Shown: positions 1-64,000 of the stretch, piece after piece
Layout of the letters: every line of letters begins with the position of its first letter
Position numbering within the stretch: the first letter of the stretch is position 1
IMG/VR virus record: IMGVR_UViG_3300019776_000324
Span: 248,001-312,000 of that record
Length of the DNA stretch: 64,000 bases
Strand: one strand, 5' to 3'
Notes under the pieces: generated by a model
Database searches by the model: none
Told to the model about the DNA's origin: nothing
The model's input: the letters and a program-made list of their open reading frames with translations, nothing else
Position numbers and translations under genes: made by a program

Positions 1-96
1 TTATTGAAGCAAACTGGGACTTTTTATTGTATCAAAGCACACTGGAATACCAGTCAAGAATGATTGGTTTCAGTACCATTTAAAATAAATATTAAT

Positions 97-639
97 ATGC
101 GTAACGAAATCAACTTAATTGAAGCAAGCACCCGTCCAGCTAAACTGGAAACTACTCCACTGCCATATGCAGAAAAGGCCTTAGATCCTGTAATGAGCAA
201 AGAGACCATAGAATATCACTATGAACATCTTGCAAAAGGCTACGCAAAACGCTATAATAGTGGTGAAGGCAATGCAGACTTTAACCGTGCTGGTAGCTTT
301 TTACACAATAAATTTTTCCCACAACTACAACCGCCCAAAGGCGCAAACCGTCCCAAAGGAGCAGTACTTGAACTCATTGAAACAAACTTCAAAACATACG
401 AAGACTTTAAAGATGAATTTAAAAAAGTGGCCATGGCTGTGCAGGGATCGGGCTGGGTATACCTTAGCACATCGGGCACGATTAAAACCATTCCAAACCA
501 TCAGGTTAGAACAGATATCTGTTTACTCGTTGATTGGTGGGAGCATGCTTGGGCACTAGATTATCAATGGGACAAAGAAAAGTACCTGGATAATATTTGG
601 AAAATTATTAATTGGAATGTTTGTAGCGAAAGATTATGA
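97..639 (+). CDS. sod: Fe/Mn superoxide dismutase
   Basis: LPY..AL.P..S.ETIEYHY, LHNKFF, GSGW and DWWEHA metal-ligand motifs. Start moved to ATG 97, 5 nt after TAAATA. Confidence 0.92.
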
Positions 640-962
640 TAACAGTAACCGAACAAGCAGTAGCTAAAATCAAGGATATTTTAGCAGAAGAAAACAACCC
701 AGATCTCAAACTCCGTGTATTTGTACAGGGAGGCGGATGTTCAGGCATGAGCTATGGCTTTACCTTGGACGATGCCCAGGCAGAAGATGACTGGGATTTA
801 GAAGTTTCTGGCATAAAAGTGCTGGTTGACAGCATGTCGGGTGGCTACCTACAAGGTGCTACAGTTGACTACAAAGAAAGTGATTACGGTAGCAGTTTTA
901 CCATTGATAATCCACAAGCAACTACAACCTGTGGTTGCGGTTCCAGCTTTAGTCCTTACTAA
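636..962 (+). CDS. erpA: A-type Fe-S cluster carrier (ErpA/IscA, HesB family)
   Basis: [15 protein letters not shown] and C-terminal TCGCGSSF. Confidence 0.93.
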
Positions 963-981
963 AATACCCAAAACACCTTAA

Positions 982-1017
982 ATCTAGTTTCTGCTAAATA
1001 CAGCAGAGGAACTAGAT
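982..1017 (+). promoter_or_regulatory. Late promoter TAAATA (995-1000) inside a 14-bp hairpin that sequesters the GAGGA RBS
   Basis: ATCTAGTTTCTGCT / AGCAGA(GG)AACTAGAT inverted repeat; T4-like late -10 element. Confidence 0.7.
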
Positions 1018-1019
1018 CT

Positions 1020-2483
1020 ATGGCTCAACAAATTATCAATATTGGCGCGGCTCCGAACGACGGGCAAGGTACCCCTTTACGGACAAGTTTTGAATATTGT
1101 GATGAAAATTTTACAGAATTATACGCTAGAGCACAAACAGAACCACCACCTACACTAGTAGGCAGCGCTGGCGATGTGCCCGGAATGTATGCATATAATA
1201 GTACATATTTTTACTATTGTTTTGGCACCTACAATGGCTCCAGTGTTATTTGGGCGCAGTTGACCAACACTGGTAATATTGCAGCCACACAAATTTCAAG
1301 TGGGACCAGCAGTGTTGCAATTGCTAGTCCCAACGCAAATGTTACTTTTACAGTCAACGGCACTAGTAATGTAATTGTAGTCAATTCATCTGGTGCTAAT
1401 CTTAATGGATACTTAAACGCTACAGGCAATATCACAGGCGGCAATGTTTCAACTGCTGGTAATGTTTCTGCTGGATACTTTGTTGGTAACGGTAGTTTAT
1501 TAACTGGATTACCAGCAACCTATGGCAATGCTCAAGTTGCTGCATACATGCCATTTTACACTGGCACCTTGTCTCCTATAGGAATATATACCAACAATTA
1601 TTATTATGCCAACGGCACTCCGGTTTCATTCAGTGGAAACGGTGGCGGATCATATGGCAATGCTCAAGTCGCTGATTACTTGCCAACATACACTGGCAAC
1701 CTTGGTGGGACATTAACCACCGTCAGTCAACCACACATTACTACAATTGGTACATTAACTGGACTTACTGTCACCGGACTAGGTGCTGTAGCATTAAACC
1801 CAACTGCAAATAATGTTTCAATTAGTCCAACCTTTGGTGGAACTGTAACTATTAATCCAGCAGGCATCGGATCAATAGATAATATGAACATTGGTGTTAC
1901 TACACCGGGCACCGGTAAGTTCAGCACATTATCTGCTACTGGTAATATTACTGGTGCATATTTTGTAGGTGACGGCAGTCAATTAACCAATTTGCCAGTT
2001 GGCAATTATTCCAACGCCAATGTGGCAGCATACTTGCCAACCTACACCGGAGATGTTACTGCTGGCAATGTTTTAGTTACAGCCAATGTTAGTGCAACTG
2101 GTAACATTACTGGTACATATTTTGTTGGTAATGGTAGTTTATTAACTGGAATCACCGGTAGCGGAAGCAACTATACCAATGCCAATGTGGCAGCATATCT
2201 ACCAACCTACACTGGCAATTTAACTGCTGGTAATATATCAGTTACTGGAACCACAACCAGTAGCGTAGTTGGCAATGTAACAGGAATAGTTACCGGACAA
2301 CTTTATGGATTAACCAACGGTGTTAATACCACTTATGGCGCATGGGACTTTGGATACATTGCTGCCAACACATATACCAATCCATTACAATGGATTTTTG
2401 CCCAGACCTCAGCAGGAAACATTGACATGGGAACAATTGCATCACCGGCGTCTTATGAAATAGACATTGGCACAATATTCTAG
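1020..2483 (+). CDS. Virion structural protein (baseplate/tail fibre) with T4 gp9/gp10-like N-terminal motif
   Basis: N-terminal INIGAAPNDGQGTPLR motif; internal repeats YGNA.VA.YLPTYTG and ATGNITG..F.G.GS.LT. Confidence 0.7.
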   Translation: MAQQIINIGAAPNDGQGTPLRTSFEYCDENFTELYARAQTEPPPTLVGSAGDVPGMYAYNSTYFYYCFGTYNGSSVIWAQLTNTGNIAATQISSGTSSVAIASPNANVTFTVNGTSNVIVVNSSGANLNGYLNATGNITGGNVSTAGNVSAGYFVGNGSLLTGLPATYGNAQVAAYMPFYTGTLSPIGIYTNNYYYANGTPVSFSGNGGGSYGNAQVADYLPTYTGNLGGTLTTVSQPHITTIGTLTGLTVTGLGAVALNPTANNVSISPTFGGTVTINPAGIGSIDNMNIGVTTPGTGKFSTLSATGNITGAYFVGDGSQLTNLPVGNYSNANVAAYLPTYTGDVTAGNVLVTANVSATGNITGTYFVGNGSLLTGITGSGSNYTNANVAAYLPTYTGNLTAGNISVTGTTTSSVVGNVTGIVTGQLYGLTNGVNTTYGAWDFGYIAANTYTNPLQWIFAQTSAGNIDMGTIASPASYEIDIGTIF

Positions 2484-2492
2484 GAGAAATAA

Positions 2493-4712
2493 ATGAGTTT
2501 GCAAATTAGACGCGGAACAGCCGCACAACTAGCTAACATAACACCAGTCACTGGCGAGTTGATTTATACAACTGACAGCAAGGCTGTATTTGTTGGCGAC
2601 GGTACTACAGCAGGTGGTATTGCTATTGCAGTTGGCGGATCTGGTAACGTTACCGGCACTAACTTGCTCACTAGCGGAATCGCAAGTGCTGCAGGCAATG
2701 TAACCGGTGGCAATGTTAATACAGGCGGCCAAGTAAGTGCCACAGGAAATATCACTGCAAACTATTTCATTGGTAACGGATCTGCGTTGACTGGGTTGGT
2801 AGCTAGTAGTGTCAATGCTAACTCTTTAACAGGTACTGTATTAAATTCAGGTGTAGTTACTTCTAGTTTAACAAGTGTTGGAACTCTTACAAGTGTAAGT
2901 ATCACCGGAAATGTTAACGGTGGAAATTTAAGAACAGCTGGATTAGTTAGTGCCACTGGTTCAATTACAGGCGCCAGTGTTGTTGGTGGTGTAATGACTG
3001 GTACAAGTTTATCAGTAAGCGGTGCAGTCACAGGCGCCAGTGTTGTTGGTGGTGTAATGACTGGTACAAGTTTAAGTACAAGTGGTGCAGTTACTGGAGC
3101 AAGTTTAGCCACAGGTGGAACAGCAAGTGCAACTGGTAACATTACAGGCGGTAATGTCTTAACAGGTGGCATTGTAAGTGCAACTGGAAACATCACAGGT
3201 GGCAATGTTAGTGCCACAGCTCATACTGGCGTTACAGTATCTGTAGTAGGAAACATCACAGGTGGCAACTTAGTTACTAGTGGAACTGTTATTAATTCTT
3301 CAGTATCATCAACTGGTAATGTGATTGGTGGCAATGTTACAACCGGAGGTGTTGTAAGTGCAACTGGTAATATTAGTACTGCTGGATTCTTTATAGGTAA
3401 CGGTTCTGCATTAACTGGTGTTATTTCTTCATATGGTAATACTAATGTTACAACATTATTATCTGCATTTGGTAGCAATAGTATATCTACAACAGGTACA
3501 ATTACTTCAGGTAATGCCACAGTTGGAAATGTATTAACAGGTGGTATCGTAAGTGCTACTGGTAACATCACAGGTGGTAATATTACAATTTCTACTGTGA
3601 CTGCTACTACAGTTAGTGCAACTGGTAATGTACAGGGCGGCAATTTAAGAACCGCAGGATTAATTTCAGCTACTGGTAATATTTCTGGTGGCAATGCGAT
3701 TGTTACAGGAGATGTTAATGCTGGCGGTAATGTCAGTGCTACAAATCATACAGGTAGTACTGTGTCAGTTGCTGGTAACATCACTGGCGGCAATATTAGT
3801 GCTAGTTTACACAGTGGTACTACAGTTAGTGTAACTGGTAACATCACTGGTGGTAATATTTCAAGCGGTGCTGCTGTTAGTGCAATCACATACACAGGTA
3901 CCACATTTAGTGCAACCGGTAACATCACTGGCGGCAATGTTAACACAGCCTCTTTAAGTGCTAGTGGTACTGTAACAGCTGCAAGTACAGTAGGTGGCGT
4001 TATTACAGGAACAAGTGCAAGCACTTCTGGCAATGTTACAGGTGGTAATGTATTAACTGGTGGCATTGTAAGTGCTATCGGAAACATTTCTGGTAATTAC
4101 TTTGTTGGTAACGGTTCTGCATTGACCGGTGTATTAGCTACTGAAGTTGGTACTTTGGCTAGTTTGAGTGTAACTGGTAATACAGTAAGTGGCAATTTAA
4201 CCACAGCTGGTGTACTTACAGTTAACAGTGGCGCAGCCGCAACAGCAATTGTCAATGGTGGATCAAATGCAGCTGGTAACATTGGTAGCTCAACCAAGTA
4301 CTTCAATACTGTTTATGCCACAGCAACTACAGCACTCTACGCTGACTTAGCTGAATCATATACTGCCGATGCTGACTATGAGCCAGGAACAGTTGTATGT
4401 TTTGATGGCACAGCCGAAGTTACACAATGTAACACAGATGCATGTCCTACTATAGCTGGTGTTGTTTCTACTGACCCAGCTTACAGAATGAATTCTGGAT
4501 TAGCTAGTGAATTTGTTGCCGTAGTAGCTCTAACAGGTCGTGTACCAACCAAGGTACGAGGTCCTGTTAAGAAAGGTGCTATGATGGTCAGTGCCGGCGA
4601 TGGTTATGCTCGTGCTGAATCTGCTCCAGCAATTGGAACAGTAATTGGCAAGGCACTTGAATCGTTTGATGGCGACTCTGGAATAATTGAGGTCGTAGTC
4701 GGAAGGCTCTAA
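2493..4712 (+). CDS. Tail fibre with Mtd_N-like head, SATGNITGGN repeats and C-terminal intramolecular-chaperone (peptidase G2-like) domain
   Basis: MSLQIRRGT..GELIY..D..VFVGDG; many Gly/Thr/Asn repeats; YADLAE...GTVIGKALE C-terminus. Confidence 0.8.
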   Translation: MSLQIRRGTAAQLANITPVTGELIYTTDSKAVFVGDGTTAGGIAIAVGGSGNVTGTNLLTSGIASAAGNVTGGNVNTGGQVSATGNITANYFIGNGSALTGLVASSVNANSLTGTVLNSGVVTSSLTSVGTLTSVSITGNVNGGNLRTAGLVSATGSITGASVVGGVMTGTSLSVSGAVTGASVVGGVMTGTSLSTSGAVTGASLATGGTASATGNITGGNVLTGGIVSATGNITGGNVSATAHTGVTVSVVGNITGGNLVTSGTVINSSVSSTGNVIGGNVTTGGVVSATGNISTAGFFIGNGSALTGVISSYGNTNVTTLLSAFGSNSISTTGTITSGNATVGNVLTGGIVSATGNITGGNITISTVTATTVSATGNVQGGNLRTAGLISATGNISGGNAIVTGDVNAGGNVSATNHTGSTVSVAGNITGGNISASLHSGTTVSVTGNITGGNISSGAAVSAITYTGTTFSATGNITGGNVNTASLSASGTVTAASTVGGVITGTSASTSGNVTGGNVLTGGIVSAIGNISGNYFVGNGSALTGVLATEVGTLASLSVTGNTVSGNLTTAGVLTVNSGAAATAIVNGGSNAAGNIGSSTKYFNTVYATATTALYADLAESYTADADYEPGTVVCFDGTAEVTQCNTDACPTIAGVVSTDPAYRMNSGLASEFVAVVALTGRVPTKVRGPVKKGAMMVSAGDGYARAESAPAIGTVIGKALESFDGDSGIIEVVVGRL
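2967..3074 (+). repeat. 45-nt identical direct repeat, period 63 nt (21 codons), inside the tail fibre gene
   Basis: ACAGGCGCCAGTGTTGTTGGTGGTGTAATGACTGGTACAAGTTTA at 2967-3011 and 3030-3074. Confidence 0.9.
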
Positions 4713-4714
4713 TA

Positions 4715-7240
4715 ATGTCTTCAATACCAAGTTGGGTCACTCCAGCCGGCACGCTCGGGTCCATACCAGAAGGTGTTTTTTATCAAACACCGCTGGTAGC
4801 TATCTCGGATGCTGATGTATATTACCGAGTTATTGCTGGCAATTTGCCACCTGGTATTCAAATAAACGAAACAGGTGTGTTATCTGGCAACCCACAGATT
4901 GGTGCGGTTATTCAAGGTGTTCCTTTAGATGTTCCTGTTGATACCACTAGTAAATTTGCTGTTCGTGCATTTACTAAACGAGTGATCGACGGAGTTACTG
5001 TAGTTGATAAATTAGCCGATAGAACTTTTACATTAACAGTAACAGGTCAAAGCGAAGTTACTTGGACTACTCCTCCTGGCCAAATTGCTACTTACTATGA
5101 TGGACAACAGATTACTGATCTTGCTGTTGATTATTATGATCCAGATGTATATGCAATCAATGTAGTTACCCTAATTGCTGGTTCACTGCCTACAGGATTA
5201 ACTATTTCTGCGGCAGGAATAATTTCTGGATACATTAGCCCTAATCCAGATTCAACTGTGACCTCTACAGATTATTCTTTTACATTACGAGTTACCAATG
5301 GTGTTACTAGCGATGTTAGAACTTTTAGTATTTTAGTTTATGCTCGCAGTACTATGACTGCAGATAACACTAACATTACCGCTGACAATACATTTATTAC
5401 TGCTGACGCCAGCCCATTACAACCACCAATTATTACAACCCCAGAAGGAAGTATTGGATCTGTTCGTAGTGATAATTTCTACGCATTTCAATTTGCTGGC
5501 TTGGACTTTGCCGGTAATGAATTTCAATTCATTGGCACCGATCTGCCACCAGGATTGACACTAGATCCTAATTCTGGTTGGCTTTATGGATATATTCCAT
5601 TTGAAGGATTAAGTTCAACTACCTATACATTTAGTGTTATAGCCAAAGAAGTTTTGAATCCTGATGTGTTTAGCGATCCTTACTACTATTCATTGACTAT
5701 CAATGGCCCAGTTAACTCTGATGTTATCTGGTTAACCGATAGCGACTTAGGAACCATCGACAATGGCGCCACCAGCACCTTGTATGTTGAGGCTGTGAAT
5801 GTTGCTGGTCTAGGATTACAATATCAATTACTGTCAGGTAGTGATAGTTTATTACCTCAAGGTTTACAATTACTATCGTCTGGACATATTGCTGGTCGTG
5901 TTAGTTTTGATACTTTTGCTGTTGATGGCGGCGCCACTACATTTGATGTGGATCTTAATACAGTTCGACAACCAACTACATTTGACATGGTGCATACATT
6001 TACTGTGAATGCGTATAGCGTAAATGGTATAGTTAATGTTAATAAAACTTTTTCAATTCGTGTGGTCAGAAGATACAACGAACCATATGATAATCTTTAT
6101 ATCCAGGCAATGCCCCCATTCAATGACAGAGCAATACTAGATAGCTTGTTACAGGATACTAGTATATTTCCTCCTGCTCTAATTTATCGAGGTGATGATC
6201 CAAACTTTGGCATAGCAAAAAAAGTTGTGTATCCACATGCCTATGGTCTTACTGTTGCGACATTAGATGAGTATGTGGCTAGTTTAAATTTAAACCACTA
6301 CTGGAAAGATTTGACACTGGGCGAAATTAAAACTGCTCGTGCATTAGATGATGTAGGTAATGTTATCTACGAAGTTGTTTACAGCGAAGTCATTGACAAT
6401 TTAGTAAACAACAGTGGTACCAGTGTAGGCAAGGAAGTAAATTTAGCATTTCCAATCGCTGAACCTGATTCAACTGAAACTTCAAAGGTATATCCAAATA
6501 GTCTATTTGACATGCGTAATCAAGTTATTGATGTTGTTGGACAAACCAGTAATGTATTACCTCGCTGGATGTTGAGCCGTCAAGCCAACGGACAGACTCT
6601 GGGCTTTACTAATGCTTGGGTAATTGCTTATACCAATCCTGGACAAAGTGGACAAGTTGCATATAATATACAACAACGATTTACTCAGCAGTTAAATTTA
6701 ATTGACTTTGAAGCAGATCGTTATGAATTAGATAATCTGTTGACTAAAAACTGGGACAGAGAAAATCAACACTGGATTCCTCGACCTCCTACCATTACTA
6801 CTTTTGATTTCGACACTTATTACATTATTACCTCTTTCAATGGTGGTGTAGGATATAGAGGAATCGAAACAGCGTCAAATGGAGACATTACCTATCCAGG
6901 CGATCAAATCAAAATTTTAGGCAGTCAAATTGGCGGCCAAGATGGTGTAAATGATATTATAATCACAGTATCCGGAGTCAACTCAATTGGCACAATTCAA
7001 ACTGTATTTTATAACCAACTTTCACCATTGACCACAGTGGGCAATAATTACGATAATATTGCTGGAACCAATATCTCGGGTGTTGGTAACGGAGCAATTT
7101 GGAATATTGAATCAGCAGATGGAACACCAACCGTATTTGATGGAAATAGTTTACAGTTTATAGCCCCTGTAGATATGTATTCGTCTACTCAGATATACGA
7201 TAAATACCTCGTATTCCCCAAACGGAACATTTTACAATAA
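4715..7240 (+). CDS. Virion structural protein with putative Ig (He_PIG-like) domains
   Basis: Repeated GxLPxG(L/I)x(I/L)..G.ISG motifs; lies in a structural operon. Confidence 0.65.
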   Translation: MSSIPSWVTPAGTLGSIPEGVFYQTPLVAISDADVYYRVIAGNLPPGIQINETGVLSGNPQIGAVIQGVPLDVPVDTTSKFAVRAFTKRVIDGVTVVDKLADRTFTLTVTGQSEVTWTTPPGQIATYYDGQQITDLAVDYYDPDVYAINVVTLIAGSLPTGLTISAAGIISGYISPNPDSTVTSTDYSFTLRVTNGVTSDVRTFSILVYARSTMTADNTNITADNTFITADASPLQPPIITTPEGSIGSVRSDNFYAFQFAGLDFAGNEFQFIGTDLPPGLTLDPNSGWLYGYIPFEGLSSTTYTFSVIAKEVLNPDVFSDPYYYSLTINGPVNSDVIWLTDSDLGTIDNGATSTLYVEAVNVAGLGLQYQLLSGSDSLLPQGLQLLSSGHIAGRVSFDTFAVDGGATTFDVDLNTVRQPTTFDMVHTFTVNAYSVNGIVNVNKTFSIRVVRRYNEPYDNLYIQAMPPFNDRAILDSLLQDTSIFPPALIYRGDDPNFGIAKKVVYPHAYGLTVATLDEYVASLNLNHYWKDLTLGEIKTARALDDVGNVIYEVVYSEVIDNLVNNSGTSVGKEVNLAFPIAEPDSTETSKVYPNSLFDMRNQVIDVVGQTSNVLPRWMLSRQANGQTLGFTNAWVIAYTNPGQSGQVAYNIQQRFTQQLNLIDFEADRYELDNLLTKNWDRENQHWIPRPPTITTFDFDTYYIITSFNGGVGYRGIETASNGDITYPGDQIKILGSQIGGQDGVNDIIITVSGVNSIGTIQTVFYNQLSPLTTVGNNYDNIAGTNISGVGNGAIWNIESADGTPTVFDGNSLQFIAPVDMYSSTQIYDKYLVFPKRNILQ

Positions 7241-7253
7241 ATTAGGATAACTT

Positions 7254-8141
7254 ATGACTAGTGCAATTAACCCACAAAATATTGACGGCGCCTACCCAGT
7301 CGCTGGACAAGATAACAATTCACAAGGTTTTCGTGATAACTTTACCAACACGAAAACTAACTTTCAGTATGCAGCTGATGAAATCACAGACCTGCAGAAT
7401 AAAGCTGTATTAAAAGCAGCACTAACAGGCACTACATTAAACAATGACATGCAAGGTGCAGTGTTAAGTAATGCTCAATTACAAGATATGAGCGAAACAG
7501 TTGTACCACTAGGTACAGTCAGCGGTTCACAAACTATTAATTACAGTTTGGGTTCATATCAAACTTTAACTACTAACGGATCAGTTAGTTTAGCGTTTAG
7601 TAATTTTCCAGCAGCAGGCACAGCTGGAAGTGTTACTGTTCAAGTTACAGTTGCAAGTGCTACTCATACATTAACTCTTCCTGCGGCAGTATCAGTTAAT
7701 AATATCGGTATCCAAGGTTTAAATACTTCAACAAATACTATAAGTTTTGCTGCTCCTGGTGTGTATAGTTTCCAATTTATTACCAGCAATGGTGGCACAA
7801 CTATTACAGTTAACGAAACTAATAAACTTTTACAAGCATTAAATGGAAGTGGTGAGACTTTGCCATCATCAGGTTTCCCATGTGATTTAGGAGTTACCAG
7901 TACTAAATTTGCAACCACAGGTTCATGGACAGCAACATTGGGCAACGGTGTAGCTGGTCAGGTCAAAGACTTTATTATGATTGCAGACGGTGGCGATATG
8001 GTTATCACTGTGGCCAATGCTGGATGGAAAACTTCTGGATCTGGCACAATGACATTCAATGACATTGGTGATTCTTGTATATTGCGCTTTGCTGCTAGTA
8101 AATGGTATTGCATAGGTAATAACGGCGTTGTATTTGCCTAA
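7254..8141 (+). CDS. Putative virion structural protein
   Basis: YPVAGQDNNSQGFRDNF N-terminus, beta-rich Thr/Ser/Gly composition, last gene of the structural run, AGGA RBS. Confidence 0.55.
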   Translation: MTSAINPQNIDGAYPVAGQDNNSQGFRDNFTNTKTNFQYAADEITDLQNKAVLKAALTGTTLNNDMQGAVLSNAQLQDMSETVVPLGTVSGSQTINYSLGSYQTLTTNGSVSLAFSNFPAAGTAGSVTVQVTVASATHTLTLPAAVSVNNIGIQGLNTSTNTISFAAPGVYSFQFITSNGGTTITVNETNKLLQALNGSGETLPSSGFPCDLGVTSTKFATTGSWTATLGNGVAGQVKDFIMIADGGDMVITVANAGWKTSGSGTMTFNDIGDSCILRFAASKWYCIGNNGVVFA

Positions 8142-8146
8142 ATCGT

Positions 8147-8175
8147 TTGACTTTTAGATGGATGTGCTGTACAAT
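8147..8175 (+). promoter_or_regulatory. sigma70-type promoter TTGACT-17-TACAAT
   Basis: Near-consensus with 17-nt spacer, 6 nt before ATG 8182. Confidence 0.7.
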
Positions 8176-8181
8176 TACAGT

Positions 8182-8406
8182 ATGGAACATCCATTAATAC
8201 CCAATCTTGACAGTTTAACTGAACAAGAACTACTTGATAAAATTTCAGAACTAAATCGAAAACTTAGTATTGCCTACGGAACTGGCAATGCTTATCTTTG
8301 CAATCAACTAAGAATGGCTATTGAAAGTTTTCAAACCAAATATCGAGAAAAGATCCGTGGTGGCGACAATGGCAATAACTTTGATGATGTGATTGATATT
8401 TCATGA
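8182..8406 (+). CDS. Hypothetical protein
   Basis: ORF track; start reassigned to MEHPLIP downstream of promoter; ATGA overlap with next gene. Confidence 0.7.
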   Translation: MEHPLIPNLDSLTEQELLDKISELNRKLSIAYGTGNAYLCNQLRMAIESFQTKYREKIRGGDNGNNFDDVIDIS

Positions 8407-9005
8407 ATGTAAGAATAGCACAATTAACTAGTTTTAATGCTGGAAACTGGCACGACGACTCATTAGAAATGACCGAGTACACAGTCAAGCTATGGATGAT
8501 CACTCAGACTTATAATGCACTTGAACAGAATATTGCTATCAGTCGAGCCAAACATTTTATTTTTGATCAAATTGAAAATACTATATTCATTGATTCAGAT
8601 GATGTAACCAAGGCAACAGCACTTGCTAGTGCCGGCCTTGATATTACAACTTTACCAGGAGACCCTGGGGATCAATTGGTTGGTATTATGCTATTTCATA
8701 AATTAAATGCTATAATGGAAGACCGCATCAAGATTGTTGAAATTGAAATTTCGTCAGGCAATGGTATAATTTATCTGCATGGTGAAAACGAAACCTCAGA
8801 TGACTTGTCTATTCCAGACTGGTGGGCAGCAGCAGATCTTGTACACTCTGACTTGCAATTGATCGAGTCCGACAAAGTTGTAACCATGCAACAAACCAGT
8901 GCCTGGAGAGATGTTGGACTAGCATGGCCCGACGAAGTAGTAGATATGGAACCTGGAAATACTGTAGTTTTTGCAAATTTTAAATCAACTAATGATACAG
9001 AATAA
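8403..9005 (+). CDS. Hypothetical protein
   Basis: 200-aa ORF coupled to neighbours. Confidence 0.7.
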   Translation: MNVRIAQLTSFNAGNWHDDSLEMTEYTVKLWMITQTYNALEQNIAISRAKHFIFDQIENTIFIDSDDVTKATALASAGLDITTLPGDPGDQLVGIMLFHKLNAIMEDRIKIVEIEISSGNGIIYLHGENETSDDLSIPDWWAAADLVHSDLQLIESDKVVTMQQTSAWRDVGLAWPDEVVDMEPGNTVVFANFKSTNDTE

Positions 9006-9504
9006 GTTTGGCGAAATGATTTTTAATGAATCAGATGTGTGTGACTTAGTCATGCAGGGCCAAGCTGAATCGTTGCATAGAATGGTAGTAGATAAATCTG
9101 TTAATTTAGAAACGGCTGCATTGGTTTTAGAAAATATTCCAGAGTTTTTAGATTACAACGAATTATCACAACTGTCAGTTGAAGAATTTGATCATCTTAA
9201 TCAAAGCAATTGGCACATGCCAACCAAGTATAAAGAATTAGATATTGCAGAATATGTGTTGGGCTTATGTACAACAGAGGCAGAATTACAAAGATGCGGA
9301 GAAGAATTACTATTGTACCAAGAAAAAGATTTGTTTAATCTATTACGATATTTAAAATATCTAGTAGATGTTATGACTGAAAATAATCTTATTTGGGGTG
9401 TAGGAAGAGGATCTAGTGTAGCTAGTTATATCTTGTATAAATTAGGTGTGCATCGAATCGATAGCATGTTCTATAAATTAGATATACACGAATTTCTCCG
9501 TTAA
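8992..9504 (+). CDS. Stand-alone fragment of DNA polymerase III alpha (DnaE NTPase/palm region)
   Basis: R..EEL, WGVGRGSSVAS..LY.LGV..ID...Y.L...EFL; stops before the PDID catalytic motif. Confidence 0.8.
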   Translation: MIQNKFGEMIFNESDVCDLVMQGQAESLHRMVVDKSVNLETAALVLENIPEFLDYNELSQLSVEEFDHLNQSNWHMPTKYKELDIAEYVLGLCTTEAELQRCGEELLLYQEKDLFNLLRYLKYLVDVMTENNLIWGVGRGSSVASYILYKLGVHRIDSMFYKLDIHEFLR

Positions 9505-9533
9505 ATATACAAACAAATTTAAGGAACAACAAA

Positions 9534-10019
9534 ATGACTAGTAAAGTTTACAAAACAGCGCAAGGTAAAACAGTTGATTTGGGCACTATCATGCTACAAA
9601 ACGAACATGTACGAGCAGTTGGCAACATGAATGTCAATGCCCGCGGCGATCAACTTGACAGCAACAATCGAGTAATTGAAACTAAGAATCGTCAAATACA
9701 AAGACAAAATTCTCGTACAACTACTCCTGCAACAACTGTAGCTGAAGTTCATACTAGTACAGGTAAAGCCAAGCGAGCACAACAGCAAGCATTGTTGCAA
9801 GCACAGGAAGCACAAAATAATGTTGAAGAGTCAGTAGATGATACTGAGTTGGAAGATGTTACAACTGTTGATGAAGCCACAGACGCTGACACAGAAGTAT
9901 CAGCCACTGGCGGCGGACTTGCTGCGGCAATTGCTAGATCAAAAATTGTCAAGCAAGAAAAAGAAAAAACACTTAGAGAACTTGCAAGAGAAGCCAACCC
10001 TGGAGTTAGAAGAATATAA
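9534..10019 (+). CDS. Hypothetical late protein
   Basis: AAGGA RBS; TAAATA at 9502-9507. Confidence 0.7.
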   Translation: MTSKVYKTAQGKTVDLGTIMLQNEHVRAVGNMNVNARGDQLDSNNRVIETKNRQIQRQNSRTTTPATTVAEVHTSTGKAKRAQQQALLQAQEAQNNVEESVDDTELEDVTTVDEATDADTEVSATGGGLAAAIARSKIVKQEKEKTLRELAREANPGVRRI

Positions 10020-10411
10020 TGAAACCAGCATTTTCACCACATCAAATTAAACAGTCAGATTTACGAGCATTAAAAAAGGATGTACTTGTGACTGATATGA
10101 GTTTTGATCATCGTATAACACAAGGCGGCCTGATACTGCTCAATGACAACGGTACTAGCTTGGGTATTCGTCCTCGCTGGGGTCGCGTTTACGCTATAGG
10201 ATCTGACCAAAAGGATGTGCATGTAGGGCAATGGATCTGTGTAGCACATGGTCGTTGGACTCGCGGAATCGACATTGAAGACGAATCTGGTAAACGCACT
10301 CTTCGTAAAATTGATCCTAAAGATATTTTATTAATCTCTGACTCAGCAGAAATGCCACAGGACGATAGTATGAGTACTGCTGTTCATGTGTCTAAACAAA
10401 CCAAAGAGTAA
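10019..10411 (+). CDS. GroES-like co-chaperonin
   Basis: T.GGLIL mobile-loop-like segment, G.V.AIG, V.VG..I, DILLI pattern. Confidence 0.75.
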   Translation: MKPAFSPHQIKQSDLRALKKDVLVTDMSFDHRITQGGLILLNDNGTSLGIRPRWGRVYAIGSDQKDVHVGQWICVAHGRWTRGIDIEDESGKRTLRKIDPKDILLISDSAEMPQDDSMSTAVHVSKQTKE

Positions 10412-10572
10412 TGAAAACAAACAAGACTGATTGCAAAACTTGCGGTAAACCATATTCGCCCATGTGCGACTACATGCAAGGTCGTTGTCCGCATCATCCA
10501 TCAATGATTAATACCTTGCAATTTAAAACAAGGCTAACAAATTTAATTAACTTTTTAACAGGAAAAAAATAA
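10411..10572 (+). CDS. Small Cys/His-rich (putative Zn-binding) protein, 53 aa, not in ORF track
   Basis: MKTNKTDCKTCGKPYSPMCDYMQGRCPHH...; TAATG coupling to upstream gene. Confidence 0.6.
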   Translation: MKTNKTDCKTCGKPYSPMCDYMQGRCPHHPSMINTLQFKTRLTNLINFLTGKK

Positions 10573-10573
10573 C

Positions 10574-10762
10574 ATGGCACTAACTAAACCAAAAAAATCA
10601 CAATTAGAACATCCGGATCCAAAATTGCATCGCAATATTAGTTTTGTTAAAAGTGGATTCCGTATTGTTGCTGGTGCACTACTTTGCACAGGCCAATTGT
10701 TTGCCGCTGGTGCTTTCCTAATTCTAGCAGAAGCATTGGGCGTTGTTGAGGAACTAGTATGA
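10574..10762 (+). CDS. Small membrane protein
   Basis: 62 aa, hydrophobic C-terminal half, AGGA RBS. Confidence 0.65.
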   Translation: MALTKPKKSQLEHPDPKLHRNISFVKSGFRIVAGALLCTGQLFAAGAFLILAEALGVVEELV

Positions 10763-10974
10763 AAAAGTTAATTCACCAAGTCGATGAACAAAGCGGATCG
10801 GTATATCAACTGTGGGCAGAACTTACTGAATGCATGCGTCCAGAAGGCTACAAGAGTTTGAAATTTACCAGCACATACACAGGTAGCAAAGAGCCAGAGA
10901 AGCCTTGGAACAAGGGTGAATTCTTTTTGCCGCCAGAAGCCCTACAAAATCTCAAAGATCTTTTGGATGCCTAA
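10759..10974 (+). CDS. Hypothetical protein
   Basis: ATGA overlap, GAGG RBS. Confidence 0.6.
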   Translation: MKKLIHQVDEQSGSVYQLWAELTECMRPEGYKSLKFTSTYTGSKEPEKPWNKGEFFLPPEALQNLKDLLDA

Positions 10975-11117
10975 TGACTCCGAAGTGGTTGCAAAAGTTA
11001 CGCGACCAGCGTAAAATCAAAGAACAAGAAGAATTAATCAAGGCGCTAAAACGCCCTGAGAATGAACCACGCCGTAGACCGGCAGCTAAATTTTCAAATA
11101 ATATGGGACCGAAATGA
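10974..11117 (+). CDS. Small basic hypothetical protein, 47 aa, not in ORF track
   Basis: MTPKWLQKLRDQRK...; TAATG and ATGA couplings on both sides. Confidence 0.55.
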   Translation: MTPKWLQKLRDQRKIKEQEELIKALKRPENEPRRRPAAKFSNNMGPK

Positions 11118-12034
11118 AACAACTTTGGGTAGAAAAGTATAGACCAACTACAGTAGATGGTTATGTGTTTGTTGATGATAATCAACGAAAGCAAGTACAA
11201 GCATGGATTAAAGATGGAACTATTCCGCAATTATTGTTTAGCGGAAGTCCGGGCACAGGTAAAACTACCTTGGCTAAAATGTTAATCAACGAACTCAAGG
11301 TTGATGAATATGATGTTATGTATGTTAACGGATCCAAGGAAGGTCGTAAGATTGAGTGGGTTACTAAATTAGAATCGTTTTGTCAAACCATGCCTTATGG
11401 CACATTTAAGGTTGTATTGATCGACGAAGCAGACTACATGAATCAGCAGTCAGTACAGCCAGCACTTCGTAACTTGATGGAAGACTACAGTGAAACAGTT
11501 AGATTTATTTTGACTTGTAACTATCCTAACAAGATTATTCCACCGCTACATTCAAGGCTACAACAGTTTCATATTCTTAAAACTGATCATACAGAGTTTA
11601 CGGCTAGAGTGGCCACAGTGTTGGTTGAAGAAGGTGTTGAATTTGATATTGACACCCTAGACAGTTATGTTCGCGCTACCTATCCAGACTTGCGCAAGTG
11701 TTTAAATCTTGTACAACAAAACAGCATCAGCGGATCGTTAAATGCGCCTAGCAGTGCAGATAAGAGTGTAGGTGACTGGAAGTTGGACTGTGTAGAATTA
11801 TTCAAGCATGGCAAGATTCGCGAAGCTCGTACATTGTTGTGTCAACAAAGCACACCAGAAGAAGCTGATGAAATCTTCCGTTGGATGTATGACAACTTAG
11901 ACTTGTGGTCAACTGATCCGCACAAGCAAGATCAAGCTATTGTTATTATTCGCAATGGATTAGTTAATATTCCATTGGTAGCAGATCAAGAAATTAACTT
12001 GTCAGCAACTATTACAGAACTATGTCAACTATAA
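11114..12034 (+). CDS. Sliding-clamp loader AAA+ subunit (T4 gp44/RFC-small-like)
   Basis: LWVEKYRP, GSPGTGKTT Walker A, LIDEAD Walker B, FILTCN, SRL arginine finger, DLRK..N. Confidence 0.93.
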   Translation: MKQLWVEKYRPTTVDGYVFVDDNQRKQVQAWIKDGTIPQLLFSGSPGTGKTTLAKMLINELKVDEYDVMYVNGSKEGRKIEWVTKLESFCQTMPYGTFKVVLIDEADYMNQQSVQPALRNLMEDYSETVRFILTCNYPNKIIPPLHSRLQQFHILKTDHTEFTARVATVLVEEGVEFDIDTLDSYVRATYPDLRKCLNLVQQNSISGSLNAPSSADKSVGDWKLDCVELFKHGKIREARTLLCQQSTPEEADEIFRWMYDNLDLWSTDPHKQDQAIVIIRNGLVNIPLVADQEINLSATITELCQL

Positions 12035-13195
12035 ATGGATCGAGACTATTATTGCTCGATGAAATTCAAGTATCTTAAAGTAGATCTTGAATCAAATCTA
12101 ACTTATTGTTGCCATGCTGCTACACCGCATGCCATTGACAAACAGTGGCTAAAGGAAAATCCAGGGCAACTGTTTAATACACCATTGATACACAAAGAGC
12201 GTACAATGATGTTGAATAACCAGCGTAATAGTAGTTGCGAGCAAAATTGTTGGCCTGCCGAAGACAAAGGCGCTACTAGTCCTAGAATATATCAACACGG
12301 TATTGAAAAGACGCACACTGATATCAATGTACAGCCAGAAGAAATTGAATTTACAGTAACCAGCGAATGTAATTTAACTTGCTCGTATTGCTGTAAAGAA
12401 TACAGTACAGCTTGGAAACGAGATTTACTGGACAACGGCGATTACGGGCTTGATGACAACAGATATAAACTCATTGACAAAGATAAAATATTATACCGGT
12501 TATCACAAAACGAAAAAATAAATTCAAAACAGTATCAAACTTTACTCAATGAAGTTAGTCTTATTACAGATGCTAATGTTAGAGAATTTACAATTACCGG
12601 TGGTGAACCGTTTTTAAATAACCAGCTAATGTCAGTGGTTGAGCTGGCTCGATCATGTGGTAAACTTATAATCTATACTGGACTTGGTATAGCTAACACA
12701 CGATTTGAAAAGATTCTGGAGCAGTTAAAAGACTATCCTAACTTGGAATTGCGCATCAGTGCAGAAAACATTGGAAAAAAATTAGAGTTTAATCGATACG
12801 GCATCAATTCAGATGAGTTCTTACACAAGGTTGAACTTATAAAACAGTCGGGCATTAAGCATGTATTTCACCTGACTCTAACAAACTTAACAATATTCGG
12901 ACTGGCAGAATTTTATGAAAAATTTGCAGGCACCAAGTTACTGATCACTTATGCATATCAACCCGAGTTCATGGCAATCAATGTACTTGACAATGCAAGC
13001 AAGCAACAGTTACTAAAAGAGCTAGTTGCACTTCCAGAATTACACTATAATAGGATCACGCAATCAATTGCAGAGACTCCAACTGATCAACAACGAGCTG
13101 ACTTAAAAATGTTCATCAACAAATTTGCCTCTAGACGAAATTTAGATTTAAATATCTACCCAACTAACTTTATTAACTGGATTAACCAACAATGA
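12035..13195 (+). CDS. Radical SAM protein with N-terminal auxiliary Cys (SPASM/twitch-like) domain
   Basis: CNLTCSYC, TGGEP; N-terminal C..CC..C...C. Confidence 0.85.
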   Translation: MDRDYYCSMKFKYLKVDLESNLTYCCHAATPHAIDKQWLKENPGQLFNTPLIHKERTMMLNNQRNSSCEQNCWPAEDKGATSPRIYQHGIEKTHTDINVQPEEIEFTVTSECNLTCSYCCKEYSTAWKRDLLDNGDYGLDDNRYKLIDKDKILYRLSQNEKINSKQYQTLLNEVSLITDANVREFTITGGEPFLNNQLMSVVELARSCGKLIIYTGLGIANTRFEKILEQLKDYPNLELRISAENIGKKLEFNRYGINSDEFLHKVELIKQSGIKHVFHLTLTNLTIFGLAEFYEKFAGTKLLITYAYQPEFMAINVLDNASKQQLLKELVALPELHYNRITQSIAETPTDQQRADLKMFINKFASRRNLDLNIYPTNFINWINQQ

Positions 13196-13494
13196 GATAC
13201 TTACTATTAACTTACTATCACAAAGCTTCAGGTCAAATTGACGAAGCTATGGCTGTCAGCACTCGGGTGCGTACAAAGGATTGGCAAACAGCCAATGTCA
13301 TTTTGGACTTTAAAGAACTCAAAGTTCTCAAATGCTCAATGCGTGATACTACAGTACCCAAGGACTGGGATAGAATTGTCAGCTATTACTACCCATTTTA
13401 TACCAACATCATTGAACGCTTGTTTCACGAAAACGGGCATGAAATTGATTTGGGTAACAAACCCCCTGCTACTACGGAGTCTGTAGCTGGTTGA
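13192..13494 (+). CDS. Hypothetical protein
   Basis: 100-aa ORF, ATGA overlap. Confidence 0.65.
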   Translation: MRYLLLTYYHKASGQIDEAMAVSTRVRTKDWQTANVILDFKELKVLKCSMRDTTVPKDWDRIVSYYYPFYTNIIERLFHENGHEIDLGNKPPATTESVAG

Positions 13495-13519
13495 CCATTA
13501 ATTCCGATTCAAGTATAAT
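13491..13519 (+). promoter_or_regulatory. sigma70-type promoter TTGACC-17-TATAAT
   Basis: Near-consensus; ATG 13526 is 6 nt downstream. Confidence 0.75.
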
Positions 13520-13525
13520 AATACT

Positions 13526-14134
13526 ATGAAATCGAAATTTAAGAACCTAAGCAAACTTATCCTAACTGACTGTGATGGCGTATGCCTTGACTGGGAGTGG
13601 GCCTTTAATGTTTGGATGCAGGAGCATGGTTTCGAAGAAGTGCCCGGTAGCAAACTCAGCTACGATATGGGCAAACGCTACGGCATCAGCAGAGATCAAG
13701 TAGTTAAACTGATCAAAGTGTTTAACGAGTCAGCGGCAATTGGATTCTTACCAGCACAGCGGGATGCCATGTACTATATCAAACGCTTGCATGAAGAATA
13801 CGGTTTCCGTTTCCATGCTATTACTAGTGTTAGTTTAGATCCTAATGCTATTAAATTGCGTGAAATGAATATCCACAAGTTGTTTGGTGATGCATTTGAA
13901 CGGGTTGTATGCCTGGATACTGGTGCACACAAAGACGAAGCCTTGGAAGAATACGAAGGCACTGGTTGCTGGTGGATCGAAGACAAAATTGAAAATGCCG
14001 AAGCAGGCTATAGGGCAGGACTGAAATGCCTTCTGGTAGAGCACGGTCATAACATGCACTACTACCACGAAGGCATTCAGCTGGTTAAAAACTGGCGTGA
14101 AATCTTTGAATTGATTTCAGGTCAGTCAGCGTAA
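13526..14134 (+). CDS. HAD-superfamily 5'(3')-deoxyribonucleotidase-like protein (T4 30.2-like)
   Basis: ILTDCDGV motif I, IT-S motif II, K and IEDK motif III/IV. Confidence 0.8.
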   Translation: MKSKFKNLSKLILTDCDGVCLDWEWAFNVWMQEHGFEEVPGSKLSYDMGKRYGISRDQVVKLIKVFNESAAIGFLPAQRDAMYYIKRLHEEYGFRFHAITSVSLDPNAIKLREMNIHKLFGDAFERVVCLDTGAHKDEALEEYEGTGCWWIEDKIENAEAGYRAGLKCLLVEHGHNMHYYHEGIQLVKNWREIFELISGQSA

Positions 14135-14859
14135 AGGTCTAGCACAGAGTCAATAATACTATGACGCTGAATGTCGCGATTATCTAAATCACAAACGGCT
14201 ATACCTTTTACACCCCCTTCCTTCAATCTTTTGCACAAATCTGCAAGGCCATTGTTAGCCTTACTACGGTCAGCTTGTTCCACATCTCCTGTGATAACAA
14301 TTTTACTATTTTCCCCGATACGGGTCATTAGCATCTTACACTGAGCTGGTGTTGCGTTCTGCATTTCATCAGCAATAATATAAGCGTTCTTAAAGGTACG
14401 ACCACGCATAAAGGCCAGTGGGGCAATCTCAATTTTTTGCTCCTCAATCATGGCTTGAATATCAGGTTGGCGATAGTACTCGCGCAAGATATCAGTAAGC
14501 GGGCGAACCCATGGGTCCATCTTTTGATTCAAGTCTCCGGGCAAGAACCCGTGCTTTTCATCATCTACACCCACTGCTGGGCGTGTTAATATAATGCGTT
14601 CTACAGCTCCTTCACGAAATGCTTTTACAGCGGCTAACATGGCCAGATAGGTTTTACCTGTACCAGCTGGACCGGCTGTGACCACAATATGTTGACCATC
14701 ATCTTGTAAAGCCAATACCAAACGCTCTTGATTCCTTGTGCGCGGCACGATATCAATGGGTCGTTGTTTTACTGGTTTTACCTGATCAAATCTTATGGTG
14801 TTTTCTTGGTTTGTCATTAGTTGACGCTTTTGTGATTTTACTGCGCTTTTTCTACTCAA
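14122..14859 (-). CDS. phoH: PhoH-like ATPase
   Basis: GPAGTGKT, LTRPAV, GFLPG, FMRGRT, DEMQN, TGD..Q.D. Probable TTG start at 14859 after GGAG. Confidence 0.95.
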   Translation of the reverse strand: MSRKSAVKSQKRQLMTNQENTIRFDQVKPVKQRPIDIVPRTRNQERLVLALQDDGQHIVVTAGPAGTGKTYLAMLAAVKAFREGAVERIILTRPAVGVDDEKHGFLPGDLNQKMDPWVRPLTDILREYYRQPDIQAMIEEQKIEIAPLAFMRGRTFKNAYIIADEMQNATPAQCKMLMTRIGENSKIVITGDVEQADRSKANNGLADLCKRLKEGGVKGIAVCDLDNRDIQRHSIIDSVLDLYAD

Positions 14860-15036
14860 AGTTAACTCCGTTGTAGTTAGAAATAAAACTGACAGCACCC
14901 TGCTGTCCAAGATATTTACGGAGTATTCACAGTGAGTTTAGTGTGGGTAGTAAATGATTTAAAATAGTCATAAGTATTAGGCTGTCCACCCAAATATCAA
15001 ACTTCTACTAGTATATAAACTACCATAAATAACTAT

Positions 15037-15609
15037 ATGGATCAAGAACTCTTTAAAGACCACGCAGATTATTGGCAAGTTGCCGAAAACATTCGCGACA
15101 TTTACATGTCAGAAGGATCATTGCTTACATTATTAGACTTTGAGCGTGTGCTTGATGAGCTAGATATCTATGCATTTAAAAACTGGGCTCTGGGCGAATT
15201 AGTAGCCGGTCCAGAAGTAACCAAATACCGTGTAGCCTGCACATTTATGTGGCCTGAAAAACTCATGCCAGACCCAAGAGGTGCCCGCAGATTATTACCA
15301 TTTGATTGTAAAGTACTTTACAAACGAACCAACATGAAAGTGCCTGTTAAGATTGAAGATCCAAGTGATTATCGTCCTGGCACACACAAAGCTAAGATTG
15401 AAGAAAAGAAAGTATGGCTAGTAGAAATTACTATGCCTAAAGCCTTGATGAGCGACATTCGTACAGGTAGTATCGAATTAGAAGATCAAGACATTGATTT
15501 AGCAGATTTAGATGATGCGTACGAGAAGGATCTAGATCAAGACAGTTATCAAAATGATGAGCAAGCCGACAATGCACAACAACAACTCCAACAACCAGCC
15601 CCTATTTGA
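15037..15609 (+). CDS. Hypothetical late protein (acidic C-terminus)
   Basis: TAAATA 5 nt before ATG; 190-aa ORF. Confidence 0.7.
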   Translation: MDQELFKDHADYWQVAENIRDIYMSEGSLLTLLDFERVLDELDIYAFKNWALGELVAGPEVTKYRVACTFMWPEKLMPDPRGARRLLPFDCKVLYKRTNMKVPVKIEDPSDYRPGTHKAKIEEKKVWLVEITMPKALMSDIRTGSIELEDQDIDLADLDDAYEKDLDQDSYQNDEQADNAQQQLQQPAPI

Positions 15610-16135
15610 AAGTCTAGGATTTAAAGAACTAGAAGGCCTAATGAAGCCGACTATTCACATAGACGAATTTTCAAGTAAAATGGGTGACGATGATGACATT
15701 ATCGTTGTTAGTTTTTTTGTACGAGATCAACAAGCAGCCAAGGATCTCATGAATTGGTTTGAGCGTGGTTACGACTTTGTACTTGATGCTGATCGTAGCC
15801 CAGGTGAAATTAAACCTAATCGTTATCTAGTCTATGTAGAAATTCGCCGTCGCAGTAATGCTGGCAGTAATGTAGAAACCTTATTGGACGATCTTAATAC
15901 TCTAACCGAATATGAAGATAGTGCAGATTGGACCATGCACTACAAAGGTGAAGAAATTCCTTTTAGTCGCGATGCGTTTGATGCCACAGTTCCACTTAGT
16001 CCAAAAGCCTATCGCGATCGTTATGAAACAGATCTCAACGAAATGCGTATTGCAGCAGGTATGCCAGTGGTTGCCACATACGACAAAAAAGATCCTGAAT
16101 TACAAGCAATCCAATCAGCCGCAGGATTAATTTAA
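15554..16135 (+). CDS. Hypothetical protein
   Basis: ORF track; true start possibly 15572. Confidence 0.7.
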   Translation: MMSKPTMHNNNSNNQPLFESLGFKELEGLMKPTIHIDEFSSKMGDDDDIIVVSFFVRDQQAAKDLMNWFERGYDFVLDADRSPGEIKPNRYLVYVEIRRRSNAGSNVETLLDDLNTLTEYEDSADWTMHYKGEEIPFSRDAFDATVPLSPKAYRDRYETDLNEMRIAAGMPVVATYDKKDPELQAIQSAAGLI

Positions 16136-16166
16136 CTGTAATCTAAAAGTAGGTATATAATTACCT

Positions 16167-16862
16167 ATGAATCTTAAAAGTTTTGGATGCAGTTTTATTT
16201 TTGGCACTGACTTAAACGGCCCCACACAACCAAATTCTCGAATTCATCCTAGTCAACTGACTTGGCCAGCTCACTTGGCCAAACATCTTGGGCGCACTTA
16301 TAAATGCTATGCTCGTCCAGCTGCTGGAAATTTACAAATATTAGAAAAAATACTCAATCGAATTTGTACCAGCGACGAGTCTGATTTGTTTGTGATTGGA
16401 TGGACTTGGATTGATCGATTTGATTATTATCCTTCTGTTCCGCCTACTCCGGGACAAACTCCTTGGCGCACTGTTATGCCATCTGATTCAGATGATTTAT
16501 CTAAGGTTTATTATAGAGATTTGCACTCTGAATACCGCGACAAACTTACCAGCTTGTCGTATATCAAACTGGCTATTGATACTTTAAATCAAAAAAATAT
16601 TCCATTTATTATGACTTACATGGATCGTTTATTATTTGATCAGCAATGGCATGTGAGTCCGGCTGTAAAAGACCTACAAGAGTATATAAAGCCTTACATG
16701 ACTGAATTTGATGGCAAAACTTTTTTAGACTGGAGTCGAGAAAACGGCTATCCAGAATCCGCAAGCTGGCACCCATTACACACAGCACATAAAGAAGCAG
16801 GGGATTACATGATTAAAATGTTTGATAGTGCTCAACCCAGCACAATAAGTATTACACAATAA
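16167..16862 (+). CDS. SGNH/GDSL-hydrolase-like protein
   Basis: FGCSF, A.P.AGN, C-terminal WHP...AH; paralog of 62899-63579. Confidence 0.55.
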   Translation: MNLKSFGCSFIFGTDLNGPTQPNSRIHPSQLTWPAHLAKHLGRTYKCYARPAAGNLQILEKILNRICTSDESDLFVIGWTWIDRFDYYPSVPPTPGQTPWRTVMPSDSDDLSKVYYRDLHSEYRDKLTSLSYIKLAIDTLNQKNIPFIMTYMDRLLFDQQWHVSPAVKDLQEYIKPYMTEFDGKTFLDWSRENGYPESASWHPLHTAHKEAGDYMIKMFDSAQPSTISITQ

Positions 16863-16878
16863 CAGCGAGAATGAAACT

Positions 16879-17718
16879 ATGACACAACGCATTTTAATCA
16901 TGGGCCTACCTGGCGCAGGCAAAACAACATTAGCGGCAGAACTTAAAAAGTATTTAGAAGCGCACGGCGAGATTAGTTATGGTCGTGCGTTAAACGAACA
17001 CATCGGCGATTTAAATGCTCAAGTAACTTGGTTCAATGCCGACGATATTCGTCGCAAGTACAACGACTGGGATTTTAGTAACGATGGTCGTATTCGTCAA
17101 AGCATGCGTATGTTTCAATTTAGTATGGAAGCCGGCGGCGACTATGTTATTTGCGACTTTGTTGCTCCTTTGGTAGAAATGCGTAACAACTTCAAAGCCG
17201 ACTGGACTATTTGGATGGACACTATCCGTGAAGGGCGTTACGCAGATACCAATGCGGCCTTTGTTGAGCCCGAAGTATATGACTTCCGTGTTACAGAACA
17301 AAACGCAGAAAAGTGGGCAGAGTTTATCGGTGAGCATATTATTAGCAATCGCCGTAGACCTACTTTTGATTGGCAAAAAGAAACAGTACAGATGCTGGGC
17401 CGTTGGCAACCTTGGCATGACGGACACCGCGCCTTGTTTGAACGAGCTATTGCTAAAACAGGACAAGTAGTCATACAAATCCGCGACTGTCAAGGCTGGC
17501 AAGGTAGTAACCCGTTTGAAATAGAACGAGTCAAAGCATTTATCAAGCGTGATCTAGATCCTATCTATCAAGGGCAGTATGAAATACAAGTAGTGCCTAA
17601 CATTGTAAACATTACTTACGGGCGTGATGTGGGTTATAAAATTGAACAAGAATCATTTGATGAAACAATTACAGACATCAGTGCTACAAAGATTCGTAAA
17701 GAGCTGGGCCTTAAATAA
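16879..17718 (+). CDS. Adenylylsulfate-kinase-like P-loop domain fused to cytidylyltransferase-like (HxGH) domain
   Basis: GLPGAGKTT, NADDIR, DFS..GR; then GRWQPWHDGH and ISATKIR. Confidence 0.8.
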   Translation: MTQRILIMGLPGAGKTTLAAELKKYLEAHGEISYGRALNEHIGDLNAQVTWFNADDIRRKYNDWDFSNDGRIRQSMRMFQFSMEAGGDYVICDFVAPLVEMRNNFKADWTIWMDTIREGRYADTNAAFVEPEVYDFRVTEQNAEKWAEFIGEHIISNRRRPTFDWQKETVQMLGRWQPWHDGHRALFERAIAKTGQVVIQIRDCQGWQGSNPFEIERVKAFIKRDLDPIYQGQYEIQVVPNIVNITYGRDVGYKIEQESFDETITDISATKIRKELGLK

Positions 17719-17923
17719 CACAGAGACTGCTACTCGCAGTTTTGTTAAAGCCTACTCCTATCGTTGCTGTGGGACTTTAACCACCATTGTAATATCCTAC
17801 ATAATAACTGGGCAGTTTATTGTTAGCCTGGGCATAGGTGCCACAGAAATGGTTGTTAAACCGTTTATATACTGGTGCCACGAACGAGTTTGGTCCAGGG
17901 TAAAGTGGGGTACAAAACGGTAA
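17624..17923 (+). CDS. DUF2061-like small membrane protein (true start probably near 17705)
   Basis: ET..RS..KA.SYR ... K..IY..HER.W..V.WG. Confidence 0.7.
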   Translation: MMWVIKLNKNHLMKQLQTSVLQRFVKSWALNNTETATRSFVKAYSYRCCGTLTTIVISYIITGQFIVSLGIGATEMVVKPFIYWCHERVWSRVKWGTKR

Positions 17924-17951
17924 ATATTGGTATCAAGGAGCATGCCAATAT
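17924..17951 (+). promoter_or_regulatory. 10-bp hairpin overlapping the late promoter (TAAATA 17921-17926), RBS in loop, endolysin start codon in stem
   Basis: ATATTGGTAT-CAAGGAGC-ATGCCAATAT. Confidence 0.7.
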
Positions 17952-18573
17952 GGAAATTACACAACAACAACTACAACAAATTATACCAAACAATCCTTAT
18001 GTGGATCATTGGTGCGAAGCATTAAACTCAATATTACCAGATTATGAAATCAACACACCACAGCGTGTGGCTGCTTTCCTAGCACAGTGCGCTCATGAGT
18101 CCGGTGGATTCACAGCACTACATGAAAACTTAAACTATCGTGCCGCTACATTGCGCAAGGTATTTCCTAAGTATTTCCCAACAGACGAACTAGCAGAGCA
18201 GTATGCTAGTCAGCCCAACAAGCAAGAACTAATTGCCAATCGTGTTTATGCTAATCGCATGGGCAATGGCGACGAAGCGTCAGGTGATGGTTATCGTTAC
18301 TGCGGTCGTGGATTGATTCAACTTACAGGCAAAAACAACTATCAATCATTTGCTGACAGTTTAGAAATGCCTGTTGAATCAGTACCAGAGTTCTTACAAA
18401 CATTCGAAGGCGCTATTCAATCAGCTTGCTGGTTCTGGGAAGCCAACAACTTGAATCAATATGCTGACATAGATGATATCCTTACCATGACCAAGCGTAT
18501 TAACGGTGGCACAATTGGCCTAGAAGATCGTACAAAACACTACGAACACGCCAAACATATCTTTGGAGCATAA
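17950..18573 (+). CDS. Endolysin, glycoside hydrolase family 19
   Basis: R.AAFLAQ..HESGGF...ENLNY, GRGLIQLTG..NY, A.WFW, TKRINGG..GL.DR; start MEITQQQ after AAGGAG. Confidence 0.92.
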   Translation: MEITQQQLQQIIPNNPYVDHWCEALNSILPDYEINTPQRVAAFLAQCAHESGGFTALHENLNYRAATLRKVFPKYFPTDELAEQYASQPNKQELIANRVYANRMGNGDEASGDGYRYCGRGLIQLTGKNNYQSFADSLEMPVESVPEFLQTFEGAIQSACWFWEANNLNQYADIDDILTMTKRINGGTIGLEDRTKHYEHAKHIFGA

Positions 18574-18574
18574 T

Positions 18575-19003
18575 ATGTGGATTTTAAAATGGTTACCAGA
18601 CTTTGTATTCTACTTGATCTTGCTGGCGGGCCTAGCTGGCATTGCCGCTAGTTTTGTTCTCAAGTTCATTCCTTTTGTAGCACAGTATCGACTGCCTATT
18701 CAATGGGCCGCTGGCATTATGACTGCATTTGGTTTGTATATGGTAGGTGCTATCAGTGACAACAATGCTTGGTTGGCTCGTGTAAGTGACTTAGAAAAAC
18801 AAATAGCAGTAGCAGAAGCCAAGAGTGCAGAAGCCAACACAGTATTAGTAAGCAAGATTGCTGAAAAGCAAAAAGAGATTGCCGCTGTACAAGCAGATGC
18901 ACATGCTCGCGTACAACGAGCCGCTGCTAGTATGGATGCTCAATGTCGAGTACCAAGTGATGTTGTTAGTATATTAAATGATGCCGCAGGAGTTAAAAAA
19001 TGA
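18575..19003 (+). CDS. Putative inner-membrane spanin (Rz-like)
   Basis: N-terminal TM helices, coiled-coil periplasmic domain with C-terminal Cys; follows endolysin. Confidence 0.7.
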   Translation: MWILKWLPDFVFYLILLAGLAGIAASFVLKFIPFVAQYRLPIQWAAGIMTAFGLYMVGAISDNNAWLARVSDLEKQIAVAEAKSAEANTVLVSKIAEKQKEIAAVQADAHARVQRAAASMDAQCRVPSDVVSILNDAAGVKK

Positions 19004-19263
19004 AACTAGCCGTTGTATTATCAGCATTAATGTTAACTGCTTGCGTATCAGTTCCAGTTGAGCGCAAGTTCCCTAGTGTACCGGGTGAGTTGCAACAGCC
19101 ATGTCCTAACTTACAAACTATTGATCCTAGTACAACCAAGTTAAGCACAGTAGTAGATACTGTAGTTACTAACTATGGACAGTATCGCGAGTGTCAATAC
19201 AAAGTTGAAGCGTGGAACGAGTGGTACACTAAACAGAAAGAAATATTTGATAGCGTAAAGTAA
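19000..19263 (+). CDS. Putative outer-membrane spanin (Rz1-like lipoprotein)
   Basis: Lipobox LTAC, Pro-rich segment, Y..C motif. Confidence 0.75.
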   Translation: MKLAVVLSALMLTACVSVPVERKFPSVPGELQQPCPNLQTIDPSTTKLSTVVDTVVTNYGQYRECQYKVEAWNEWYTKQKEIFDSVK

Positions 19264-19306
19264 AACAAATAATAGACATAACAAAAATAATAATAAAGGA
19301 GCAAAT

Positions 19307-19783
19307 ATGTCGGAACAAGGAAAAGAAGTGTTAGACGGAGATAAAAAAGAAGACTGGATGAATGCCAAATGGCGTCCAATGATGGGTTGGATGTACATGC
19401 TGGTATGTACAATGGACTTTGTTGTATTCCCAATCCTATGGGGTATCTTACAAACCCTAGGTGGCGGTAAAGTAGAAACACAATGGATGCCAATCACCCT
19501 TCAAGGTGCAGGATTGTTCCATATGGCCATGGGTGCTATTATCGGTGTTGCAGCATTTGGTCGTACACAAGAGAAGTTAGCAGGCGCAAGCCAAGTTGGT
19601 ACAACTGTAGCGGCACCTACACCAAGTTTTGGTAGTTCTTCTGCACCAGCACCAAGTTTTGGCAATGCACCGTTGGGTGGTAATTCAGTAAGCACCGCTC
19701 CTGCGTTTAACAGCGCACCAGCTCCAGCATTTGGTGGTACTAAACCTGTTGCTCCGCCTCCAGCGGCTCAACCAGAACTATAA
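19307..19783 (+). CDS. Putative holin
   Basis: W...WRP.MGW.Y, TM segments, G...FGRT.EK; position in lysis cassette. Confidence 0.7.
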   Translation: MSEQGKEVLDGDKKEDWMNAKWRPMMGWMYMLVCTMDFVVFPILWGILQTLGGGKVETQWMPITLQGAGLFHMAMGAIIGVAAFGRTQEKLAGASQVGTTVAAPTPSFGSSSAPAPSFGNAPLGGNSVSTAPAFNSAPAPAFGGTKPVAPPPAAQPEL

Positions 19784-19793
19784 GGATAACAAA

Positions 19794-19991
19794 ATGAAAA
19801 AATTAATCGCACTAGTGTTAGTGGCATTTGCAACTACAGCATTTGCTAAAGCAGAAGTCAAAAAGGTTTGCCATACAGACCCAAAAACCAAGAAGGAAGT
19901 GTGTAAGAATGTTAAAACACACAAAAAGGTAGAAGGCACAAAGGTTCCTGAAAAGGCACCAGCACCAGCCAAAAAACTAGCCAAGAAGTAA
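19794..19991 (+). CDS. Small secreted Lys-rich protein
   Basis: Signal peptide MKKLIALVLVAFATTAFA, two Cys; AAGGA RBS. Confidence 0.65.
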   Translation: MKKLIALVLVAFATTAFAKAEVKKVCHTDPKTKKEVCKNVKTHKKVEGTKVPEKAPAPAKKLAKK

Positions 19992-20020
19992 TTGACAGTA
20001 CCCCGAGCAGACAGTATAAT
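19992..20020 (+). promoter_or_regulatory. Consensus sigma70 promoter TTGACA-17-TATAAT for dnaJ
   Basis: Perfect consensus and spacing. Confidence 0.8.
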
Positions 20021-20045
20021 TAATATGCTGTCTGCTTTTTCTTTT
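20006..20045 (+). terminator. Intrinsic terminator after the lysis cassette
   Basis: AGCAGACAGTATA/TATGCTGTCTGCT 13-bp stem followed by TTTTCTTTT. Confidence 0.75.
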
Positions 20046-20047
20046 AT

Positions 20048-20836
20048 ATGAATAACTATTACCAAACCTTGGGTGTCAATCGTGATGCCAGCGCCGACGA
20101 AATCAAGCGAGCTTATCGCAAGCTGGCCAGCCAACATCATCCTGACAAAGGTGGCGATAAAACCCGTTTTCAAGAAATACAAAAGGCCTATGAAATCCTA
20201 GGCGATCCACAAAAGCGAGCACAGCACGATAATCCAATGAGTCAGGGCCGTGGATTTAATTTTAATGTCAACAACGGTCAATTTGATTTTGAATCTATAT
20301 TTGATATTTTTGGTGCTCGTTTTCACCATCCTGGTCAACAGCGTCAAAAACAACGAGCCATGATGAGCTTGTGGATTACTCTGCGTGATGCAGTAGTAGG
20401 CGGACAACGCACAGTAAGCATAGGCACACAGCAAGGCACACAAGCAGTAGAAATAGATATCCCGCCAGGAATAAACGAAGGCGAAAGCATTCAGTATCCA
20501 GGAATTGGACCAGGCGGTATTGATTTGATTATTACTTTTAGAGTACACCCAGATCCCAAGTGGGCTCGTCAAGGGCTTACCTTACATACAGAACACCCAG
20601 TTTCTGTTTGGGATCTTATACTAGGTTGTGAAACACCCATTAGAGATATTAATGGTAATGCCTTGAGTTTGACCATTCCTGCTGGCACACAGCCCGGAAC
20701 CATGTTAAGATTGCGTGGCCGTGGAATCACAACAAAACAAGGGCAATCGGGCGACCTGCTGGTTTTGATACAAGCCCGTTTACCAGACAACATTCCAGAA
20801 GAATTACTAACCCAAATTCGCCAAAATCGCAACTAA
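20048..20836 (+). CDS. dnaJ: DnaJ/CbpA-class co-chaperone (no Zn finger)
   Basis: J domain YYQTLGV..IKRAYRKLA..HHPDKGG; DnaJ C-terminal domain. Confidence 0.92.
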   Translation: MNNYYQTLGVNRDASADEIKRAYRKLASQHHPDKGGDKTRFQEIQKAYEILGDPQKRAQHDNPMSQGRGFNFNVNNGQFDFESIFDIFGARFHHPGQQRQKQRAMMSLWITLRDAVVGGQRTVSIGTQQGTQAVEIDIPPGINEGESIQYPGIGPGGIDLIITFRVHPDPKWARQGLTLHTEHPVSVWDLILGCETPIRDINGNALSLTIPAGTQPGTMLRLRGRGITTKQGQSGDLLVLIQARLPDNIPEELLTQIRQNRN

Positions 20837-20852
20837 TAAGTATTCATATAGA

Positions 20853-20881
20853 TTGCATTTTAATTCGATACATAGTATAAT
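20853..20881 (+). promoter_or_regulatory. sigma70-type promoter TTGCAT-17-TATAAT for clpA
   Basis: 17-nt spacer, consensus -10. Confidence 0.6.
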
Positions 20882-20911
20882 AGTGGTACAGGATATTATT
20901 TAAAGGAAGCT

Positions 20912-23191
20912 ATGCAAAACAATCCAGAAATCGAACAAATAGTTGAATCCGCAGTTAAAATTGCCCGTGATCTCAAACACGAGTATGTTTTAACCGAACA
21001 TGTGTTATTGGCATTGATTCGCTATAATCCGTTTAATAAAGTTTTAGAAAAATTTGGCACTGACATTACCATGTTAGACGCCGAGCTCGAATCATATCTG
21101 CATAGCCTAACCAGCTTGGTCACGGACAAGAATGTCCAGCCTAAAAAGACCAATGCACTTGAACGCTGTTTTAATCGTGCCATGACACAGGTTCTGTTTA
21201 CAGGCCGTCGCACAATGACCACAGCTGACTTGTACCTAGCAATGATGGCTGAAAACAATAGCCACGCACACTACTACTTGTTAAAGTACGGTATCAAGAA
21301 ACAGGAGTTTATGGATTTCTGGAACACCAACTACAATCAAGCAGATGCAGTAATCAGCGATCAACAAGCCAACGAAATCCTAACTGAACATTGTACTAAC
21401 CTTACCAAGTTGGCCAATGAAGATCGACTAGAACCAATGATTGGCCGTAGTGACGAACTACAAGAAATGATCACTGTACTAGCCCGTAGATTCAAACCCA
21501 ATGTGATCATGGTAGGTGATCCTGGTGTAGGTAAAACTGCCATCATCGAAGGACTTGCACAAGAAATTGCACAGGGCCGTGTACCTGAGTTTATTCGAGA
21601 CAACGAAGTATGGTCATTAGAAATTGGATCATTGCTTGCTGGTAGCAAATACCGTGGTGAGTTTGAAGAAAAGTTCAAGCAAGTTATCCAAGCATTAGAA
21701 GCCAAGAAGAATTGTATCTTGTTTATTGACGAAGCACACACTATGATGGGTGCTGGTAGTTCCAGCAACAGTAGTCTGGACTTTGCCAACATGCTAAAGC
21801 CGGCTATTACCAAAGGCAACATCAAGGTTGTAGCAAGTACAACTTGGGAAGAATACTACGAGAGCTTTGAAAAGGATCGTGCCCTGATGCGTCGCTTCCA
21901 TCGTGTCAGCATCGACGAGCCAAGCAATGAAGTTACTGAACAGATTCTTATTGGACTCAGTCCACGCTTGGAAAAGTTCCACAATGTGTTAATTGACACT
22001 GATGCTATCACAGCCGCAGTCGAACTGAGTGGCCGCTATATCCATGATCGTAAGAACCCAGACAAGAGTATTGACTTGATTGACGGTGCTTGTGCCAAAG
22101 AGCGTGTAAAAGATCAAGGCAATGTTACTGTTACTCGTGATATGATCATGGCACAGTTGAGTCGTGTAACTGATGTTCCGGTTGATCGACTACAAAATGA
22201 GCGCAGTGCTAATATCCTTGAGCTTGATAGCAATATCAAACAACGCTTGTATGGACAAGATAGCGCAGTAGACGCAGTGCTAGAGCGTGTGTATATCAAC
22301 TTCTCGGGCATTGGCAACAACAAGCGTCCTATTGCCAGCTTCTTGTTCTTAGGACCCACAGGTACAGGTAAAACAGAACTGGCCAAGTTGCTGGCTGAAA
22401 ACTTGGATATGAAACTGCTCAAGTATGACATGAGTGAGTATCAAGAAAAGCACACAGTAAGTAGCTTGATTGGTGCGCCTCCGGGCTATGTGGGCTTTGA
22501 AGATGGCAATGTGGGCGGTGGTAAACTCATCAGTGATGTAAGCAAGAACCCATTTAGTATCTTGTTGTTTGATGAAATTGAAAAGGCTCATCCAGATGTA
22601 ACCAATATCATGTTACAAATGCTAGACGAAGCCCGCATCACAAGTAGCAACGGTAAAACTGTAGATCTCAAGAACTGCATTATTATCATGACCAGTAACT
22701 TGGGTGCCCGCGACAACGAACAAAACAACATTGGCTTTGGACAAAGTTTAGAAAAGACCGGTAGTGAAGATAAAGCAATGAAGGACTTCTTCAAGCCAGA
22801 GTTGCGTAATCGTATTGATCAAGTATGTAAATTTGTCAAACTCGACAGCTTGGCTGTTAAGAAAGTTGTTGTTAAATTTGTTGATGAACTTAAAGTTAGT
22901 TTAGAAGCCAAGAACATTCGTTTAACTTTGACTGAATCTGCTATTGAGTTACTAGCAGAGCAGGGTTACGATAACAAGATGGGTGCTCGTCCGTTAAGTC
23001 GTAAAATTGACGAACTTATCCGTGTGCCATTGAGTAAGCGTATATTGTTTGATCAACTTGAAAATTGCACAATTCATGTGGTCACTCGTGATGGTGCTAT
23101 TGACTTTGTTACTGATGATCCAAACAGTGTACAACCTGTGGTAAACGAGGATGGGTATATAGTTCTTGACCAATTTAAACCTAACATTTAA
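20912..23191 (+). CDS. clpA: ATP-dependent Clp protease ATP-binding subunit ClpA
   Basis: Clp N-domain, two AAA+ modules (GDPGVGKT, GPTGTGKT), IGF ClpP-docking loop, GARPL; no ClpB M-domain. Confidence 0.93.
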   Translation: MQNNPEIEQIVESAVKIARDLKHEYVLTEHVLLALIRYNPFNKVLEKFGTDITMLDAELESYLHSLTSLVTDKNVQPKKTNALERCFNRAMTQVLFTGRRTMTTADLYLAMMAENNSHAHYYLLKYGIKKQEFMDFWNTNYNQADAVISDQQANEILTEHCTNLTKLANEDRLEPMIGRSDELQEMITVLARRFKPNVIMVGDPGVGKTAIIEGLAQEIAQGRVPEFIRDNEVWSLEIGSLLAGSKYRGEFEEKFKQVIQALEAKKNCILFIDEAHTMMGAGSSSNSSLDFANMLKPAITKGNIKVVASTTWEEYYESFEKDRALMRRFHRVSIDEPSNEVTEQILIGLSPRLEKFHNVLIDTDAITAAVELSGRYIHDRKNPDKSIDLIDGACAKERVKDQGNVTVTRDMIMAQLSRVTDVPVDRLQNERSANILELDSNIKQRLYGQDSAVDAVLERVYINFSGIGNNKRPIASFLFLGPTGTGKTELAKLLAENLDMKLLKYDMSEYQEKHTVSSLIGAPPGYVGFEDGNVGGGKLISDVSKNPFSILLFDEIEKAHPDVTNIMLQMLDEARITSSNGKTVDLKNCIIIMTSNLGARDNEQNNIGFGQSLEKTGSEDKAMKDFFKPELRNRIDQVCKFVKLDSLAVKKVVVKFVDELKVSLEAKNIRLTLTESAIELLAEQGYDNKMGARPLSRKIDELIRVPLSKRILFDQLENCTIHVVTRDGAIDFVTDDPNSVQPVVNEDGYIVLDQFKPNI

Positions 23192-23855
23192 ACCAGTTGT
23201 AAAAGACCAGCTATTTTATAATCGTTACAACTATTGCTTCGGCTTTACCCTGGCCGAAGCAAATTCCATGCGTGGACTGGATCACAAGGTAATTGATTCC
23301 AGACTGGATCAACGAATCGAATGGCGAGAAATTGCTCGACAGCGTTGGCAATCAGTGTTGCACGGAGGATCCACAGGATTAAATCCAATCACTGATCAAG
23401 TCAGAGAAGATTTGCACCGAGTATGTGATATGCTGGCCGATAAAACTTGTAAACTAGTGGTCAGTACAAATTTTGGCTGGGTATATACCAATGATTTAAC
23501 TCTAATAGATCAGCTTAGACAAGTCAGATGTTTGACAAACAAAACCTATACACAAGCTGTGGTCAATCGTCCAAGAAATACTGTACGATTAAAGAGAAGT
23601 ACTTACCAATACAGGAGTTATTTTCACAGTATCAAGTTGTCCACTGTGGAAAAAGAAATAATTAAAAACTTCTTTATTAACCAACAAGAGCATGTTAGAA
23701 CTAGTCCTAGTTTTAAACACTGGCTGTATGAATCGCCCTATTTGCGTGTTCAAGACTATTATTTTATAGATTATACTGGCGATCAGTGGCTAACCATGCT
23801 TAGTTTAATTAGGCCAGGATTAATTCGTAAAACCCAGACAATTATCACTAAATAA
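23166..23855 (+). CDS. Hypothetical protein
   Basis: 229-aa ORF. Confidence 0.65.
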   Translation: MTNLNLTFKPVVKDQLFYNRYNYCFGFTLAEANSMRGLDHKVIDSRLDQRIEWREIARQRWQSVLHGGSTGLNPITDQVREDLHRVCDMLADKTCKLVVSTNFGWVYTNDLTLIDQLRQVRCLTNKTYTQAVVNRPRNTVRLKRSTYQYRSYFHSIKLSTVEKEIIKNFFINQQEHVRTSPSFKHWLYESPYLRVQDYYFIDYTGDQWLTMLSLIRPGLIRKTQTIITK

Positions 23856-23861
23856 TACACT

Positions 23862-24029
23862 ATGGCAAAATTAATCGAACAAACCCTTATTATTACTGTT
23901 AGCAGAATGGTTCCAAATTCTATTGACAATCCAAACTTACCATTGCATGCAGAAAACATAGCAGAAATTGCTAGTGTTGTAGAAGCATTGGCTGGCGAAA
24001 ATACTCTGGTAGAAATTCAACAAGCATAA
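23862..24029 (+). CDS. Small hypothetical late protein, 55 aa, not in ORF track
   Basis: MAKLIEQTLIITVS...; TAAATA 7 nt upstream; TAATG coupling to next gene. Confidence 0.65.
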   Translation: MAKLIEQTLIITVSRMVPNSIDNPNLPLHAENIAEIASVVEALAGENTLVEIQQA

Positions 24030-24397
24030 TGAATTCTTATACCACTGTAACTTTACTTCCTGCTACAGTTAACGGCACACCATCCGGCAACTATGATGGC
24101 AGTAGCATGGAATTTTATGGTAATAGCTTGCCTGCTGCCAACTACTACAATGGACAAGGCAACTTGCAAACCATTGGATATCGTGTCAGCGACTTTGTAG
24201 GCATCGTTACTATTCAAGCCACACTACAAGATGCTCCAGATCAAAGTCATTGGTTTGATATAGATCATTACGGTGATGGCATCGACCCAGTTAGCAGTTA
24301 TCACACATCATCAGTGATTGGCAATTTTGCTCATGTGCGAGCACATGTCACTGAATTTTCCGCAGGCACTATTACCTTAGTAACAGCAGCATATTAA
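24029..24397 (+). CDS. Hypothetical (possibly structural, beta-rich) protein
   Basis: 122-aa ORF in late operon. Confidence 0.65.
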   Translation: MNSYTTVTLLPATVNGTPSGNYDGSSMEFYGNSLPAANYYNGQGNLQTIGYRVSDFVGIVTIQATLQDAPDQSHWFDIDHYGDGIDPVSSYHTSSVIGNFAHVRAHVTEFSAGTITLVTAAY

Positions 24398-24411
24398 CTT
24401 CAAATAAAATT

Positions 24412-24849
24412 ATGTCCGACACTGTACAGATATCCTGTAAAATCAACACCTCTGATGCGTCAGCACGACTGGGCTTGGAAATTCTAATAGACAACAATGT
24501 AATATTTGATTCTGACCATATTAAAGAAGAAATTGATTTTAGTTACGATTTAAATGATGACGAAGGCGAGCATTTATTAAATTTCGTTTTGAAAAATAAA
24601 ACTGCAACAGACACAGTAGTTGACGCAGACGGAAATATTCTTAAAGATGCCAGATTAATTATTTCAGACTTGGCATTTGATGGAATTAAATTAAATCAAA
24701 TTTTCATTGATCGAGCTGTATATGTTCACAATTATAATAATTCCGGAGACACTATACTGGACAAATTCTATGGTGAAATGGGTTGTAACGGCTCAGTAAA
24801 CCTGGAATTTACCACACCCATATACCTGTGGCTCTTAGAGAACATGTAA
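24412..24849 (+). CDS. Hypothetical protein
   Basis: 145-aa ORF. Confidence 0.65.
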   Translation: MSDTVQISCKINTSDASARLGLEILIDNNVIFDSDHIKEEIDFSYDLNDDEGEHLLNFVLKNKTATDTVVDADGNILKDARLIISDLAFDGIKLNQIFIDRAVYVHNYNNSGDTILDKFYGEMGCNGSVNLEFTTPIYLWLLENM

Positions 24850-24865
24850 CCATAAATATTAGATT

Positions 24866-25624
24866 ATGAATTTACTTGTTGTTTACCCTGGCAGATTCCA
24901 CCCATTTCATCTAGGGCATAAAGCCAGCTACGATTATCTTGCAAAAAAATACGGTGCAGATAATGTTTATATTGCCACTAGCGATGTACAGGCTCCTGTA
25001 ACCAGTCCATTTAGTTATGCAGATAAAGTCTCAATGATGACCAAGCTGGGTATTCCTGCAGGTCATATTGTAAAAGTACGCAATCCATATCAAGTAAAAG
25101 AATTAACAGATAATCTTCCTGACCCCGAAAATACAGCACTTATATTTGCTGTGAGTCAAAAAGACATGGCTGGAGATGGTGCTCGATTTAAATTTGGCAC
25201 AAAAAAGAATGGTGATCCCAGCTACATGCAAGCCCTGCCTGAAAATCTTAAAAAATTACAGCCATTGACCAAACATGCTTATGTGGATGTTGCGCCCACT
25301 GTCAACTTCCGTGTAAAAGGCGCAGATGCCAATAGTGCCAGTGAAATTCGCAAGATGTATATTGCTGGAAATGATGCTGACCGTGATCAAATCATAACTG
25401 ATTTATATGGAACTTATTATCCAGAATTGCGTGATATATTTGATGCCAAATTGGGTGCCAGTGAACGAGCACAAAACATAGTTCAAGAAGCTCGCCGTGG
25501 TAATTTAAGTGCAATCAAAGTATTAGAACAATTATTAATATTAGAGCGCCAAGCTCACGCCACAGGTCCTACTGAAGTGCTAGTAGAAGACTATATCGAC
25601 GAAAAAAAGCCTAGGAAAATTTAA
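24866..25624 (+). CDS. Cytidylyltransferase-like (HxGH) nucleotidyltransferase
   Basis: YPGRFHPFHLGH, SASEIR. Confidence 0.8.
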   Translation: MNLLVVYPGRFHPFHLGHKASYDYLAKKYGADNVYIATSDVQAPVTSPFSYADKVSMMTKLGIPAGHIVKVRNPYQVKELTDNLPDPENTALIFAVSQKDMAGDGARFKFGTKKNGDPSYMQALPENLKKLQPLTKHAYVDVAPTVNFRVKGADANSASEIRKMYIAGNDADRDQIITDLYGTYYPELRDIFDAKLGASERAQNIVQEARRGNLSAIKVLEQLLILERQAHATGPTEVLVEDYIDEKKPRKI

Positions 25625-25674
25625 CCACACCTGTTATACTCTATTAAATATCAGACACTTTAATAGAGGAAACC

Positions 25675-26583
25675 ATGGCTGAAAACCAAGCAACACCAAC
25701 AACACAAACACCAGGCAGTAATGTAAATGATGTAACTGAGCAACCACAGCCAGGGCAACAACAAATCCAAGTTAATATTGATTATTTAAAAACTACCCGT
25801 GTGCATATTTGTATGCCGTGTTATGGTGGTATGTTAACAGAATCCTGTTTTATGAGTTACATTAAATGGGCCAATATTTGCCGTCAAATTGGCATTGATT
25901 GGACAATGGAAACAATGACTAATGAAAGTTTAATTAGTCGTGCTAGAAATACATTAACAGCTAAATTCCTACACAATAAAGAATCTACTCATTTGATGTT
26001 TATTGATGCTGACATTGGCTGGGAGCCATGGCACCTGTTGGTAATGTTAAATCGCGATGTGGATGTTATTGGCGGTTTATACCCAATGAAATCATTACCA
26101 GTTAAATGGTGTGTAAATGGCTTTGAAGGCGCTGAAGAAGGCCCAGATGGCCTGCAAGAAGTAAGCAAAACAGGCACAGGCTTTATGCTGATCAAGCGTG
26201 GAGTATTTGAGAAATTAGATGCGCACCCTGCTACCAAACCATTTATGAATGATATCGGCTTGCCTGCAGAATTAAACCCTTACATGAAAACATACTTTGA
26301 CACAGCAGTTCGTGAGAACCGTTACTATTCAGAGGACTGGACATTCTGTGAAAACTGGCGTGACTTAGGCGGTAAAGTTTGGGTAGACAAGCGTGTGTTG
26401 CTCAAGCACACAGGAACTTATGTGTTTGATTATGCAGCTCAAGATCAACTGTATAAAGATCTACACAGTTTAGCCCTGACCAATAACACAGCTCTTGGCG
26501 GTCCTGTTGGCACAGCAGCACCAGTTGATGCTCCTAAACCTGCAGAAGCTAAAGTATTGGCCAGCAAAAAGAAAAAGAAATAA
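25675..26583 (+). CDS. GT-A fold glycosyltransferase-like protein
   Basis: ESLISRARN, THLMFIDADI (DxD), GTGFMLIKR.VFE, YSEDWTFC. Confidence 0.8.
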   Translation: MAENQATPTTQTPGSNVNDVTEQPQPGQQQIQVNIDYLKTTRVHICMPCYGGMLTESCFMSYIKWANICRQIGIDWTMETMTNESLISRARNTLTAKFLHNKESTHLMFIDADIGWEPWHLLVMLNRDVDVIGGLYPMKSLPVKWCVNGFEGAEEGPDGLQEVSKTGTGFMLIKRGVFEKLDAHPATKPFMNDIGLPAELNPYMKTYFDTAVRENRYYSEDWTFCENWRDLGGKVWVDKRVLLKHTGTYVFDYAAQDQLYKDLHSLALTNNTALGGPVGTAAPVDAPKPAEAKVLASKKKKK

Positions 26584-26605
26584 ACATAATAACCCTGTAT
26601 AACAC

Positions 26606-26633
26606 GAGCCGCTTTGATAGCGGCTTTTGTTTT
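26606..26633 (+). terminator. Intrinsic terminator
   Basis: GAGCCGCT-TTGAT-AGCGGCTT followed by TTGTTTT. Confidence 0.75.
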
Positions 26634-26649
26634 ACAAATAAATACATCT

Positions 26650-29600
26650 ATGAACATTCTTGAATTAGATTCCTATAATCTTGCTGACGCAGTTAAATTT
26701 AATAAAACATTAAATCCTAAAATCTGGGCTGGCGAAACAATGCGCCCCGAAGTTAGAGAAAAGCTATTAGCTATTGCTGAGGATTTTAAAGAATTTCTAG
26801 GCTTAAGTGACATTGAAGTCAAAGACATTACAGTGTCTGGCAGTAATGCCAACTACAGCTATACACCATACAGTGATATTGACTTGCATTTGGTAGTTGA
26901 TATTCCCCGTGCAGACAATGATGAAGTTTATCGTGAATTGTTTGATGCTAAAAAATATCAATACAACGATTTACATGATTACAAAATTGGCGGTTACGAT
27001 GTTGAGTTGTATGTAGAAAACGCAAACGAACCTCCTGTTTCTAAAGGTGTATACTCTATATTAAACAGCGACTGGATAAATATTCCTCGCAAGATTCGCA
27101 GTGAAGTCAACGACAATGCAGTTCGTAGCAAGTACGAAGATCTAAAACACCGTATTGACAATGCCATTGCTAGTGATGATTCTCAAGTGATTGATCGCTT
27201 GGCCAAGAAAATTAAAGATCTGCGTCAAGCAGGACTAGATGCACATGGCGAACTAGGAGCAGAAAATCTTGCTTATAAAATGTTACGCACACAGGGCAAG
27301 ATTAAAGAATTATACGATGCTCGTAATGCAGCCAAAGATCAAGAATTAAGTTTAAAAGAACGAGCACCAAAAGAAAAATTCACTTATGGATTTAAAGAAG
27401 ATGTTGGTATGAGCTGGGACGGAGTTAGTCCTACAACCAAAATGTTCTTGAGTGAAGAACCACCCGAACTCACAGACGAAGAAGTACTACGAGATTTTAT
27501 TAAATTCTGCGTTCAAGAATTAAAAATTGAAGCATTACCCAAAGTCAAGTTGCGCAGAGATCCACAGTGGAGTGTGCGTAACAAAACATTTGGTCGTTAT
27601 ATCAACGACATTCATACCTTGGAAGTGGCATTTGGTCAACGACACATCATGGATGTGCTCCGTACAGTGGCACACGAATTAACACACAAACATCAACACG
27701 AGCGTGACGGTGCCAAGATGGGTGCAGATGCAGGTGAAACTGGCAGTCCATGGGAAAATGAAGCCAATGCCCGTGCTGGTATTCTAATGCGTGACTATGG
27801 TCGACTACATCCAGAATTGTTTGATAGTAGCCAAACTGAATTGGGCGAAAGTGCCAGCGGTTATATTCCTACTAAGAAACAGGCCAACGATCCTCGTTTC
27901 AAAATGGCACTTACCAAAGATATTCGTCCGGGACAACTAGGCAAAGAAGCAAACAAATTAAAATTAAAGACAGACAGTCAGGGTCATCCACAAATAGCTA
28001 ACCCAAATGGCCTGTTTGAAAAACTAGCATTAGAATTAAATCAGTTCAAGCGCCGTGGTACTGTATTAGAGTCTGAGCAGTTGGATGAAGTTAGTATGCG
28101 TCCCAGCAGTCTTAAACAGTTTGCCAACAGCGAAGAAGCCAAGGGCATACAAGCTGGCTTTGAAGCAGAATTAATTTTCCGTGACACTACCAGCGATGAA
28201 AATGATGGCGAGGACATGGAACCTGACTATGACATGGACGAGCGTTGCCGTAGCATTAGTCAAGTTGTAGAGTTTTTCCAAGATGACGAATACGGATACG
28301 GATTAACTGAGCGTCAAGCTTCACGCTTACAAGACAGCTTGGACGAACAGTACATGGAGTGGTCAGACGAGCAAATGTACGACGCCTGGCGCGATGAGCG
28401 TGATGAATTGATTAAAGATGCGTGGTTGCGTGAAAAATCAATGGACGAGCGCATTCATGCTGCCCTAGTAGACGGATTAGATTTAACAGATGCGCAAGCC
28501 GATGCTGTTGTTAAACTGCACGATGATCGTGCCAGTGGCAAAATCAAAGGCAGTGAAATGAGCGATGAGCAGTTGGAGATGGCCAGCCAGTACAGCGAAG
28601 CTGTTTCCATTGCTGAAGATATTTTACAAGAAGATGTTGAACAAACCATAGAAAAAGAAGATGGTTTCTATGATGAAGTCTTAGATGATTTCCGCAGTAA
28701 TTTTTATGTTGATGATGATTCGGGCTTTTTTGATGATGTTGGCCTGCGCTGGATGAGTGATGTTGCTAACTCATATGACTTGGGTTGGCCTTATCTAACT
28801 GGCGGTGGCGGCAATGATGGCTCACGCAGTTGGGAAGAAATTGGCGATAGTTTACAACAAGCTGTTGATATGCCGGTTAAAGTAAGTAGCGGATATCACA
28901 GTGCTACACGCAAACCAGGTTTGTGGATTGTAGAACCAGACTCTAGTTTAGAACCAGATGATCGTGAAGATTATGGTTTAGAAATTGTAAGCCCTCCTAT
29001 GCCGTTGGAGCAGGCTTTAGAAAAATTAAAACAAGTTGCTGACTGGGCCAACCGCGAGGGTGATGCTTATACCAACAGTTCAACTGGCTTACATATGGGC
29101 GTAAGTGTACCTTACAAAGGTGGTGATGTTGACTACTTAAAGTTGATCCTGTTCCTAGGCGATGAGTATGTGTTAAAATCATTTGGTCGTCAAGCCAACA
29201 CCTATACCAAGAGTGCAATGAGCAAGTTTAAAGAAAACATCAAAGGTGGCCGTACTGATCCAATGAGCGTGATCAAACTCATGCAACACGGCCTGCTTGA
29301 GTTGGCACAGCGTGAAGTACAAAAAGGTGTTGGTGAAGGCAAGTATACCAGTGCTCACAAACAAAACAAATATATTGAATTCCGTAGTGCCGGAGGAGAT
29401 TGGTTAGCAGGTACCAATCCAATGCTAGGCGAAGCTGATGATGGATTTGTCGCTGGTAGTATGGACAAATTACAAAACACCATGATGCGCTATGCCTATG
29501 CCATGTATCTGGCAAGTCGTCCAGATCTTGAGCGCAGAGAATATGCTAAAAAGTTATACAAGCTAATTGCTCCCGAAGGCGATAGTCAACTGGCCCTGTT

Positions 29601-30849
29601 TAGTCAGTATGCTGCAGGCGAGCTCACAGCTGAGCAACTCAAAAAGCAATGGGCCGAAAAGACCATTGGCAAAGAAAAGAAAATGAACCAGCGTTGGAAA
29701 CTGTTCCAATTTGATAAAGTTGCTGACCAATGGTTGCCTGTCCCGGGTGCTGAGTGGAACGGTTACACTGAAGATCAAGTTAAAAATGCAGTATGGAGCA
29801 AGTATGGTCGCGAAGCATTAGACTCAGGTGAGTATGAATTACGCAACATGAGTGAAGATCAACAGTGGGAAGTCTACGATGTCAACACCGGTGATGTTCT
29901 TGAAATTGTTAAAGGCAAGAACAAAGGCGAAGTTGCTGACAAAGTGTACGACAAGTATAAGGATCAAGGAATAGGATTCAATGTTCGTCCGTATGAGGAT
30001 CCAACTACATTGACTCCTCGTGCCAAGTTAGCCAAGCGTATCGCTCAACCCAAGCAAGAACCTGACCAGACTGTAGATATGACGCCCGGTAATTGGGAAT
30101 TTTTCTACGAACCAACTGGACGAGTACTTGACGCAGTCTCTGGCGTTAGCACAACTCAAGCTAGAGCTGTGCTGGCTGATGTTCAACGCCGTTATAATGA
30201 TTTGGCCGCACCTAGTATTAAGATGCGTAAAACTGGTGAAGCCGCACCGGATGTAGCACAAAACTTTAGTCAAAATCCTAACCCAACAGCACCTATAGCC
30301 AATCAAGTGCGTATGCCTAACGGTGTGCCTGTTTGGGAATTGTTTGATATTGATACTGGCAGTGCCTTACATGCTATTGCTGATCATACTGGTCGCGAAG
30401 CATATACTCAAGGCATGGCATGGTTGCGCTCAGTTGGTGCTGAAAATCCAGAAACATACGGCGAGCGTTTTGCTATTCGTCCCAAGCGTTTACAACCAGG
30501 AGAACAAAATTTATCAGCTCCGCAAGATGCTACACAACGAGTAGGATCCTGGAGCATATATGATGTTACCTTAGGAAGAGAAATCAGTAGAATGGACGAT
30601 GTTTCGTTCGCACAGGCTGATGCTCGTGCTAATGAATTAGAGCGTAGCACTGGACATAACATGTCAGTTAGAGGTTTATCTGAGAACTTTGCCGATGGCA
30701 AGGGTCCCGGTCGCCCAGGAGATAGTCAGCGTCACGGAATACCTAAAGGTGCTACTATAGCTGAGTTAGAAAAAGCAGCTAAAGCACCAGGTCGTAAAGG
30801 ACAATTGGCCCGTTGGCAGTTAAATATGCGTAGAGGAAAGAAAAAATGA
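26650..30849 (+). CDS. Polyvalent protein: Pol-beta-type nucleotidyltransferase + HExxH metallopeptidase + putative amidoligase + small modules
   Basis: GSNA..SDIDLH; VAHELTH..E.EANA; GFEAE..EPDSSL..GLEIVSPP..STGLH..IEFRS. Start MNILE 5 nt after TAAATA. Confidence 0.8.
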   Translation: MNILELDSYNLADAVKFNKTLNPKIWAGETMRPEVREKLLAIAEDFKEFLGLSDIEVKDITVSGSNANYSYTPYSDIDLHLVVDIPRADNDEVYRELFDAKKYQYNDLHDYKIGGYDVELYVENANEPPVSKGVYSILNSDWINIPRKIRSEVNDNAVRSKYEDLKHRIDNAIASDDSQVIDRLAKKIKDLRQAGLDAHGELGAENLAYKMLRTQGKIKELYDARNAAKDQELSLKERAPKEKFTYGFKEDVGMSWDGVSPTTKMFLSEEPPELTDEEVLRDFIKFCVQELKIEALPKVKLRRDPQWSVRNKTFGRYINDIHTLEVAFGQRHIMDVLRTVAHELTHKHQHERDGAKMGADAGETGSPWENEANARAGILMRDYGRLHPELFDSSQTELGESASGYIPTKKQANDPRFKMALTKDIRPGQLGKEANKLKLKTDSQGHPQIANPNGLFEKLALELNQFKRRGTVLESEQLDEVSMRPSSLKQFANSEEAKGIQAGFEAELIFRDTTSDENDGEDMEPDYDMDERCRSISQVVEFFQDDEYGYGLTERQASRLQDSLDEQYMEWSDEQMYDAWRDERDELIKDAWLREKSMDERIHAALVDGLDLTDAQADAVVKLHDDRASGKIKGSEMSDEQLEMASQYSEAVSIAEDILQEDVEQTIEKEDGFYDEVLDDFRSNFYVDDDSGFFDDVGLRWMSDVANSYDLGWPYLTGGGGNDGSRSWEEIGDSLQQAVDMPVKVSSGYHSATRKPGLWIVEPDSSLEPDDREDYGLEIVSPPMPLEQALEKLKQVADWANREGDAYTNSSTGLHMGVSVPYKGGDVDYLKLILFLGDEYVLKSFGRQANTYTKSAMSKFKENIKGGRTDPMSVIKLMQHGLLELAQREVQKGVGEGKYTSAHKQNKYIEFRSAGGDWLAGTNPMLGEADDGFVAGSMDKLQNTMMRYAYAMYLASRPDLERREYAKKLYKLIAPEGDSQLALFSQYAAGELTAEQLKKQWAEKTIGKEKKMNQRWKLFQFDKVADQWLPVPGAEWNGYTEDQVKNAVWSKYGREALDSGEYELRNMSEDQQWEVYDVNTGDVLEIVKGKNKGEVADKVYDKYKDQGIGFNVRPYEDPTTLTPRAKLAKRIAQPKQEPDQTVDMTPGNWEFFYEPTGRVLDAVSGVSTTQARAVLADVQRRYNDLAAPSIKMRKTGEAAPDVAQNFSQNPNPTAPIANQVRMPNGVPVWELFDIDTGSALHAIADHTGREAYTQGMAWLRSVGAENPETYGERFAIRPKRLQPGEQNLSAPQDATQRVGSWSIYDVTLGREISRMDDVSFAQADARANELERSTGHNMSVRGLSENFADGKGPGRPGDSQRHGIPKGATIAELEKAAKAPGRKGQLARWQLNMRRGKKK

Positions 30850-31397
30850 GAGCTAGTGATTTTATAACAGAAGCAGTTAAACAACGCTTGGATCCCAAGT
30901 GCTGGAAGGGCAAGCACAAAGAAGGCACCAAAGTAAAAGGTGGTGTTAGAGTTAACAACTGTGTGCCCAACGAAAGTGTTGAACTAGATGAAGAATTTGA
31001 TCTTATCGAAAGCATTATTGAAACACTAGCTGAACGCAATCAAGTTGATGCTGAAGCTATCTGGGAAGATCTAGAGTCATTAACTGATGATGAGCTGTAT
31101 GTGTTTGCTACTACAACTCCAGTCATGGAAGATTGGCAAAAAGTCAATAAGAAGGACAAAACAGATGGCATGAGTACAAAAGCTGTTAAGGCCTATCGTC
31201 GTGAACATCCTGGTTCAAAGTTAAAGACTGCTGTGACTACCAAGCCCAGCAAGTTAAAGAAGGGTAGTAAAGCCAGCAAGCGTCGTAAGAGTTATTGCTC
31301 ACGCTCAAAGGGTCAAATGAAAATGCACAACATCAGCTGTGCGAAAACTCCAGATAAAGCTATCTGCAAAGCCCGCCGTCGTTGGAACTGTGAATGA
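30846..31397 (+). CDS. Putative head-internal protein with basic Cys-containing modules
   Basis: MRASDFITEA leader; CWKG..NCVP and RRKSYC.RS.GQ..ICKARRRWNC. Confidence 0.65.
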   Translation: MRASDFITEAVKQRLDPKCWKGKHKEGTKVKGGVRVNNCVPNESVELDEEFDLIESIIETLAERNQVDAEAIWEDLESLTDDELYVFATTTPVMEDWQKVNKKDKTDGMSTKAVKAYRREHPGSKLKTAVTTKPSKLKKGSKASKRRKSYCSRSKGQMKMHNISCAKTPDKAICKARRRWNCE

Positions 31398-33385
31398 GAT
31401 TTAAGGAATTTGTCACAGAATACAGCCAGCTAAAAACACAGCGGGCTCATCGTGATGGCTTAGATCTTGAGGTTCGTAGTAATGATGAAAATGTAAGCAT
31501 CTATGCTTATGCCAATGGTAAAGAACTTGCCCATGTGCATTTTGATCGAGTTGGTAACAATATTCTACCATATGATTTAGAAGTGGGCGAACACTATCGC
31601 GGTCAAGGTATTGCTAGTGTAATGTATGATTATGCCAAAGAGTTAGGCTATACAATAAAACGCAGTAGCGAGCAAACAGATGCAGGTCGTGCATTCTGGA
31701 ATAAGAATCGCGGTGAAGAAGGAAACATTTGGGAAGATAAAACACTAGATCCTGAGATCTATGGTGAGATGCTTCCCACCTCCACAGTCAAGCGCATTGT
31801 TACCAGTGTAATGAAACAAGTAGATCCTACAGCTAAAGTCACAGTTAAACAAAGTCCAGAAGGTTACTATAATGTTAATAGTGACAAACTTAGATTAGAC
31901 TTTGGTATCACTGCTGATGGTGGCGAGATCAATGCCAACATTGTTAATGCTTATAGTAGTTACAAGGGTGCTGGTGTTGTTACTAACATATTTGCTCAAT
32001 GCTTTAAGGCCGCAGAACAACTATGGGGCAAGCCCGCTAAGTTTGTTATGAGTGCTCACGAAGATCGTGGACACGGAGTATGGCAACACATAGCACAGAA
32101 ACTAGGTGCTGAGTGGCAAGGTAGCATAAGTGAAATAGCCCGCATACCAAATGATTACTATTCTGGAGGTAAAGAATCGTTACCCATTAACCCATCTGCT
32201 AGAAAATCCCAAATAAAACCGTTACCAGGTGGCAGTGGATTTGGATATTATACTCGCGAAGCGCCTGGTAGTATCATTATTTACATTGTGGATCCTAACA
32301 AGCCAGCTGAGCAACGAGATAATAAAAATGATATTATTGTAGCCATGTTAAGTTTAGATAAATGTCAATGGATTCCTGGTGCCTATACAGTTAATTCAGT
32401 CACTACAGACGAGGCGTATCGAGGTCGTGGACTTGGACATAGTTTGTATGGTATAGCATTATCAATCTTAGGTCTTACATTAGTTTCTGGAACCGAACAA
32501 ACATCTAGTGGTAGAAGTATGTGGAAAACAATAAGCAATTTTCCTGGAGTAGACATTAAAGGTTATACCAAAGCAACAGATAATCAAGCAAAACAACTAT
32601 TAAAACAAAATGGTGCTCAACCACTTACCGGAGACTATTGGACTTTTCCTATCAAACAAGGTAAACACGAACTTAAAAGCACCATACCGGATGTGCCAAC
32701 ATATCATACTCAATTTGCTAAAGATGTGCCGTACCACAAAATCTATAGAACTGGTCTAATTGCCAAGTGGAATCCAGGTCGAACTAATACTGTAAATGAA
32801 ATAGCCCGCATACCACAAAGCGAACTAGGTGACTGGGGAGAAGAAGGAACTATTGTTCCACCAGAACATCCAGTAGAAAAGAAGCCATTGCCTGGCGGCA
32901 GTAAGTTTACCTATGCTGTAGATAAAAACAGCCAGGGCAATCTAGAAATACTAATATTCGATGGCGAAAAGTTAGCTGCCGAATTAGACTTGTTTGAAAC
33001 AGGTGATGTGCTGAACACTTGGGGTGTAGAAACTATTGTAGTTGAACGCCCATATCGTGGACAGGGGTTGGGCAAAGCCTTATATGGTATTGCCTTAAGC
33101 ATACTAAAACTTACCATAGAAGCTGGCTCAACACAAACACGACATGGCCAACAGATGTGGTTAATGCTTAACAGTATTCCAGGAGTAGAAGTCAAAGGCT
33201 ACACTATGGTTCCTACTGCCAAGTATCAACCTAACAAGAATGATACCATTGTCAAGCAAGACAAAGACTGGACTCGTTATACATTCCCGGTTCATCCAGG
33301 AAAACAAAGTATGCGTAGTGGTCGCCCAGGTGCTGGACTTTATACTAGTCAAGCAACTATGATAGCTAAATGGACAGGTAAATGA
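31394..33385 (+). CDS. Tandem GNAT-acetyltransferase polyprotein (4 domains)
   Basis: Acetyl-CoA motif A: YRGQGIA (31595), YKGAGV (31961), YRGRGLG (32417), YRGQGLG (33053); three are followed by QT..G...W. Confidence 0.8.
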   Translation: MRFKEFVTEYSQLKTQRAHRDGLDLEVRSNDENVSIYAYANGKELAHVHFDRVGNNILPYDLEVGEHYRGQGIASVMYDYAKELGYTIKRSSEQTDAGRAFWNKNRGEEGNIWEDKTLDPEIYGEMLPTSTVKRIVTSVMKQVDPTAKVTVKQSPEGYYNVNSDKLRLDFGITADGGEINANIVNAYSSYKGAGVVTNIFAQCFKAAEQLWGKPAKFVMSAHEDRGHGVWQHIAQKLGAEWQGSISEIARIPNDYYSGGKESLPINPSARKSQIKPLPGGSGFGYYTREAPGSIIIYIVDPNKPAEQRDNKNDIIVAMLSLDKCQWIPGAYTVNSVTTDEAYRGRGLGHSLYGIALSILGLTLVSGTEQTSSGRSMWKTISNFPGVDIKGYTKATDNQAKQLLKQNGAQPLTGDYWTFPIKQGKHELKSTIPDVPTYHTQFAKDVPYHKIYRTGLIAKWNPGRTNTVNEIARIPQSELGDWGEEGTIVPPEHPVEKKPLPGGSKFTYAVDKNSQGNLEILIFDGEKLAAELDLFETGDVLNTWGVETIVVERPYRGQGLGKALYGIALSILKLTIEAGSTQTRHGQQMWLMLNSIPGVEVKGYTMVPTAKYQPNKNDTIVKQDKDWTRYTFPVHPGKQSMRSGRPGAGLYTSQATMIAKWTGK

Positions 33386-34113
33386 CAACAGTTACCGGTG
33401 GCGTAGTAACAACTGATGGTGCATATACTGTACGCACTTTTGAAACCTCTGGCACATTAACTGTGTCTGGCGGAACATTAACTGATGTGCAATACTTGTT
33501 GATTGCTGGCGGCGGTCGTGCCGCAGTTCCAACTAGTTCCTATGTGGCCGGTGGAGGTGCTGGTGGTGCTCTAACAGGCAACATTACTCTTAATGCTGGT
33601 ACATATCCTGTAGTCATAGGTGAAGCTACAATAAGTAGTGCTTTTAATGATCTTGTAACTATACCCGGCGGCACAGGAGGATTTTATGGTAATGGATTCT
33701 CAGGTGGTTCAGGTGGTGGTGGTGGAGTAATAGGTGTTACTCATATAAATTTTCAGAACTTTGTTGCTGGCAATGGCACACCCGGACAAGGACATGCAGG
33801 GGGCAATCCCTATGGTGGTGGATATCCACCATTTGGCCCAGGTGGCGGTGGTGGTGCATCAGGACCCGGTGGACAAGGCAGTGCTGACGGAGTTGGTGGT
33901 GCAGGTGGCCCAGGCTTAGCCAGCGATATAACTGGTAATACTGTTTATTATGCAGGTGGCGGTGCTGGCAAAGGACCCAAAGGTATTGGGAATAATAGCC
34001 CCGGATACGACAACTACGGAGCTGGCGGTGGTTACTCAAGCACGGTAAATAATAACTACGGAGAGTTACTATCTCCACAACCCGGAGTGTTGATTTTAAG
34101 GTACCTAACATGA
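33382..34113 (+). CDS. Glycine-rich domain protein (phage virion-associated type)
   Basis: YTV.TF..SG.L, YL.IAGGG, GGGAGG, YYAGGGAG, GV.ILRY. Confidence 0.7.
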   Translation: MTTVTGGVVTTDGAYTVRTFETSGTLTVSGGTLTDVQYLLIAGGGRAAVPTSSYVAGGGAGGALTGNITLNAGTYPVVIGEATISSAFNDLVTIPGGTGGFYGNGFSGGSGGGGGVIGVTHINFQNFVAGNGTPGQGHAGGNPYGGGYPPFGPGGGGGASGPGGQGSADGVGGAGGPGLASDITGNTVYYAGGGAGKGPKGIGNNSPGYDNYGAGGGYSSTVNNNYGELLSPQPGVLILRYLT

Positions 34114-34322
34114 GATTTCAAGAAATAGTCGAAGCTAAAAACACAAATCCTATTGTAAATTACAATTTGTGGACAGCACAGGTACAGATCAAACAACCTA
34201 ACTATGTTGGCCGTATTGATGTTACTGTAACTGCTGCCAACGCACAAGATGCTCGCTTGTTAATGAAATCACAGTATGGTGTTGAATTTTGGCAAATTGG
34301 CAGTGTTAAACAAGTAAAATGA
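34110..34322 (+). CDS. Small putative head-internal protein
   Basis: MRFQEIVEA leader; V.A.N..DAR..K.QYG. Confidence 0.6.
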   Translation: MRFQEIVEAKNTNPIVNYNLWTAQVQIKQPNYVGRIDVTVTAANAQDARLLMKSQYGVEFWQIGSVKQVK

Positions 34323-34681
34323 GACTCAAAGAATTCGAACAAAAAGGCACTGATGCTGAACATGTGCTTGCTTATGTAAACAGCATACATCACGGCTTCA
34401 ATATTCCTGATACTATTTTAAATCACCCACAATGGCGCAAGACTCGTGTGCCACTAAACAAGCTACATATTCCCGACGAAGAAGGCGAAGACCTAGAAGA
34501 TCCGTACAATCGAGTACAGTGGATTGACTATGATCAAGTTAAAAGCGTTGATCGCCAATACATTGAAACACATCCTATTGTAGTAGACACCAATGGGCAT
34601 ATTATCGACGGTAATCACCGTGCTATAGCCGCTAAACTAGGCGGCATGTTTGACATTCCGGCATACATACCCACCAAATAA
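34319..34681 (+). CDS. ParB/sulfiredoxin-like domain protein
   Basis: PIVV....IIDGNHR..AA..G...IPAY. Confidence 0.75.
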   Translation: MRLKEFEQKGTDAEHVLAYVNSIHHGFNIPDTILNHPQWRKTRVPLNKLHIPDEEGEDLEDPYNRVQWIDYDQVKSVDRQYIETHPIVVDTNGHIIDGNHRAIAAKLGGMFDIPAYIPTK

Positions 34682-34699
34682 TATACAGCTAAATACAGC

Positions 34700-34993
34700 A
34701 TGGATAAGAAATTTGTGCGAGTATTAGCTGATGTACATTGCGAATGGGAAGGCCTAGATCCTATCTATCGTTTGTATGTTAATGACGAACTATTTGCCGA
34801 GCGCACATGGACATGGGCCAGTGCTTATCTTGAAGAAAATCTACAAATTGAAGCTGAACCCGGCGAATATACTATACGCTACGAATTAGTACAGCCGCAT
34901 CTAGCTGAATTAAAAGTAGAAAATATCCGTGTTGATTTTGGACCCGGAGTTATAGAAAATAATGTACTAAGGATTACCAATGAGACTGTATGA
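34700..34993 (+). CDS. Hypothetical protein
   Basis: TAAATA 4 nt upstream; YRLYVNDELF.ERTW. Confidence 0.65.
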   Translation: MDKKFVRVLADVHCEWEGLDPIYRLYVNDELFAERTWTWASAYLEENLQIEAEPGEYTIRYELVQPHLAELKVENIRVDFGPGVIENNVLRITNETV

Positions 34994-35180
34994 ATTTGTT
35001 AACTTGACTGAAGAAGCAAGTGCTTGTAGCACCACAGCAGGCAGTATTGCTCCGGTAAGTTCACCCATTGGTGGAATGGTCGCAAGAAATGCAGGATCTT
35101 TCTTTGCTGGTAAATACACTACTGACGATGCAACGCCTAATACGCCTGCAGAGTACAAAAAGTATAAACGGAAGAAATAA
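34980..35180 (+). CDS. Small putative head-internal protein
   Basis: MRLYEFVNLTEE leader; basic C-terminus. Confidence 0.6.
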   Translation: MRLYEFVNLTEEASACSTTAGSIAPVSSPIGGMVARNAGSFFAGKYTTDDATPNTPAEYKKYKRKK

Positions 35181-35620
35181 TGTTAGCTGATTTATTAAAA
35201 ACTTACTTGGCCAGTACATTTTCGTACTATTTAAAAGCCCACATGTTCCATTGGAATGTGGAAGGTCCAGACTTTGGCGAACTACATGGTTTCTTTTCAC
35301 AAATTTATGAAGATGCGTTTGATGCAGTAGATCCTATTGCTGAATTTATCCGTACTGCAGAAGAATATGCCCCAGGAAGCCTAACCCGCTTTCATGAATT
35401 AACACAAATACAGGACCAAACCAAGGTCCCTCGTGCCCGATTAATGTTAGAAGAATTACTCGCAGATACACAGACCATGAAAGATCTAAGCAAACAAGTG
35501 TTTGATGTTTCAACCCAAGAAGGTCGTGATGATGTTGCAAACTTTGCCGCAGATAGACTAAGCCAACACGGCAAGTACATGTGGCAACTTAAGAGTTATT
35601 TGAAAGACGCTAGGGCATGA
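35180..35620 (+). CDS. dps: Dps family ferritin-like DNA-protection protein
   Basis: K.H.FHWNVEG..F.ELH..F..IYE.....D.IAE; H.KY.WQL. Confidence 0.92.
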   Translation: MLADLLKTYLASTFSYYLKAHMFHWNVEGPDFGELHGFFSQIYEDAFDAVDPIAEFIRTAEEYAPGSLTRFHELTQIQDQTKVPRARLMLEELLADTQTMKDLSKQVFDVSTQEGRDDVANFAADRLSQHGKYMWQLKSYLKDARA

Positions 35621-35623
35621 TCA

Positions 35624-36244
35624 ATGCAAGACCATAACGATATATACTCCATTGTAGAACGCCTCCGTATGTTGGAGGAAGGTCTTGACAAGAATCAAAA
35701 GAGTGTCAATCAACTCAGTGCCACATTTAAACCAAAAACAGTAGCAGTACTCACAGCCAAAACAGATCCTAAAAATCCTCTAGCCGGCAAGCTGGTTGGT
35801 GGCGCAGAAGAAAGCGTAGAGTCCGACGAAGAGCCATTGGAAGAAGCTATTACTAGCGAAGATGTGCTGGACAAAGTTAAAAAATCATTTGCTGATTATC
35901 TAAGTAATATAGCAGATGAAATCAAACAAGATTCCGATCTCAAAGACAAGAAAAAAGAAGATACTGATCTAAAGCAAAAAGAAAAGAAGGATCGTGATCT
36001 TGTTTCTAAACAAATCGATGAACATGGTACTAATCTTCCAGAAGCAGTCAAATGTGTCACTATGGAAGATGGTCGCGTTTGTGAAATACACGGCGATGAC
36101 AACTCTGGGTTTGAGATCCACCACGGTAACCGTAGTTTACCAACAAGATTTAAAGATTTAGCTGAAGCCGAAATGGCTTTAGAAATGTTTATGAGTCGTC
36201 GTCGTAAGACTGACGAAGCACAAGATTATATTGAAGAAGCTTAA
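35624..36244 (+). CDS. Hypothetical acidic/charged protein
   Basis: 206-aa ORF ending DYIEEA. Confidence 0.65.
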   Translation: MQDHNDIYSIVERLRMLEEGLDKNQKSVNQLSATFKPKTVAVLTAKTDPKNPLAGKLVGGAEESVESDEEPLEEAITSEDVLDKVKKSFADYLSNIADEIKQDSDLKDKKKEDTDLKQKEKKDRDLVSKQIDEHGTNLPEAVKCVTMEDGRVCEIHGDDNSGFEIHHGNRSLPTRFKDLAEAEMALEMFMSRRRKTDEAQDYIEEA

Positions 36245-36256
36245 GGAAAAAAAGAA

Positions 36257-38758
36257 ATGAATTTGTTAAACCTATTTGAAGGACGCGAACCGCATCAACA
36301 AGCTATTGACAAGCTGGAACAGGCTCGTATTGATCACTTAAAAGAAAAAATGGATTACTATGCTAAACACGGCATGGTAGAACAATTCAAAAAAGCCAAA
36401 GCTGAACACGACAGTTATTTTAAAGTTCAAGATGAGTGCATGGGATATGGTAGTGTTGTTGGCGAACAAGGCATTCCTGGTTCAGTACCAACAGAAAAGA
36501 TTCCTGGCAAAGAAGACTTACTCCGAGGCAAGGGTCGTAGCTACTACGAATCAGTCGAAGAAGTTAATCCAAGTAAAAAAGTATTCAAAGACAAAGCTGG
36601 TAAACCAGTAGGAGAGATTGGTATTGATCCTGAATCAAGTCCTGGCAATAGCGAATGGTATGTATATCATTACGGCACAGGTTATAGTGTTGTTGGATTC
36701 GATAGTGCCGCAGAAGCTAAACGCGAATTAATGTATGTTCACAAGCATCCAGAAGCGGTCGAAGGGCACGAATCAACATTTGACGAAGCTGGTATTCCTG
36801 GTAATGTTCCAGTTGAAAAGATTCCAGGTAAAGAAGATTTGCTAAAGGGCAAGGGTCGTAGCTACTACGAAGCCCAAGACCAAAAAAAAAATTCTGAAGA
36901 AGTAGATAAGCTACAAACAGCTGCAAGAGAGTTTATAGAATTAATAAACGATCGCACTGGTCCTATCTATAAAGCATATTATCGTAGTTTTCCAAAAGGT
37001 TCTGCACTAGAAGCAGAACTGCGTAAACGCATTGCCGCCAAGTATGGCGTTGCAGAAAAAGAACTTGCTAACGCCGAAGCTGGCGATCGTGCTCGTCGCA
37101 TGTTTGGTAATAAACTCAATGAAGATCAAAAGTTACATGTAGGTGATCCTATCATTGTTACAGCTCCTAATGAGTTTGAAGGCAAGACTGGTGAGATTGC
37201 AGAGTTCAGCCCAAGTGGCGCATTTGTTGTTGTAAACTTATACAACCACGGTGAACACAGCATGCACCTGAGTGATGTTGAGTTTAATCAATATGCCGCA
37301 GATCAAGAAGATGAAGATGACTGGTACGACGACGGTGCAGAAGATACATTAGAAGAAGAACAAAAAGAATTCCTGTACACAGTTGAATGCGATGGCTACA
37401 ACAAAGGTAACTTTGTTAATAAAAACGACGCAATCTTTAGTGCTCAGTACATGATCTACTATGGCGAAAAAGAATATAACAAGATTGAAGTTATTGAACT
37501 TAAAACAGGTGATGTAATCTGGGAATGGCATGGCAAGAAAGCAGACAACGATGTTGCTCCTACAGAAGTAGAAGTAGGTGAAGGTTGGAGCAACAAGATG
37601 GTTGCTCAAAGAACCGGTCAAGCTCCAACACCATATTCAGTTTATATCAAAGGTAAAGAATGGAAGAGCTTTGCTGACGATGATCATGCTGAAAATGTAG
37701 CTAACAAGTTAAGAGCTAAATTCAAAGCAGAAGGTAAAGATCCTAGTGTTATTACTATTGCACCTACTGACTACGATAAAGATCTTAAAGAATTCGCACC
37801 AGGTGGCGGATATCAAGAACCACCTCCACCAGTATTAAAGAAAAAAGATCCGTTTGATGACGATGATCGTAGTATCTATCCACGCAAGATTCAACAACTA
37901 TTAACCAGTGGTGCTAAAGTAGATAGCCGTGTTCCTGGTGCTATGGGACACATTATTGCAGCTAATGGCGAAATGATTAGAATGAAGCCATTGAACAAGC
38001 CATACAGCCAAAAGAAATATGCTTGGTATATTGATCAAGAGCGTGATGATAAACTTTTATTAAAGCAAGTTGAACCTAACCATTATGTATTGTATGATCG
38101 TGATTGGTTGCCACAAGGCACAACAGAGGCTGCTAATCCAGCACAACAGGCCGCTATTGCCGTTGCTATGAAGAAGGCTGGCAAGAAACCTAAGAGTGTT
38201 GATGAAGGTATCATGGATGTTGTTAAACAAACATTCAACGACAATGTAGTAGGTTGGCCAATGGGCACTTCTACTGAACAGTTTATACAAGGTTGGGCTA
38301 GAGATATTAAAAATCGCACAGGAAAAAATGTTCCAGTAGAAAAGTTAACACAGTTGTACAATAACTATGTTAAGCGTTCTGGTGAACTTATGCAATCACA
38401 TGGCACCACTAACGAAGCTGAAACAGATTATTCTAAGCGTCGCCAGCGTGAGCGTGATGTAGATGCAGGTAAGCCCGTAGCAAAACAGCGCCAACCCAAG
38501 ATGACTGATTATCAAAAGCGCCGTGCTCAGCAGAAGAAAGAAATGGAACTAGGCGAGGATCAAGACACTAGTGGTGTTGAGAGCGCAATTATTCGTCGTA
38601 TTATGGTAGCACACACAGACTTGTTACAACAGTTTGGCCCAGAAAAAGTCATGCAGGCCGCAGAAGAAGTTGCTTACAATGTAGGCGATGTTGACGAAAT
38701 TGGTACCAGTGATGTCAGTGCTTGGGTACACGAAGTCAAACAAATCCTTGGTGCCTAA
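36257..38758 (+). CDS. Modular polyprotein-like head protein
   Basis: MNLLNLFEG leader; many short modules separated by xxE junctions; duplicated 27-aa unit; KOW/SH3-like module LHVGDPIIV..GK.G.I. Confidence 0.65.
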   Translation: MNLLNLFEGREPHQQAIDKLEQARIDHLKEKMDYYAKHGMVEQFKKAKAEHDSYFKVQDECMGYGSVVGEQGIPGSVPTEKIPGKEDLLRGKGRSYYESVEEVNPSKKVFKDKAGKPVGEIGIDPESSPGNSEWYVYHYGTGYSVVGFDSAAEAKRELMYVHKHPEAVEGHESTFDEAGIPGNVPVEKIPGKEDLLKGKGRSYYEAQDQKKNSEEVDKLQTAAREFIELINDRTGPIYKAYYRSFPKGSALEAELRKRIAAKYGVAEKELANAEAGDRARRMFGNKLNEDQKLHVGDPIIVTAPNEFEGKTGEIAEFSPSGAFVVVNLYNHGEHSMHLSDVEFNQYAADQEDEDDWYDDGAEDTLEEEQKEFLYTVECDGYNKGNFVNKNDAIFSAQYMIYYGEKEYNKIEVIELKTGDVIWEWHGKKADNDVAPTEVEVGEGWSNKMVAQRTGQAPTPYSVYIKGKEWKSFADDDHAENVANKLRAKFKAEGKDPSVITIAPTDYDKDLKEFAPGGGYQEPPPPVLKKKDPFDDDDRSIYPRKIQQLLTSGAKVDSRVPGAMGHIIAANGEMIRMKPLNKPYSQKKYAWYIDQERDDKLLLKQVEPNHYVLYDRDWLPQGTTEAANPAQQAAIAVAMKKAGKKPKSVDEGIMDVVKQTFNDNVVGWPMGTSTEQFIQGWARDIKNRTGKNVPVEKLTQLYNNYVKRSGELMQSHGTTNEAETDYSKRRQRERDVDAGKPVAKQRQPKMTDYQKRRAQQKKEMELGEDQDTSGVESAIIRRIMVAHTDLLQQFGPEKVMQAAEEVAYNVGDVDEIGTSDVSAWVHEVKQILGA
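36470..36871 (+). repeat. Duplicated 81-nt/27-aa unit GIPG.VP.EKIPGKEDLL.GKGRSYYE
   Basis: Copies at 36470-36550 and 36791-36871; last 24 nt identical. Confidence 0.9.
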
Positions 38759-39378
38759 TGAGAGCAGAAGAGTTCACAGTTAGTCTAGACGAAAAATTAG
38801 ATGAAATTCTAGTTCGTCTCTGTGAACTTGTAGTTCAAGGTCAAAAAGAAAATCAAGACCTAGGCATGGTGGCTGCCGCTGTATTAGATCCCGATGATAA
38901 TTGTGTAACAGGTATTAACTATCCTGCACGAGATGGTAAGCGTGTTCATGCCGAGCGTGCCGCTATAAACAACTATATTGATCGTTTTGGCCCTGTTCCT
39001 CCTGGCAGTATTGTTATTACAACATTAAGTCCATGCAATCAAGATATGGATAGTCGAGCAGGAGAAAGTTGTCAAGCGTTATTAGATCAACACGGCATTG
39101 ATTCAGTTTACTGTGGTTATGTTGATCCTACACAAGATAAGCATCAAGTCGGCTTAACTGCTAATAAAAAAATACAAGCATTGTGTAAAGCATTCGCTGA
39201 CACTTTTCTTAAAGACAAACTAGACGAACTTGAATTTTTAGGTAGCCCTTGCACCAAAGACTGTTCAGGTCATCGTGCCGGATATGCATGGGCACAAAGC
39301 AAAGGCGGTCGTGTTGCTAACAGTCCATTTAGTCCTAGCTTTAATAACGGCAGTCAGCTTTATGTTGATGGTAAGTAA
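38758..39378 (+). CDS. Zn-dependent cytidine/dCMP-deaminase-fold protein with C-terminal small Cys module
   Basis: VHAERAA and TLSPC..(10)..C; start MRAEEF (TAATG coupling). Confidence 0.8.
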   Translation: MRAEEFTVSLDEKLDEILVRLCELVVQGQKENQDLGMVAAAVLDPDDNCVTGINYPARDGKRVHAERAAINNYIDRFGPVPPGSIVITTLSPCNQDMDSRAGESCQALLDQHGIDSVYCGYVDPTQDKHQVGLTANKKIQALCKAFADTFLKDKLDELEFLGSPCTKDCSGHRAGYAWAQSKGGRVANSPFSPSFNNGSQLYVDGK

Positions 39379-39383
39379 TAAAA

Positions 39384-39563
39384 ATGATTACAACTTTAAT
39401 AAAACAAAAATATTTAACAATCGTACAGACACTTGACAGGAAAGGTCCGTGGATTAAGGAAAATTTTGATCGTAAAGCATTTATTCGACAAATGGCTGAC
39501 GATCATAATACTACCACAGACATGATTGAGAAGTTACTTGAAAATTGCGAATGGTTTAAATAA
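39384..39563 (+). CDS. Small hypothetical protein, 59 aa, not in ORF track
   Basis: MITTLIKQKYL...CEWFK; fills the gap after the deaminase. Confidence 0.5.
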   Translation: MITTLIKQKYLTIVQTLDRKGPWIKENFDRKAFIRQMADDHNTTTDMIEKLLENCEWFK

Positions 39564-39564
39564 A

Positions 39565-39639
39565 ATGAACGACTATCCGATTATTCCAGAACAACAAGGT
39601 GACGAGGATTATAAACTTAATCCTTACGCACCAGTATAG
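39565..39639 (+). CDS. 24-aa peptide MNDYPIIPEQQGDEDYKLNPYAPV
   Basis: ATG 1 nt after the previous stop; ends 1 nt before the structured element. Confidence 0.4.
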   Translation: MNDYPIIPEQQGDEDYKLNPYAPV

Positions 39640-39640
39640 A

Positions 39641-39740
39641 ACACCCCTTAGGATCGTTTAGTTACGGTTTGGTGTAGGCGGCTGCTGCCTGCAAAACATT
39701 TCGGAGTCGTGCCCGATCGCGTGTTTGGCCAAGTGAGCAT
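39641..39740 (+). ncRNA. Candidate structured non-coding RNA, family not recognised
   Basis: GC-rich island in AT-rich DNA; stems ACACC/GGTGT, GGATCGT/ACGGTTT, AGGCGG/CTGCCT, AAACA/TGTTT with inner TCGG/CCGA. Confidence 0.55.
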
Positions 39741-39751
39741 TACCAAATTAC

Positions 39752-39779
39752 TTGCATTGTCTAGATAAACCTGTATAAT
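39752..39779 (+). promoter_or_regulatory. sigma70-type promoter TTGCAT-16-TATAAT
   Basis: Consensus -10; upstream of AGGAGA RBS and ATG 39806. Confidence 0.55.
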
Positions 39780-39805
39780 TAATACATTACTAACAGGAGA
39801 TTTAA

Positions 39806-40066
39806 ATGTCAGATCGCGTTTTTACATCAGAGCAAACCAACAAACTTACACAAATTATCAATGAAGGCATTAGTGTAATGTCCGAAATTGAAACACTCAC
39901 AGGCGGCCTCAACGACACAGTCAAAGCCATTGCTGAAGAATTAGAAATCAAACCAAGCATCTTGAAAAAAGCTATCAAGTTAGCACACAAAGCTGAGTTC
40001 GGTCGTGAACAACAGGATCACGAATTGCTTGAGCAAATTTTAGTACAAGTAGGAAAAACACTGTAA
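39806..40066 (+). CDS. Small helical dsDNA-binding-like protein (T4 DsbA/GapR-like)
   Basis: Helical, D..KAIAEELEIKP.IL.KAIKLAHK pattern. Confidence 0.5.
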   Translation: MSDRVFTSEQTNKLTQIINEGISVMSEIETLTGGLNDTVKAIAEELEIKPSILKKAIKLAHKAEFGREQQDHELLEQILVQVGKTL

Positions 40067-40939
40067 TTGCAAGCAGATTTTAAATTTTTAAATACGAACG
40101 GCGAGATTGTAGATACAGTCAGTGTAGAGTTACTTGATACACCTGCATCACTAGCATGGCAGTACGCCGTTCATTTAAATAATAAAAATCGTAAGATCAG
40201 TTCTCGTAGTACCATAGGTGGTTATTCTAATATTATTAATCAAGCACATGTTGATTCTACCTTTGAAAAAATATGTGCTTGTATCGATCAACTAGCCGAC
40301 ACAGAGTTTCCATATACAGGGTCGTTGCCAGAAACTGCGTTAGATATTGATCAGCAGTTTCTTAATCAATTACACAGATACTTTACTGATAGTTGTTTAG
40401 AAATTTGGAATTATAAATTTAGTGACTTTGCACTACAGATCACACTAAATGAAATTTTTCAGCAACTAAACATTCTAATACACGCAATCGAAAATTACTT
40501 TCCAACTCCTCAAAAACAACAATGGCAAGGATGCGGAAAAGAAATACACTTACACAGCAACGGTGACTCAACTAGCTACGATATAGCACCATTTCGTGGA
40601 TGCCACAGTTACGAAAGAGCAGATCTAGTATTAGACTCTCATATTTTAGGTAAAACTTTAATTGAAAGTTTCATGTGCAATGACAATCCTGCGCATTGGG
40701 ATACTTCAGGGCATGTGCGTACCAGTGGTGGATGTGTGTTTTTATTAACTGATCACCGCCAGCAAATTTACAACAGCAATGAATTCATTGAATGGTTATC
40801 TAGCCATCAAACTAGTAAACAAAAACAGTTTGCTGATTTGCCCTTGGGAAATTTAATTGCAGGGCACCGAGACCGCCTAGATACATTGTTAACTGACAAC
40901 ATGTTTAACAAGTATACATGTGAAATTGCCTTATTGTGA
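40067..40939 (+). CDS. Hypothetical protein
   Basis: 290-aa ORF with LN.LH..F and LN..IH.IE His pairs. Confidence 0.65.
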   Translation: MQADFKFLNTNGEIVDTVSVELLDTPASLAWQYAVHLNNKNRKISSRSTIGGYSNIINQAHVDSTFEKICACIDQLADTEFPYTGSLPETALDIDQQFLNQLHRYFTDSCLEIWNYKFSDFALQITLNEIFQQLNILIHAIENYFPTPQKQQWQGCGKEIHLHSNGDSTSYDIAPFRGCHSYERADLVLDSHILGKTLIESFMCNDNPAHWDTSGHVRTSGGCVFLLTDHRQQIYNSNEFIEWLSSHQTSKQKQFADLPLGNLIAGHRDRLDTLLTDNMFNKYTCEIALL

Positions 40940-41985
40940 TTATAAAACCTCAATTCTTTGGTCACAAACAATATCAAGGCAAATATTGTCTAAGCCCTTT
41001 TTGTATGATACAAATAGAAACCAATGGACAAGTTCGTCTCTGCGGTTGTGCTGCATGGATGCCAGCTACTATCGGCAACATACTTGAAACGCCACTTTCT
41101 GAGTTGTTAGCTACACCGCTGGCGCAATCTATTCGTCAAAGTATTATCAACGGCACTTATCAATTTTGTAATGAAAAAGTTTGCGGGGTCATTCAGAATA
41201 ACGGTTTAAACACTATAGATACTGTTCCGGAAAATATCAAATACCTACTAGAAGATTCAGCTAGATTTCAACTGCCATATGAAATCAGTATTCATGGCGA
41301 CTTTACTTGTAATCTAAGTTGTCCTAGTTGTAGAACTAAAGTTATTAAAGTTGACGACGACAAAGTTGAACAACAAAACAAGGTTGGCGAGATAATTTTT
41401 AATAATTTGTTAGGAGAGCCAACAGATCGCCGCATGCATTTGATGTTAAGCGGCACCGGAGAAGTGTTTGCTAGCCCGATGTTATTAAATTTCATGAATA
41501 AAATAACACTTGATAAGTTTCCTAATGTAGCTTTTAGTATCGGCACCAATGGGTTATTATGCGAAAAGCGATGGGAACGAATTGAGCACTTAGAATCAGC
41601 CATTGAAAAAATTACAGTAAGCATTGATGCTACTTGTGCAGATACCTACGAAAAAATTCGACGAGGTGGCAACTGGGATCAACTATTAACAAATATGAAT
41701 TTCTTAAAAAATAAGAAACAGTTAACTGGTATGAAGTTACACACTCGCATGATTGTTCAAGATGGTAACTACTCTGAGATATTAAAATTTTATGAGTTTT
41801 CTAAACAGTTTGATGCAGATGTTGTTGAGTATTCTCGATTGATCAATTGGGGCACTTGGACTAACGATGAATTTAAATTGCATAATGTTTTTGATGTTGC
41901 TCACCCCAACAGAGATCAAGCACTAGAGTCAATAACAGAATTAAAAAGGTTAACCGATGTGTGGTTTGAAGGAAATTTTAGTTGA
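40936..41985 (+). CDS. Radical SAM protein with N-terminal SPASM/twitch-like domain
   Basis: CNLSCPSC, GTGE.F.S, TNG, VSIDA; N-terminal C.SPF..G.V.LC.C..IGNI. Confidence 0.87.
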   Translation: MIIKPQFFGHKQYQGKYCLSPFCMIQIETNGQVRLCGCAAWMPATIGNILETPLSELLATPLAQSIRQSIINGTYQFCNEKVCGVIQNNGLNTIDTVPENIKYLLEDSARFQLPYEISIHGDFTCNLSCPSCRTKVIKVDDDKVEQQNKVGEIIFNNLLGEPTDRRMHLMLSGTGEVFASPMLLNFMNKITLDKFPNVAFSIGTNGLLCEKRWERIEHLESAIEKITVSIDATCADTYEKIRRGGNWDQLLTNMNFLKNKKQLTGMKLHTRMIVQDGNYSEILKFYEFSKQFDADVVEYSRLINWGTWTNDEFKLHNVFDVAHPNRDQALESITELKRLTDVWFEGNFS

Positions 41986-42022
41986 TTTTTAAACAAAATA
42001 AGTATATCATAAACAATGAATC

Positions 42023-42068
42023 GCTCACATTACGAGCATGAATCATGGCTTACCGGCCATAAACGGAG
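42023..42068 (+). promoter_or_regulatory. Structured leader of DNA polymerase gene (two hairpins, possible pseudoknot on RBS)
   Basis: GCTC/GAGC and ATGGC/GCCAT stems; loop CCG complementary to CGG of CGGAG; upstream TTGATT-17-TATCAT promoter (41982-42010). Confidence 0.5.
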
Positions 42069-42074
42069 AAAAAT

Positions 42075-44732
42075 TTGAGTTATATAGATGCACTATTTGA
42101 TCGTGAACACGATCGTATTCATGTTGTAGAACGACGAGATGGAAAGAGATGTTATCAAGAATATCCAGCCAACTATGTGTTCTACTACGAAGACCCTCGC
42201 GGTAAATTCCAAAGTATTTTTAACACACCTGTAAGTAGATTCTCTACTCGCAACAACAAAGAATTTCGCAAAGAGATTCGCATACAGTCAGGCAAGCAAT
42301 TATACGAGTCGGATATCAATCCAATCTTTCGTTGCCTAGAAGAAAACTACAAAGGACAAGACGGTCCTAAATTAAATGTAGCGTTCTTCGACATTGAGGT
42401 GGACTTTGATCCTGATCGCGGATTTAGTCCACCAAGTGATCCGTTCAATGCTATCACTGCTATTTCAGTTTACTTGCAGTGGTTAGATCAGCTAGTCACT
42501 CTAGTAGTTCCACCCAAACATATGAGCACAGAAACTGCTCAGGAAATTGCCAGCGAGTTTGAAAACACCATTATCTTCCAAGACGAAGGTGAAATGTTAA
42601 AAACATTCCTGGACTTGATTGAAGATGCTGATGCACTGTCAGGTTGGAACAGTGAAGGCTTCGATATTCCGTACACAGTTAATCGTGTTACTCGTGTGTT
42701 AAGCAAAGACGACACACGGCGCTTCTGCTTGTGGAATCAATATCCTAAAAAGCGTATGTTTGAACGCTTTGGTAACGAACAAGAAACATATGACTTGATT
42801 GGCCGTGTGCATATGGACTATATGCAACTGTATCGCAAATACACATATGAAGAGCGTCATAGTTATAGCTTGGATGCTATTCTTGAATACGAAGGTCTGG
42901 AAGGCAAGACCAAGTTTGAAGGCACACTGGATCAGCTTTACAATCAAAACTTCAAGACATTTATTGAGTATAACCGACAAGACGTTAACGGGTTGGCACA
43001 GATGGATAAGAAGTTAAAGTTCTTGGATCTTGCCAATACACTGGCGCATGAAAACACAGTGTTGCTACAGACTACCATGGGTGCTGTGGCTGTAACAGAA
43101 CAGGCTATTATTAATGAAGCACACGAGCGTGGCATGGTTGTTCCAAACCGTAAGGAACGCTATTCGGATGAAGACACTCAAGCGGCGGGTGCGTATGTTG
43201 CGTATCCACGCAAGGGCGTTCATGAATATGTCGGGTCGATAGACATTAACTCACTGTACCCTAGTGCGATTCGTGCGCTTAACATGGGACCTGAAACTAT
43301 TGTTGGTCAACTTCGACCAGTAATGACTGATCGCTATATTGCTGACAAGATGCGTAGCGGTAGTAGTTTTGCTGCGGCATGGGAAGGCTTGTTTGGTTCA
43401 TTGGAATTCACAGCAGTAATGGAAATGCAAACAGGCACAGAAATTACTATTGATTGGCAAGGCGGAGAAGAATCAGTTCACAGTGCCGCAGAAGTATGGA
43501 AGATTATCTTTGACAGTAATCAACCTTGGATGATCAGTGCCAACGGAACAATCTTTACCTATGAGCGTGAAGGTGTTATTCCCGGACTATTAAAACGCTG
43601 GTATGCCGAGCGTAAAGAAATGCAGGCTAAACTTAAACAATGTACAACGGCAGAAGATGAAGAATACTGGGATAAACGACAACTCGTTAAAAAGATTAAC
43701 CTTAATAGTTTGTATGGCGCAATTCTTAACCCTGGTTGCCGCTTTTTTGATAAGCGCATTGGACAATCTACCACACTAACTGGTCGTGCTATTGCCAAGC
43801 ATATGGATGCGTATGTAAACGAATGTATTACAGGCAAGTATGACCATGTGGGCGAATCAATCATCTATGGTGATACTGACTCTTGTTACTTTACTGCTTG
43901 GCCTGCTGTCAAGGAAGCAGTAGAGAAGGGCGAGATGGAATGGTCTAAAGATATTGCTGTCCAACTTTACAACAGTATAGCTGATCAAGTCAATGCTAGT
44001 TTCCCAGGATTTATGGAACAGTCATTCCATGTGCCTAGAGAGATGGGCAGTGTGATTAAAGGTGGCCGCGAGATTGTAGCAAGCAAAGGCTTGTTTATTA
44101 CCAAGAAGCGTTATGCTGTCCTGTATTATGACAAAGAAAACAAGCGTGTGGACACACATGGCGAACCAGGCAAAGTAAAAGCCATGGGCTTGGACTTGAA
44201 GCGTAGTGATACTCCTAAGGTTATTCAAGAATTCTTAAGCGAGATCTTAAACGATGTACTGACTGGTAAAACTCGTGAAGAAATCATTGAAAAGATTCGA
44301 AACTTTAAATATGAATTCAAAGAGCGACCAGGTTGGGAGAAGGGTAGTCCCAAGCGTGTAAACAACTTGACCAAGTATGGCAAGGAAGAAGAACGCCTAG
44401 GTAAAGCCAATATGCCAGGACATGTCCGTGCTGCACTTAACTGGAATAATTTGCGTAGAATGAACAGCGACAAGTATAGTTTACAAATTGTTGATGGAAT
44501 GAAAACTATTGTATGTAAACTAAAGCAAAATCCCCTGGGTTGGACCAGCATAGGCTATCCTACAGATGAATTGCATTTACCACAGTGGTTCAAAGAATTA
44601 CCATTTGACGATAGTGAAATGGAAGCAACAGTGGTTGATCAAAAATTAGACAACTTATTAGGTGTGCTAGAATGGGATTTAAAGTCGGCCACTAATACTG
44701 AAAACACCTTCCAAAGTTTATTCGAGTTCTAA
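42075..44732 (+). CDS. polB: Family B DNA polymerase (T4 gp43-like)
   Basis: Exo FDIE, GWN..FDIPY, YN.QDV; Pol DINSLYPS, K...NSLYG, YGDTDS, KKRY; TTG start. Confidence 0.97.
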   Translation: MSYIDALFDREHDRIHVVERRDGKRCYQEYPANYVFYYEDPRGKFQSIFNTPVSRFSTRNNKEFRKEIRIQSGKQLYESDINPIFRCLEENYKGQDGPKLNVAFFDIEVDFDPDRGFSPPSDPFNAITAISVYLQWLDQLVTLVVPPKHMSTETAQEIASEFENTIIFQDEGEMLKTFLDLIEDADALSGWNSEGFDIPYTVNRVTRVLSKDDTRRFCLWNQYPKKRMFERFGNEQETYDLIGRVHMDYMQLYRKYTYEERHSYSLDAILEYEGLEGKTKFEGTLDQLYNQNFKTFIEYNRQDVNGLAQMDKKLKFLDLANTLAHENTVLLQTTMGAVAVTEQAIINEAHERGMVVPNRKERYSDEDTQAAGAYVAYPRKGVHEYVGSIDINSLYPSAIRALNMGPETIVGQLRPVMTDRYIADKMRSGSSFAAAWEGLFGSLEFTAVMEMQTGTEITIDWQGGEESVHSAAEVWKIIFDSNQPWMISANGTIFTYEREGVIPGLLKRWYAERKEMQAKLKQCTTAEDEEYWDKRQLVKKINLNSLYGAILNPGCRFFDKRIGQSTTLTGRAIAKHMDAYVNECITGKYDHVGESIIYGDTDSCYFTAWPAVKEAVEKGEMEWSKDIAVQLYNSIADQVNASFPGFMEQSFHVPREMGSVIKGGREIVASKGLFITKKRYAVLYYDKENKRVDTHGEPGKVKAMGLDLKRSDTPKVIQEFLSEILNDVLTGKTREEIIEKIRNFKYEFKERPGWEKGSPKRVNNLTKYGKEEERLGKANMPGHVRAALNWNNLRRMNSDKYSLQIVDGMKTIVCKLKQNPLGWTSIGYPTDELHLPQWFKELPFDDSEMEATVVDQKLDNLLGVLEWDLKSATNTENTFQSLFEF

Positions 44733-44733
44733 C

Positions 44734-45669
44734 ATGAAATTAAGTCAACTTGTCTCTTTTAAAAACGAACTTGAAAAACTTTCAGCAATACCAGCACATC
44801 AAACAGCTGATCTGGAAGTTAAAAAAATTACACATTTGGTTGAATCGTTTCCAACAACAGCTTCTCAATTTGATAAATTTGAACAGGCTAGACTTTCTAT
44901 TACAGAAAAATTTGTTGAACTCGAATCTCAACTTGATGAATTAAAGCAATCGATTAAGAAACAAATTGAAGATGCTGAGCGTCCTTGGTTTGCTGAAAGT
45001 TATCGTTTGTACGAGAAGGAGATGGTCTTTGAATCAGTTGACTACATTTTAAATCGTCAACCTGCTATATTAGATGAAACCAACGAGTTCTATAAAACTC
45101 GTATCACAAGATATACAAACTGGAAATATCCAGCTATGATTATTCGTCCTGGACTAGAAACACATAGCAACTATATGGTTGACTGCGATCCATTATATCT
45201 AGTTGATGAACAATACGATTTATTAACTCCGGTTATAAATCAACACAGCGAAGTTTACCAAAAAAGATTGCGCCCTTATGTTATCAACGAAAGACAGGAT
45301 GGCGAAATACTTACTCGTTTGCCCAACAACCAATTTGGATTAATACTTGCTTATAACTTTTTTAATTTTAGACCGTTAGAAGTTATTCGAAAATATCTTA
45401 CTGAACTTTATGAAAAATTAAGAACAGGCGGAGTATTGATCATGACCATAAATGACTGTGATCGGGACAAAGGTGTAATGCTAGTAGAACAACATTTTGC
45501 TTGTTATACTCCTGGAAACATGATCATCGATCTGGCAAAGAGTATCGGGTATGAAGTAGAGTTTGTTTGGGACGACCAAGGACCATCTACCTGGATCGAA
45601 TTCCGCAAACCGGGCGAGTTGATTAGTCTTAGAGGCGGTCAAACTTTGGCAACAATTGTACCAAAATAA
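44734..45669 (+). CDS. Coiled-coil plus class I SAM-methyltransferase-like fold protein
   Basis: LP.NQFG.I..YNFF ... L..LY.KLR.GG.L.M pattern; canonical GxGxG absent. Confidence 0.5.
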   Translation: MKLSQLVSFKNELEKLSAIPAHQTADLEVKKITHLVESFPTTASQFDKFEQARLSITEKFVELESQLDELKQSIKKQIEDAERPWFAESYRLYEKEMVFESVDYILNRQPAILDETNEFYKTRITRYTNWKYPAMIIRPGLETHSNYMVDCDPLYLVDEQYDLLTPVINQHSEVYQKRLRPYVINERQDGEILTRLPNNQFGLILAYNFFNFRPLEVIRKYLTELYEKLRTGGVLIMTINDCDRDKGVMLVEQHFACYTPGNMIIDLAKSIGYEVEFVWDDQGPSTWIEFRKPGELISLRGGQTLATIVPK

Positions 45670-45728
45670 ATCAAAAACAGTTGCAAAATCTAAATAAACC
45701 AGTTATAATCAACAACAAGGAGAATTAC

Positions 45729-46451
45729 ATGAGAGATCACTTATTAGACTTAGTAGAACACACGCACGACTTAGGTTGCATTGACCTAGTTAAAATTACA
45801 GGAACTGCCCAAGAGACAGATATCTTTGGTATTGCCGAAGATCGTAGCGTTATTGTAGAAGGCAAGTATGCTGGCCCAGTGGGAGAATTTGTTGGCTTAT
45901 TTGGTATGCCAAACTTGGCAAAACTTAAGGTATTGTTAAACTTGCAAGAGTACAAAGAAGATGCCAAACTCAGTATCACTAACAAAGCTGATGGCACATT
46001 AGATGGCATCAACTTTGAAAACAAATCAGGCGACTTTAAAAACAACTATCGTTTCATGACAGCGGCTGCAGTTAACGAAAAGGCTAAGACAGCTAAGATG
46101 CGCCCAGTTACATGGCAAGTTGAGTTTACTCCTACTGTAGGATCAATCCAGCGTTTAAAAATGCAAGCACAGGCCAATGCCGAGGAACCAACATTCCAAG
46201 TTAGCACTGATGGTAGTGATTTAAAATTTGCATTTGGTGATCATTCAACTCACAGTGGTAACTTTGTATTCCAATCTGGTGTAGGCGGACAACTCAAACG
46301 AGCATGGTCATATCCAATTGCTCATGTCATTAGTATTTTAAATTTAACTGGTGACAAGACTATGCGTTTCAGTGATGACGGTGTTGCAGAGATTACTGTT
46401 GATTCTGGCTTGGCTGTTTATAGTTACAAGATTCCAGCGCAGTCTAAATAA
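45729..46451 (+). CDS. Sliding clamp (gp45/PCNA-like)
   Basis: About 240 aa, alpha/beta repeat, near PolB; C-terminal M.FSD.G...I.VDSG...Y.Y.IP; AAGGAG RBS; dual TTGCAA-17-TATAAT / TAAATA promoter. Confidence 0.7.
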   Translation: MRDHLLDLVEHTHDLGCIDLVKITGTAQETDIFGIAEDRSVIVEGKYAGPVGEFVGLFGMPNLAKLKVLLNLQEYKEDAKLSITNKADGTLDGINFENKSGDFKNNYRFMTAAAVNEKAKTAKMRPVTWQVEFTPTVGSIQRLKMQAQANAEEPTFQVSTDGSDLKFAFGDHSTHSGNFVFQSGVGGQLKRAWSYPIAHVISILNLTGDKTMRFSDDGVAEITVDSGLAVYSYKIPAQSK

Positions 46452-46454
46452 TCA

Positions 46455-47075
46455 ATGGGGGCTCCTTATACTATCCTGGATCACATTCAACTTGACTGTG
46501 ATTCAGCTACTGACATTGTTGTTGAAATTGGTAGCGAAAATGGAGAGGGGAGCAGTCGATGGTTATATCAGTGGTCTAGTAACCGTGATGTAAAATTTTA
46601 TAGTATAGATGTAGAGCACAGTGAAAGAGAAATAAGTTATCCAGAAATACCTTGGGTAGTATCGGAATCTGGATCATTGTGGTGTAAAAACATATTACCA
46701 ACTCTAAATAAAGCTATTAAAGTATTATACTTAGATAATTTTGATTACATGTACAACACTAACAACCCATCGGTATTGGAACAGTATGCTCGTCAAGTAA
46801 CCTTGTATGCGCAACGAGGAGTAGTTATGAATAATCAAAATTGCATGGAAGAACATCGATTACAAGTTGAATATTGTTTACCGTACATGGCAGAACAATC
46901 TGTAATTATAATGGATGATACTTATTATGACCCAGCATTAGAATTTCAACCAGCAAACGAACTTCCACAATGGTATGGTAAATGTGCTACTGCTATGCCA
47001 CTAATGATCGAAGCTGGATATTCTATAATTAGAGACCAAGAACACAATATAAATTATGCCATTAAATCAAGATAA
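46455..47075 (+). CDS. Class I SAM-dependent methyltransferase-like protein
   Basis: IVVEIGS..G.GS, FYSID, LYLD, IIMDDT. Confidence 0.65.
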   Translation: MGAPYTILDHIQLDCDSATDIVVEIGSENGEGSSRWLYQWSSNRDVKFYSIDVEHSEREISYPEIPWVVSESGSLWCKNILPTLNKAIKVLYLDNFDYMYNTNNPSVLEQYARQVTLYAQRGVVMNNQNCMEEHRLQVEYCLPYMAEQSVIIMDDTYYDPALEFQPANELPQWYGKCATAMPLMIEAGYSIIRDQEHNINYAIKSR

Positions 47076-48693
47076 CTTAACAGCCAAACAAAACGATTAC
47101 GCTGTATTCTTACCAGCTATCAGTGGCTTCTATGCTACTTTTGTCGGTAAACAACGAGATCCAGTAAATGGACCTTATGTAGATCCAGCTCGCTTGCCAG
47201 CTGGCATTCCGGACATGGAAATGCTTAACTGGCTTAATCCACAGAAAGGTATGTTTCCGTACAAGTGGTCTTTGTACTCAGGCGGACATGCTAACTTAGA
47301 TCTTAACAAACAAGACTGGTCCGAAGACATGGTTCGCAATCGCGATCCGGGTTCAGTTATCCTTGGCGACTCGGGTGGATTCCAGATTGCTAAAGGCTTG
47401 TGGGAAGGTGACTGGAAGGCTAACAGTGGTTGTCCTAAAGCGCAGAAGAAGCGTGATGCTGTACTTAAATGGTTAGATGGTGTTGCTGACTATGGCATGA
47501 TTCTTGATATTCCAACTTGGGTTATCCACGATAAGAAAGCCAGTGCCGCTTGTCAAATTACCACACTTCAAGAAGCTGTGGACGCTACCAAGTACAACAA
47601 CGACTACTTTATGAAGCATCGCAAAGGTGTTAAGAATGGTGGTGCCAAGTTCTTAAATGTTTTACAAGGTGCTAATCATGCTGACGCAGATCGTTGGTAT
47701 GAAACAATGAAACACTATTGTGATCCTAAAGTATATCCAGACACACATTTTAATGGCTGGTCCATGGGTGGTCAGAACATGTGTGATGTACACTTGGTAC
47801 TTCGTCGGTTGGTAGCACTTAGACACGATGGCTTGCTACAAGAAGGTGTTCACGATTGGATGCACTTCTTGGGCACAAGCAAACTAGAGTGGGCAGTATT
47901 ATTAACAGACATTCAACGAGCTGTTCGCAAATATGTTAATCCTGCATTTACTATTAGTTTTGACTGCGCTAGTCCATTCTTAGCCACAGCTAACGGACAA
48001 GTATATCATCATATTGACTTGCCACACAATGACAAGTGGTGTTATCGAATGAGTCCTATTGTGGACGATAAGAAATATGCCACAGACACTCGTCCATATG
48101 GTCCTACAGTAGTTCAAGAAGGCTATGTTGATCACTTTGATGAAAGTCCAATCAGCCGAGAGCTTAAGATGAAAGACATTTGCATCTATAAAGCAGGTGT
48201 TCGTAAAACTGATGCTGAACTAAACGGAGAAACATTTGATCCCAACAACATGAATCATTTCCATGTTGCTCCAGACTTAAACAAAATTGGTAAGAATGGC
48301 AAGACATCATGGGATAGTTTCAGTTATGCATTGTTAATGGGCCATAATGTTTGGATGCACTTGGAAGCAGTACAACGAGCCAACCGTGAATACGATGCTG
48401 GATCTTGGCCCAAGATGATGTGGAACGAAAACGGTGACCATGCCCGCTTTAAAGACATTGTGGATGCTATCTTTGCCACATCTGATCGTGCAGAAGCTGA
48501 AGCTATCATTGAACACTATGATCGCTATTGGATGGACATTGTTGGTACTCGTGGATTCAAAGGCAAGAAAGCCAAGAACGCACACAGTCAGTTTAATGCC
48601 TTGTTTGAAGTTGATGACAATGACGGAGTCGACGGCGACGAAGTGGAATTTGATGAGTCAAAACTGGATCACTTGGGAGACCAAATTGTTTAA
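47056..48693 (+). CDS. TGT-fold guanine transglycosylase (DpdA/Tgt-like)
   Basis: DSGGFQ, MILD, VLQG, SMGG, HFLG, SFDCASP, HN motifs colinear with tRNA-guanine transglycosylase. Confidence 0.8.
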   Translation: MPLNQDNLTAKQNDYAVFLPAISGFYATFVGKQRDPVNGPYVDPARLPAGIPDMEMLNWLNPQKGMFPYKWSLYSGGHANLDLNKQDWSEDMVRNRDPGSVILGDSGGFQIAKGLWEGDWKANSGCPKAQKKRDAVLKWLDGVADYGMILDIPTWVIHDKKASAACQITTLQEAVDATKYNNDYFMKHRKGVKNGGAKFLNVLQGANHADADRWYETMKHYCDPKVYPDTHFNGWSMGGQNMCDVHLVLRRLVALRHDGLLQEGVHDWMHFLGTSKLEWAVLLTDIQRAVRKYVNPAFTISFDCASPFLATANGQVYHHIDLPHNDKWCYRMSPIVDDKKYATDTRPYGPTVVQEGYVDHFDESPISRELKMKDICIYKAGVRKTDAELNGETFDPNNMNHFHVAPDLNKIGKNGKTSWDSFSYALLMGHNVWMHLEAVQRANREYDAGSWPKMMWNENGDHARFKDIVDAIFATSDRAEAEAIIEHYDRYWMDIVGTRGFKGKKAKNAHSQFNALFEVDDNDGVDGDEVEFDESKLDHLGDQIV

Positions 48694-49048
48694 TCCAATT
48701 TTTATTCCGTTGGTGTTGTTGTTTATTAAACATTGGTATGTTGATTTTGTCAATCAAACACAGGACGAAATTGACAGCAAAGGTACCTACGGTGGACTGG
48801 ATGGCATGTCACACAGTGCCAAACACGGATTAGGAACTATATTTGTATTTTTATTAGTAGGATTAGATCCAGCACTATCTGTAACACTAGGTGCAATTGA
48901 TATGGTTGTACACTATCACATCGATTGGATCAAAATGCGGTTTGGTACTCGTGATGTTGCTACTAAGGAATTTTGGAACCAATTAGGGTTAGATCAGTTA
49001 GCACACGCTCTAACCTATATTGGACTTGTTTGGTTATTATGGATATAA
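48686..49048 (+). CDS. DUF3307-like membrane protein
   Basis: H..VDF..Q, H..KH, HYHID..K, G.DQ..H; start estimated. Confidence 0.7.
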   Translation: MFNPIFIPLVLLFIKHWYVDFVNQTQDEIDSKGTYGGLDGMSHSAKHGLGTIFVFLLVGLDPALSVTLGAIDMVVHYHIDWIKMRFGTRDVATKEFWNQLGLDQLAHALTYIGLVWLLWI

Positions 49049-49050
49049 AA

Positions 49051-49257
49051 ATGATTGATAAATTACAGCACAGACTCAACCACTTAGAAAACGATCATGC
49101 TGCACTTAACAAGCGTATTGACGGAATGGAATCAACTGGTGTCTTTGAAGATGCTACCTTAGAGGTTTTGAAGAAGCAAAGGTTGCATTTGAAGGACGAA
49201 ATCTCTAAAATAAAACTTCAACTTGCATACGAAGCTGGACAACAGGAAAACGATTAA
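49051..49257 (+). CDS. DUF465/YdcH-like coiled-coil protein
   Basis: L...H..L...I ... LKKQRL.LKDEI. Confidence 0.7.
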   Translation: MIDKLQHRLNHLENDHAALNKRIDGMESTGVFEDATLEVLKKQRLHLKDEISKIKLQLAYEAGQQEND

Positions 49258-49790
49258 TGATTAGAGATGGGCACGATGATGTAAGTTTCTTTGTAGGAAC
49301 TGAAGTAGAACACACTCCTGCATTTGGACAAATTACATTATTTGTAGTAGGCTTACAGTCTATAGCAGATATTAAGAACGCACTTAAGACACACCGTGCT
49401 CTAGGCGGATACCTTGTTACCCATATATATTTTGGTGCTAACCAAAGTTTTCCTAACCCAGAATATAGTGATGCTCCTACCTGGCGTGATTGGGAAGGAA
49501 TGATTAATACATTCTTGCAAGACGGATACTTATGCACACTTGATATTGATGTAAAGTGTGTAGAAGGCCTGCTTGAATCTCCGTTGGTGGAATACCACAA
49601 CTTTATTCCAATGATTTCTATTAAACTCCCTTATATTAACCAACTTGGATACAATGCAACTATTAAACTTGATGACAAAGATTTTAAAGCAACCAACCCG
49701 GGCGTCTGGTGCCACTCGCTACACAGCTTACAAAAGCGCGAGGTGTTTACTGACTGGTCTAAATACACAAAGGACGAAGTAATTAAATGA
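49257..49790 (+). CDS. Hypothetical protein in the deazaguanine cluster
   Basis: 177-aa ORF coupled to the T-fold gene; HIYFGANQSF, TNPGVWCH. Confidence 0.7.
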   Translation: MIRDGHDDVSFFVGTEVEHTPAFGQITLFVVGLQSIADIKNALKTHRALGGYLVTHIYFGANQSFPNPEYSDAPTWRDWEGMINTFLQDGYLCTLDIDVKCVEGLLESPLVEYHNFIPMISIKLPYINQLGYNATIKLDDKDFKATNPGVWCHSLHSLQKREVFTDWSKYTKDEVIK

Positions 49791-50251
49791 TACAAGAACA
49801 ACGAGAAACAATAGAGAGAATTAAATCCGCAGCCAATCGTAAGATATGGGTTACTTTCCAGCGAGAAGGTATTCACTGCTATCCTGCGGCAGCAACAGAT
49901 CCTGCGTTAAATACTAACGATGAATACAATGTTGCGTTCCTTGCTAGCCCTCACCGTCATATCTTTCACTTTAGGGTGTCAATCAATGTCTTCCACAATG
50001 ACCGAGACATTGAGTTCATCCAGTTCAAACGCTGGCTCGAGAACTTATACAGTGGGACCGGTCCCTATAATGAAAATCGAGTTTTAGAACTCAACTACAA
50101 GTCCTGCGAAATGATTGCAGACGACTTGTACTTACAAATTGCAGGCCGCTATCCTGGTCGTGCTGTAGAAATCGAAGTGTCCGAAGACGGCGAGAACGGA
50201 TGCTTGATTAGTTATAACCTTACTCGTCCAACACAATCAATTGTAATTTAA
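49787..50251 (+). CDS. QueD-paralog T-fold protein (DpdL-like)
   Basis: GIH ... LASPHRHIF (LxxxHRHxF rather than CxxxHGH), IEF, SCE.IA, V.EDGENG. Confidence 0.7.
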   Translation: MIQEQRETIERIKSAANRKIWVTFQREGIHCYPAAATDPALNTNDEYNVAFLASPHRHIFHFRVSINVFHNDRDIEFIQFKRWLENLYSGTGPYNENRVLELNYKSCEMIADDLYLQIAGRYPGRAVEIEVSEDGENGCLISYNLTRPTQSIVI

Positions 50252-50263
50252 AAAGGAAATAAA

Positions 50264-50491
50264 ATGGGAAAGCCACAACATCGTGTAAACCCTAGAGCTT
50301 TGCAAGCATTGGAAGATTTGTCAAACTATTTGGAATTCTGTGTAGACTACGGTTACAGATATCGCGAAGAAGATTTGTATAACTTCAAAGCGTATGCTTG
50401 GCAACAGTACAACAAGTTTAGCCAGGGTAAAAATGCCAAGAACATGTGGGATGAAGATTCACGCAGATTCTCAGGATATCGCCGTGCGTAA
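50264..50491 (+). CDS. Hypothetical protein
   Basis: AGGA RBS; DL..YL.FC..YGY.Y.E.DLY. Confidence 0.65.
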   Translation: MGKPQHRVNPRALQALEDLSNYLEFCVDYGYRYREEDLYNFKAYAWQQYNKFSQGKNAKNMWDEDSRRFSGYRRA

Positions 50492-51689
50492 GTTATTCTA
50501 CATGGGCTTAGAGAGTTATGAGGCTCGCTATACCTTACAACTAACTGAATGGAATCGGCGTGTGTTTGATCGTCGCGGACTAGATGTGGTATATGTTCCA
50601 GGCCAAACCATTGACGACACTCAGGCTATCTGTGTAGGACAAGTATTAGATGCACATGGTCGTAGTTACTTTGGTATGAGTCAGATGATGAATCTGGTTC
50701 AAATGATGCGTAACGGAGAAGTTACCAGTGAAGATGTTATCTACTTCGAAGACATGTTCCAGCCTGGCATTGAAAGTTTGCCATACATCATGGATCAAGT
50801 TCCAGTAACACATCGTCCGCGTGTGTATGTACGCTGTCTAGCACAAGCTATTGACCCAGATGACTTTGTTCATGTATGGGGCATGCAAAAGTGGATGGAC
50901 TTGTACGAAAAGATGGTCAATGAGTTTGTTACAGGCGTACTAGCTACTAACGAAGAGATGGTAGCTCATATGCGTATTGCAGGCTGGTCGGCTCCAATTT
51001 ACAATATTAGTGGACTAGCATTTGGCAAAGAAGAAGTTCTAGAGCGTATAGGTGGCTCGCAAAATATTAAACCGTTTGACCAACGCAAGATGCGTGTGGG
51101 CTTTGCCGCTAGGTTTGACCAAGAGAAGCAACCAGACTTCTTTATGGACTTGATTGATATGTATCACGATCAGGGCAAACACAAGGATGTAGAGTTTGCT
51201 ATATTCCAAGGTGGCCCGTTGCGTAGTAACAATCAAAAGTATATCGATCGTGCTCGTCAGTTAGAGCGTGAAGGTAAACTTAAAATTTATGAGAACCTAA
51301 AGAAAAATGATTATTATAATCTCCTTAATGATACTCGTGTGCTTTTCAATTGCGCTTTACAAGACTGGGTATCAAACACAGTATCCGAAGCAGATACACT
51401 TGGATCGAATGTTCTATTTCCTGCTTATCGTTCTTTTCCTGAAACTTTCGCAGATGATCCTAACAGGCTTTACATTCCTTGGTCAATAGATGATGCTTAT
51501 CACAAGTTAGAAAACTTGCTAGGTGAACTACATCATAACACAGGACTTATTAGTGACTGGACCGATGGTACTGTGGATCGTGTTGTAGACATTTTAGAAG
51601 GCAAAGGCGAACAATGGAATCGTGCAGGTAATCGCTATCGTGATCATGTAAGCCAAGCCAAGTATCATGTAAGAAAGATCGAAGGATGA
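50484..51689 (+). CDS. GT-B fold glycosyltransferase
   Basis: F.ARFDQEKQP.F, Y..LL...RVL...ALQD.VS.TV.EA...G..VL.P..RSFPE; GTG start. Confidence 0.75.
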   Translation: MRKLFYMGLESYEARYTLQLTEWNRRVFDRRGLDVVYVPGQTIDDTQAICVGQVLDAHGRSYFGMSQMMNLVQMMRNGEVTSEDVIYFEDMFQPGIESLPYIMDQVPVTHRPRVYVRCLAQAIDPDDFVHVWGMQKWMDLYEKMVNEFVTGVLATNEEMVAHMRIAGWSAPIYNISGLAFGKEEVLERIGGSQNIKPFDQRKMRVGFAARFDQEKQPDFFMDLIDMYHDQGKHKDVEFAIFQGGPLRSNNQKYIDRARQLEREGKLKIYENLKKNDYYNLLNDTRVLFNCALQDWVSNTVSEADTLGSNVLFPAYRSFPETFADDPNRLYIPWSIDDAYHKLENLLGELHHNTGLISDWTDGTVDRVVDILEGKGEQWNRAGNRYRDHVSQAKYHVRKIEG

Positions 51690-52636
51690 GAGTAATAGTA
51701 ACTGGTGGTGCCGGCTATATTGGCGGCACAACTGTTCTTAAATTGCTTGATGCTGGACACAGTGTTTTGGCAATTGATCGTCAAATGCCTCCAAAACATT
51801 TAGTTGACTGTGGTGCTAAATGGCATACTGGTGACTTTTCTAGTGAAATTGGATTAGACTGTATAAGATTGTTTGCACCAGATGCTATTATACATTGTGC
51901 TGGTACTAGTTTAGTTGGACCCAGTATGACAAATCCTGGCGAGTACTACGACAATAATTTTGTTAAGACTTTAAGTATGGTTAACTATTTGGTTAACAAC
52001 AAGATGACTAACATTAGAGTTATTTTCAGTAGTAGTGCTGCAACTTATGGCAATCCAGTAATGACGCCTATACAAGAAGTTGATCCAACTGAACCAATCA
52101 GTCCATATGGTCAGAGCAAGCTCATGATTGACTGGATGTTGAGTAGCTATCGCAATGCTTACGGTCTGGACTTTGTAAGTTTTAGATACTTTAATGCTTG
52201 TGGTGCAGAGAGTCAAGCTAGAAATGGACAACTTCCTGGTGCCACGCATATTATTGCTAGAGTATTAGAAGCCATGCGAGATAAAAAACCATTTACTCTT
52301 AATGGCACAGACTATCCTACCAAAGACGGTACCTGTGTTCGAGACTACATTCATGTTGAAGATTTAGCATTGGCACATATTTTAGCAATTGATAAATCTA
52401 TTCCTAGTGACATTTATAATCTTGGCACTTCTGAGGGAACAAGCAATGCCGAAATTATTGACACAGCTAGAATTGTCACAGGACAGAAAATAGAAGTTGT
52501 AGTTGGACCGCAACGCCCAGGTGATCCTGCTATCCTTACTGCTGATGCTGGCAAGTTTATCAAGGTCAGCAATTGGCAACCACAATTCAAGTTAAATGAT
52601 ATTATTCAACATGCATGGGCTTGGTATAATAGATGA
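51686..52636 (+). CDS. galE: UDP-glucose 4-epimerase
   Basis: VTGGAGYIG, FSSSAATYG, YGQSK, RYFNA.G, DGTCVRDYIHV.DLA.AH, RPGDP. Confidence 0.92.
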   Translation: MRVIVTGGAGYIGGTTVLKLLDAGHSVLAIDRQMPPKHLVDCGAKWHTGDFSSEIGLDCIRLFAPDAIIHCAGTSLVGPSMTNPGEYYDNNFVKTLSMVNYLVNNKMTNIRVIFSSSAATYGNPVMTPIQEVDPTEPISPYGQSKLMIDWMLSSYRNAYGLDFVSFRYFNACGAESQARNGQLPGATHIIARVLEAMRDKKPFTLNGTDYPTKDGTCVRDYIHVEDLALAHILAIDKSIPSDIYNLGTSEGTSNAEIIDTARIVTGQKIEVVVGPQRPGDPAILTADAGKFIKVSNWQPQFKLNDIIQHAWAWYNR

Positions 52637-53223
52637 GCTTTCAAGCCTTATTTGATTTTGAATCTACTCTAGCTGAATATACCGGTGCACCATATGTTGT
52701 ATTAACAGATGGTTGCACCCATGCTCTTGAACTTTGTTTTAGACACGACAATATCAAACAAACAGCGTTTACTCCATATACCTATCTGAGTGTTCCTATG
52801 CTTATGCATCACTTGGGAATCAAATACGATTATCACACTCAAGAACATAGACAACAATGGGTCGGGGAATACAAGTTTGAAGGTACTCGTATTTGGGACA
52901 GTGCCCGCAGACTTGAGCGCAATATGTATCGCCCAGGACAGTTTCAATGTTTAAGTTTTGGTTGGTCTAAACCTTTGCAACTAGGCAAGGTTGGTGCTAT
53001 ACTGTTAGACGATGAGCTAGCATACAAAAAGTTCAGTCGACAACGAGCAGACGGTCGCGATCTACATGTTGCTTGGGAAACTGAAACAGACCTAATACTA
53101 GGTTATCATTACTGCCCAACATTAGAATTGTGTGCTAAGGGATTAGAATTGTTACCAACTGTAGAACCAAAATCACAACCTGGAGTTTATCCTGATTGCA
53201 GAAATATTTCATTTGCCTCTTGA
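52633..53223 (+). CDS. Short DegT/DnrJ/EryC1-like PLP-dependent aminotransferase
   Basis: FE..LAEY.GA.Y.V....CT.AL, IWDSA, CLSF...KPL..G..GAIL. Confidence 0.7.
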   Translation: MSFQALFDFESTLAEYTGAPYVVLTDGCTHALELCFRHDNIKQTAFTPYTYLSVPMLMHHLGIKYDYHTQEHRQQWVGEYKFEGTRIWDSARRLERNMYRPGQFQCLSFGWSKPLQLGKVGAILLDDELAYKKFSRQRADGRDLHVAWETETDLILGYHYCPTLELCAKGLELLPTVEPKSQPGVYPDCRNISFAS

Positions 53224-53293
53224 TAAAACTCTAAATAACTGTTACAATAGAAGTAAGACTGGTCATCCACGACTATAACTCGGAGAAAAAGAA
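53220..53293 (+). promoter_or_regulatory. folE promoter pair (TTGATA-17-TACAAT; TAAATA) and small structured leader
   Basis: TGGTC/GACTA stem with loop ATCCAC; TCC complementary to GGA of the RBS. Confidence 0.45.
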
Positions 53294-54091
53294 TTGACAA
53301 CATTTACATCAGAAGATCGAAACAACGCTACTAAACTAGTAGATGAAGCACCGTTCCATCCTGGATACGAAGATGCCGCAGTAAATCCTAACGAAAGCGG
53401 TCGTCCACTTAGCGTGGTAATTCGCGAACAAATGAAGCTTAGAGGCAAACGCTTTTGGGCAGGTGATAATGTATCTGAATACATTACACAAGAATCAGAC
53501 AAAGAAATGCTTATCAACGAAGCTACACAGGCTTTTGAAAAGGTATTAGACACCTTGTTGATTGATCGTGAAAATGATCCTAACAGTAAGGGCACAGCTC
53601 GTCGTTTGGCTAAGATGTATTATAATGAAATTATGGCAGGTAGATATGAGAAGGCACCAGATGCTACTGCTTTTCCAAATGATAGTGAGGATAGATATGA
53701 AGGTATGTTGGTTGTACGCAGTGAATTGCGTTCTATGTGTAGTCATCATCATCAGCCAGTTAGCGGGGTGGCCTATATTGGCATCATCGCAGCAAACAAA
53801 CTCATTGGTCTTAGCAAGTATACTCGCATTGCTCAATGGTGTGCTCGCCGTGGCACTTTACAAGAAGAGTTATGTAACGACATCGCAAGAGAAATAATGA
53901 AGGCTACAGATTCACAGAATGTTGGCGTGTATATTCAAGCAACACATGGTTGCTGTGAGAATCGCGGCATTATGGCACACAGTAGTTTAACACAAACTAC
54001 AGTACTTAAAGGTGTGTTCAACACAGATCCAGCAACTAAGAAAGAGTTTATGGACAATATTAAATTACAACAGGAGTTTGCCCCAAGATGA
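53294..54091 (+). CDS. folE: GTP cyclohydrolase I
   Basis: T..RLAKMY, SMCSHHHQP, IGLSK..RI, R..LQE, A.H.C...RG, EF; TTG start. Confidence 0.95.
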   Translation: MTTFTSEDRNNATKLVDEAPFHPGYEDAAVNPNESGRPLSVVIREQMKLRGKRFWAGDNVSEYITQESDKEMLINEATQAFEKVLDTLLIDRENDPNSKGTARRLAKMYYNEIMAGRYEKAPDATAFPNDSEDRYEGMLVVRSELRSMCSHHHQPVSGVAYIGIIAANKLIGLSKYTRIAQWCARRGTLQEELCNDIAREIMKATDSQNVGVYIQATHGCCENRGIMAHSSLTQTTVLKGVFNTDPATKKEFMDNIKLQQEFAPR

Positions 54092-54417
54092 GAACATGGT
54101 TAAGACAACGATTAATTAACTTATTAGTAAACGACGATAATAGCGGTAATAAAGTATCTCGTTCGACGCCCTCTGTAGGAAGCATAAGTGTTAGGTTAGC
54201 TCGAGAACAAGATATTTGCGTTAGTGACGGCAATATCGATCTTCCAGATCCTATCAACTTCCGTGTGCAGACAGTGTCGGGTGGCACAGTGGTCGAATCA
54301 CGCTGGTATGATCACAAGAAGGATGAACATCGCACTAAGCTACACATCATTACTCCAGATGAAAGTTTATCCGAGTCTATCGGTAAAATTGTAACTATGG
54401 AATTGTTACAACGATGA
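54088..54417 (+). CDS. Hypothetical protein
   Basis: 109-aa ORF, ATGA overlaps. Confidence 0.65.
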   Translation: MRTWLRQRLINLLVNDDNSGNKVSRSTPSVGSISVRLAREQDICVSDGNIDLPDPINFRVQTVSGGTVVESRWYDHKKDEHRTKLHIITPDESLSESIGKIVTMELLQR

Positions 54418-54779
54418 TCAAGACCATCAGCACCGGACATTCACAGTGGCTTAATATAAATTCGCCACCACCACCGTCAGTTTATGGCAATATGACAAAT
54501 GGTGTAGATGGTCAAATAAGATTTAATGCTTCCACACAACAGTATGAAGTATTTGCCAGTGGTGTGTGGAACCCTACAGGAGCATTTGCTACAGTGGATC
54601 CAAGTCAAAGAATGATTCAAATATTAGAGTGGGCAGAAAGTAAAATGCACATGGAACGAGAGGTTATGGAATTGCTTGCAAAGAATCCCACTGTAGCTGA
54701 CTCGTACAACAACTATAAACAAGCTGAAGCCCAGCTTAAAATGGTAATGACCCTGGTGAAAAAAGATTCTGTAGCATAA
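54414..54779 (+). CDS. Hypothetical protein
   Basis: 121-aa ORF; G.IRFN....YEV...W. Confidence 0.65.
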   Translation: MIKTISTGHSQWLNINSPPPPSVYGNMTNGVDGQIRFNASTQQYEVFASGVWNPTGAFATVDPSQRMIQILEWAESKMHMEREVMELLAKNPTVADSYNNYKQAEAQLKMVMTLVKKDSVA

Positions 54780-54798
54780 AAACAACACTTTTTACCGT

Positions 54799-54828
54799 TT
54801 GACCTAAAAATCCGTTTCGCTGTATAAT
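54799..54828 (+). promoter_or_regulatory. sigma70-type promoter TTGACC-18-TATAAT
   Basis: Near consensus, upstream of the lipoprotein gene. Confidence 0.6.
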
Positions 54829-54859
54829 ACTAGTATTGTTAATTAATCTAGGTTATACG

Positions 54860-57274
54860 ATGAAGCGGATTTTGCTTTTAGCAACAGTAGTTCTACAACT
54901 AGCGGCCTGTGCTGGTGGAGGTGGTGGAGGTGGCGCAAATAATCCTGGCGGTAGTGCTCCACCAACCCCAAGCAGTGGGCCAACTTATCTTCGATCAGAA
55001 GTACCCTTTTCAACTCCGACCAAGGTAGCTACAGTTGATCCATTGGTAGCTATTACAACTTCAGCCGCAGTGGTTGATACCTTTACTGCAAATATTTCTG
55101 GGTCAGGCGAAGATGTTATTATTGCCGGCCGTCAAACTCAACCAACTAGTATTGCCAATTGGAGCAATAGTAAAATTAGTATGCTAAGTTGGTCAAATGG
55201 TACATTGGTTGATCGAACAGCGCAATGGTTCACAGGAGACTCTAATGTAATACTAGGAGCAGATCCTAATATTAAATTTGCTGACTTCTTTAAGAGCGGG
55301 CGCACTGATATGTTTGTGGCACCTAGTACCGATGCACAAAATTATGGTCCAGCATACCTTTATCAAAATACAGGAACTACATTCAATCGCATTACAATTC
55401 CGTTGTCCAATGTATGGGGACACGATACTGCTGTAGCTGATTTAAATGGCGATGGATATAAGGATTTTGTAATTACCGACTATGGTCCTAATATGACTGT
55501 CGGTATCAATAACCGAGTTAACGGTTTTAAAACTTATACCTCTGCGTTTGGGCCTGGGCCTAGTGCCGCATCAGTTGCAGTTGCAGATTTTATGGGCAAC
55601 GGAACTACCACTATGGTATTAACTGATACCGACACTAATATTGCTAACAGCACAAAATTATACAAGTGGGCTATTGACGGCGCAGATCAATTAAAGTTTG
55701 ACATGGTCAGTGTATTGCCTGCTCCTAGGCCTGGTATTAATCATAATATTAGAAGTTTGGTGTATGACTTTGATTCAAGTGGCGCCAACAGCTTGTTAAT
55801 CTTTGGAACCAACACCGCAACAAAATATTCTGACATACAATTTTTAAAAAATAACGGAAGCGGAGCATTTACAGATGTTACAGATACTACTCTAGTAGGG
55901 TATAATCACAACACATACAGTAGCTACAATCCAAAAATTGTTGATGTCAATGGAGATGGATTAACTGACATTTTAGTTAGTGGACAGGACTTTTCTGGTA
56001 ATAACAACAGCACTCAAGTCTTGTTGCGTAGTCGAGATAACAAATATGTGGCGGCCTATCAAAATTTATTAACTGATTTTGCCACACAATCAAATCAAAT
56101 ACAAGGAACAGACAATTCCTCCAACACCGTAAATGTTGTAAAGGGGCCTAACGGAAAAATGTATCTGGTTACTGCTACTAGTTTTATGAATGGTGCAGAC
56201 CGTCAACTAGCAGTATATCTTAGTAATATCAGTGACTCAACTAGTGTAGTGACTCCAAAGTTGGCCTTGGACTTGATTAAATCCAAATGGCCATACATGA
56301 CTGATATTCAAGCCAACACTGCACTGGCCATGACTTCGTCTACATACATGACTAATGCAGGCACTGGGCTAGTAATCAATCCAGATTCATTGCTACAACC
56401 AATTGGGTCGTTGTCCTTGATGACACAAAATGGATTAACACCGATCAAAGGATATATTGCAGGTGCAGACATTGGTGACGGTAATACACTAGTGCTAGAT
56501 AGCATAGGGCGTGGGTTTACTACTAGTCTTAAAGCAATGAATGTATCTGGATTAAACAGTTTTGGTTATAACACCGAGCATGTTGACCAACACAACTTAA
56601 CTAGTCATGCAGAATATCTAGTCAACGGTAGTCCAATGACCTATGGTAACATGCGTATTGCTACTGAAAATCGTAATGCCTTGTTTGGTAACGATCAAGG
56701 TCCGGGTATGTTGCAGAAACCCACACAATATTCCATAGGTATTCCCGAAGCATACAGAAATGGTAAGTTTAGTTATGGTATGCAGTACACCAACTTGAAC
56801 ACCAATCCGTGGATAGCATTTGGTGGAGCATGGGGTAGCATTACTAATTCTGGTATTATGGATAATGTGGCCACTTACAAAGATGGTGGATTTAGTGCCC
56901 AGGCCAGCATGATGCATGTTACCACTAATGTTACTCCTGGATTGATTACTAAAGTTAATAATATAGTTGGTGGCTGGGCCGAAAGTGGTTATCGTTATAC
57001 TGAAGATCAGTTTGGTGATATTGGAGTTTATGCTGGTGTTAAGCCCGTGGTACTGTCAGGCAATGTTGAAGCAAGAATGCCAACTAGTGTTGACAGCGCA
57101 GGCAATATAGTGTACACTAACAAGAAATTAGCGATACAAAATCAAGTCACCCCTTATGTTAGAGCACTATATACTAACATGATCGATAAGAAGACCATGT
57201 ATCGTTTTAGTGTAATGGGTACACAGCAAGGTCAATATCGACTCATGCACGAACTTAGATTTTGGATAGATTAA
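54860..57274 (+). CDS. Large lipoprotein with FG-GAP/VCBS repeats and C-terminal beta-barrel-like domain
   Basis: MKRILLLATVVLQLAAC lipobox plus poly-Gly tether; ADLNGDGYKD, VDVNGDGLTD, F.D.T repeats; amphipathic beta strands ending LRFWID. Confidence 0.7.
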   Translation: MKRILLLATVVLQLAACAGGGGGGGANNPGGSAPPTPSSGPTYLRSEVPFSTPTKVATVDPLVAITTSAAVVDTFTANISGSGEDVIIAGRQTQPTSIANWSNSKISMLSWSNGTLVDRTAQWFTGDSNVILGADPNIKFADFFKSGRTDMFVAPSTDAQNYGPAYLYQNTGTTFNRITIPLSNVWGHDTAVADLNGDGYKDFVITDYGPNMTVGINNRVNGFKTYTSAFGPGPSAASVAVADFMGNGTTTMVLTDTDTNIANSTKLYKWAIDGADQLKFDMVSVLPAPRPGINHNIRSLVYDFDSSGANSLLIFGTNTATKYSDIQFLKNNGSGAFTDVTDTTLVGYNHNTYSSYNPKIVDVNGDGLTDILVSGQDFSGNNNSTQVLLRSRDNKYVAAYQNLLTDFATQSNQIQGTDNSSNTVNVVKGPNGKMYLVTATSFMNGADRQLAVYLSNISDSTSVVTPKLALDLIKSKWPYMTDIQANTALAMTSSTYMTNAGTGLVINPDSLLQPIGSLSLMTQNGLTPIKGYIAGADIGDGNTLVLDSIGRGFTTSLKAMNVSGLNSFGYNTEHVDQHNLTSHAEYLVNGSPMTYGNMRIATENRNALFGNDQGPGMLQKPTQYSIGIPEAYRNGKFSYGMQYTNLNTNPWIAFGGAWGSITNSGIMDNVATYKDGGFSAQASMMHVTTNVTPGLITKVNNIVGGWAESGYRYTEDQFGDIGVYAGVKPVVLSGNVEARMPTSVDSAGNIVYTNKKLAIQNQVTPYVRALYTNMIDKKTMYRFSVMGTQQGQYRLMHELRFWID

Positions 57275-57275
57275 A

Positions 57276-57458
57276 ATGTTAGCACTTACCGCACTGATGT
57301 GTGCCTTGTTAGGATACCAGGTAACTATGCCTGCTGTAGACAATGCCAAGTACACCTTTACTGTTCACAAAGAACAAATTGTTCGCATGAATACTCAAAA
57401 TGGTTCATTTGAAGTGTGCGATGAGCATCTGAAGTGTACACCAGTTGAGAATAAATAG
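57276..57458 (+). CDS. Small exported hypothetical protein
   Basis: Hydrophobic N-terminus; VRMNT..G..E.C. Confidence 0.55.
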   Translation: MLALTALMCALLGYQVTMPAVDNAKYTFTVHKEQIVRMNTQNGSFEVCDEHLKCTPVENK

Positions 57459-57464
57459 TAGTCC

Positions 57465-57530
57465 AGCGGCCTTTCGGCGTCATCCCGCTTTACAAATTCT
57501 GCCGCCTATGCTATAATCTAACATAGGAGA
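57465..57530 (+). promoter_or_regulatory. Candidate riboswitch-like pseudoknot plus RBS-sequestering hairpin upstream of the queD operon, overlapping a TTTACA-17-TATAAT promoter
   Basis: AGCGG/CCGCT stem, loop CGGCG pairs TGCCG, A-rich linker TTACAAA; CCTATG/CATAGG covers AGGAGA. Confidence 0.5.
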
Positions 57531-57536
57531 ATAATC

Positions 57537-57674
57537 ATGGCAAAACAAATTTATGTATTTCATATCTTACACGAAGGTAAGAATCGTATCGAATTCCTTA
57601 GAGCCGAAACCGAAGACCAAGCTCGTGCTCAATTACCAGACGGTTGTACAGTAAACAAGGTTGAGGTGAAATAA
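57537..57674 (+). CDS. Small hypothetical protein, 45 aa, not in ORF track
   Basis: AGGAGA RBS; MAKQIYVFHILHEG...; stop abuts queD ATG. Confidence 0.65.
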   Translation: MAKQIYVFHILHEGKNRIEFLRAETEDQARAQLPDGCTVNKVEVK

Positions 57675-58181
57675 ATGAACTACACCGGATCAAGACCTTA
57701 CAAATATACAAGTACTAAAGAATATCACGATGCATTTCCTTGCGCTTATCGTCAATGGAGAGCAGATAGTCACTGCAACTTGATTCATGGCTACTCATTT
57801 AGCATGAAGTTTTACTTTGGCACAGACGACTTAGATGTGCGTAACTGGGCTGCTGACTACGGCGGACTCAAAGAACTCAAAGGTATCCTTGAAAGTCAAT
57901 TTGATCATACCTTACTAGTAGCAGAAGATGATCCTGAACTAGAAACATACAAGTTATTACAAGAAAAGAATCTTGCTAAACTAACTATACTACCTAAGCT
58001 AGGTTGCGAAGGTCTAGCAGATCAATTGTACAAGTTTGTAAATGGTGTTTATATTCCAGACATGTGGGGTCAATCAGAAGCAGATCGCTTGTGGTGCTAT
58101 CGTGTGGAAGTTCGCGAAACAATGTCTAACATGGCATATCGCGAAGGACATCGTGAATGGAATGAAGATCTCTTCGAATAA
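57675..58181 (+). CDS. queD: 6-carboxy-5,6,7,8-tetrahydropterin synthase
   Basis: HCNLIHGY (CxxxHG), D.G.LK.LK, FDH.LL, GCE.LA, VEVRET. Confidence 0.88.
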   Translation: MNYTGSRPYKYTSTKEYHDAFPCAYRQWRADSHCNLIHGYSFSMKFYFGTDDLDVRNWAADYGGLKELKGILESQFDHTLLVAEDDPELETYKLLQEKNLAKLTILPKLGCEGLADQLYKFVNGVYIPDMWGQSEADRLWCYRVEVRETMSNMAYREGHREWNEDLFE

Positions 58182-58443
58182 AGTTAACGAAATCCTTGAC
58201 ATACTTCAGGAGGAGTGTGGAGAGGTTATTGTTGCTATCAGCAAGTGTCGTCGCTTTGGTATGGATAACTCCTACAAAGACGGCGGCACACAACGCGAAC
58301 ATTTAATCCAAGAACTTGGCGATGTTACCTTGTTGATCGAATTACTTCACGCACATCAAGTTTTTACTGAACAAGAATTACATCAAGCACAAGTAAGAAA
58401 AAGTCAAAAGTTAGTCAAGTGGTCAAAAATCTATGAAGAATAG
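58162..58443 (+). CDS. MazG-like NTP pyrophosphohydrolase
   Basis: LQEECGEVI.A.SK..RFG ... L..ELGDV. Confidence 0.8.
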   Translation: MKISSNKVNEILDILQEECGEVIVAISKCRRFGMDNSYKDGGTQREHLIQELGDVTLLIELLHAHQVFTEQELHQAQVRKSQKLVKWSKIYEE

Positions 58444-58471
58444 AAATTTATTTTGACTAATAATATACGCA

Positions 58472-58479
58472 TATAAATA
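58472..58479 (+). promoter_or_regulatory. T4 consensus late promoter TATAAATA
   Basis: Exact 8-mer, 8 nt before ATG 58488. Confidence 0.75.
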
Positions 58480-58487
58480 TTCGCACT

Positions 58488-59306
58488 ATGTCAAATGAAT
58501 ACAAAATATCTATTTTATTGCCCACACGAGGGCGCACAAAAGCACTGGATCGAAGCCTAATAGGTTTATTAGAAAAAGCCTCGGACCTCAGCAGTATCCA
58601 GTTACTGTTAGGATTGGATTCCGACGACTCTATAGGAGTTGAACATTTTCAAAATGAACTACAACCTAAATTAGATGACATGGGCATTGATTACACTGCC
58701 ATGTTGTTTAGTCCAATGGGTTATGGTCGCCTGAATGAATACATTAACAAACTAGCTGAAAATTCTTCTGCTGATTGGTTATTCTTTTGGAATGACGATG
58801 CAATCATGGAAACCACGGATTGGGATCTAGAGATTACCAAGCACACTGGCGAATTTAAATTATTAGCTGTACATACTCACAATGATCATCCATACAGCAT
58901 TTTCCCAATCGTACCTAAAGAGTGGTTGGATGTCATTGGTCATTTAAGTTTACACTCAATGACTGATGCTTGGTTGAGCCAAATTGCATACTGTGTGGAT
59001 ATTTGGGAACGAATTGATATTGATGTATTACACGACCGTGCAGACTTAACTGGCAACAATCAAGATGCTACCTACAAACAAAGAGAACTGCTCGAAGGCA
59101 ATCCTAATAATCCTAGAGACTTCCATCACCCTGCACAGACCATGTTGCGTATGAAAGAATGCGATATACTAGACAACTATCTTAAAAGCATCGGAAAAGG
59201 TAGCGATTGGTGGGATCGTGTTAAATCAGGAGATCAAGATCCTTGGGACCGATTGAAAGAAAACGACATTAATAAACAAATGGTTCAGTTCCAATTAAAA
59301 AAATAA
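58488..59306 (+). CDS. GT2-family (GT-A) glycosyltransferase
   Basis: ISILLPTRGR, LD.DD, WNDD, D.WL. Confidence 0.8.
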   Translation: MSNEYKISILLPTRGRTKALDRSLIGLLEKASDLSSIQLLLGLDSDDSIGVEHFQNELQPKLDDMGIDYTAMLFSPMGYGRLNEYINKLAENSSADWLFFWNDDAIMETTDWDLEITKHTGEFKLLAVHTHNDHPYSIFPIVPKEWLDVIGHLSLHSMTDAWLSQIAYCVDIWERIDIDVLHDRADLTGNNQDATYKQRELLEGNPNNPRDFHHPAQTMLRMKECDILDNYLKSIGKGSDWWDRVKSGDQDPWDRLKENDINKQMVQFQLKK

Positions 59307-59309
59307 CTT

Positions 59310-60359
59310 ATGACTAACAAACAAAAAACTATACTTGTAACAGGCGGTGCTGGATTTATCGGACACCATATGATTCGTCGTTTACTCAAGCACGAAGAAT
59401 ATCGAATTATCTCAATGGATCGACTAGACTTTTCTGGCAATCTTAATCGCTTGCACGAACTAAGTCAAGAGTTTGGCACCGATGCAATGAGTCGTTTGCG
59501 TGTGATTTTTCACGATCTTCGTGCAGAAATTAATCCACAACTAGCACATCAGATTGGTCCTGTGGATTACATTATTCATATGGCCGCTGGTAGTCATGTC
59601 ACACGATCAATTGAGAATCCCATGTTGTTTGTACAGGACAATGTGGTTGGTACTTGTAACCTATTAGAATATGCTCGTAAGTATTTGCCCAACTTGGAAA
59701 AGTTTATTAACTTTGGCACCGACGAAGTGTTTGGATCGGCTCCAGAAGGTGTAGAATACAAAGAATACGATCGTTACAACAGTCGTAGTCCTTACAGTGC
59801 TACTAAAGCTGGCGCAGAAGAATTATGTGTATGCTACGAAAATACCTATAACATGCCTATCTACTGTACACACACAATGAATGTGTTTGGTGAGCGTCAA
59901 TTACCGGAGAAGTTTATTGGTATTGCTATGCGCAAGATACTTGCTGGGGAAGAAGTTACTATCCACTGTGATGAAGAAACAGGAACCAAGAGTGGATTGC
60001 GTCACTGGGTTCATGCTGCCGATGTTGCTGATGCTACTATGTTTATCATGGACTTGCCTCATAAAGGCTTTCCACTTGCTGATGACTTTGGCGGTGCTAC
60101 ATGTCCTAAGTTCAACATTGTAGGGCAACAAGAAGTTTCTAACTTTGATGTAGCACAAAAGATTGCCGACATCCTGGGCAAGGAATTAAAGCACACAATG
60201 ATTGGCTACGATACACAACGCCCAGGGCATGATTTCCGTTATGCACTCAGCGGAGAGTATATGAAGAAGTTAGGTTGGGAACCCAAGTACGACTTTGAAA
60301 CACGCATTGAACAAATGGTTCTTTGGACATTGAAGAATGATCGCTGGTTAAAAATATGA
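59310..60359 (+). CDS. rmlB: dTDP-glucose 4,6-dehydratase-like (RmlB)
   Basis: VTGGAGFIG, HMAA.SHV.RSI, TDEVFG, SPYSATKA, Q.PEKF, RPGHD.RY. Confidence 0.9.
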   Translation: MTNKQKTILVTGGAGFIGHHMIRRLLKHEEYRIISMDRLDFSGNLNRLHELSQEFGTDAMSRLRVIFHDLRAEINPQLAHQIGPVDYIIHMAAGSHVTRSIENPMLFVQDNVVGTCNLLEYARKYLPNLEKFINFGTDEVFGSAPEGVEYKEYDRYNSRSPYSATKAGAEELCVCYENTYNMPIYCTHTMNVFGERQLPEKFIGIAMRKILAGEEVTIHCDEETGTKSGLRHWVHAADVADATMFIMDLPHKGFPLADDFGGATCPKFNIVGQQEVSNFDVAQKIADILGKELKHTMIGYDTQRPGHDFRYALSGEYMKKLGWEPKYDFETRIEQMVLWTLKNDRWLKI

Positions 60360-61567
60360 AACATGTAACAGAAAATACACATTGCCTAGCGTGTGGGTCA
60401 GGCGACATACACACAGCACTAGATTTAGGCAAGCAACCTTTAGCAAACAGTTATAAAGATTCAGCAGACGAGCCAGAAGCACGATACCCACTGGGTGTTA
60501 GGCTATGTCGTAAGTGCTATCACTTGCAACTGAGTCACACTGTGGATCCCGAAATCATTTATAAAAACTACCTGTATGCTACTGGTACTAATCAAACTAT
60601 CAAAGATTACTCAGCGTGGTTTGCTAACTTTTGTTTAGAGTCATGTAATCGTGCCGGTACAGTGTTAGACATTGGTTGTAATGATGGTACTCAACTTGAT
60701 TACTTCAAAGCACTTGGTGTCAAGACATATGGAATTGATCCTGCGGAAAATTTGCACTCTAGAAGTGGTGCCAATCACAATGTAGTATGCGATTTCTTTG
60801 GCCCGCAGGCTGTGGAAAAATTAAACACGGTCTACTATGATCTTATCATAGCACAAAATGTATGTGCTCATAATCCAGATCCACGGGCATTTTTAGAATC
60901 ATGCTATCAATTAATGGCCGATCATACTGTGTTGTTTGTACAGACTAGCCAGGCTGACATGGTTCTACACAATGAATTTGATACTATCTATCACGAACAT
61001 GTAAACTTTTTCAATGCTAATAGCATGAACGAACTGGCCAAACGAGTTGGTTTGCATCTGATTGATGTTATTAAAGCTCCTATTCATGGCAACAGTTATA
61101 TTTTTATTTTAAGTAAACAGCCGTTTAACAAAAATCGTATTAGCAACATTATCGGACTTGAAGCGGCCTATGGACTGCTTGATGTAGAAACATATATCAA
61201 GTGGGAAAAGTATGTGCAGTCACTTGTTCGTAAATTAAAAGCACAGATTAATGCTTATCGCAAAGATGGTTACGCTATTGCAGGTTATGGTGCTGCGGCC
61301 AAGGGTAATACCTTGCTGAATTTTACTGATATCAAACTTGATTTTATCATTGACGACAATCCGCTCAAGCAAGGAAAGTTTACGCCAGGTACTAGTTGTC
61401 CTATTGTTAGTATTGATCATCTTACAAAGTTTAAAAAGAAAGACAAGATTTTGTTTATGCCCTTGGCTTGGAACTTCTTTCCAGAGATCAAGTCAAAAAT
61501 TCAATCTGCTAGAAGCAATCCTAACGATCTCTTTATTCGTTATTTTCCACAGGTTGATGTACAATAA
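60356..61567 (+). CDS. NDP-hexose C-methyltransferase
   Basis: N-terminal CxxC...CxxC Zn domain, LDIGCNDG, FDTIYHEH, YGAAAKGNT.LN, LAWNF. Confidence 0.88.
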   Translation: MKHVTENTHCLACGSGDIHTALDLGKQPLANSYKDSADEPEARYPLGVRLCRKCYHLQLSHTVDPEIIYKNYLYATGTNQTIKDYSAWFANFCLESCNRAGTVLDIGCNDGTQLDYFKALGVKTYGIDPAENLHSRSGANHNVVCDFFGPQAVEKLNTVYYDLIIAQNVCAHNPDPRAFLESCYQLMADHTVLFVQTSQADMVLHNEFDTIYHEHVNFFNANSMNELAKRVGLHLIDVIKAPIHGNSYIFILSKQPFNKNRISNIIGLEAAYGLLDVETYIKWEKYVQSLVRKLKAQINAYRKDGYAIAGYGAAAKGNTLLNFTDIKLDFIIDDNPLKQGKFTPGTSCPIVSIDHLTKFKKKDKILFMPLAWNFFPEIKSKIQSARSNPNDLFIRYFPQVDVQ

Positions 61568-62334
61568 TGAAAAATTATCTAATCAAAGGCCTGCATCGTA
61601 TTGGTAGTACTCAGTGGTGGCCTGGGCGTGATCGTGCCGACGAAGGTGACTTATTTTATTACTATACAAAGATGGCCGAACTAAGCGAAGCCAGCTTCTT
61701 TCACAACTTACAAGGCGATTGGGAATACATCAAGCTAGAGTCTGAAGCTACCGATGTAAACCATGTGTTCCGTCAGCAATTTGCTGCCATTTGGGATATT
61801 TGGAAATCAGAACCTTGTAACATTTATTACTGCGGCAGTGATGTACAAGTGTTAAAACCTGTGGAAGTGTTTGGTCGATACAAGCATTTCTTGATGTTTA
61901 ATTATACCGATCCAAAGAGTTTGGATGAGCATGCTCATTTCTTGAACGCTGACATACGCTATTATCCTGCCGAAATGGATCGAGACATGTTTGAACAAGC
62001 AACTCGAGATGTTGCTCAAGCTACAGAATGGAACAATGATCAAAAGCTGTATAATCGCATGGTGTGGTCGCAAGGGCTCGCTCCAGACGAAGTAATCGAT
62101 CCAACAATGGCCTATCAGGGTCCTTGGTTGCCAGGGCCGCAAGAAGCCAGAGACTTTACAGATAAGTGGAACGGATGCCGATTAGAAGATGCCAACATTG
62201 TACACTGGCATGGTAGCCGAAATGCCAATGGTAAATTACAACTTATGCAATCGGTAAATGATCAATTGGGCATACCAGCTGTTCCGGTTAATCCTAGACC
62301 AACAAAGACCTTAGATATCTCACATTATCCTTGA
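61567..62334 (+). CDS. Putative nucleotide-diphospho-sugar transferase
   Basis: Y.GSD, N.D.RY, DQ..YN, IVHWHGSR; lies in the sugar operon. Confidence 0.5.
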   Translation: MKNYLIKGLHRIGSTQWWPGRDRADEGDLFYYYTKMAELSEASFFHNLQGDWEYIKLESEATDVNHVFRQQFAAIWDIWKSEPCNIYYCGSDVQVLKPVEVFGRYKHFLMFNYTDPKSLDEHAHFLNADIRYYPAEMDRDMFEQATRDVAQATEWNNDQKLYNRMVWSQGLAPDEVIDPTMAYQGPWLPGPQEARDFTDKWNGCRLEDANIVHWHGSRNANGKLQLMQSVNDQLGIPAVPVNPRPTKTLDISHYP

Positions 62335-62359
62335 CAAGACTGCTAATAAGTGTTAAAAT
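62331..62359 (+). promoter_or_regulatory. sigma70-type promoter TTGACA-17-TAAAAT
   Basis: Consensus -35; ATG 62366 is 6 nt downstream. Confidence 0.7.
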
Positions 62360-62365
62360 AGTAAT

Positions 62366-62902
62366 ATGAAAAAAGTATATTACACTTGGCAGGATGTTGA
62401 AAATCAAACACAAGAAATTCTGCGTCAACTACAGCGTGATGCATGGATGCCCGATTATGTTGTAGGGCTTACTAGAGGCGGACTTGTTCCAGCTAATCTT
62501 ATTAGCCAATACTTAGAAGTGCCAATGGAAACACTCAAAGTAAGCCTGCGTGACGATGCTAGCCAACCCGAATCAAACTTATGGATGGCCGAAGATGCAT
62601 ACGGTCATGTAGATTATGATCCAATGTCAGGTGGTGATGGGCGTCAAAAGATTCTTATTGTAGACGACATCAATGATTCGGGTGCTACACTTAATTGGAT
62701 TAAACAAGACTGGATGAGTAGTTGTATGCCTGGCGATCTAGAACGCTGGAATCATGTATGGAACGATAATGTTCGTGTTGCTGTACTAGTTGATAACGAA
62801 GCCAGCGCCAGTGAATTAAATGTTAGATATTCAGCCATTGACCTAAATAAAGCTGAAGAAGATTGTTGGATTGTGTTTCCTTGGGAAGATTGGTGGAAGT
62901 GA
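62366..62902 (+). CDS. Purine phosphoribosyltransferase (Gpt-like)
   Basis: VVGLTRGGLVPA, LIVDDINDSGAT PRPP loop, WIVFPWE. Confidence 0.9.
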   Translation: MKKVYYTWQDVENQTQEILRQLQRDAWMPDYVVGLTRGGLVPANLISQYLEVPMETLKVSLRDDASQPESNLWMAEDAYGHVDYDPMSGGDGRQKILIVDDINDSGATLNWIKQDWMSSCMPGDLERWNHVWNDNVRVAVLVDNEASASELNVRYSAIDLNKAEEDCWIVFPWEDWWK

Positions 62903-63579
62903 AAAGTATAGTATCTTTTGGCGATAGCTTTGTATTTGGCAGTGAACTAGCTGACAACAACGATGGCTCCAAGGCCTGGCCTGCGCTGGTGGCCAAAGAA
63001 CTAGGATATTCTTATAATACATCTGCGGTTCCAGGGTGCGGCAATGATCATATTGCTAGACAAATTTATACATGGTTTTCTAATAACTCACCTGAAAATA
63101 CTCTAGCAGTGATCAACTGGACTTGGATGAGTCGTTGGGACTTTTATATTGTTGAGCACGAAACATGGATTACCTTAGGACCAACTTGTGTTCCAGAAAA
63201 ACTCAAAGATTTAGTTGATCGTACACAAGCCGAAGACATGATTGATTTTTATAAGACTCGAGCCAATAGTAGCTTGCTATGGAACAAGTTTAGAAACTTA
63301 CAAACCATTTGGGCTGTGCAACAATACATGAATCACAAGGGTATCAAGTCTGTACAAACTTACATGGACTATGAGTTGTTTGATCAAACCTTTCACGCAC
63401 CGGATTATATTAAAGAACTACAACAATTAGTGTTACCAAAATTACAATTATTTGATGATAAAAACTTTGTTGATTGGTCGCATGAACATGAATATCCTGT
63501 TACAATACAAGGGTGGCATCCGCTGGAACAAGCACATCAAGCGGCAGCAGAATATTGGAAAGATATTTACAAAATCTAA
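62899..63579 (+). CDS. SGNH/GDSL-hydrolase-like protein
   Basis: FGDSF, PG.GN, WT..SR.D, WHP...AH; GTG start. Confidence 0.55.
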   Translation: MKSIVSFGDSFVFGSELADNNDGSKAWPALVAKELGYSYNTSAVPGCGNDHIARQIYTWFSNNSPENTLAVINWTWMSRWDFYIVEHETWITLGPTCVPEKLKDLVDRTQAEDMIDFYKTRANSSLLWNKFRNLQTIWAVQQYMNHKGIKSVQTYMDYELFDQTFHAPDYIKELQQLVLPKLQLFDDKNFVDWSHEHEYPVTIQGWHPLEQAHQAAAEYWKDIYKI

Positions 63580-63587
63580 ATACTATT

Positions 63588-63794
63588 ATGAACATATACT
63601 ATAGAGAATCAACATTGTTAGAACAAATAAATGATGCTATTAGCGACTGCGCTACTAGTAAAAAGCACATTGACTATTTTGAATTAACCAGCGAAGAACT
63701 TGCTTCTAATTGGACCAGTTTTGATAGAACCACAAATAATGGTATCGATGTTAGATATTCCTATAAAGGTATTCCTATAAAGGTTAAAGAATGA
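63588..63794 (+). CDS. Hypothetical protein
   Basis: TAAATA 5 nt before ATG; ATGA overlap with queE. Confidence 0.6.
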
Positions 63795-64000
63795 AAATTA
63801 AAGTATCAGAATTATTTTATAGTTTACAAGGCGAAGGTCGCTTTGTTGGTGTGCCAAGTGTGTTCTTGCGTACATATGGATGTAACTTTAAGTGTGCAGG
63901 CTTTGGTTGCAAGCCAGGCGAAAAGTCAACAGGCGCAGATGAAGTTGCTAAAGAAGTCAGCAAGTATGATACATTCTTAAGTTTGCCATTGGTTGAAACT
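63791..64000 (+). CDS. queE: 7-carboxy-7-deazaguanine synthase QueE (radical SAM), truncated by window end
   Basis: [32 protein letters not shown]. Confidence 0.85.

What the first reader, a model, noticed from the sequence alone, without database searches (positions are those of the whole stretch)
39565..39740. Orphan multi-stem RNA directly behind a 24-aa peptide ORF at the late/replication boundary
Seen: a ~100-nt GC-rich island begins 1 nt after the peptide's TAG. It folds into ACACC/GGTGT enclosing a CCTTA bulge and GGATCGT/ACGGTTT, then AGGC-GGCTGCT-GCCT, then AAACA/TGTTT enclosing TCGG-AGTCGTGC-CCGA. The 3' tail AAGTGAGCA could pair (AGCA) with TGCT in the second loop to form a pseudoknot. 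There is no U-tract and no tRNA cloverleaf, and I do not recognise the family. Candidates are a new ncRNA, ribozyme or sRNA; the peptide could be a leader or a modified-peptide precursor.
Basis: partly seen in the sequence, partly recalled or inferred. Interest (0 to 1): 0.7.

Follow-up and report, generated by a model that had tools for sequence, protein, structure and literature searches.

The report
Phage RNA antisense to ribosomal helix 69
The spot holds a real, previously undescribed, single-copy structured RNA of uncultured freshwater jumbo phages whose most conserved exposed parts are the exact reverse complement of one of the most conserved pieces of bacterial 23S ribosomal RNA, which suggests that the phage aims an RNA at the host ribosome.

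Summary
The window's sequence alone folds no better than shuffles, but comparison settles it: 117 distinct homologues from IMG/VR jumbo-phage contigs share P1, P2, P3, P4/P5 and a P3-loop/3'-tail pseudoknot. About 89% of cells are paired, 17 of 19 nested pairs show compensatory changes, and shuffled and slid controls score far lower. Each genome has one copy, always on the gene strand, starting at the stop codon of a variable upstream gene and lying upstream of an 86-aa gene and PolB. Rfam, ARAGORN, GenBank phages and bacterial genomes hold nothing like it.

New finding: the invariant joining segment CCUUAGGACCG is the exact reverse complement of E. coli 23S rRNA 1920-1930. The commonest P5 loop (UUCGCUACC) is the reverse complement of the abutting 1929-1937. 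P2 and the leader continue the antisense match, so the family covers about 1908-1944 (helix 69 and the start of helix 70). In the window, 39646-39667 matches antisense 1908-1930 at 21 of 23 positions. Of all rRNA windows, this site gives the best predicted hybrid.

Best reading (inferred, about 0.4): a scaffolded antisense RNA that pairs with host 23S rRNA at helix 69. The function is untested. The 24-aa ORF is a conserved micro-gene but is not tied to the RNA.

The parts
39635..39740 (+). The whole RNA element (covariance-model match): leader, P1, J1/2, P2, P3, P4/P5, pseudoknot tail
   Evidence: R1 match of 37.6 bits, E 5e-7, the only one in the 344-kb genome. It aligns with 116 other distinct members.
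39635..39641 (+). Conserved A-rich leader (UAUAGAA) that holds the upstream stop codon TAG 39637-39639
   Evidence: Consensus W-A-W-A-G-A-A-Y in the family. The stop of the upstream ORF falls in it in most loci. It resembles antisense 23S 1938-1944.
39641..39645 (+). P1 5' strand (ACACC), pairs with 39671-39675
   Evidence: All P1 pairs outside the invariant inner C-G pair show compensatory changes.
39646..39656 (+). J1/2 invariant segment CCUUAGGAUCG (family: CCUUAGGACCG), antisense to 23S rRNA 1920-1930
   Evidence: C11 C12 T14 A15 G16 G17 A18 are invariant columns in the protein-anchored set. The family form is the exact reverse complement of E. coli rrlH 1920-1930. The window's U at 39654 would give a U-G wobble.
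39646..39667 (+). J1/2 plus P2: 22 nt that are 21/23 (one gap) antisense to 23S rRNA 1908-1930, i.e. helix 69 loop, its 3' strand and the junction
   Evidence: blastn-short alignment. Local score 16, reached by 1 of 1000 dinucleotide shuffles. Cofold gain -23 to -24 kcal/mol, the best of all rRNA windows.
39655..39670 (+). P2 hairpin (CGU/ACG core with loop UUAGUU; extends to 7 bp with G-U pairs in the window)
   Evidence: Length varies, and it is absent in about 20 members.
39671..39675 (+). P1 3' strand (GGUGU)
39676..39690 (+). P3 hairpin AGGC-GGCUGCU-GCCU. The loop forms the pseudoknot. CGGCUGCUG is also antisense to 16S 519-527.
   Evidence: P3 is 100% paired, with 3-4 of its 4 pairs covarying. 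The 16S match is, but the loop varies in 28% of members together with the tail.
39691..39729 (+). P4 (39691-98 with 39722-29) enclosing P5 (39701-04 with 39713-16) and its loop AGUCGUGC ('type B' loop)
   Evidence: P4 and P5 pairs covary. Most members carry loop AUUCGCUAC instead ('type A'), which is antisense to 23S 1930-1937.
39730..39739 (+). 3' tail CAAGUGAGCA. A39736-G39737-C39738 pair with U39683-C39682-G39681 of the P3 loop (pseudoknot).
   Evidence: 92-95% paired with compensatory changes. Eleven loop variants each have a matching tail.
39565..39639 (+). 24-aa micro-ORF (MNDYPIIPEQQGDEDYKLNPYAPV), a neighbour and not part of the RNA
   Evidence: Conserved peptide in many loci, directly upstream of the RNA in some and 50-1486 nt away or absent in others.
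39752..39779 (+). Promoter-like site of the next gene (TTGCAT, 16 nt, TATAAT preceded by TG), 3' of the RNA
   Evidence: Read. Relatives have TTGACT...TGTATAAT at the same place. It falls below the threshold of the simple scan.
39806..40066 (+). 86-aa gene (phrog_12534 / phrog_639), syntenic anchor downstream of the RNA
   Evidence: Downstream on the same strand in 61 of 79 independently found loci and never upstream.

Best explanation
This is a new family of compact (about 80-110 nt) pseudoknotted non-coding RNA. It occurs once per genome in a clade of uncultured freshwater jumbo myoviruses, transcribed on the gene strand between the end of an accessory-gene block and the replication module.

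A scaffold (P1, P3 locked to the 3' tail by a pseudoknot, and P4/P5) holds out two single-stranded segments, J1/2 and the P5 loop, plus the P2 hairpin. Together these are antisense to 23S rRNA nucleotides about 1908-1937: the loop and 3' strand of helix 69, the junction, and the 5' strand of helix 70.

I propose that the RNA works by base-pairing with this segment of host 23S rRNA. The likely sequence is first contact through the exposed J1/2 and loops, then strand invasion of helix 69. The likely target is nascent rRNA, immature 50S or free 50S subunits, where this interface region is accessible. Binding would block or exploit intersubunit bridge B2a, with consequences such as arrested 50S maturation, blocked subunit joining, or exposure of rRNA to nucleases.

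Shown: the RNA family, its fold, its copy number and synteny, and the complementarity with its statistics. Inferred: that pairing happens in the cell, and what follows from it.
For: Fold:
- 46 distinct sequences anchored on a neighbouring protein: 89.3% of cells paired, 17 of 19 pairs with compensatory change, covariation score 0.56 against 0.15 shuffled and 0.02-0.11 slid.
- 79 further sequences: 89.3% paired, score 0.635 against 0.18.
- Pseudoknot 92-95% paired with double changes.

Strand: G-U/U-G cells outnumber A-C/C-A cells 33 to 16, and all genes are on +.

Copy number: one each in the 344-kb and 337-kb complete genomes and in fragments.

rRNA link:
- Exact reverse complements to real E. 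coli rRNA: 11 nt to 23S 1920-1930 and 9 nt to the abutting 1929-1937.
- The window matches antisense 1908-1930 at 21/23.
- Shuffles reach the window's score in 1 of 1000, and the scores of L009, L080 and L015 in 0 of 600.
- 101 of 117 members have their best rRNA match on antisense 23S, against 11 of 117 shuffled members.
- Leader, J1/2 and P2 are colinear with antisense 1908-1944.
- The matching positions are the invariant ones. They include base pairs inside P1 and P2 that, unlike their neighbours, hardly ever covary: pair 17-76 is C-G in 38 of 40, and pair 18-74 is C-G in 76 of 78.
- Among all 46-nt windows of 16S and 23S, 1891-1946 gives the best cofold gain: -21 to -24 kcal/mol against a median of -7 to -9.

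Feasibility: a synthetic 13-mer PNA against helix 69 invades the hairpin, blocks translation and stops E. coli growth (Kulik 2017, as reviewed in PMC10777018).
Against: - There is no experimental or read-level evidence of binding, of a discrete transcript or of any effect. The metatranscriptome material consists only of contigs of relatives that run past both ends of the RNA.
- In mature ribosomes much of 1920-1937 is base-paired. From memory, m3-pseudouridine 1915 cannot form a Watson-Crick pair.
- A phage needs ribosomes, so the benefit of disabling them is not obvious.
- Type A members taken singly do not beat shuffles. Their case rests on two abutting matches.
- Type B and C members, the window included, lack the second guide in P5.
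- The P2 5' strand and loop have drifted from perfect antisense in most members.
- The similarity could be a relic of a captured rDNA fragment kept for another reason.
- I noticed the match post hoc.
- Genome-wide, exact 13-15-mers shared with rRNA occur by chance.
Confidence: 0.4

Rival explanations
1. The RNA is a structured ncRNA or ribozyme whose function has nothing to do with pairing to rRNA. Its conserved segments would bind a phage or host protein or a small molecule, or form a catalytic core, for example to cut the polycistronic transcript at the operon boundary. The antisense similarity to 23S would then be a relic of a captured rDNA fragment, or partly chance.
For: - The fold is elaborate (pseudoknot, five helices, A-rich strand before the tail), more than a plain antisense RNA needs.
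- The P5 loop comes in three types, two of them without rRNA complementarity.
- P2 has drifted from perfect antisense.
- The RNA sits exactly at gene boundaries, as processing sites do.
Against: - No known ribozyme or riboswitch model matches, even at E = 10.
- It does not explain why the invariant nucleotides are just those identical to antisense rRNA.
- It does not explain why a second copy of the adjoining antisense segment sits in the P5 loop, so that the two abut on the target.
- No partner protein gene is consistently adjacent except the 86-aa gene.
Confidence: 0.3
2. The RNA is a cis-acting mRNA element at the junction of two transcription units. It could be a 3' end stabiliser or exonuclease block for the upstream message. 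It could also be a device coupled to translation termination, since the terminating ribosome must melt P1 and J1/2. That device might tether the departing ribosome through rRNA complementarity, as eukaryotic viral TURBS elements do with 18S rRNA.
For: - It starts 0-4 nt after the upstream stop codon, or the stop is the UAG inside CCUUAGG (8 or more loci).
- It is followed either by a strong promoter or directly by the next ORF.
- No intrinsic terminator is present.
- Viral mRNA-rRNA complementarity near stop codons has precedent (TURBS, from memory).
Against: - There is only one copy in a 344-kb genome with hundreds of gene junctions.
- Upstream and downstream genes differ from locus to locus, so no particular gene is served.
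- ORFs without a Shine-Dalgarno sequence after the RNA are not special, because only 24 of 66 window genes have one.
Confidence: 0.2
3. The RNA is a decoy of a type III antitoxin (ToxI-like) that neutralises a ToxN-type abortive-infection nuclease, as the pseudo-ToxI of phage PhiTE does.
For: From memory, the 36-nt ToxI repeat shares GAUU.GCUACC and UAAGUG.AGCU with the type A P5 loop and the tail. My recalled ToxI sequence fits the numbered positions given in PMC3475682. Phage RNA mimics of ToxI are known (same paper).
Against: - No tandem repeats.
- No Rfam ToxI hit at E = 10.
- Covariation shows that the tail pairs with the P3 loop, not with the P5 loop as the ToxI fold would need.
- The element is three times the size of ToxI, and its most conserved part (J1/2) has no ToxI counterpart.
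- It appears to be core to the clade rather than sporadic.
Confidence: 0.03

Closest known systems
Antisense hairpin RNAs that attack a structured target through loops (ColE1 RNA I/RNA II, R1 CopA/CopT)
   Same: A folded RNA whose hairpin (P2) is the complement of a target hairpin (helix 69), with adjoining single-stranded complementarity. This suggests loop contact followed by an extended duplex of about 20 bp.
   Different: Those RNAs are cis-encoded antisense transcripts of their own target gene. This one is encoded in a phage, its presumed target is the host's 23S rRNA, and the antisense parts are mounted on a pseudoknotted scaffold.
rRNA-directed guide and chaperone RNAs of eukaryotes and archaea (box C/D, box H/ACA, U3 snoRNA)
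   Same: A conserved scaffold that presents 7-13-nt invariant segments complementary to universally conserved rRNA. Two guide segments meet on adjacent target nucleotides.
   Different: I saw no C/D or H/ACA boxes and no snoRNA match in Rfam beyond chance. No partner proteins are known. Such guides are not known in bacteria or phages. The order of the guide segments is permuted.
Group II intron exon-binding sites EBS2/EBS1
   Same: Two separate loops recognise two adjacent target segments, with the 5' guide pairing to the 5' part of the target. This is the same permuted topology as J1/2 and the P5 loop on 23S 1920-1937.
   Different: There is no intron, no reverse transcriptase in the genome, and the element is about 95 nt rather than over 400 nt.
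Synthetic anti-helix-69 PNA oligomers
   Same: The same target: the helix 69 hairpin of 23S rRNA. They show that strand invasion there is possible and stops translation (PMC10777018).
   Different: They are man-made 13-mers with a PNA backbone. The phage RNA is natural, structured, and extends its complementarity 3' of helix 69 to about 1937.
ToxI antitoxin RNA of type III toxin-antitoxin systems
   Same: A small pseudoknotted RNA linked to phage-host conflict, with two short sequence resemblances (from memory).
   Different: This element is not repeated, has a different pseudoknot partner, has no toxin gene nearby, and is much larger.

Membership tests
Any Rfam 15 family (4227 models, including all known ribozymes, riboswitches, ToxI, HDV-like, tmRNA, SRP, 6S) | Match at the family's gathering score | tested here: not met
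   No match in the whole window. At E up to 10, only chance hits that miss or barely touch the element appear, for the window and for a type A member.
tRNA / tmRNA | Cloverleaf or tRNA-like domain detectable by ARAGORN | tested here: not met
   0 genes in 64 kb.
Intrinsic terminator | GC-rich hairpin followed by a U tract on the transcribed strand | tested here: not met
   No + strand site in 38700-40200. The tails of members are A-rich and are followed by variable sequence.
Type III antitoxin ToxI | Tandem array of about 36-nt repeats | tested here: not met
   No tandem repeat at the element. It is single copy in the genome.
Type III antitoxin ToxI | Adjacent ToxN-family toxin gene | tested here: inconclusive
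   Pfam finds no ToxN in the neighbours. The genome-wide PF13958 search was empty, but its control rang nowhere either.
HDV-like ribozyme | Nested double pseudoknot with P1 enclosing the P2 5' strand and P3, and the 3' end pairing to J1/2 | tested here: not met
   The order of helices from covariation is P1(J1/2, P2)-P3-P4/P5-tail, and the tail pairs to the P3 loop. There is no Rfam HDV hit.
Riboswitch / 5' leader element | Constant position in the 5' UTR of one functional class of genes | tested here: not met
   A promoter lies between the RNA and the next gene in about half of the loci. The neighbours vary: radical SAM, FMN reductase, glycosyltransferase-like, HAD-like and unknown proteins.
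rRNA-directed antisense/guide RNA (functional class, not a sequence family) | Conserved single-stranded segments of 7 nt or more that are complementary to conserved rRNA, beyond chance | tested here: met
   Exact reverse complements of 11 and 9 nt, abutting on the 23S target, with shuffle tests and a cofold scan in support.
rRNA-directed antisense/guide RNA (functional class, not a sequence family) | Physical pairing with rRNA in cells and a consequence for the ribosome | not testable with these tools
   Only Logan contigs of relatives were found in RNA libraries. Complex prediction does not take RNA-only jobs.
Box C/D or H/ACA guide RNA | C/D (RUGAUGA, CUGA) or H/ACA boxes, and a k-turn or pseudouridylation pocket | tested here: not met
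   The conserved columns of the family hold no such boxes. snoRNA hits are at E 4-10 and lie upstream of the element, overlapping at most its first bases.

The most novel reading that the evidence does not exclude
Jumbo phages of fresh water carry a dedicated rRNA-directed RNA. It would be a scaffolded, multi-segment antisense or guide RNA that recognises the universally conserved helix 69-helix 70 segment of 23S rRNA, and perhaps also the 16S 530 loop through its P3 loop. The phage would use it to remodel, disable or dismantle host large ribosomal subunits. Possible purposes are stopping new ribosome assembly, or opening rRNA to nucleases so that its nucleotides feed replication of a 344-kb genome. 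This would be the first natural trans-acting RNA known to target rRNA in the bacterial world, and a new mode of host takeover.
Probability: 0.35. Interest if true: 0.95.

Novelty: categorically new. Interest (0 to 1): 0.85.

Why it matters
No natural bacterial or phage RNA is known, to my knowledge or in the literature I searched, that is built to pair with the body of 23S rRNA.

Helix 69 forms the central intersubunit bridge and takes part in decoding, termination and recycling. It is already pursued as a target for antisense antibacterials. A phage RNA that evolved against it would reveal a new host-takeover strategy. It would also provide a natural design for rRNA-targeting RNAs and a tool for studying late 50S assembly. 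Because the target sequence is universal, the idea can be tested directly in E. coli.

Even if the rRNA link turns out to be a relic, this remains a well-supported new RNA family: 117 distinct sequences, a pseudoknot, and one copy per genome in a large clade of uncultured jumbo phages.

Tried and rejected
1. Thermodynamics of the single sequence: no signal on either strand. Only comparison shows the structure.
2. Rfam at gathering score and at E = 10, and ARAGORN: nothing.
3. BLAST of the region or of family members against GenBank phages: no homologue. The model finds nothing in Sinorhizobium phage Phosso or Atu_ph07, the nearest cultured relatives by PolB.
4. Bacterial and archaeal genomes: one true member on a small MAG contig that is probably phage (L090), and one chance match inside an ORF (L091).
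5. Repeated regulatory cassette or terminator: rejected, because there is one copy per genome.
6. Leader peptide or RiPP link to the RNA: the peptide is often absent or distant.
7. Translation enhancer for ORFs without a Shine-Dalgarno sequence: rejected, because such starts are common in this phage.
8. A target inside the phage genome: no complementary site. The other copies of the 11-mer are chance matches in coding sequence.
9. ToxI mimic: a resemblance from memory, contradicted by the pseudoknot register and the lack of repeats.
10. The 16S 530-loop complementarity of P3: kept only as a possibility. About one 9-mer match is expected by chance, and the loop co-varies with the tail.
11. Partner enzymes in the genome: no RNase III, reverse transcriptase or LAGLIDADG_3.
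12. RNA evidence: three RNA-labelled runs hold contigs of relatives across the element, but with flanks on both sides, and DNA carry-over cannot be excluded.
13. RNA-RNA complex prediction: the tool refuses jobs without a protein.

Full report
**What is in the window.** The window is bases 248001-312000 of a complete 344,244-bp IMG/VR virus with terminal repeats. Its family B DNA polymerase (42075-44732) is closest to those of the jumbo myoviruses Sinorhizobium phage Phosso (50%), Agrobacterium phage Atu_ph07 (46%) and the CBB/GAP32 group (44%). The finding lies between a 24-aa ORF (ATG 39565, TAG 39637-39639) and an 86-aa gene (39806-40066; phrog_12534/phrog_639). Upstream are a dCMP deaminase-like gene and a 59-aa ORF. 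Downstream are a 290-aa ORF, a radical SAM/SPASM gene and PolB.

**Checking the observation.** By itself this is not more than chance. The minimum free energy of -27.3 kcal/mol is worse than the mean of dinucleotide shuffles (z = +1.07), and the other strand is no better. ARAGORN finds no tRNA in the window. Rfam 15 finds nothing at gathering scores, and around the element only chance hits appear at E up to 10.

**Comparative evidence.**
- I fetched relatives through the neighbouring 86-aa protein, so the sampling did not depend on the RNA. There were 598 confirmed loci, of which 80 were kept. Many of them show a recognisably homologous element upstream, with changes that preserve pairing.
- A covariance model built from 16 of them finds 54 matches in 81 sources, all on the gene strand.
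- On the 46 distinct sequences, 89.3% of cells form standard pairs and 17 of 19 pairs carry compensatory changes. The covariation score is 0.56, against 0.15 for shuffled partners and 0.02-0.11 for slid partners.
- A second set came from a DNA pattern scan of IMG/VR. It gave one member in each of 79 of 81 loci, with the same statistics: 89.3% paired and score 0.635 against 0.18.
- In all there are 117 distinct parsed sequences.
- The pseudoknot between the P3 loop and the 3' tail is 92-95% paired and has double changes.
- Eleven loop variants each come with a fitting tail: GGCUGCU with GUGAGC, GGGUGCU with GUGACC, GGACCCU with GUGUC, GGCUACU with GUAGC, GGCCACU with GUGGC, GCCCCCA with UGGGGG, and so on.
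- G-U pairs outnumber A-C cells 33 to 16 and all genes run on +, so the + strand is the RNA.

**Anatomy of the family.**
- A conserved A-rich leader that usually holds the upstream stop codon.
- P1 (4-7 bp).
- An invariant joining segment, CCUUAGGACCG.
- An optional P2 hairpin.
- P3 (4 bp, 7-nt loop), directly abutting P1.
- P4 with a purine-rich internal loop.
- P5, with three kinds of apical loop: type A AUUCGCUAC in most members; type B AGUCGUGC with a 3' bulge, as in the window; and a few plain hairpins.
- An A-rich strand and the tail that closes the pseudoknot.

**Genomic behaviour.**
- There is exactly one copy in the 344-kb genome, one in a second complete genome of 337 kb, and one in each of four fragments.
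- In the pattern-derived set, the 86-aa gene lies downstream on the same strand in 61 of 79 loci, 54 to 4766 nt away. PolB lies downstream in 58 of 79. Neither is ever upstream.
- The immediate neighbours vary: the micro-peptide, a 196-aa family, glycosyltransferase-like proteins, an FMN reductase, radical SAM/SPASM enzymes and others.
- The upstream ORF ends within the first four nucleotides of the element in most loci. In at least eight loci it ends at the UAG inside CCUUAGG.
- The element is followed either by a strong promoter or directly by the next ORF.
- It is absent from GenBank phages and from Phosso and Atu_ph07. Apart from a small, probably mis-binned MAG contig, it is absent from 185,579 species genomes.

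**The link to ribosomal RNA.**
The invariant segments looked familiar to me, so I tested them against the real E. coli rrnH operon.
- CCUUAGGACCG is the exact reverse complement of 23S 1920-1930.
- The type A loop UUCGCUACC is the exact reverse complement of 1929-1937, which abuts the first site.
- CGGCUGCUG of P3 is the exact reverse complement of 16S 519-527.
- In the window itself, 39646-39667 (J1/2 plus P2) matches antisense 23S 1908-1930 at 21 of 23 positions.
- Other members extend the match. CUACCUUAGGACC covers 1921-1933, UUAUAGUUA covers the helix 69 loop 1911-1919, and the leader resembles antisense 1938-1944. The 5' half of the RNA is therefore colinear with antisense 1908-1944.

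Statistics:
- Shuffles reach the window's best score in 1 of 1000 trials, and the scores of L009, L080 and L015 in 0 of 600.
- 101 of 117 members have their best rRNA match on antisense 23S, against 11 of 117 shuffled members.
- In a cofold scan over all 46-nt windows of both rRNAs, 23S 1891-1946 gives the largest gain: -21 to -24 kcal/mol against a median of -7 to -9.
- The matching nucleotides are the invariant ones. They include pairs inside P1 and P2 that, unlike their neighbours, hardly ever covary.

From memory, this 23S stretch is among the most conserved in the molecule. It is the recognition site of the homing endonuclease I-CeuI; two cloning papers print the sequence together with that name. 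It corresponds to the insertion site of L1931 introns and R2 elements.

Cautions:
- Type A members taken singly do not beat shuffles.
- Exact 13-15-mers shared with rRNA occur by chance across a 344-kb genome.
- The 16S match is weak evidence, because the P3 loop co-varies with the tail in 28% of members.
- I noticed the match post hoc.

**How it most likely works.** I read the RNA as a scaffolded antisense RNA against helix 69 and the start of helix 70. The pseudoknotted core would fix the relative position of J1/2, P2 and the P5 loop. J1/2 and the P5 loop pair with adjacent target segments in the permuted order that group II introns use for EBS2/EBS1. P2 is the complement of the helix 69 hairpin, as in antisense systems that start with loop contacts. 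A synthetic 13-mer PNA against helix 69 invades the hairpin and blocks translation and growth (PMC10777018), so the site can be reached. Nascent or immature 50S, where this region folds late (from memory), would be the easiest target. The consequence cannot be decided here. It could be a block of subunit joining or of 50S maturation, exposure of rRNA to nucleases, or tethering of ribosomes to the message. The phage genome has no RNase III, reverse transcriptase, ToxN or LAGLIDADG_3 gene. I put 0.4 on functional pairing with 23S rRNA.

**Rivals.**
- The similarity may be a relic of a captured rDNA piece, and the RNA may act through a protein or a ligand, or as a ribozyme (0.3).
- It may be a cis element of the operon junction, coupled to termination of the upstream ORF (0.2).
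- A ToxI-like decoy is contradicted by the pseudoknot register and the lack of repeats (0.03).

**Expression.** No read-level data exist. Three runs labelled as metatranscriptomes hold contigs of relatives, about 95% identical, that span 39636-39747 with flanks on both sides. This shows presence in those libraries but no discrete ends.

**Verdict.** The element is a new RNA family of high confidence. It has an unexpected and statistically supported antisense relation to the helix 69 region of 23S rRNA, and this makes a new kind of phage-host interaction directly testable.

Noticed in passing
window 39565-39639; also L003, L005, L017, L037, L054, L066, L118, L165, L093, L129 and others: The 24-aa ORF is a conserved micro-protein with the pattern YP(V/I)(Y/I/F)PE...(N/L)PY(A/S)P(V/T)-stop. 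It is found in many relatives, at or up to 1.5 kb upstream of the RNA. An N-terminal-SPASM ('twitch'-like) radical SAM gene recurs in the same variable block (window 40936-41985; L069, L070). It could be a peptide substrate and its maturase.
   Followed up: partly
window 39676-39690 (P3): CGGCUGCUG, and in some members 11 nt, is the exact reverse complement of the 16S rRNA 530 loop (517-527), a second universally conserved rRNA site. The closing C-G pair of P3 never varies, but the loop co-varies with the pseudoknot tail. Whether this second complementarity matters is open.
   Followed up: partly
window 39740-39750 and relatives: A motif (C/A)UUUACCAAAA sits between the RNA and the -35 region of the 86-aa gene's promoter. 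It also occurs at that promoter in loci where the RNA lies elsewhere (L069, L077), sometimes with a GAGC remnant of the RNA tail. It may be an UP element or activator site, and a trace of recombination at the RNA's 3' edge.
   Followed up: no
whole window: Only 24 of 66 + strand genes have a Shine-Dalgarno-like sequence, and many starts are preceded by A/U-rich sequence (for example AAUAAGUAA). This suggests a host with weak Shine-Dalgarno usage.
   Followed up: no
window 40936-41985: In the radical SAM enzyme, the SPASM/twitch iron-sulfur domain (residues 18-79) lies N-terminal to the radical SAM core (125-288). The best NCBIfam hit is N_Twi_rSAM, well below its cut-off.
   Followed up: partly
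window 35180-35620 and 35624-36244: A ferritin/Dps-like gene is followed by a 206-aa ORF with a faint AI2M-like HNH endonuclease signature. This could be a free-standing homing endonuclease in the variable block.
   Followed up: no
L089 (Atu_ph07) 6001-8970: The PolB of Atu_ph07 is annotated as two adjacent CDS, whereas the window's PolB is a single 885-aa ORF.
   Followed up: no
L030, L113, L171: These are outlier members in which P2 is replaced by a longer hairpin that carries a sense copy CCUAAGG, which could pair with the RNA's own CCUUAGG. L030 also has a different pseudoknot (CCCCC with GGGGG). This may be a self-masking variant of the J1/2 segment.
   Followed up: no
L091 (Desulfurivibrio contig) 3532-3627: The only hit in a cultured bacterium's genome lies inside a 368-aa ORF and scores 16 bits, so it is a chance match to the search pattern.
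   Followed up: yes

What the first reader, a model, noticed from the sequence alone, without database searches (positions are those of the whole stretch)
44734..64000. 7-deazaguanine DNA-modification pathway joined to the replisome genes and interleaved with glycosyl- and methyltransferases
Seen: PolB, MTase-like, clamp, MTase-like, TGT-fold enzyme, DpdL-like T-fold protein, GT-B glycosyltransferase, GalE, DegT-like, FolE, then QueD, MazG, a purine PRTase and QueE. No QueC, QueF or Gat-QueC in this window. Established: FolE-QueD-QueE make CDG from GTP, and DpdA/TGT-fold enzymes exchange deazaguanines into phage DNA to block restriction. Inference: this phage makes a CDG- or 7-deazaguanine-derived base that may be further glycosylated or methylated, a hypermodification I do not know to be described.
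Basis: partly seen in the sequence, partly recalled or inferred. Interest (0 to 1): 0.85.

Follow-up and report, generated by a model that had tools for sequence, protein, structure and literature searches.

The report
Deazaguanine DNA-modification genes with a sugar-adding partner
A giant environmental phage carries the known gene set for replacing guanine in its DNA with 7-deazaguanine, and a sugar-transferring enzyme sits beside these genes in many unrelated phages, which suggests an undescribed sugar-decorated form of the base that can be tested in phages already in culture.

Summary
Window 44734-64000 lies in a 344-kb IMG/VR jumbo-phage contig. It encodes FolE, QueD and QueE (which make CDG), a DpdL with the published LxxxHRHxF signature, and a 545-aa protein that I show is a TGT-fold enzyme related to DpdA3. 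No QueC or QueF was found in the window or in the 9 kb after it. This is the Cellulophaga phiST type of module, whose product in phiST is 2'-deoxy-7-deazaguanine replacing all dG, so the core is a known kind.

The new part is the GT4 (GT-B) glycosyltransferase at 50487-51689. Its family lies next to dpdL or dpdA3 in PA5oct, ACP17, Phosso, Xanthomonas X1/BUDD, BCSR5 and cyanophage BUCT-ZZ01. It also lies next to dpdL in 49 of 57 diverse IMG/VR loci (49 of 50 with an intact flank). The published DpdL/DpdA3 paper does not mention it.

GalE and a shortened DegT-like protein are translationally coupled to this GT. A second GT with a variable NDP-sugar cassette, and a purine PRTase beside QueE, complete the locus.

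The methylation link is weak, the "clamp" call is unverified, and the chemistry of any sugar adduct is inferred only. Mass spectrometry of DNA from the cultured phages would settle it.

The parts
42075..44732 (+). Family-B DNA polymerase, immediately upstream of the finding. The same PolB-then-deazaguanine order occurs in PA5oct, Phosso, ACP17 and X1.
   Evidence: Pfam DNA_pol_B 1.6e-39; neighbourhoods
44734..45669 (+). 311-aa protein with an N-terminal coiled coil and a weakly class-I SAM-methyltransferase-like C-terminal half. Conserved in the clade (77 of 80 loci); substrate unknown.
   Evidence: No hit for the window copy; 14 of 23 family members hit Methyltransf_11, best 3.9e-5; synteny
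45681..46451 (+). Function is not established.
   Evidence: phrog_12062, unknown function. Homologs are PA5oct gp170, annotated as a virion structural protein by MS, and a Phosso protein annotated as a sliding clamp. No PDB profile hit. hhalign against a T4-type clamp gives probability 0.1%.
46455..47075 (+). 206-aa weakly MTase-like protein. It is a strain-specific insert, not part of the conserved module.
   Evidence: Methyltransf_24 at 1.4e-3, below cutoff. Present at this position in 0 of 80 relatives. Found at other positions in 10 of 80 second-set loci.
47056..48693 (+). DpdA3-like DNA-guanine transglycosylase, a long and divergent form. Family-invariant residues are D105, S106, G108 (GDSGGFQ), H270 and D303.
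   Evidence: AF2 pLDDT 88.5. Foldseek top nine hits are TGT or ArcTGT. hhalign against DpdA3 of ACP17, X1, BUCT-ZZ01 and phiST: probability 97.1%, E 5.4e-11. Family HMM also hits those DpdA3 proteins. 36% identical to PA5oct gp168. 944 clusters at 50% identity.
48680..49257 (+). Two small accessory genes: a DUF3307 membrane protein and a DUF465 protein. Both are variable among relatives.
   Evidence: Pfam; DUF3307 in 1 of 80 loci and DUF465 in 21 of 80
49257..49790 (+). 177-aa conserved protein of unknown fold. It always follows the dpdA-like gene in this clade, and its ACP17 homolog (gp122) directly precedes dpdA3.
   Evidence: Present in 79 of 80 loci; ACP17 and PA5oct homologs. AF2 pLDDT 88.2, with no significant PDB or BFVD structural match. 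Found in 24 of 57 diverse GT loci.
49787..50251 (+). DpdL, a QueD-paralogous protein proposed in the literature to be a CDG decarboxylase.
   Evidence: LxxxHRHxF motif conserved across 23 family members; defined in PMC10516641. tblastn against ACP17 8e-37 and phiST 2e-8.
50264..50491 (+). Conserved 75-aa protein of unknown function between dpdL and the GT.
   Evidence: Present in 61 of 80 loci
50487..51689 (+). GT4-family (GT-B) glycosyltransferase, the cross-lineage partner of dpdL and dpdA3.
   Evidence: PF00534 in 9 of 13 members, best 8e-12. PDB profile best hit WlaC, 2.3e-4. Homologs adjacent to dpdL or dpdA3 in seven phage groups. 49 of 57 IMG/VR loci have dpdL on the same strand, median gap 219 bp.
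51686..52636 (+). UDP-glucose 4-epimerase GalE. Its start overlaps the GT stop by 4 bp.
   Evidence: TIGR01179, 302.9 bits, above cutoff 262.3; junctions
52633..53223 (+). Shortened DegT/sugar-aminotransferase-like protein (196 aa against about 370). It keeps the PLP lysine K113 and D89. Its start overlaps the GalE stop by 4 bp.
   Evidence: Pfam DegT 2.3e-8, N-terminal part only. PDB profile hits to sugar aminotransferases in two segments that include the PLP-lysine motif, best 1.4e-9.
53294..54091 (+). GTP cyclohydrolase I (FolE) with an N-terminal extension of about 78 aa.
   Evidence: PF01227 8.8e-41; NCBIfam FolE 7e-41
54836..57274 (+). 812-aa FG-GAP repeat protein. It is a variable insert and probably unrelated to the pathway.
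   Evidence: Pfam FG-GAP_3 1.3e-15; found in 13-15 of 80 loci in each set
57675..58181 (+). QueD (6-carboxytetrahydropterin synthase). The phage-type motif is CxxxHGY.
   Evidence: PF01242 6.2e-13; aligns with phiST and ACP17 QueD
58042..58443 (+). MazG-like pyrophosphohydrolase. The match is weak and the gene is variable among relatives.
   Evidence: PF03819 1e-5; present in 6 of 80 loci
58488..59306 (+). Second putative glycosyltransferase, probably GT-A-like, with invariant D103 and D104. It follows QueD wherever the flank is present, and is specific to this clade.
   Evidence: phrog_14945 'glycosyltransferase' 6.4e-10; invariant columns. No Pfam or PDB hit. No hit in the phage collection. 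Synteny.
59310..62334 (+). Variable NDP-sugar tailoring cassette: a dTDP-glucose-4,6-dehydratase-like gene, an NDP-hexose C-methyltransferase, and a 255-aa gene of unknown function.
   Evidence: TIGR01181 243 bits, below cutoff. Methyltransf_13/14/23. The cassette content differs among the 80 relatives, from none to dehydratase, C-MTase, epimerase or UGDH combinations.
62366..62902 (+). Purine (xanthine/guanine-type) phosphoribosyltransferase. It lies next to QueE here, in BUCT-ZZ01 and in PA5oct.
   Evidence: PF00156 7e-16; NCBIfam XPRT 6.6e-13, below cutoff. Found in 19 of 57 diverse GT loci.
63791..64000 (+). QueE (CDG synthase, radical SAM), cut by the window end. The full gene is 285 aa in the source contig (L091:11426-12280).
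   Evidence: NCBIfam QueE models. L091 is identical to the window over the 11,635 bases they share.

Best explanation
This is a phiST-type (DpdA3/DpdL) 7-deazaguanine DNA-modification module in the replication region of a 344-kb environmental jumbo phage that is distantly related to PA5oct and Phosso.

Supported by homology here:
- FolE, QueD and QueE convert GTP to 7-carboxy-7-deazaguanine (CDG).
- No QueC is present, so the pathway stops before preQ0.
- DpdL and a DpdA3-like TGT-fold enzyme are present.

Inferred from the literature:
- DpdL turns CDG into 7-deazaguanine.
- The transglycosylase swaps this base for guanine in phage DNA after replication, which blocks restriction enzymes.

Inferred from conserved gene neighbourhood across many lineages:
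- The GT4 glycosyltransferase at 50487-51689 works in the same pathway. GalE would supply UDP-hexose, with a possible contribution from the shortened DegT-like enzyme.
- It would add a sugar to the deazapurine, either to the free base before insertion (as HuiG does on the free deazapurine core of huimycin) or to the base once in DNA. The result would be a glycosylated 7-deazaguanine not yet described.

More speculative:
- The PRTase probably recycles the guanine released by the exchange back to GMP and GTP, the pathway's own substrate.
- The second GT and the variable sugar cassette may extend or vary the glycan, or may serve an unrelated surface-polysaccharide role.
For: Core pathway:
- Family hits for FolE, QueD and QueE.
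- DpdL motif and homology.
- TGT fold and DpdA3 profile match.
- No QueC or QueF motif in the window. The PP-loop protein downstream is NadE-type (nadE 177 bits, QueC 27 bits).
- phiST, with the same gene set, has dDG replacing all dG (PMC10516641).
- PA5oct DNA resists restriction enzymes with G in their sites (PMC12191111).

GT coupling:
- Conserved order dpdA - g177 - dpdL - GT - galE - degT-like - folE in the 80 closest IMG/VR relatives.
- GT homologs sit between or beside dpdA3 and dpdL in ACP17, PA5oct, Phosso, X1/BUDD, BCSR5 and BUCT-ZZ01.
- In the 50,697-record phage collection, 18 of the 23 GT-positive records are also DpdL-positive (Fisher p = 1.5e-57, not corrected for lineage).
- In 57 diverse IMG/VR GT loci, dpdL is present in 49, always on the same strand, with a median gap of 219 bp. 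Seven of the eight without it are cut at the contig edge. 27 of the 30 GT clusters at 60% identity have dpdL.
- Identities to the window proteins are discordant between the GT and the DpdL/FolE genes, yet adjacency is kept: BUCT-ZZ01 GT 67% against DpdL 35%, and Phosso DpdL 61% against GT 22%.
- 4-bp overlaps join g177 to dpdL and join GT, galE and the degT-like gene.
- The NAR 2023 authors could not reconstitute dDG in E. coli from dpdA plus dpdL of ACP17 and noted that other enzymes may be needed.

Chemical precedent: GT-mediated glycosylation of a 7-deazapurine base in huimycin, and GT plus MTase tailoring in that BGC family (PMC7439116; bioRxiv 10.64898/2026.04.15.718813).
Against: - 7-Deazaguanine has no hydroxyl, amine or carboxyl group at C7 to accept a sugar.
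- phiST and Rhizobium phage RHph_I1_18 carry dpdL without this GT nearby. phiST DNA contains plain dDG, so the GT is not needed for the core modification.
- A few clade members lack the GT (L099, L134, L137).
- No mass-spectrometry data exist for any GT-positive phage.
- DpdL's decarboxylase activity and DpdA3's activity are themselves unproven in vitro.
- One distant GT branch (the PhiXhv-15/Ep032 group) sits in an amino-sugar context with no deazaguanine genes.
- One IMG/VR locus with full flanks (L206) has none.
- The GT proteins are acidic (pI 5.4-6.2) and show no obvious DNA-binding signature, although the DpdA-like protein is acidic too.
- Only the window plus 9 kb of a 344-kb genome was examined for QueC.
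Confidence: 0.45

Rival explanations
1. The phage makes plain dDG, as phiST does, and the sugar genes do something else. The GTs and NDP-sugar enzymes would glycosylate virion proteins or remodel host surface polysaccharide, and they sit here only because this early DNA-metabolism region collects accessory genes.
For: - phiST makes dDG with no GT.
- DG lacks an acceptor group at C7.
- The cassette between the second GT and the PRTase varies strongly among relatives, and also takes up an MTase, a MazG and an FG-GAP protein.
- Iyer et al. 2021 read variable GT and sugar clusters in cyanophages and jumbo phages as surface-polysaccharide diversification (PMC7824862).
- The second GT has no homolog in the other DpdL phages.
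Against: - This does not explain why one GT4 family lies within a median of 219 bp of dpdL, on the same strand, in 49 of 50 informative diverse loci and in six to seven cultured lineages with otherwise rearranged clusters.
- It does not explain why that family is almost absent from phages without dpdL: 5 of 23 records.
- Identities to the window proteins are discordant between the GT and the DpdL/FolE genes, yet the GT still lies next to dpdL.
Confidence: 0.3
2. The base enters DNA through the nucleotide pool, as in tubercidin biosynthesis. The PRTase would couple CDG or DG to PRPP, and kinases and ribonucleotide reductase would yield 7-deaza-dGTP. MazG-type enzymes would deplete dGTP, and the adjacent PolB would incorporate the analogue. 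The TGT-like enzyme would be auxiliary.
For: - The PRTase lies next to QueE in the window clade (80 of 80 loci anchored on it), in BUCT-ZZ01 and in PA5oct, and in 19 of 57 diverse loci.
- Tubercidin BGCs use a CDG core without QueC, plus a PF00156 PRTase and a decarboxylase.
- MazG-like genes lie in or near the clusters here and in phiST.
- Replacement is complete in DpdA3 phages, and dpdA plus dpdL failed in E. coli.
- The cluster abuts PolB in five lineages.
Against: - The PRTase is absent from the ACP17, X1, BCSR5 and phiST clusters.
- Its best matches are ordinary xanthine/guanine PRTases, which fits simple salvage of excised guanine.
- A conserved TGT-fold enzyme with intact catalytic motifs is kept in all lineages.
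- No UbiD-type decarboxylase or GMP-reductase-type gene turned up among the region's ORFs.
Confidence: 0.1
3. The cluster makes a soluble glycosylated 7-deazapurine, of the huimycin or dapiramicin type, used against the host or competing phages. It would not be a DNA modification.
For: The gene content parallels those BGCs: a deazapurine core, a GT4-type GT, a Methyltransf_11-like protein, and an RmlB-type dehydratase. The GT tracks the small-molecule-binding T-fold protein DpdL more tightly than it tracks dpdA.
Against: - A DpdA3-like transglycosylase is conserved in the clusters: 43 of 57 diverse loci, despite limited flanks.
- PA5oct DNA behaves as G-modified.
- phiST DNA is fully dDG.
- There is no QueC, whereas the huimycin family uses preQ0.
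Confidence: 0.07
4. The TGT-like enzyme modifies tRNA (queuosine- or archaeosine-type), not DNA.
For: The closest solved structures are tRNA-guanine transglycosylases.
Against: - There are no tRNA genes in the 64-kb window.
- The profile match is to DpdA3, the phage DNA-acting subfamily.
- No QueC, QueF, QueA or QueG was found to finish a tRNA base.
- DpdL-type clusters correlate with dDG in DNA.
- There was no match to the Pfam TGT model.
Confidence: 0.03

Closest known systems
Cellulophaga phage phiST dDG system (DpdA3 + DpdL + FolE/QueD/QueE; Nucleic Acids Res 2023, PMC10516641)
   Same: - The same enzyme set without QueC.
- The DpdL signature LxxxHRHxF.
- A TGT-fold DpdA3-type protein.
- A MazG-like neighbour.
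- A position next to the DNA polymerase.
   Different: - phiST has no GT, GalE, DegT-like gene, PRTase or g177.
- Its DpdA3 is 259 aa, against 545 aa here, and the two families share only about 17% identity at profile level.
- phiST has a P-loop protein (CGPG_00066) between dpdL and dpdA3 instead.
Pseudomonas jumbo phage PA5oct gp162-gp173 region, and Sinorhizobium phage Phosso
   Same: - Shared order PolB - 256-aa protein - dpdA-like (36% identity) - GT - dpdL - PRTase - QueE - FEN.
- PA5oct DNA is reported to resist G-site restriction enzymes.
   Different: - Their GT is only about 22% identical to the window's.
- They have no GalE, DegT-like gene, second GT or sugar cassette. PA5oct has only a 172-aa SDR fragment.
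- In PA5oct, QueD and the g177 homolog lie elsewhere in the genome. In Phosso, the dpdA-like gene lies elsewhere.
Acidovorax phage ACP17, Xanthomonas phages X1/BUDD, Burkholderia phage BCSR5 and Synechococcus phage BUCT-ZZ01 clusters
   Same: A GT4-family homolog lies between or beside dpdA3 and dpdL, with FolE and QueE close by (QueD also in ACP17, BCSR5 and BUCT-ZZ01). ACP17 also has the g177 homolog. BUCT-ZZ01 has the PRTase and a GT 67% identical to the window's.
   Different: They carry the shorter classical DpdA3 (416-447 aa), have different gene orders, and belong to unrelated phage backbones (Busanvirus, T4-like Kyanoviridae).
T4-type DNA glucosylation (alpha- and beta-glucosyltransferases on 5-hydroxymethylcytosine)
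   Same: A GT-B fold enzyme using a UDP-hexose is encoded with a base-replacement pathway to defeat restriction.
   Different: No sequence relationship was seen: the PDB profile hits are GT4 enzymes, not T4 AGT or BGT. The acceptor would be a purine analogue rather than hmC, and there are no hydroxymethylase genes here.
Huimycin/dapiramicin and tubercidin 7-deazapurine natural-product clusters
   Same: - FolE, QueD and QueE form the core.
- A GT4-type GT and a SAM-MTase decorate the deazapurine (huimycin family).
- An RmlB-type deoxysugar step occurs (dapiramicin).
- A PRTase acts on a QueC-less CDG core (tubercidin).
   Different: - Those are actinomycete secondary-metabolite clusters with no transglycosylase.
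- The huimycin family needs QueC (preQ0).
- Tubercidin uses a UbiD decarboxylase rather than a T-fold protein.
- Homology of the phage GT to HuiG was not tested.

Membership tests
DpdA3-type DNA-guanine transglycosylase (TGT superfamily) | TGT-type TIM-barrel fold | tested here: met
   AF2 model pLDDT 88.5, pTM 0.89. Foldseek PDB ranks 1-9 are all bacterial TGT or archaeosine TGT (E 2.4e-6 to 5.5e-4, probability 1.00), and the next hits are generic barrels at E >= 1e-2. TM-scores are modest (0.36 on the query, 0.50 on the target).
DpdA3-type DNA-guanine transglycosylase (TGT superfamily) | Catalytic DSGG aspartate and a second conserved aspartate | tested here: met
   GDSGGFQ at residues 104-110. 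D105, S106, G108, H270 and D303 are invariant in 88 homologs. These columns align with the DSGG, HxLG and SYDS motifs of DpdA3. Equating them with Z. mobilis TGT D102 and D280 rests on my recall of the TGT motifs.
DpdA3-type DNA-guanine transglycosylase (TGT superfamily) | Sequence-profile relationship to named DpdA3 proteins | tested here: met
   hhalign probability 97.1%, E 5.4e-11 over 277 columns. The family HMM hits ACP17 gp123 at 1.2e-9 and phiST CGPG_00065 at 5e-4 in a small database. Pairwise BLASTP is not significant, so this is a divergent long branch.
DpdA3-type DNA-guanine transglycosylase (TGT superfamily) | Exchanges guanine in DNA for a deazaguanine; complete replacement | not testable with these tools
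   This needs biochemistry or nucleoside mass spectrometry. It is also unproven in vitro for any DpdA3.
DpdL (proposed CDG decarboxylase, QueD paralog) | Signature LxxxHRHxF replacing the CxxxHGH of QueD | tested here: met
   L52, H56, H58 and F60 are invariant and R57 is nearly invariant in 23 sequences, including phiST and ACP17 DpdL. The motif is defined in PMC10516641.
DpdL (proposed CDG decarboxylase, QueD paralog) | Homology to phiST CGPG_00067 and ACP17 gp125 | tested here: met
   tblastn 2e-8 and 8e-37; blastp 2.5e-17 and 1.3e-46
DpdL (proposed CDG decarboxylase, QueD paralog) | T-fold (QueD/PTPS-like) structure | tested here: inconclusive
   No Pfam hit. hhalign against the phage QueD alignment matches only the C-terminal 40 columns (probability 75%, E 2.6e-5). 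No PDB profile hit. The published HHpred result for phiST DpdL was 99.9% to PF01242.
DpdL (proposed CDG decarboxylase, QueD paralog) | Occurs with DpdA, FolE, QueD and QueE but without QueC | tested here: met
   All are present in the window. No PP-loop QueC motif occurs in any frame. The downstream PP-loop gene is NadE-type. Only 73 kb of the 344-kb genome was seen.
CDG synthesis (FolE, QueD, QueE) | All three enzyme families present | tested here: met
   FolE 8.8e-41 and PTPS 6.2e-13. QueE models match the full 285-aa protein, although scores are below the equivalog cutoffs. QueD carries CxxxHGY, like the phiST and ACP17 QueD proteins.
GT4 / GT-B glycosyltransferase | Glycos_transf_1 C-terminal domain | tested here: met
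   The window copy scores 1.5e-4, below the gathering score. Nine of 13 family members hit PF00534, best 8e-12, and five hit Glyco_trans_1_4. The best PDB profile hits are GT4 enzymes such as WlaC, WbaZ and RfaG.
GT4 / GT-B glycosyltransferase | Acceptor is a deazaguanine, free or in DNA | not testable with these tools
   Only gene-neighbourhood evidence is available.
T4-type DNA glucosyltransferases (AGT/BGT) | Sequence relationship to T4 alpha- or beta-glucosyltransferase | tested here: not met
   The profile search of all PDB chains returned only GT4-type enzymes and no T4 AGT or BGT.
   No Pfam hit. The PHROG family has unknown function. No PDB profile hit at E <= 0.1. hhalign against a T4-type phage clamp gives probability 0.1%. 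The only support is another annotator's label on the Phosso homolog. No structure was predicted.
Tubercidin-type nucleotide route | PRTase plus UbiD-family decarboxylase plus GMP-reductase-like enzyme | tested here: not met
   A PRTase is present. No UbiD or GMP-reductase family hit appeared among the ORFs of 42-64 kb or the 9 kb downstream.

The most novel reading that the evidence does not exclude
Phages that carry the dpdL-GT4 pair, including cultured PA5oct, ACP17, X1, BCSR5, Phosso and BUCT-ZZ01 as well as this very abundant environmental jumbo-phage clade, replace guanine with a glycosylated 7-deazaguanine. As far as I know, this would be the first sugar-bearing purine analogue in any DNA. 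The variable NDP-sugar cassette would diversify the sugar between strains, in an arms race with modification-dependent nucleases.
Probability: 0.3. Interest if true: 0.9.

Novelty: new variant of a known kind. Interest (0 to 1): 0.68.

Why it matters
Eight 7-deazaguanine derivatives are known in phage DNA, and none carries a sugar. All known glycosylated DNA bases are pyrimidine derivatives.

If the GT4 partner decorates the deazaguanine, this would be a new class of DNA hypermodification. It would be present in a therapeutic-candidate Pseudomonas phage (PA5oct) and in one of the most abundant jumbo-phage clades in metagenomes. The GT alone has at least 7,986 protein clusters at 90% identity, and the DpdA-like protein has 944 clusters at 50% identity.

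It would also bear on an open problem: dDG could not be reconstituted from dpdA plus dpdL.

Even if the DNA carries plain dDG, three results stand:
- The long DpdA3-like family gets a fold-level annotation.
- PA5oct-type 'modified G' gets a concrete gene set.
- The GT and g177 families become named candidates for the missing steps.

The question can be answered quickly, because several of the phages are in culture.

Tried and rejected
- Near-identity DNA search of the 19-kb region against GenBank phages gave only a 138-bp epimerase match, so there is no close cultured relative.
- Sequence-only detection of the TGT-like protein failed in Pfam, NCBIfam, PHROGs and PDB, both for the single sequence and for an 88-sequence profile. 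Structure prediction and profile-profile comparison were needed.
- g177 has a confident model but no significant match in PDB or BFVD. Its function is left unknown. phiST CGPG_00066 is not a homolog.
- The clamp hypothesis for 45681-46451 has no support.
- The second GT (58488-59306) has no Pfam or PDB hit and no hit in the phage collection.
- I first suspected that the PP-loop gene two genes after QueE was a missing QueC. It is NadE-type, and in relatives it usually occurs together with a UDP-glucose dehydrogenase (48 and 51 loci of about 77). This suits a uronic-acid amidation or NAD role better than CDG amidation.
- An alignment-based locus search with eight distant GTs found no usable conserved stretch. 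ACP17 gp124 alone found only itself. A three-sequence alignment worked.
- Promoter and terminator scans gave counts no different from shuffled sequence.
- Isoelectric points do not discriminate a DNA-binding GT.
- The supplements of the NAR 2023 paper and the 2024 MMBR review were not available.
- Neither the library searches I ran nor the papers I read gave a report of a glycosylated deazaguanine in DNA or of a GT linked to DpdL.

Full report
**What is there.** Window 42-64 kb is one + strand block of tightly packed genes, many joined by 4-bp start/stop overlaps. The order is:

- PolB (42075-44732)
- a 311-aa protein
- a 256-aa protein
- a 206-aa protein
- a 545-aa protein
- small DUF3307 and DUF465 genes
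- a 177-aa protein (g177)
- a 154-aa protein
- a 75-aa protein
- a glycosyltransferase
- GalE
- a 196-aa DegT-like protein
- FolE
- two small genes
- an 812-aa FG-GAP protein
- QueD
- a MazG-like gene
- a second putative glycosyltransferase
- a 4,6-dehydratase-like gene
- an NDP-sugar C-methyltransferase
- a 255-aa gene of unknown function
- a purine PRTase
- an SGNH-like gene
- a 93-aa gene
- the first 70 codons of QueE

The window is identical over its last 11,635 bases to IMG/VR contig IMGVR_UViG_3300019776_000324 (344,244 bp). The host genome is therefore a jumbo phage, and I could read 9 kb past the window end. No close cultured relative exists. However, more than 600 IMG/VR stretches encode relatives of the 545-aa protein, on contigs up to 320 kb.

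**The deazaguanine core.** FolE, QueD (PTPS family) and QueE (285 aa in the source contig) are supported by family models.

The 154-aa protein is DpdL. It carries L-ASP-HRH-I-F, the LxxxHRHxF signature that the 2023 Nucleic Acids Research paper uses to separate DpdL from QueD. That motif is conserved in 23 aligned family members, including phiST CGPG_00067 and ACP17 gp125. The window protein matches those two proteins directly.

The 545-aa protein gave no hit in Pfam, NCBIfam, PHROGs or the PDB, even as an 88-sequence profile. Three results show what it is:
- It contains GDSGGFQ.
- An AlphaFold2 model built on 88 diverse homologs is confident (pLDDT 88.5), and its nine best PDB matches are all tRNA-guanine or archaeosine transglycosylases before a sharp drop to generic barrels.
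- Its family profile aligns with the DpdA3 proteins of ACP17, X1, BUCT-ZZ01 and phiST at 97% probability (E 5e-11). The DSGG, HxLG and (F/Y)D(C/S) motif columns line up.

It is a long, divergent DpdA3-type enzyme, 36% identical to PA5oct gp168.

No QueC or QueF motif occurs in any frame of the window. The PP-loop gene two genes after QueE is NadE-type, not QueC. No tRNA gene is present.

This gene set is that of Cellulophaga phage phiST, whose DNA has 2'-deoxy-7-deazaguanine in place of every dG. The core is therefore a new member of a known kind. Note that the decarboxylase role of DpdL and the DNA activity of DpdA3 are proposals in the literature. They were not reconstituted in E. coli.

**The glycosyltransferase link.** The GT really starts at the GTG at 50487. 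Its family is GT4/GT-B: nine of 13 members hit PF00534 (best 8e-12), and the best PDB profile matches are GT4 enzymes. GalE is an equivalog-level match. The 196-aa protein is a shortened sugar-aminotransferase-like protein that keeps the PLP lysine. The GT, galE and the degT-like gene overlap by 4 bp each.

In the 80 closest relatives the order dpdA - g177 - dpdL - GT - galE - degT-like - folE - queD - GT2 is conserved. That alone could be shared ancestry, so I looked further out.
- The nearest cultured homolog of the GT (67% identity) lies directly after dpdL in the T4-like cyanophage BUCT-ZZ01.
- More distant homologs (22-24% identity, full length, E 1e-9 to 1e-19) lie between dpdA3 and dpdL in ACP17 and PA5oct.
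- Others lie directly after dpdL in Phosso, directly before dpdA3 in Xanthomonas X1/BUDD, and 2.8 kb from dpdL in BCSR5.
- In the 50,697-record phage collection, 23 records have this GT family and 29 have DpdL, and 18 have both (Fisher p = 1.5e-57, not corrected for lineage).
- The only GT-positive group without DpdL is a distant branch in an amino-sugar context.
- A search of IMG/VR seeded with the ACP17, PA5oct and Phosso GTs returned 57 diverse loci, forming 30 clusters at 60% identity. dpdL is present in 49 of them, always on the same strand, with a median gap of 219 bp. Seven of the eight exceptions have the GT within about 1 kb of the contig edge, so the flank where dpdL would lie is missing. 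Only one locus with full flanks lacks the pathway.
- Identities to the window proteins are discordant between genes. BUCT-ZZ01 has GT 67% but DpdL 35%. Phosso has DpdL 61% and FolE 62% but GT 22%. So the genes have been reassorted, yet the adjacency is kept.

This is strong neighbourhood evidence that the GT works with DpdL and DpdA3. The NAR 2023 text does not mention it. Neither my library searches nor the papers I read gave a report of a GT linked to DpdL or of a glycosylated deazaguanine in DNA. PA5oct DNA is reported to resist restriction enzymes with G in their sites, and its chemistry is undetermined.

**What the GT might do.** This part is inference. phiST and RHph_I1_18 have dpdL without the GT, and a few clade members lack it too. 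The GT is therefore an add-on rather than a requirement for dDG. 7-Deazaguanine has no C7 handle.

There is chemical precedent for glycosylating a deazapurine base. In huimycin, the GT HuiG puts GlcNAc on the free 7-deazapurine core alongside a SAM methyltransferase. The dapiramicin family adds an RmlB-derived deoxysugar. The GT tracks the small-molecule-binding DpdL even more tightly than dpdA. So it may act on the free base before insertion. Alternatively, it may act on the base already in DNA, as the T4 glucosyltransferases do on hmC.

**Other parts.**
- The PRTase is next to QueE in every clade member anchored on it, in BUCT-ZZ01 and in PA5oct, and occurs in 19 of 57 diverse loci. The simplest role is recycling the guanine released by base exchange into GTP. 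A tubercidin-like role on CDG or DG is a rival.
- g177 follows dpdA in 79 of 80 relatives and precedes dpdA3 in ACP17. It gives a confident model with no structural match.
- The second GT follows QueD throughout the clade but is unknown elsewhere.
- Between the second GT and the PRTase lies a hot spot. Its content varies among relatives: nothing, dehydratase + C-MTase + g255, C-MTase + epimerase, UGDH, and others. A NadE-like plus UDP-glucose-dehydrogenase pair after QueE is present in about two thirds.
- Such polymorphism fits either diversification of a DNA glycan or the surface-polysaccharide reading that Iyer et al. gave for variable sugar clusters in large phages.

**Methyltransferases and clamp.**
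- The 206-aa 'MTase' is absent at this position from all 80 first-set relatives.
- The 403-aa enzyme is a sugar C-methyltransferase type.
- The conserved 311-aa protein is MTase-like only at family level.
- The 256-aa 'clamp' has no detectable similarity to known clamps. Its PA5oct homolog is annotated as a virion protein.
- Base methylation is therefore not supported.

**Verdict.** The pathway reading is right and matches a published system. The hypermodification idea is not proven, but its testable prediction, GT co-occurrence, holds far beyond the window's own clade. I rate it a new variant of a known kind. The main reading has about 0.45 confidence, and plain dDG with unrelated sugar genes is the chief rival at about 0.3.

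Noticed in passing
L091:12541-14608 (source contig, about 0.8-2.8 kb past the window end): A NadE-type PP-loop amidoligase (250 aa; nadE 177 bits, QueC only 27 bits) is followed by a UDP-glucose-6-dehydrogenase-like gene. In relatives the two usually occur together (48 and 51 loci of about 77). They could form a uronic-acid amidation cassette, an NAD-supply function or, less likely, a CDG-to-ADG amidase.
   Followed up: partly
window 49257-49790; ACP17 gp122 (L002:6243-6725): A 177-aa family with a confident predicted structure has no PDB or BFVD match. It is tied to the dpdA-like gene in two unrelated phage groups and occurs in 24 of 57 diverse GT loci. It is a candidate missing component of the dDG pathway.
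   Followed up: partly
window 59310-62334 and the equivalent position in L091-L170: There is a hyper-variable slot between the second GT and the PRTase. Different relatives carry different NDP-sugar tailoring genes there, and sometimes the 206-aa MTase-like gene or a MazG.
   Followed up: partly
L083:7010-8353 (Synechococcus phage BUCT-ZZ01): A second, distant GT-like gene (447 aa; GT family HMM 5.5e-4) lies directly upstream of dpdA3, so this cyanophage cluster has GTs on both sides of dpdA3-dpdL.
   Followed up: no
L085:8323-8802 (phiST CGPG_00066): The gene between dpdL and dpdA3 in phiST has a P-loop-like GxxxxGK[ST]-type motif (GEICSGKDT). It is not homologous to g177. It may be a kinase-like protein, which would bear on the nucleotide-pool hypothesis.
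   Followed up: no
L001:12416-12931 (PA5oct gp164): A 172-aa fragment-sized SDR matches the N-terminal Rossmann half of the GalE and dehydratase families. It sits between dpdL and the PRTase.
   Followed up: no
window 57675-58181 and alignment A12: The QueD proteins of these phages, including phiST and ACP17, carry CxxxHGY rather than the canonical CxxxHGH.
   Followed up: no
window 26614-30849, 31394-33385, 20912-23191: Upstream of the finding are a 1411-aa protein with nucleotidyltransferase and amidoligase domains, a 663-aa protein with two GNAT domains, and a ClpB-like double-AAA ATPase. These may be other modification or conflict systems.
   Followed up: no
window 12035-13195 and 40936-41985: There are two further radical-SAM proteins. 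The second has a SPASM domain and lies just upstream of PolB.
   Followed up: no
window 2493-4712: A 739-aa protein has an Mtd_N (major tropism determinant N-terminal) domain, so it may be a tail fibre. I did not check for a diversity-generating retroelement.
   Followed up: no
L091:19698-20534: A DctP-type TRAP transporter solute-binding protein is encoded in the phage genome downstream of the module. tblastn found it in three further second-set loci (plus one on the minus strand).
   Followed up: no
L206 (IMGVR_UViG_3300046002_005803) and L087 (Xanthomonas phage PhiXhv-15): These are the only GT-family members with intact flanks and no deazaguanine genes. PhiXhv-15 has the GT next to GlmS-like and LmbE-deacetylase-like genes. 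They are useful outgroups for working out the acceptor.
   Followed up: partly

Follow-up and report, generated by a model that had tools for sequence, protein, structure and literature searches.

A sequence-only reading of a 64,000-nucleotide stretch of viral DNA (IMG/VR record IMGVR_UViG_3300019776_000324, positions 248,001 to 312,000 of that record; hereafter the window) raised the question of whether an oversized protein resembling tRNA-guanine transglycosylase (TGT), encoded beside a DNA polymerase and a presumed sliding clamp, acts on the phage's own DNA rather than on tRNA, and whether it is coupled to replication. The earlier note described a protein of 545 aa, against roughly 375 for bacterial Tgt, that keeps the TGT catalytic motifs and an HN motif but lacks the CxCxxC zinc cluster, has N- and C-terminal extensions, and ends in a tail resembling that of the polymerase; a replication-coupled DNA transglycosylase of a distinct subfamily was inferred. 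We tested each of these points computationally.

The open reading frame and its motifs

We first examined the reading frame itself. The window lies in a complete 344-kb jumbo phage, and the frame is open for 545 aa without the need for an alternative genetic code. The start Met is invariant in an alignment of 50 family sequences. The motifs were located at residues 105-110 (DSGGFQ), 148-151 (MILD), 203-205 (LQG), 234-239 (GWSMGG), 270-273 (HFLG), 302-304 (FDC), 429-433 (GHNVW) and 513-517 (FNALF). D105, S106, G108, P153, H270 and D303 are invariant across the 50 diverse relatives, and Q110, D151, N201, G205, G234 and N431 are at least 90% conserved. Profile alignment to E. coli Tgt (b0406) maps DSGGFQ, the base-binding Asp, QG, GG and the FDC nucleophile one to one, and a weak profile hit to Z. 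mobilis TGT agrees for the motifs up to GG, where that alignment ends. CxCxxC occurs in 0 of 104 full-length family members, whereas E. coli Tgt has CDCYTC at 302 and HN at 333; H430 of the HN motif is 88% conserved.

The observation in the earlier note was therefore confirmed, except for one detail. There is no N-terminal extension, since DSGG sits at residue 105, against 102 in Z. mobilis TGT and 89 in E. coli Tgt. The extra length comes from an insertion between the nucleophile Asp and the HN helix (about 58 residues as calculated from the motif positions) and from a longer C-terminus that includes a 47-residue disordered tail. The features of the locus are collected in Table 1.

Table 1. 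Features of the locus, with positions in the window and the evidence for each assignment.
Position	Strand	Feature	Evidence
11114..12034	+	RFC/DnaX-like AAA+ clamp-loader subunit	TIGR02397, E 7e-14, at genome 259129-259731
42075..44732	+	T4-type family B DNA polymerase (PolB)	phrog_262, E 3e-198
44709..44729	+	PolB C-terminal peptide FQSLFEF	Translation (PolB ends in TFQSLFEF); T-F-x-x-L-F tail conserved in the complete PolB tails of the related loci
45729..46451	+	PCNA/gp45-like sliding clamp, 240 aa (true start is Met17 of the 45681 ORF)	Homologues are 240 aa; AF2 model pLDDT 85.4; structural matches
47056..48693	+	TGT-superfamily, DpdA-like transglycosylase, 545 aa (P0001)	Reading frame; AF2 model; structural matches; profile match to DpdA2
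47368..47385	+	DSGGFQ motif (equivalent to TGT Asp102 region)	Conservation; aligned to DSGGFQ of E. coli Tgt and DSGGYQ of Z. mobilis TGT
47506..47508	+	Asp151, predicted base-binding Asp (LD-IP)	Conservation; aligns to the FDE Asp of Tgt and the invariant D112 of DpdA2
47962..47964	+	Asp303 in SFDC, predicted catalytic nucleophile	Conservation; aligns to MFDC of E. coli Tgt and SYDS of DpdA2
48550..48690	+	Disordered acidic C-terminal tail, residues 499-545	pLDDT below 50 for 499-532; relatives keep an acidic run ending in an L-D-x-L-E-like motif
48589..48612	+	Clamp-interaction-like motif QFNALFEV, residues 512-519	Resembles the PolB tail; conserved and co-varying in 80 loci; contact residues in the co-fold with the clamp
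49257..49790	+	Conserved unknown gene immediately downstream (p177)	Follows the transglycosylase in 72 of 82 loci; no family match
49787..50251	+	DpdL homologue (predicted 7-carboxy-7-deazaguanine decarboxylase)	L-x-x-x-H-R-H-x-F motif; BLASTP to phiST DpdL, E 2e-17; 52% identical to the ACP17 homologue; motif and naming from PMC10516641
50394..51689	+	GT-B (GT4-like) glycosyltransferase, syntenic with the transglycosylase	In 62 of 82 loci, including PA5oct; Atlas look-alikes are Glycos_transf_1 clusters and tRNA-queuosine mannosyltransferase clusters (a lead only)
53294..54091	+	GTP cyclohydrolase I FolE	NCBIfam FolE, E 7e-41; phrog_2197
57675..58181	+	QueD-like 6-carboxytetrahydropterin synthase	phrog_2389, E 1e-34; TIGR03367, E 8e-7
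58042..58443		MazG-like pyrophosphohydrolase	
62366..62902		Xanthine/hypoxanthine-type phosphoribosyltransferase	
63791..64000	+	Start of QueE-like radical SAM enzyme (285 aa, runs past the window end; genome 311791-312648)	phrog_2076, E 1e-53; QueE models, E 1e-9 to 1e-12

Predicted fold and family placement

We next asked to which family the protein belongs. Single-sequence searches of PHROGs, NCBIfam, PADLOC and PDB sequences found nothing, and a megablast search of the 10-kb region against phages found no match. The family, which has more than 7,400 clusters at 90% identity, carries no Pfam, PHROG or NCBIfam name. The family profile searched against PDB sequences gave only the Z. mobilis TGT hit mentioned above, at E about 1.2, which is suggestive but not significant on its own. 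On the other hand, the AlphaFold model (pLDDT 87.6) was matched by Foldseek to Z. mobilis TGT (probability 1.00, E 2e-7), and the five best VIA-align matches among solved structures all belong to the TGT superfamily, namely ArcTGT (Z 19.8), QTRT2 (18.6), bacterial TGT (17.7), the DNA preQ0 insertase DpdA (16.6) and Cap10 (14.9), with generic barrels at 11.6 or less. Hits among viral models include Motura TGT at E 9e-11 and nt-1 DpdA2 at 2.6e-8. The protein thus meets the fold and catalytic-residue criteria of the TGT superfamily but not that of the zinc site, of which only the His of HN is kept.

Clustering within tRNA Tgt had been named beforehand as an outcome that would count against a distinct subfamily. 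A formal tree was not built, because at 20% identity or less over about 200 alignable columns it would not be trustworthy, and profile-profile and structural scores were used instead. No NCBIfam family, including the Tgt models, matches even at E<=1. By profile, the family is linked to DpdA2 (99%), more weakly to Tgt (93.8%) and DpdA3 (86%), and not to DpdA1 of the 9g/Seurat type (5.8% against Seurat DpdA).

The nearest known group is therefore phage DpdA2 of the Vibrio phage nt-1/VH7D/KVP40 type (Hutinet et al. 2019, PMC6884629). Both are larger than bacterial Tgt (about 420-470 aa for DpdA2), share DSGG-x-Q, the base-binding Asp, QG, H-L-G and the S-x-D-S nucleophile strand, lack a Pfam assignment, and are encoded with FolE, QueD and QueE. 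The zinc cluster is also absent from all 31 DpdA2 sequences examined, so that its loss does not define the DNA-acting phage branches, and 83 of 117 DpdA2 members end in an LF-type C-terminal motif; neither property is peculiar to the present family. However, tblastn found nothing in either direction, and the profile match covers only the core, 194 of 475 columns at 19% identity, with the N-terminal 95 and C-terminal 170 profile columns unaligned. The present family is about 17 times larger in the 90% database (more than 7,472 clusters against 441) and sits next to PolB and the clamp rather than inside the preQ0 cluster.

Phage DpdA3 (Cellulophaga phage phiST, Campylobacter CP220; PMC10516641) follows the same pathway logic, with FolE, QueD, QueE and DpdL but no QueC, encoded near the polymerase, and phiST replaces all G with 7-deazaguanine. 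However, phiST DpdA3 is only 259 aa, has DNGAG where this family has DSGGFQ, and has no LF tail; the profile match covers 83 columns and Foldseek gave E 1e-2. Bacterial Tgt shares the (beta/alpha)8 fold and the catalytic residues in the same order, at 13% identity or less. Bacterial DpdA (PDB 7ui4), a TGT-fold enzyme acting on DNA, was matched structurally over 306 residues but gave no sequence-level hit, and it works with DpdB in a restriction-modification-like island (PMC10516641), not with a replisome.

Genomic context

We examined the surroundings of the gene for 7-deazaguanine synthesis genes, co-encoding with which was taken as a criterion for a phage DpdA of any subfamily. The criterion is fulfilled: FolE, QueD, QueE and the DpdL homologue lie within 17 kb on the same strand. 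QueC is not encoded; the only QueC-like hit, just beyond the window, is the NAD synthase NadE. This gene set predicts 7-deazaguanine in the DNA. The order PolB-(p311)-clamp-transglycosylase-p177-DpdL-GT-GalE-p196-FolE-QueD, in which GT is the glycosyltransferase, holds in about 80 related IMG/VR loci, with PolB and the clamp each found in 79 of 82. The order is kept in Pseudomonas phage PA5oct, and also in a 30%-identical 272-kb jumbo phage. PA5oct DNA resists five G-containing restriction enzymes, which the authors read as modified G (PMC12191111); this evidence is indirect, and the nucleosides of virion DNA and their dependence on the gene were not measured here. A promoter and terminator scan of 41900-54200 did not exceed shuffles.

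The neighbouring clamp candidate gave nothing by sequence or profile search against PDB, and only the fold search identified it: its top 38 structural matches are all sliding clamps or clamp-fold processivity factors, led by PCNA at Z 18.0, with T4 gp45 at 15.3.

The C-terminal tail and the clamp

We then tested the proposed clamp-binding tail, whose QFNALFEV motif lies 28 residues from the end of the protein. Taken alone, the motif is not beyond chance: F-x-x-[LM]-F was found in the last 60 residues of 4 of the 1249 ORFs of the genome (PolB, this gene and two spurious minus-strand ORFs), where a rough estimate expects 2-3, and this count is not used as evidence. However, its conservation and co-variation across relatives are well beyond chance. 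The PolB and transglycosylase tails pair as FQSLFEF/FNALFEV here, FDSLFGW/FNSLFDV in PA5oct and KLFNY/SLFEF in the relative L095, and where the internal motif is lost (L052 and L058), an LF motif reappears at the extreme C-terminus. The motif is retained when the acidic extension is lost. [LM]F occurs in the last 45 residues of 55 of 103 representatives, against 13% of other windows, whereas shuffled tails average 25.8 with a maximum of 39. The family thus has a conserved short hydrophobic motif in a disordered terminus, like that of the cognate polymerase.

Co-folding of the tail with the clamp had been proposed in advance as a check, with absence of an interaction counting against the reading. 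The clamp modelled with residues 496-545 scored 0.61, against 0.01 for the best of 3 controls. The mark set for a pass was reached by 58 of 80 solved complexes and 2 of 110 mismatched pairs, although these counts hold only roughly because our own alignment was used. The runs agree in at least 61% of contacts. In the model, Q512, F513 and L516-V519 (plus 509-510 and 520-521) contact clamp residues 38-42, 120-127, 217-219 and 234-238, placing the peptide at the connector-loop pocket. Partner pLDDT is only 47-48, the partner's own fold is uncertain, and the pass may reflect memory of solved PCNA or gp45 peptide complexes; as a model rather than a measurement, it leaves docking undecided. The predicted arrangement, a short hydrophobic, aromatic peptide from a disordered C-terminal region on the interdomain connector loop and C-terminal strand of the clamp, resembles that of T4 DNA polymerase and ligase on gp45 (PDB 6drt) and of PIP-box proteins on PCNA. 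In the paper library searched, no base-exchange or hypermodification enzyme is reported to use a clamp.

Interpretation

Every test that could be run agrees with the interpretation in the earlier note, which is therefore supported. The reading that we consider most likely, with a probability of roughly 0.6 for the enzyme, pathway and clamp tethering taken together, is that the gene encodes a DpdA-type DNA transglycosylase of a separate, unnamed subfamily. In this view, the phage's FolE, QueD and QueE would make 7-carboxy-7-deazaguanine, and the DpdL homologue two genes downstream would decarboxylate it to 7-deazaguanine. The enzyme would flip a guanine out of duplex phage DNA, Asp303 would attack C1' as the covalent nucleophile, guanine would leave, and the deazaguanine base held by Asp105, Asp151, Gln and Gly-Gly would be put in its place. 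The tail peptide, copying the clamp-binding tail of the polymerase, would dock on the phage's clamp, so that the enzyme rides on clamps loaded on newly replicated DNA and modifies it processively behind the fork. Our analysis itself demonstrates the fold, the conserved catalytic residues, the absence of the zinc cluster, the gene context and synteny, the clamp fold, the conservation and co-variation of the motif, and a co-fold model that passes its controls, whereas DNA rather than tRNA as substrate, the identity of the base and physical clamp binding are inferences. No activity or binding has been shown, no biochemical or mass-spectrometry data exist for this phage, and DpdL activity has never been reconstituted (PMC10516641). 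Furthermore, distant family members in bacterial islands lack the tail and the replisome context.

Among the alternatives, the one that survives best, although unlikely, is that the enzyme is a DpdA-type DNA transglycosylase whose tail does not bind the clamp but serves as a linker, a contact for another replisome protein such as SSB or helicase, or a DNA-mimicking acidic tail, so that modification is post-replicative and untethered, as currently assumed for DpdA enzymes. PMC10516641 describes insertion as post-replicative, the genome-wide frequency of the motif and the low pLDDT of the co-fold speak for this view, and a second conserved acidic, leucine-rich motif at the extreme C-terminus has no assigned partner. 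On the other hand, the co-variation with the PolB tail across distant phages, the relocation of the motif when the internal copy is lost, the adjacency to the clamp gene in nearly all loci and the specificity of the co-fold against three controls argue against it.

Two further readings are improbable to a similar degree. First, the protein could be a tRNA-guanine transglycosylase that puts a deazaguanine into position 34 of phage or host GUN-anticodon tRNAs, with DNA not modified by it. All TGT catalytic residues are retained, ArcTGT and QTRT2 are the top structural matches, and the phage encodes tRNA-Asp(GTC), Asn(GTT) and His(GTG), which are classical TGT substrates; exchange on tRNA was not assayed. 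However, no Tgt model matches, the zinc cluster is absent, the closest sequence family is DpdA2, whose phage nt-1 carries deazaguanines in its DNA (PMC6884629), the gene sits in the replisome block about 35 kb from the tRNA cluster, and PA5oct DNA resists cleavage at G-containing sites. Second, deazaguanine could enter DNA at the nucleotide level, the base being converted by the phosphoribosyltransferase to a nucleotide, then to the dNTP, which the polymerase incorporates, while MazG clears dGTP and the TGT-like enzyme only patches residual guanines or acts on nucleotides. The phosphoribosyltransferase and the MazG-like enzyme lie inside the QueD-QueE block, phiST also has MazG next to FolE, and a nucleoside form of ADG was reported in CP220-infected cells (PMC10516641). 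However, a transglycosylase is the signature of every phage known to carry deazaguanines (PMC10516641), the strict synteny of the gene with DpdL and the clamp argues for a central role, and the phosphoribosyltransferase sits next to NadE and could serve other salvage.

Least likely is a role outside nucleic-acid base exchange, as a Cap10-like deazaguanine-protein conjugating enzyme or a DNA glycosylase: Cap10 is among the structural matches and distant bacterial relatives sit in two-gene integrase-flanked islands of unknown function (whose partner protein has no family, PADLOC or Atlas name), but Cap10 ranks below the tRNA TGTs and DpdA, there is no PADLOC match, and no CBASS genes were seen among the annotated neighbours, which are replication and deazaguanine-synthesis genes.

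Significance

All 13 phage records with a homologue label the gene 'hypothetical'. The 2025 study that inferred a modified G in PA5oct listed QueE and a pterin synthase but named no insertion enzyme (PMC12191111), and a 2021 survey mentions a 'deazaguanine synthesis/incorporation system' in PA5oct without detail in the main text; the supplements of PMC10516641 and PMC7824862, where the PA5oct homologue gp168 might already be listed as a DpdA or transglycosylase, were not covered.

A more speculative possibility, which we hold only tentatively, is that clamp tethering is a general, unrecognised strategy of phage DNA base-exchange enzymes. This family, most DpdA2 members (71% end in an LF-type motif) and the DpdA1 of phage Seurat, which ends in MELF and lies one small ORF from the clamp and polymerase genes, would all ride the sliding clamp. 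Deazaguanine hypermodification would then be co-replicative rather than free post-replicative, which could explain how some phages reach very high or complete replacement of G. The conserved GT4 glycosyltransferase, GalE and p196 genes next to the enzyme might decorate the inserted base further.

The size of the family would make it one of the most abundant DNA transglycosylase groups in metagenomes, and it would extend the DpdA classification by a further subfamily. The idea, which can be tested directly in the culturable phage PA5oct, also bears on restriction evasion, on modification-dependent defences, and on sequencing or cloning of such phage DNA. A clamp-binding tail would give a physical account of how a base-by-base exchange enzyme can process a 344-kb genome during replication, analogous to PCNA-tethered maintenance methylation and repair.

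Predicted fold and catalytic residues

We first examined the open reading frame at 47056-48693 (+). The window (bases 248001-312000) belongs to a complete 344,244-bp virus record with direct terminal repeats; about 40% of its bases are G+C, and nearly all genes lie on the + strand. The ORF translates to 545 residues without stops, and its start Met aligns with the start of 49 diverse relatives. The motifs listed in the earlier note were all present, and the protein has DSGGFQ at residues 105-110, MILD at 148-151, LQG at 203, GWSMGG at 234, HFLG at 270, FDC at 302-304, GHNVW at 429 and FNALF at 513-517. Sequence searches alone gave no assignment, since PHROGs, NCBIfam (even at E<=1), PADLOC and PDB sequences returned nothing. 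Furthermore, all 13 phage records with a tblastn match, namely the PA5oct-like Pseudomonas jumbo phages at 36% identity, Sinorhizobium phage Phosso and one Vibrio jumbo phage, call the gene "hypothetical". The family is nevertheless very large, with more than 7,472 clusters at 90% identity, none of which has a Pfam domain, and 944 representatives at 50% identity.

We next predicted the structure with AlphaFold2 from an alignment of 50 diverse members. The model was confident (mean pLDDT 87.6, pTM 0.86), and only residues 499-545 were disordered. A Foldseek search placed Z. mobilis TGT first (E 2e-7, probability 1.00). In an exhaustive structural comparison, the five best matches were archaeosine TGT (Z 19.8), QTRT2 (Z 18.6), bacterial TGT (Z 17.7), the DNA preQ0 insertase DpdA (Z 16.6) and Cap10 (Z 14.9), whereas unrelated TIM barrels came next at Z 11.6 or less, indicating that the assignment to the TGT superfamily is secure. 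Across the 50 aligned relatives, D105, S106, G108, P153, H270 and D303 were invariant, and Q110, D151, N201, G205, G234 and N431 were at least 90% conserved. A profile alignment to E. coli Tgt paired each motif with its counterpart: DSGGFQ with DSGGFQ, the LD-IP Asp with the FDE Asp, LQG with IQG, GWxxGG with GYAVGG, HFLG with YLMG, and SFDC with MFDC, the covalent nucleophile. The weak profile hit to Z. mobilis TGT agreed for the motifs up to Gly-Gly, where that alignment ends.

As for the zinc site, E. coli Tgt has CDCYTC at 302 and HN at 333. None of 104 full-length family members has CxCxxC, while the His of HN is kept in 88%, so that the earlier note was right in describing the zinc cluster as lacking and HN as retained. 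However, none of 31 DpdA2 sequences has the cluster either, and its loss is not special to this family. On the other hand, the N-terminal extension claimed in the note was not found: the DSGG motif sits at residue 105, against 102 in Z. mobilis and 89 in E. coli, and the structural alignments start at residues 12-14. The additional 170 or so residues come from an insertion between the nucleophile strand and the HN helix (partly of low confidence, residues 380-410) and from a longer C-terminus that ends in the disordered tail.

Relationship to known transglycosylases

To place the protein among known groups, we compared the family profile with described transglycosylases by hhalign.

Comparison of the family profile with described transglycosylases by hhalign
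Compared with	Result
DpdA2 profile (31 sequences seeded from Vibrio phage VH7D)	99.0%, E 4e-18; only 194 core columns, 19% identity
VH7D DpdA2, single sequence	96.3%
Motura transglycosylase, single sequence	96.1%
E. coli Tgt	93.8%, E 1.8e-7
phiST DpdA3	86%, over 83 columns
Seurat DpdA1	5.8%

BLAST-level searches did not connect this family with DpdA2 or DpdA3 phages in either direction. It is therefore a separate subfamily whose nearest described relative is DpdA2. The earlier note had specified clustering within tRNA Tgt as an outcome that would speak against its reading, and the protein does not cluster there.

More distant members of the family (27-34% identity) lack the C-terminal tail. 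They lie in bacterial chromosomes (a locus designated L092, and further ENA contigs) in integrase-flanked two-gene islands near rplM-rpsI (rpsI only in L092), together with a partner protein of 527-570 residues that has no Pfam, NCBIfam, PADLOC or Atlas name. A prophage-borne member (locus L097) has a 445-aa upstream partner with weak N-terminal similarity to it (E 0.006). This may be a separate mobile system built on the same enzyme.

Genomic context and synteny

We then characterized the genes around the transglycosylase-like gene.

Positions of the features examined (window coordinates unless another record is named)
Feature	Position	Strand
RFC/DnaX-like loader subunit	11114-12034
Radical SAM/SPASM (twitch-type) protein	40936-41985	+
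T4-type family B polymerase (PolB)	42075-44732
311-residue protein (p311)	44734-45669	+
Predicted sliding clamp	45729-46451
206-aa ORF	46455-47075	+
TGT-superfamily protein, predicted transglycosylase	47056-48693	+
ORF overlapping the 3' end of the transglycosylase	48434-49048	+
Second conserved element of the acidic tail	48640-48690	+
Conserved unknown (p177)	49257-49790
DpdL homologue, 154 residues (phrog_17812, "unknown function")	49787-50251	+
GT-B/GT4 glycosyltransferase	50394-51689	+
GalE	51686-52636	+
196-aa protein (p196)	52633-53223	+
FolE	53294-54091
QueD	57675-58181
Block between QueD and QueE	58042-63579	+
MazG-like NTP pyrophosphohydrolase	58042-58443	+
Glycosyltransferase	58488-59306	+
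dTDP-glucose 4,6-dehydratase-like SDR	59310-60359	+
Methyltransferase	60356-61567	+
Xanthine/hypoxanthine-type phosphoribosyltransferase	62366-62902	+
QueE (start)	63791
NAD synthase NadE, just past the window end	genome 312906-313658
tRNA cluster, outside the window	genome 323249-341019
Island of a distant family member	L092:8339-11407
Split PolB of PA5oct	L007:5605-10831
Intein-carrying PolB of the distant 272-kb phage	L095:4955-9154
Seurat DpdA1	L099:7890-8810

The upstream polymerase was assigned by its match to phrog_262 (E 3e-198). The structural model of the predicted clamp (pLDDT 85.4) matched only sliding clamps or clamp-fold processivity factors in its top 38 hits (A. fulgidus PCNA Z 18.0, T4 gp45 Z 15.3). 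The 311-residue protein between PolB and the clamp is conserved in 63 of 82 related loci, whereas the 206-aa ORF between the clamp and the transglycosylase, which overlaps the start of the latter by 20 nt, has no counterpart in any of the 82 loci. By eye both look like class I methyltransferases, but neither matched a family. The radical SAM/SPASM protein just upstream of PolB turns up at varying positions near the clamp or transglycosylase in a few related loci. The PHROG match of the ORF that overlaps the 3' end of the transglycosylase (phrog_2470, membrane protein) covers only residues 89-202, so the real gene probably starts just after 48693.

Downstream, the 154-residue protein carries the L-x-x-x-H-R-H-x-F signature given for DpdL, the proposed 7-carboxy-7-deazaguanine decarboxylase (PMC10516641), and it matches phiST DpdL at E 2e-17 and the ACP17 homologue at 52% identity. 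Homologues co-occur with DpdA2, DpdA3 and this family. The DpdL homologue predicts 7-deazaguanine (dDG) as the DNA base. The only QueC-like hit in the genome is NAD synthase NadE (E 4e-56), and no QueC is encoded. The gene set FolE, QueD, QueE and DpdL without QueC matches that of phiST, whose DNA carries 7-deazaguanine in place of all G (PMC10516641). In addition, the GT-B/GT4 glycosyltransferase, GalE and p196, the last with a faint sugar-aminotransferase hit, are syntenic with the transglycosylase in up to 62 of 82 loci and in PA5oct. The Atlas look-alikes of the glycosyltransferase include tRNA-queuosine mannosyltransferase clusters, and these genes may add a sugar decoration to the modified base, although this is a lead only. 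Between QueD and QueE lie six annotated genes, including the five shown in the table, and two further genes in the block are unknown.

In 80 IMG/VR loci (enzymes 59-90% identical) plus PA5oct, the order PolB, (p311), clamp, transglycosylase, p177, DpdL, GT, GalE, p196, FolE, QueD is almost invariant, and PolB and the clamp are each present in 79 of 82 loci. A 272-kb phage whose enzyme is only about 30% identical keeps PolB, a clamp homologue (E 2e-20) and the transglycosylase in the same order. In the cultured relative PA5oct, gp168 is the 36%-identical homologue, and it lies after the split PolB, a 248-residue clamp-like protein and one small ORF, and six genes before QueE. A study of PA5oct concluded that its G is modified and cited QueE and a pterin synthase, but named no transglycosylase (PMC12191111). 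A 2021 jumbo-phage survey, whose supplement might name the gene but was not examined, states that PA5oct has a "deazaguanine synthesis/incorporation system" (PMC7824862).

The C-terminal tail and its predicted docking on the clamp

PolB ends in TFQSLFEF, and the transglycosylase carries QFNALFEV at residues 512-519 inside its disordered tail, followed by an acidic run. A second conserved element (L-D-x-x-x-L-D-x-L-E-like; a short helix at residues 535-538 in the model) sits at the extreme C-terminus of the acidic tail, as well as in the tails of related loci (L012-L091), and has no assigned partner.

Tail motifs of PolB and the transglycosylase in three phages or loci
Phage or locus	PolB tail	Transglycosylase tail
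This window	FQSLFEF	FNALFEV
PA5oct	FDSLFGW	FNSLFDV
L095 (distant jumbo phage)	KLFNY	SLFEF

The PolB of PA5oct is split by a Hef-like homing endonuclease gene, and the PolB of the distant 272-kb phage carries an intein; in both, the C-terminal LF tail is retained on the last exon or extein. In the 80 loci, every complete PolB tail but one (in locus L044, which appears mis-called) is of the T-F-x-x-L-F type, and nearly all transglycosylases carry F-x-x-L-F. The motif survives in members that lack the acidic extension, and in two members that lost the internal copy an LF motif sits at the very C-terminus. Among 103 full-length representatives, 55 have [LM]F in the last 45 residues, against 13% of other windows, while shuffled tails averaged 25.8 with a maximum of 39 in 1000 shuffles. 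Note that a genome-wide count of the pattern was not above our rough chance estimate and is not used as evidence. The LF-type tail is not confined to this family, since 83 of 117 DpdA2-family proteins have [LMF]F in their last 12 residues, against 6.8% of other windows.

The clamp was subsequently co-folded with residues 496-545, as the earlier note had proposed for testing its suggestion of a clamp-binding peptide. The score was 0.61, whereas the best of 3 controls scored 0.01. The mark was reached by 58 of 80 solved complexes and 2 of 110 mismatched pairs, although these counts hold only roughly because our own alignment was used. The runs agreed in at least 61% of contacts, and partner pLDDT was at least 47. 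The contacts are Q512, F513, L516, F517, E518 and V519 (plus 509-510 and 520-521) on the tail, and residues 38-42, the interdomain connector 120-127, 217-219 and the C-terminal 234-238 on the clamp, which is the canonical client pocket. The model supports binding but does not show it, and because clamp-peptide complexes have been solved, the pass may partly reflect likeness to them.

Interpretation

The earlier note's description of the gene is confirmed apart from the N-terminal extension. Its view of the protein as a replication-coupled DNA transglycosylase of a distinct subfamily is supported by every computational test available, but is unproven biochemically. In the most likely mechanism, FolE, QueD, QueE and DpdL would make free 7-deazaguanine, and the enzyme would perform TGT-type base exchange on duplex phage DNA with Asp303 as nucleophile. 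The tail would hold the enzyme on clamps left on newly made DNA, giving co-replicative, processive modification. Note that the substrate, the base and the binding in this scheme are all inferred, whereas the fold assignment, the conserved residues, the gene order and the tail conservation are shown here.

Other explanations are considered less likely. The tail may have another role. Alternatively, the enzyme may modify tRNA, given that the phage encodes tRNA-Asp, Asn and His with G34; ARAGORN called 29 tRNA genes and a tmRNA in the genome, and all but one tRNA lie in the cluster beyond the window, which includes Asp(GTC), Asn(GTT) and His(GTG). It is also possible that deazaguanine enters at the nucleotide level, since the phosphoribosyltransferase and MazG genes that lie between QueD and QueE could point to a nucleotide-level branch of the pathway. 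A Cap10-like or glycosylase role is the most doubtful.

Taken as a DpdA-type DNA transglycosylase, the protein differs from the described groups in forming a separate subfamily, for which a clamp tether is predicted. In the literature searched, we found no paper that links DpdA to a sliding clamp. In addition to the DpdA2-family proteins with LF/FF-type ends, the Seurat DpdA1 ends in MELF and is separated by one small ORF from the phage's clamp and polymerase genes. A clamp-binding tail may be general among phage DpdAs.
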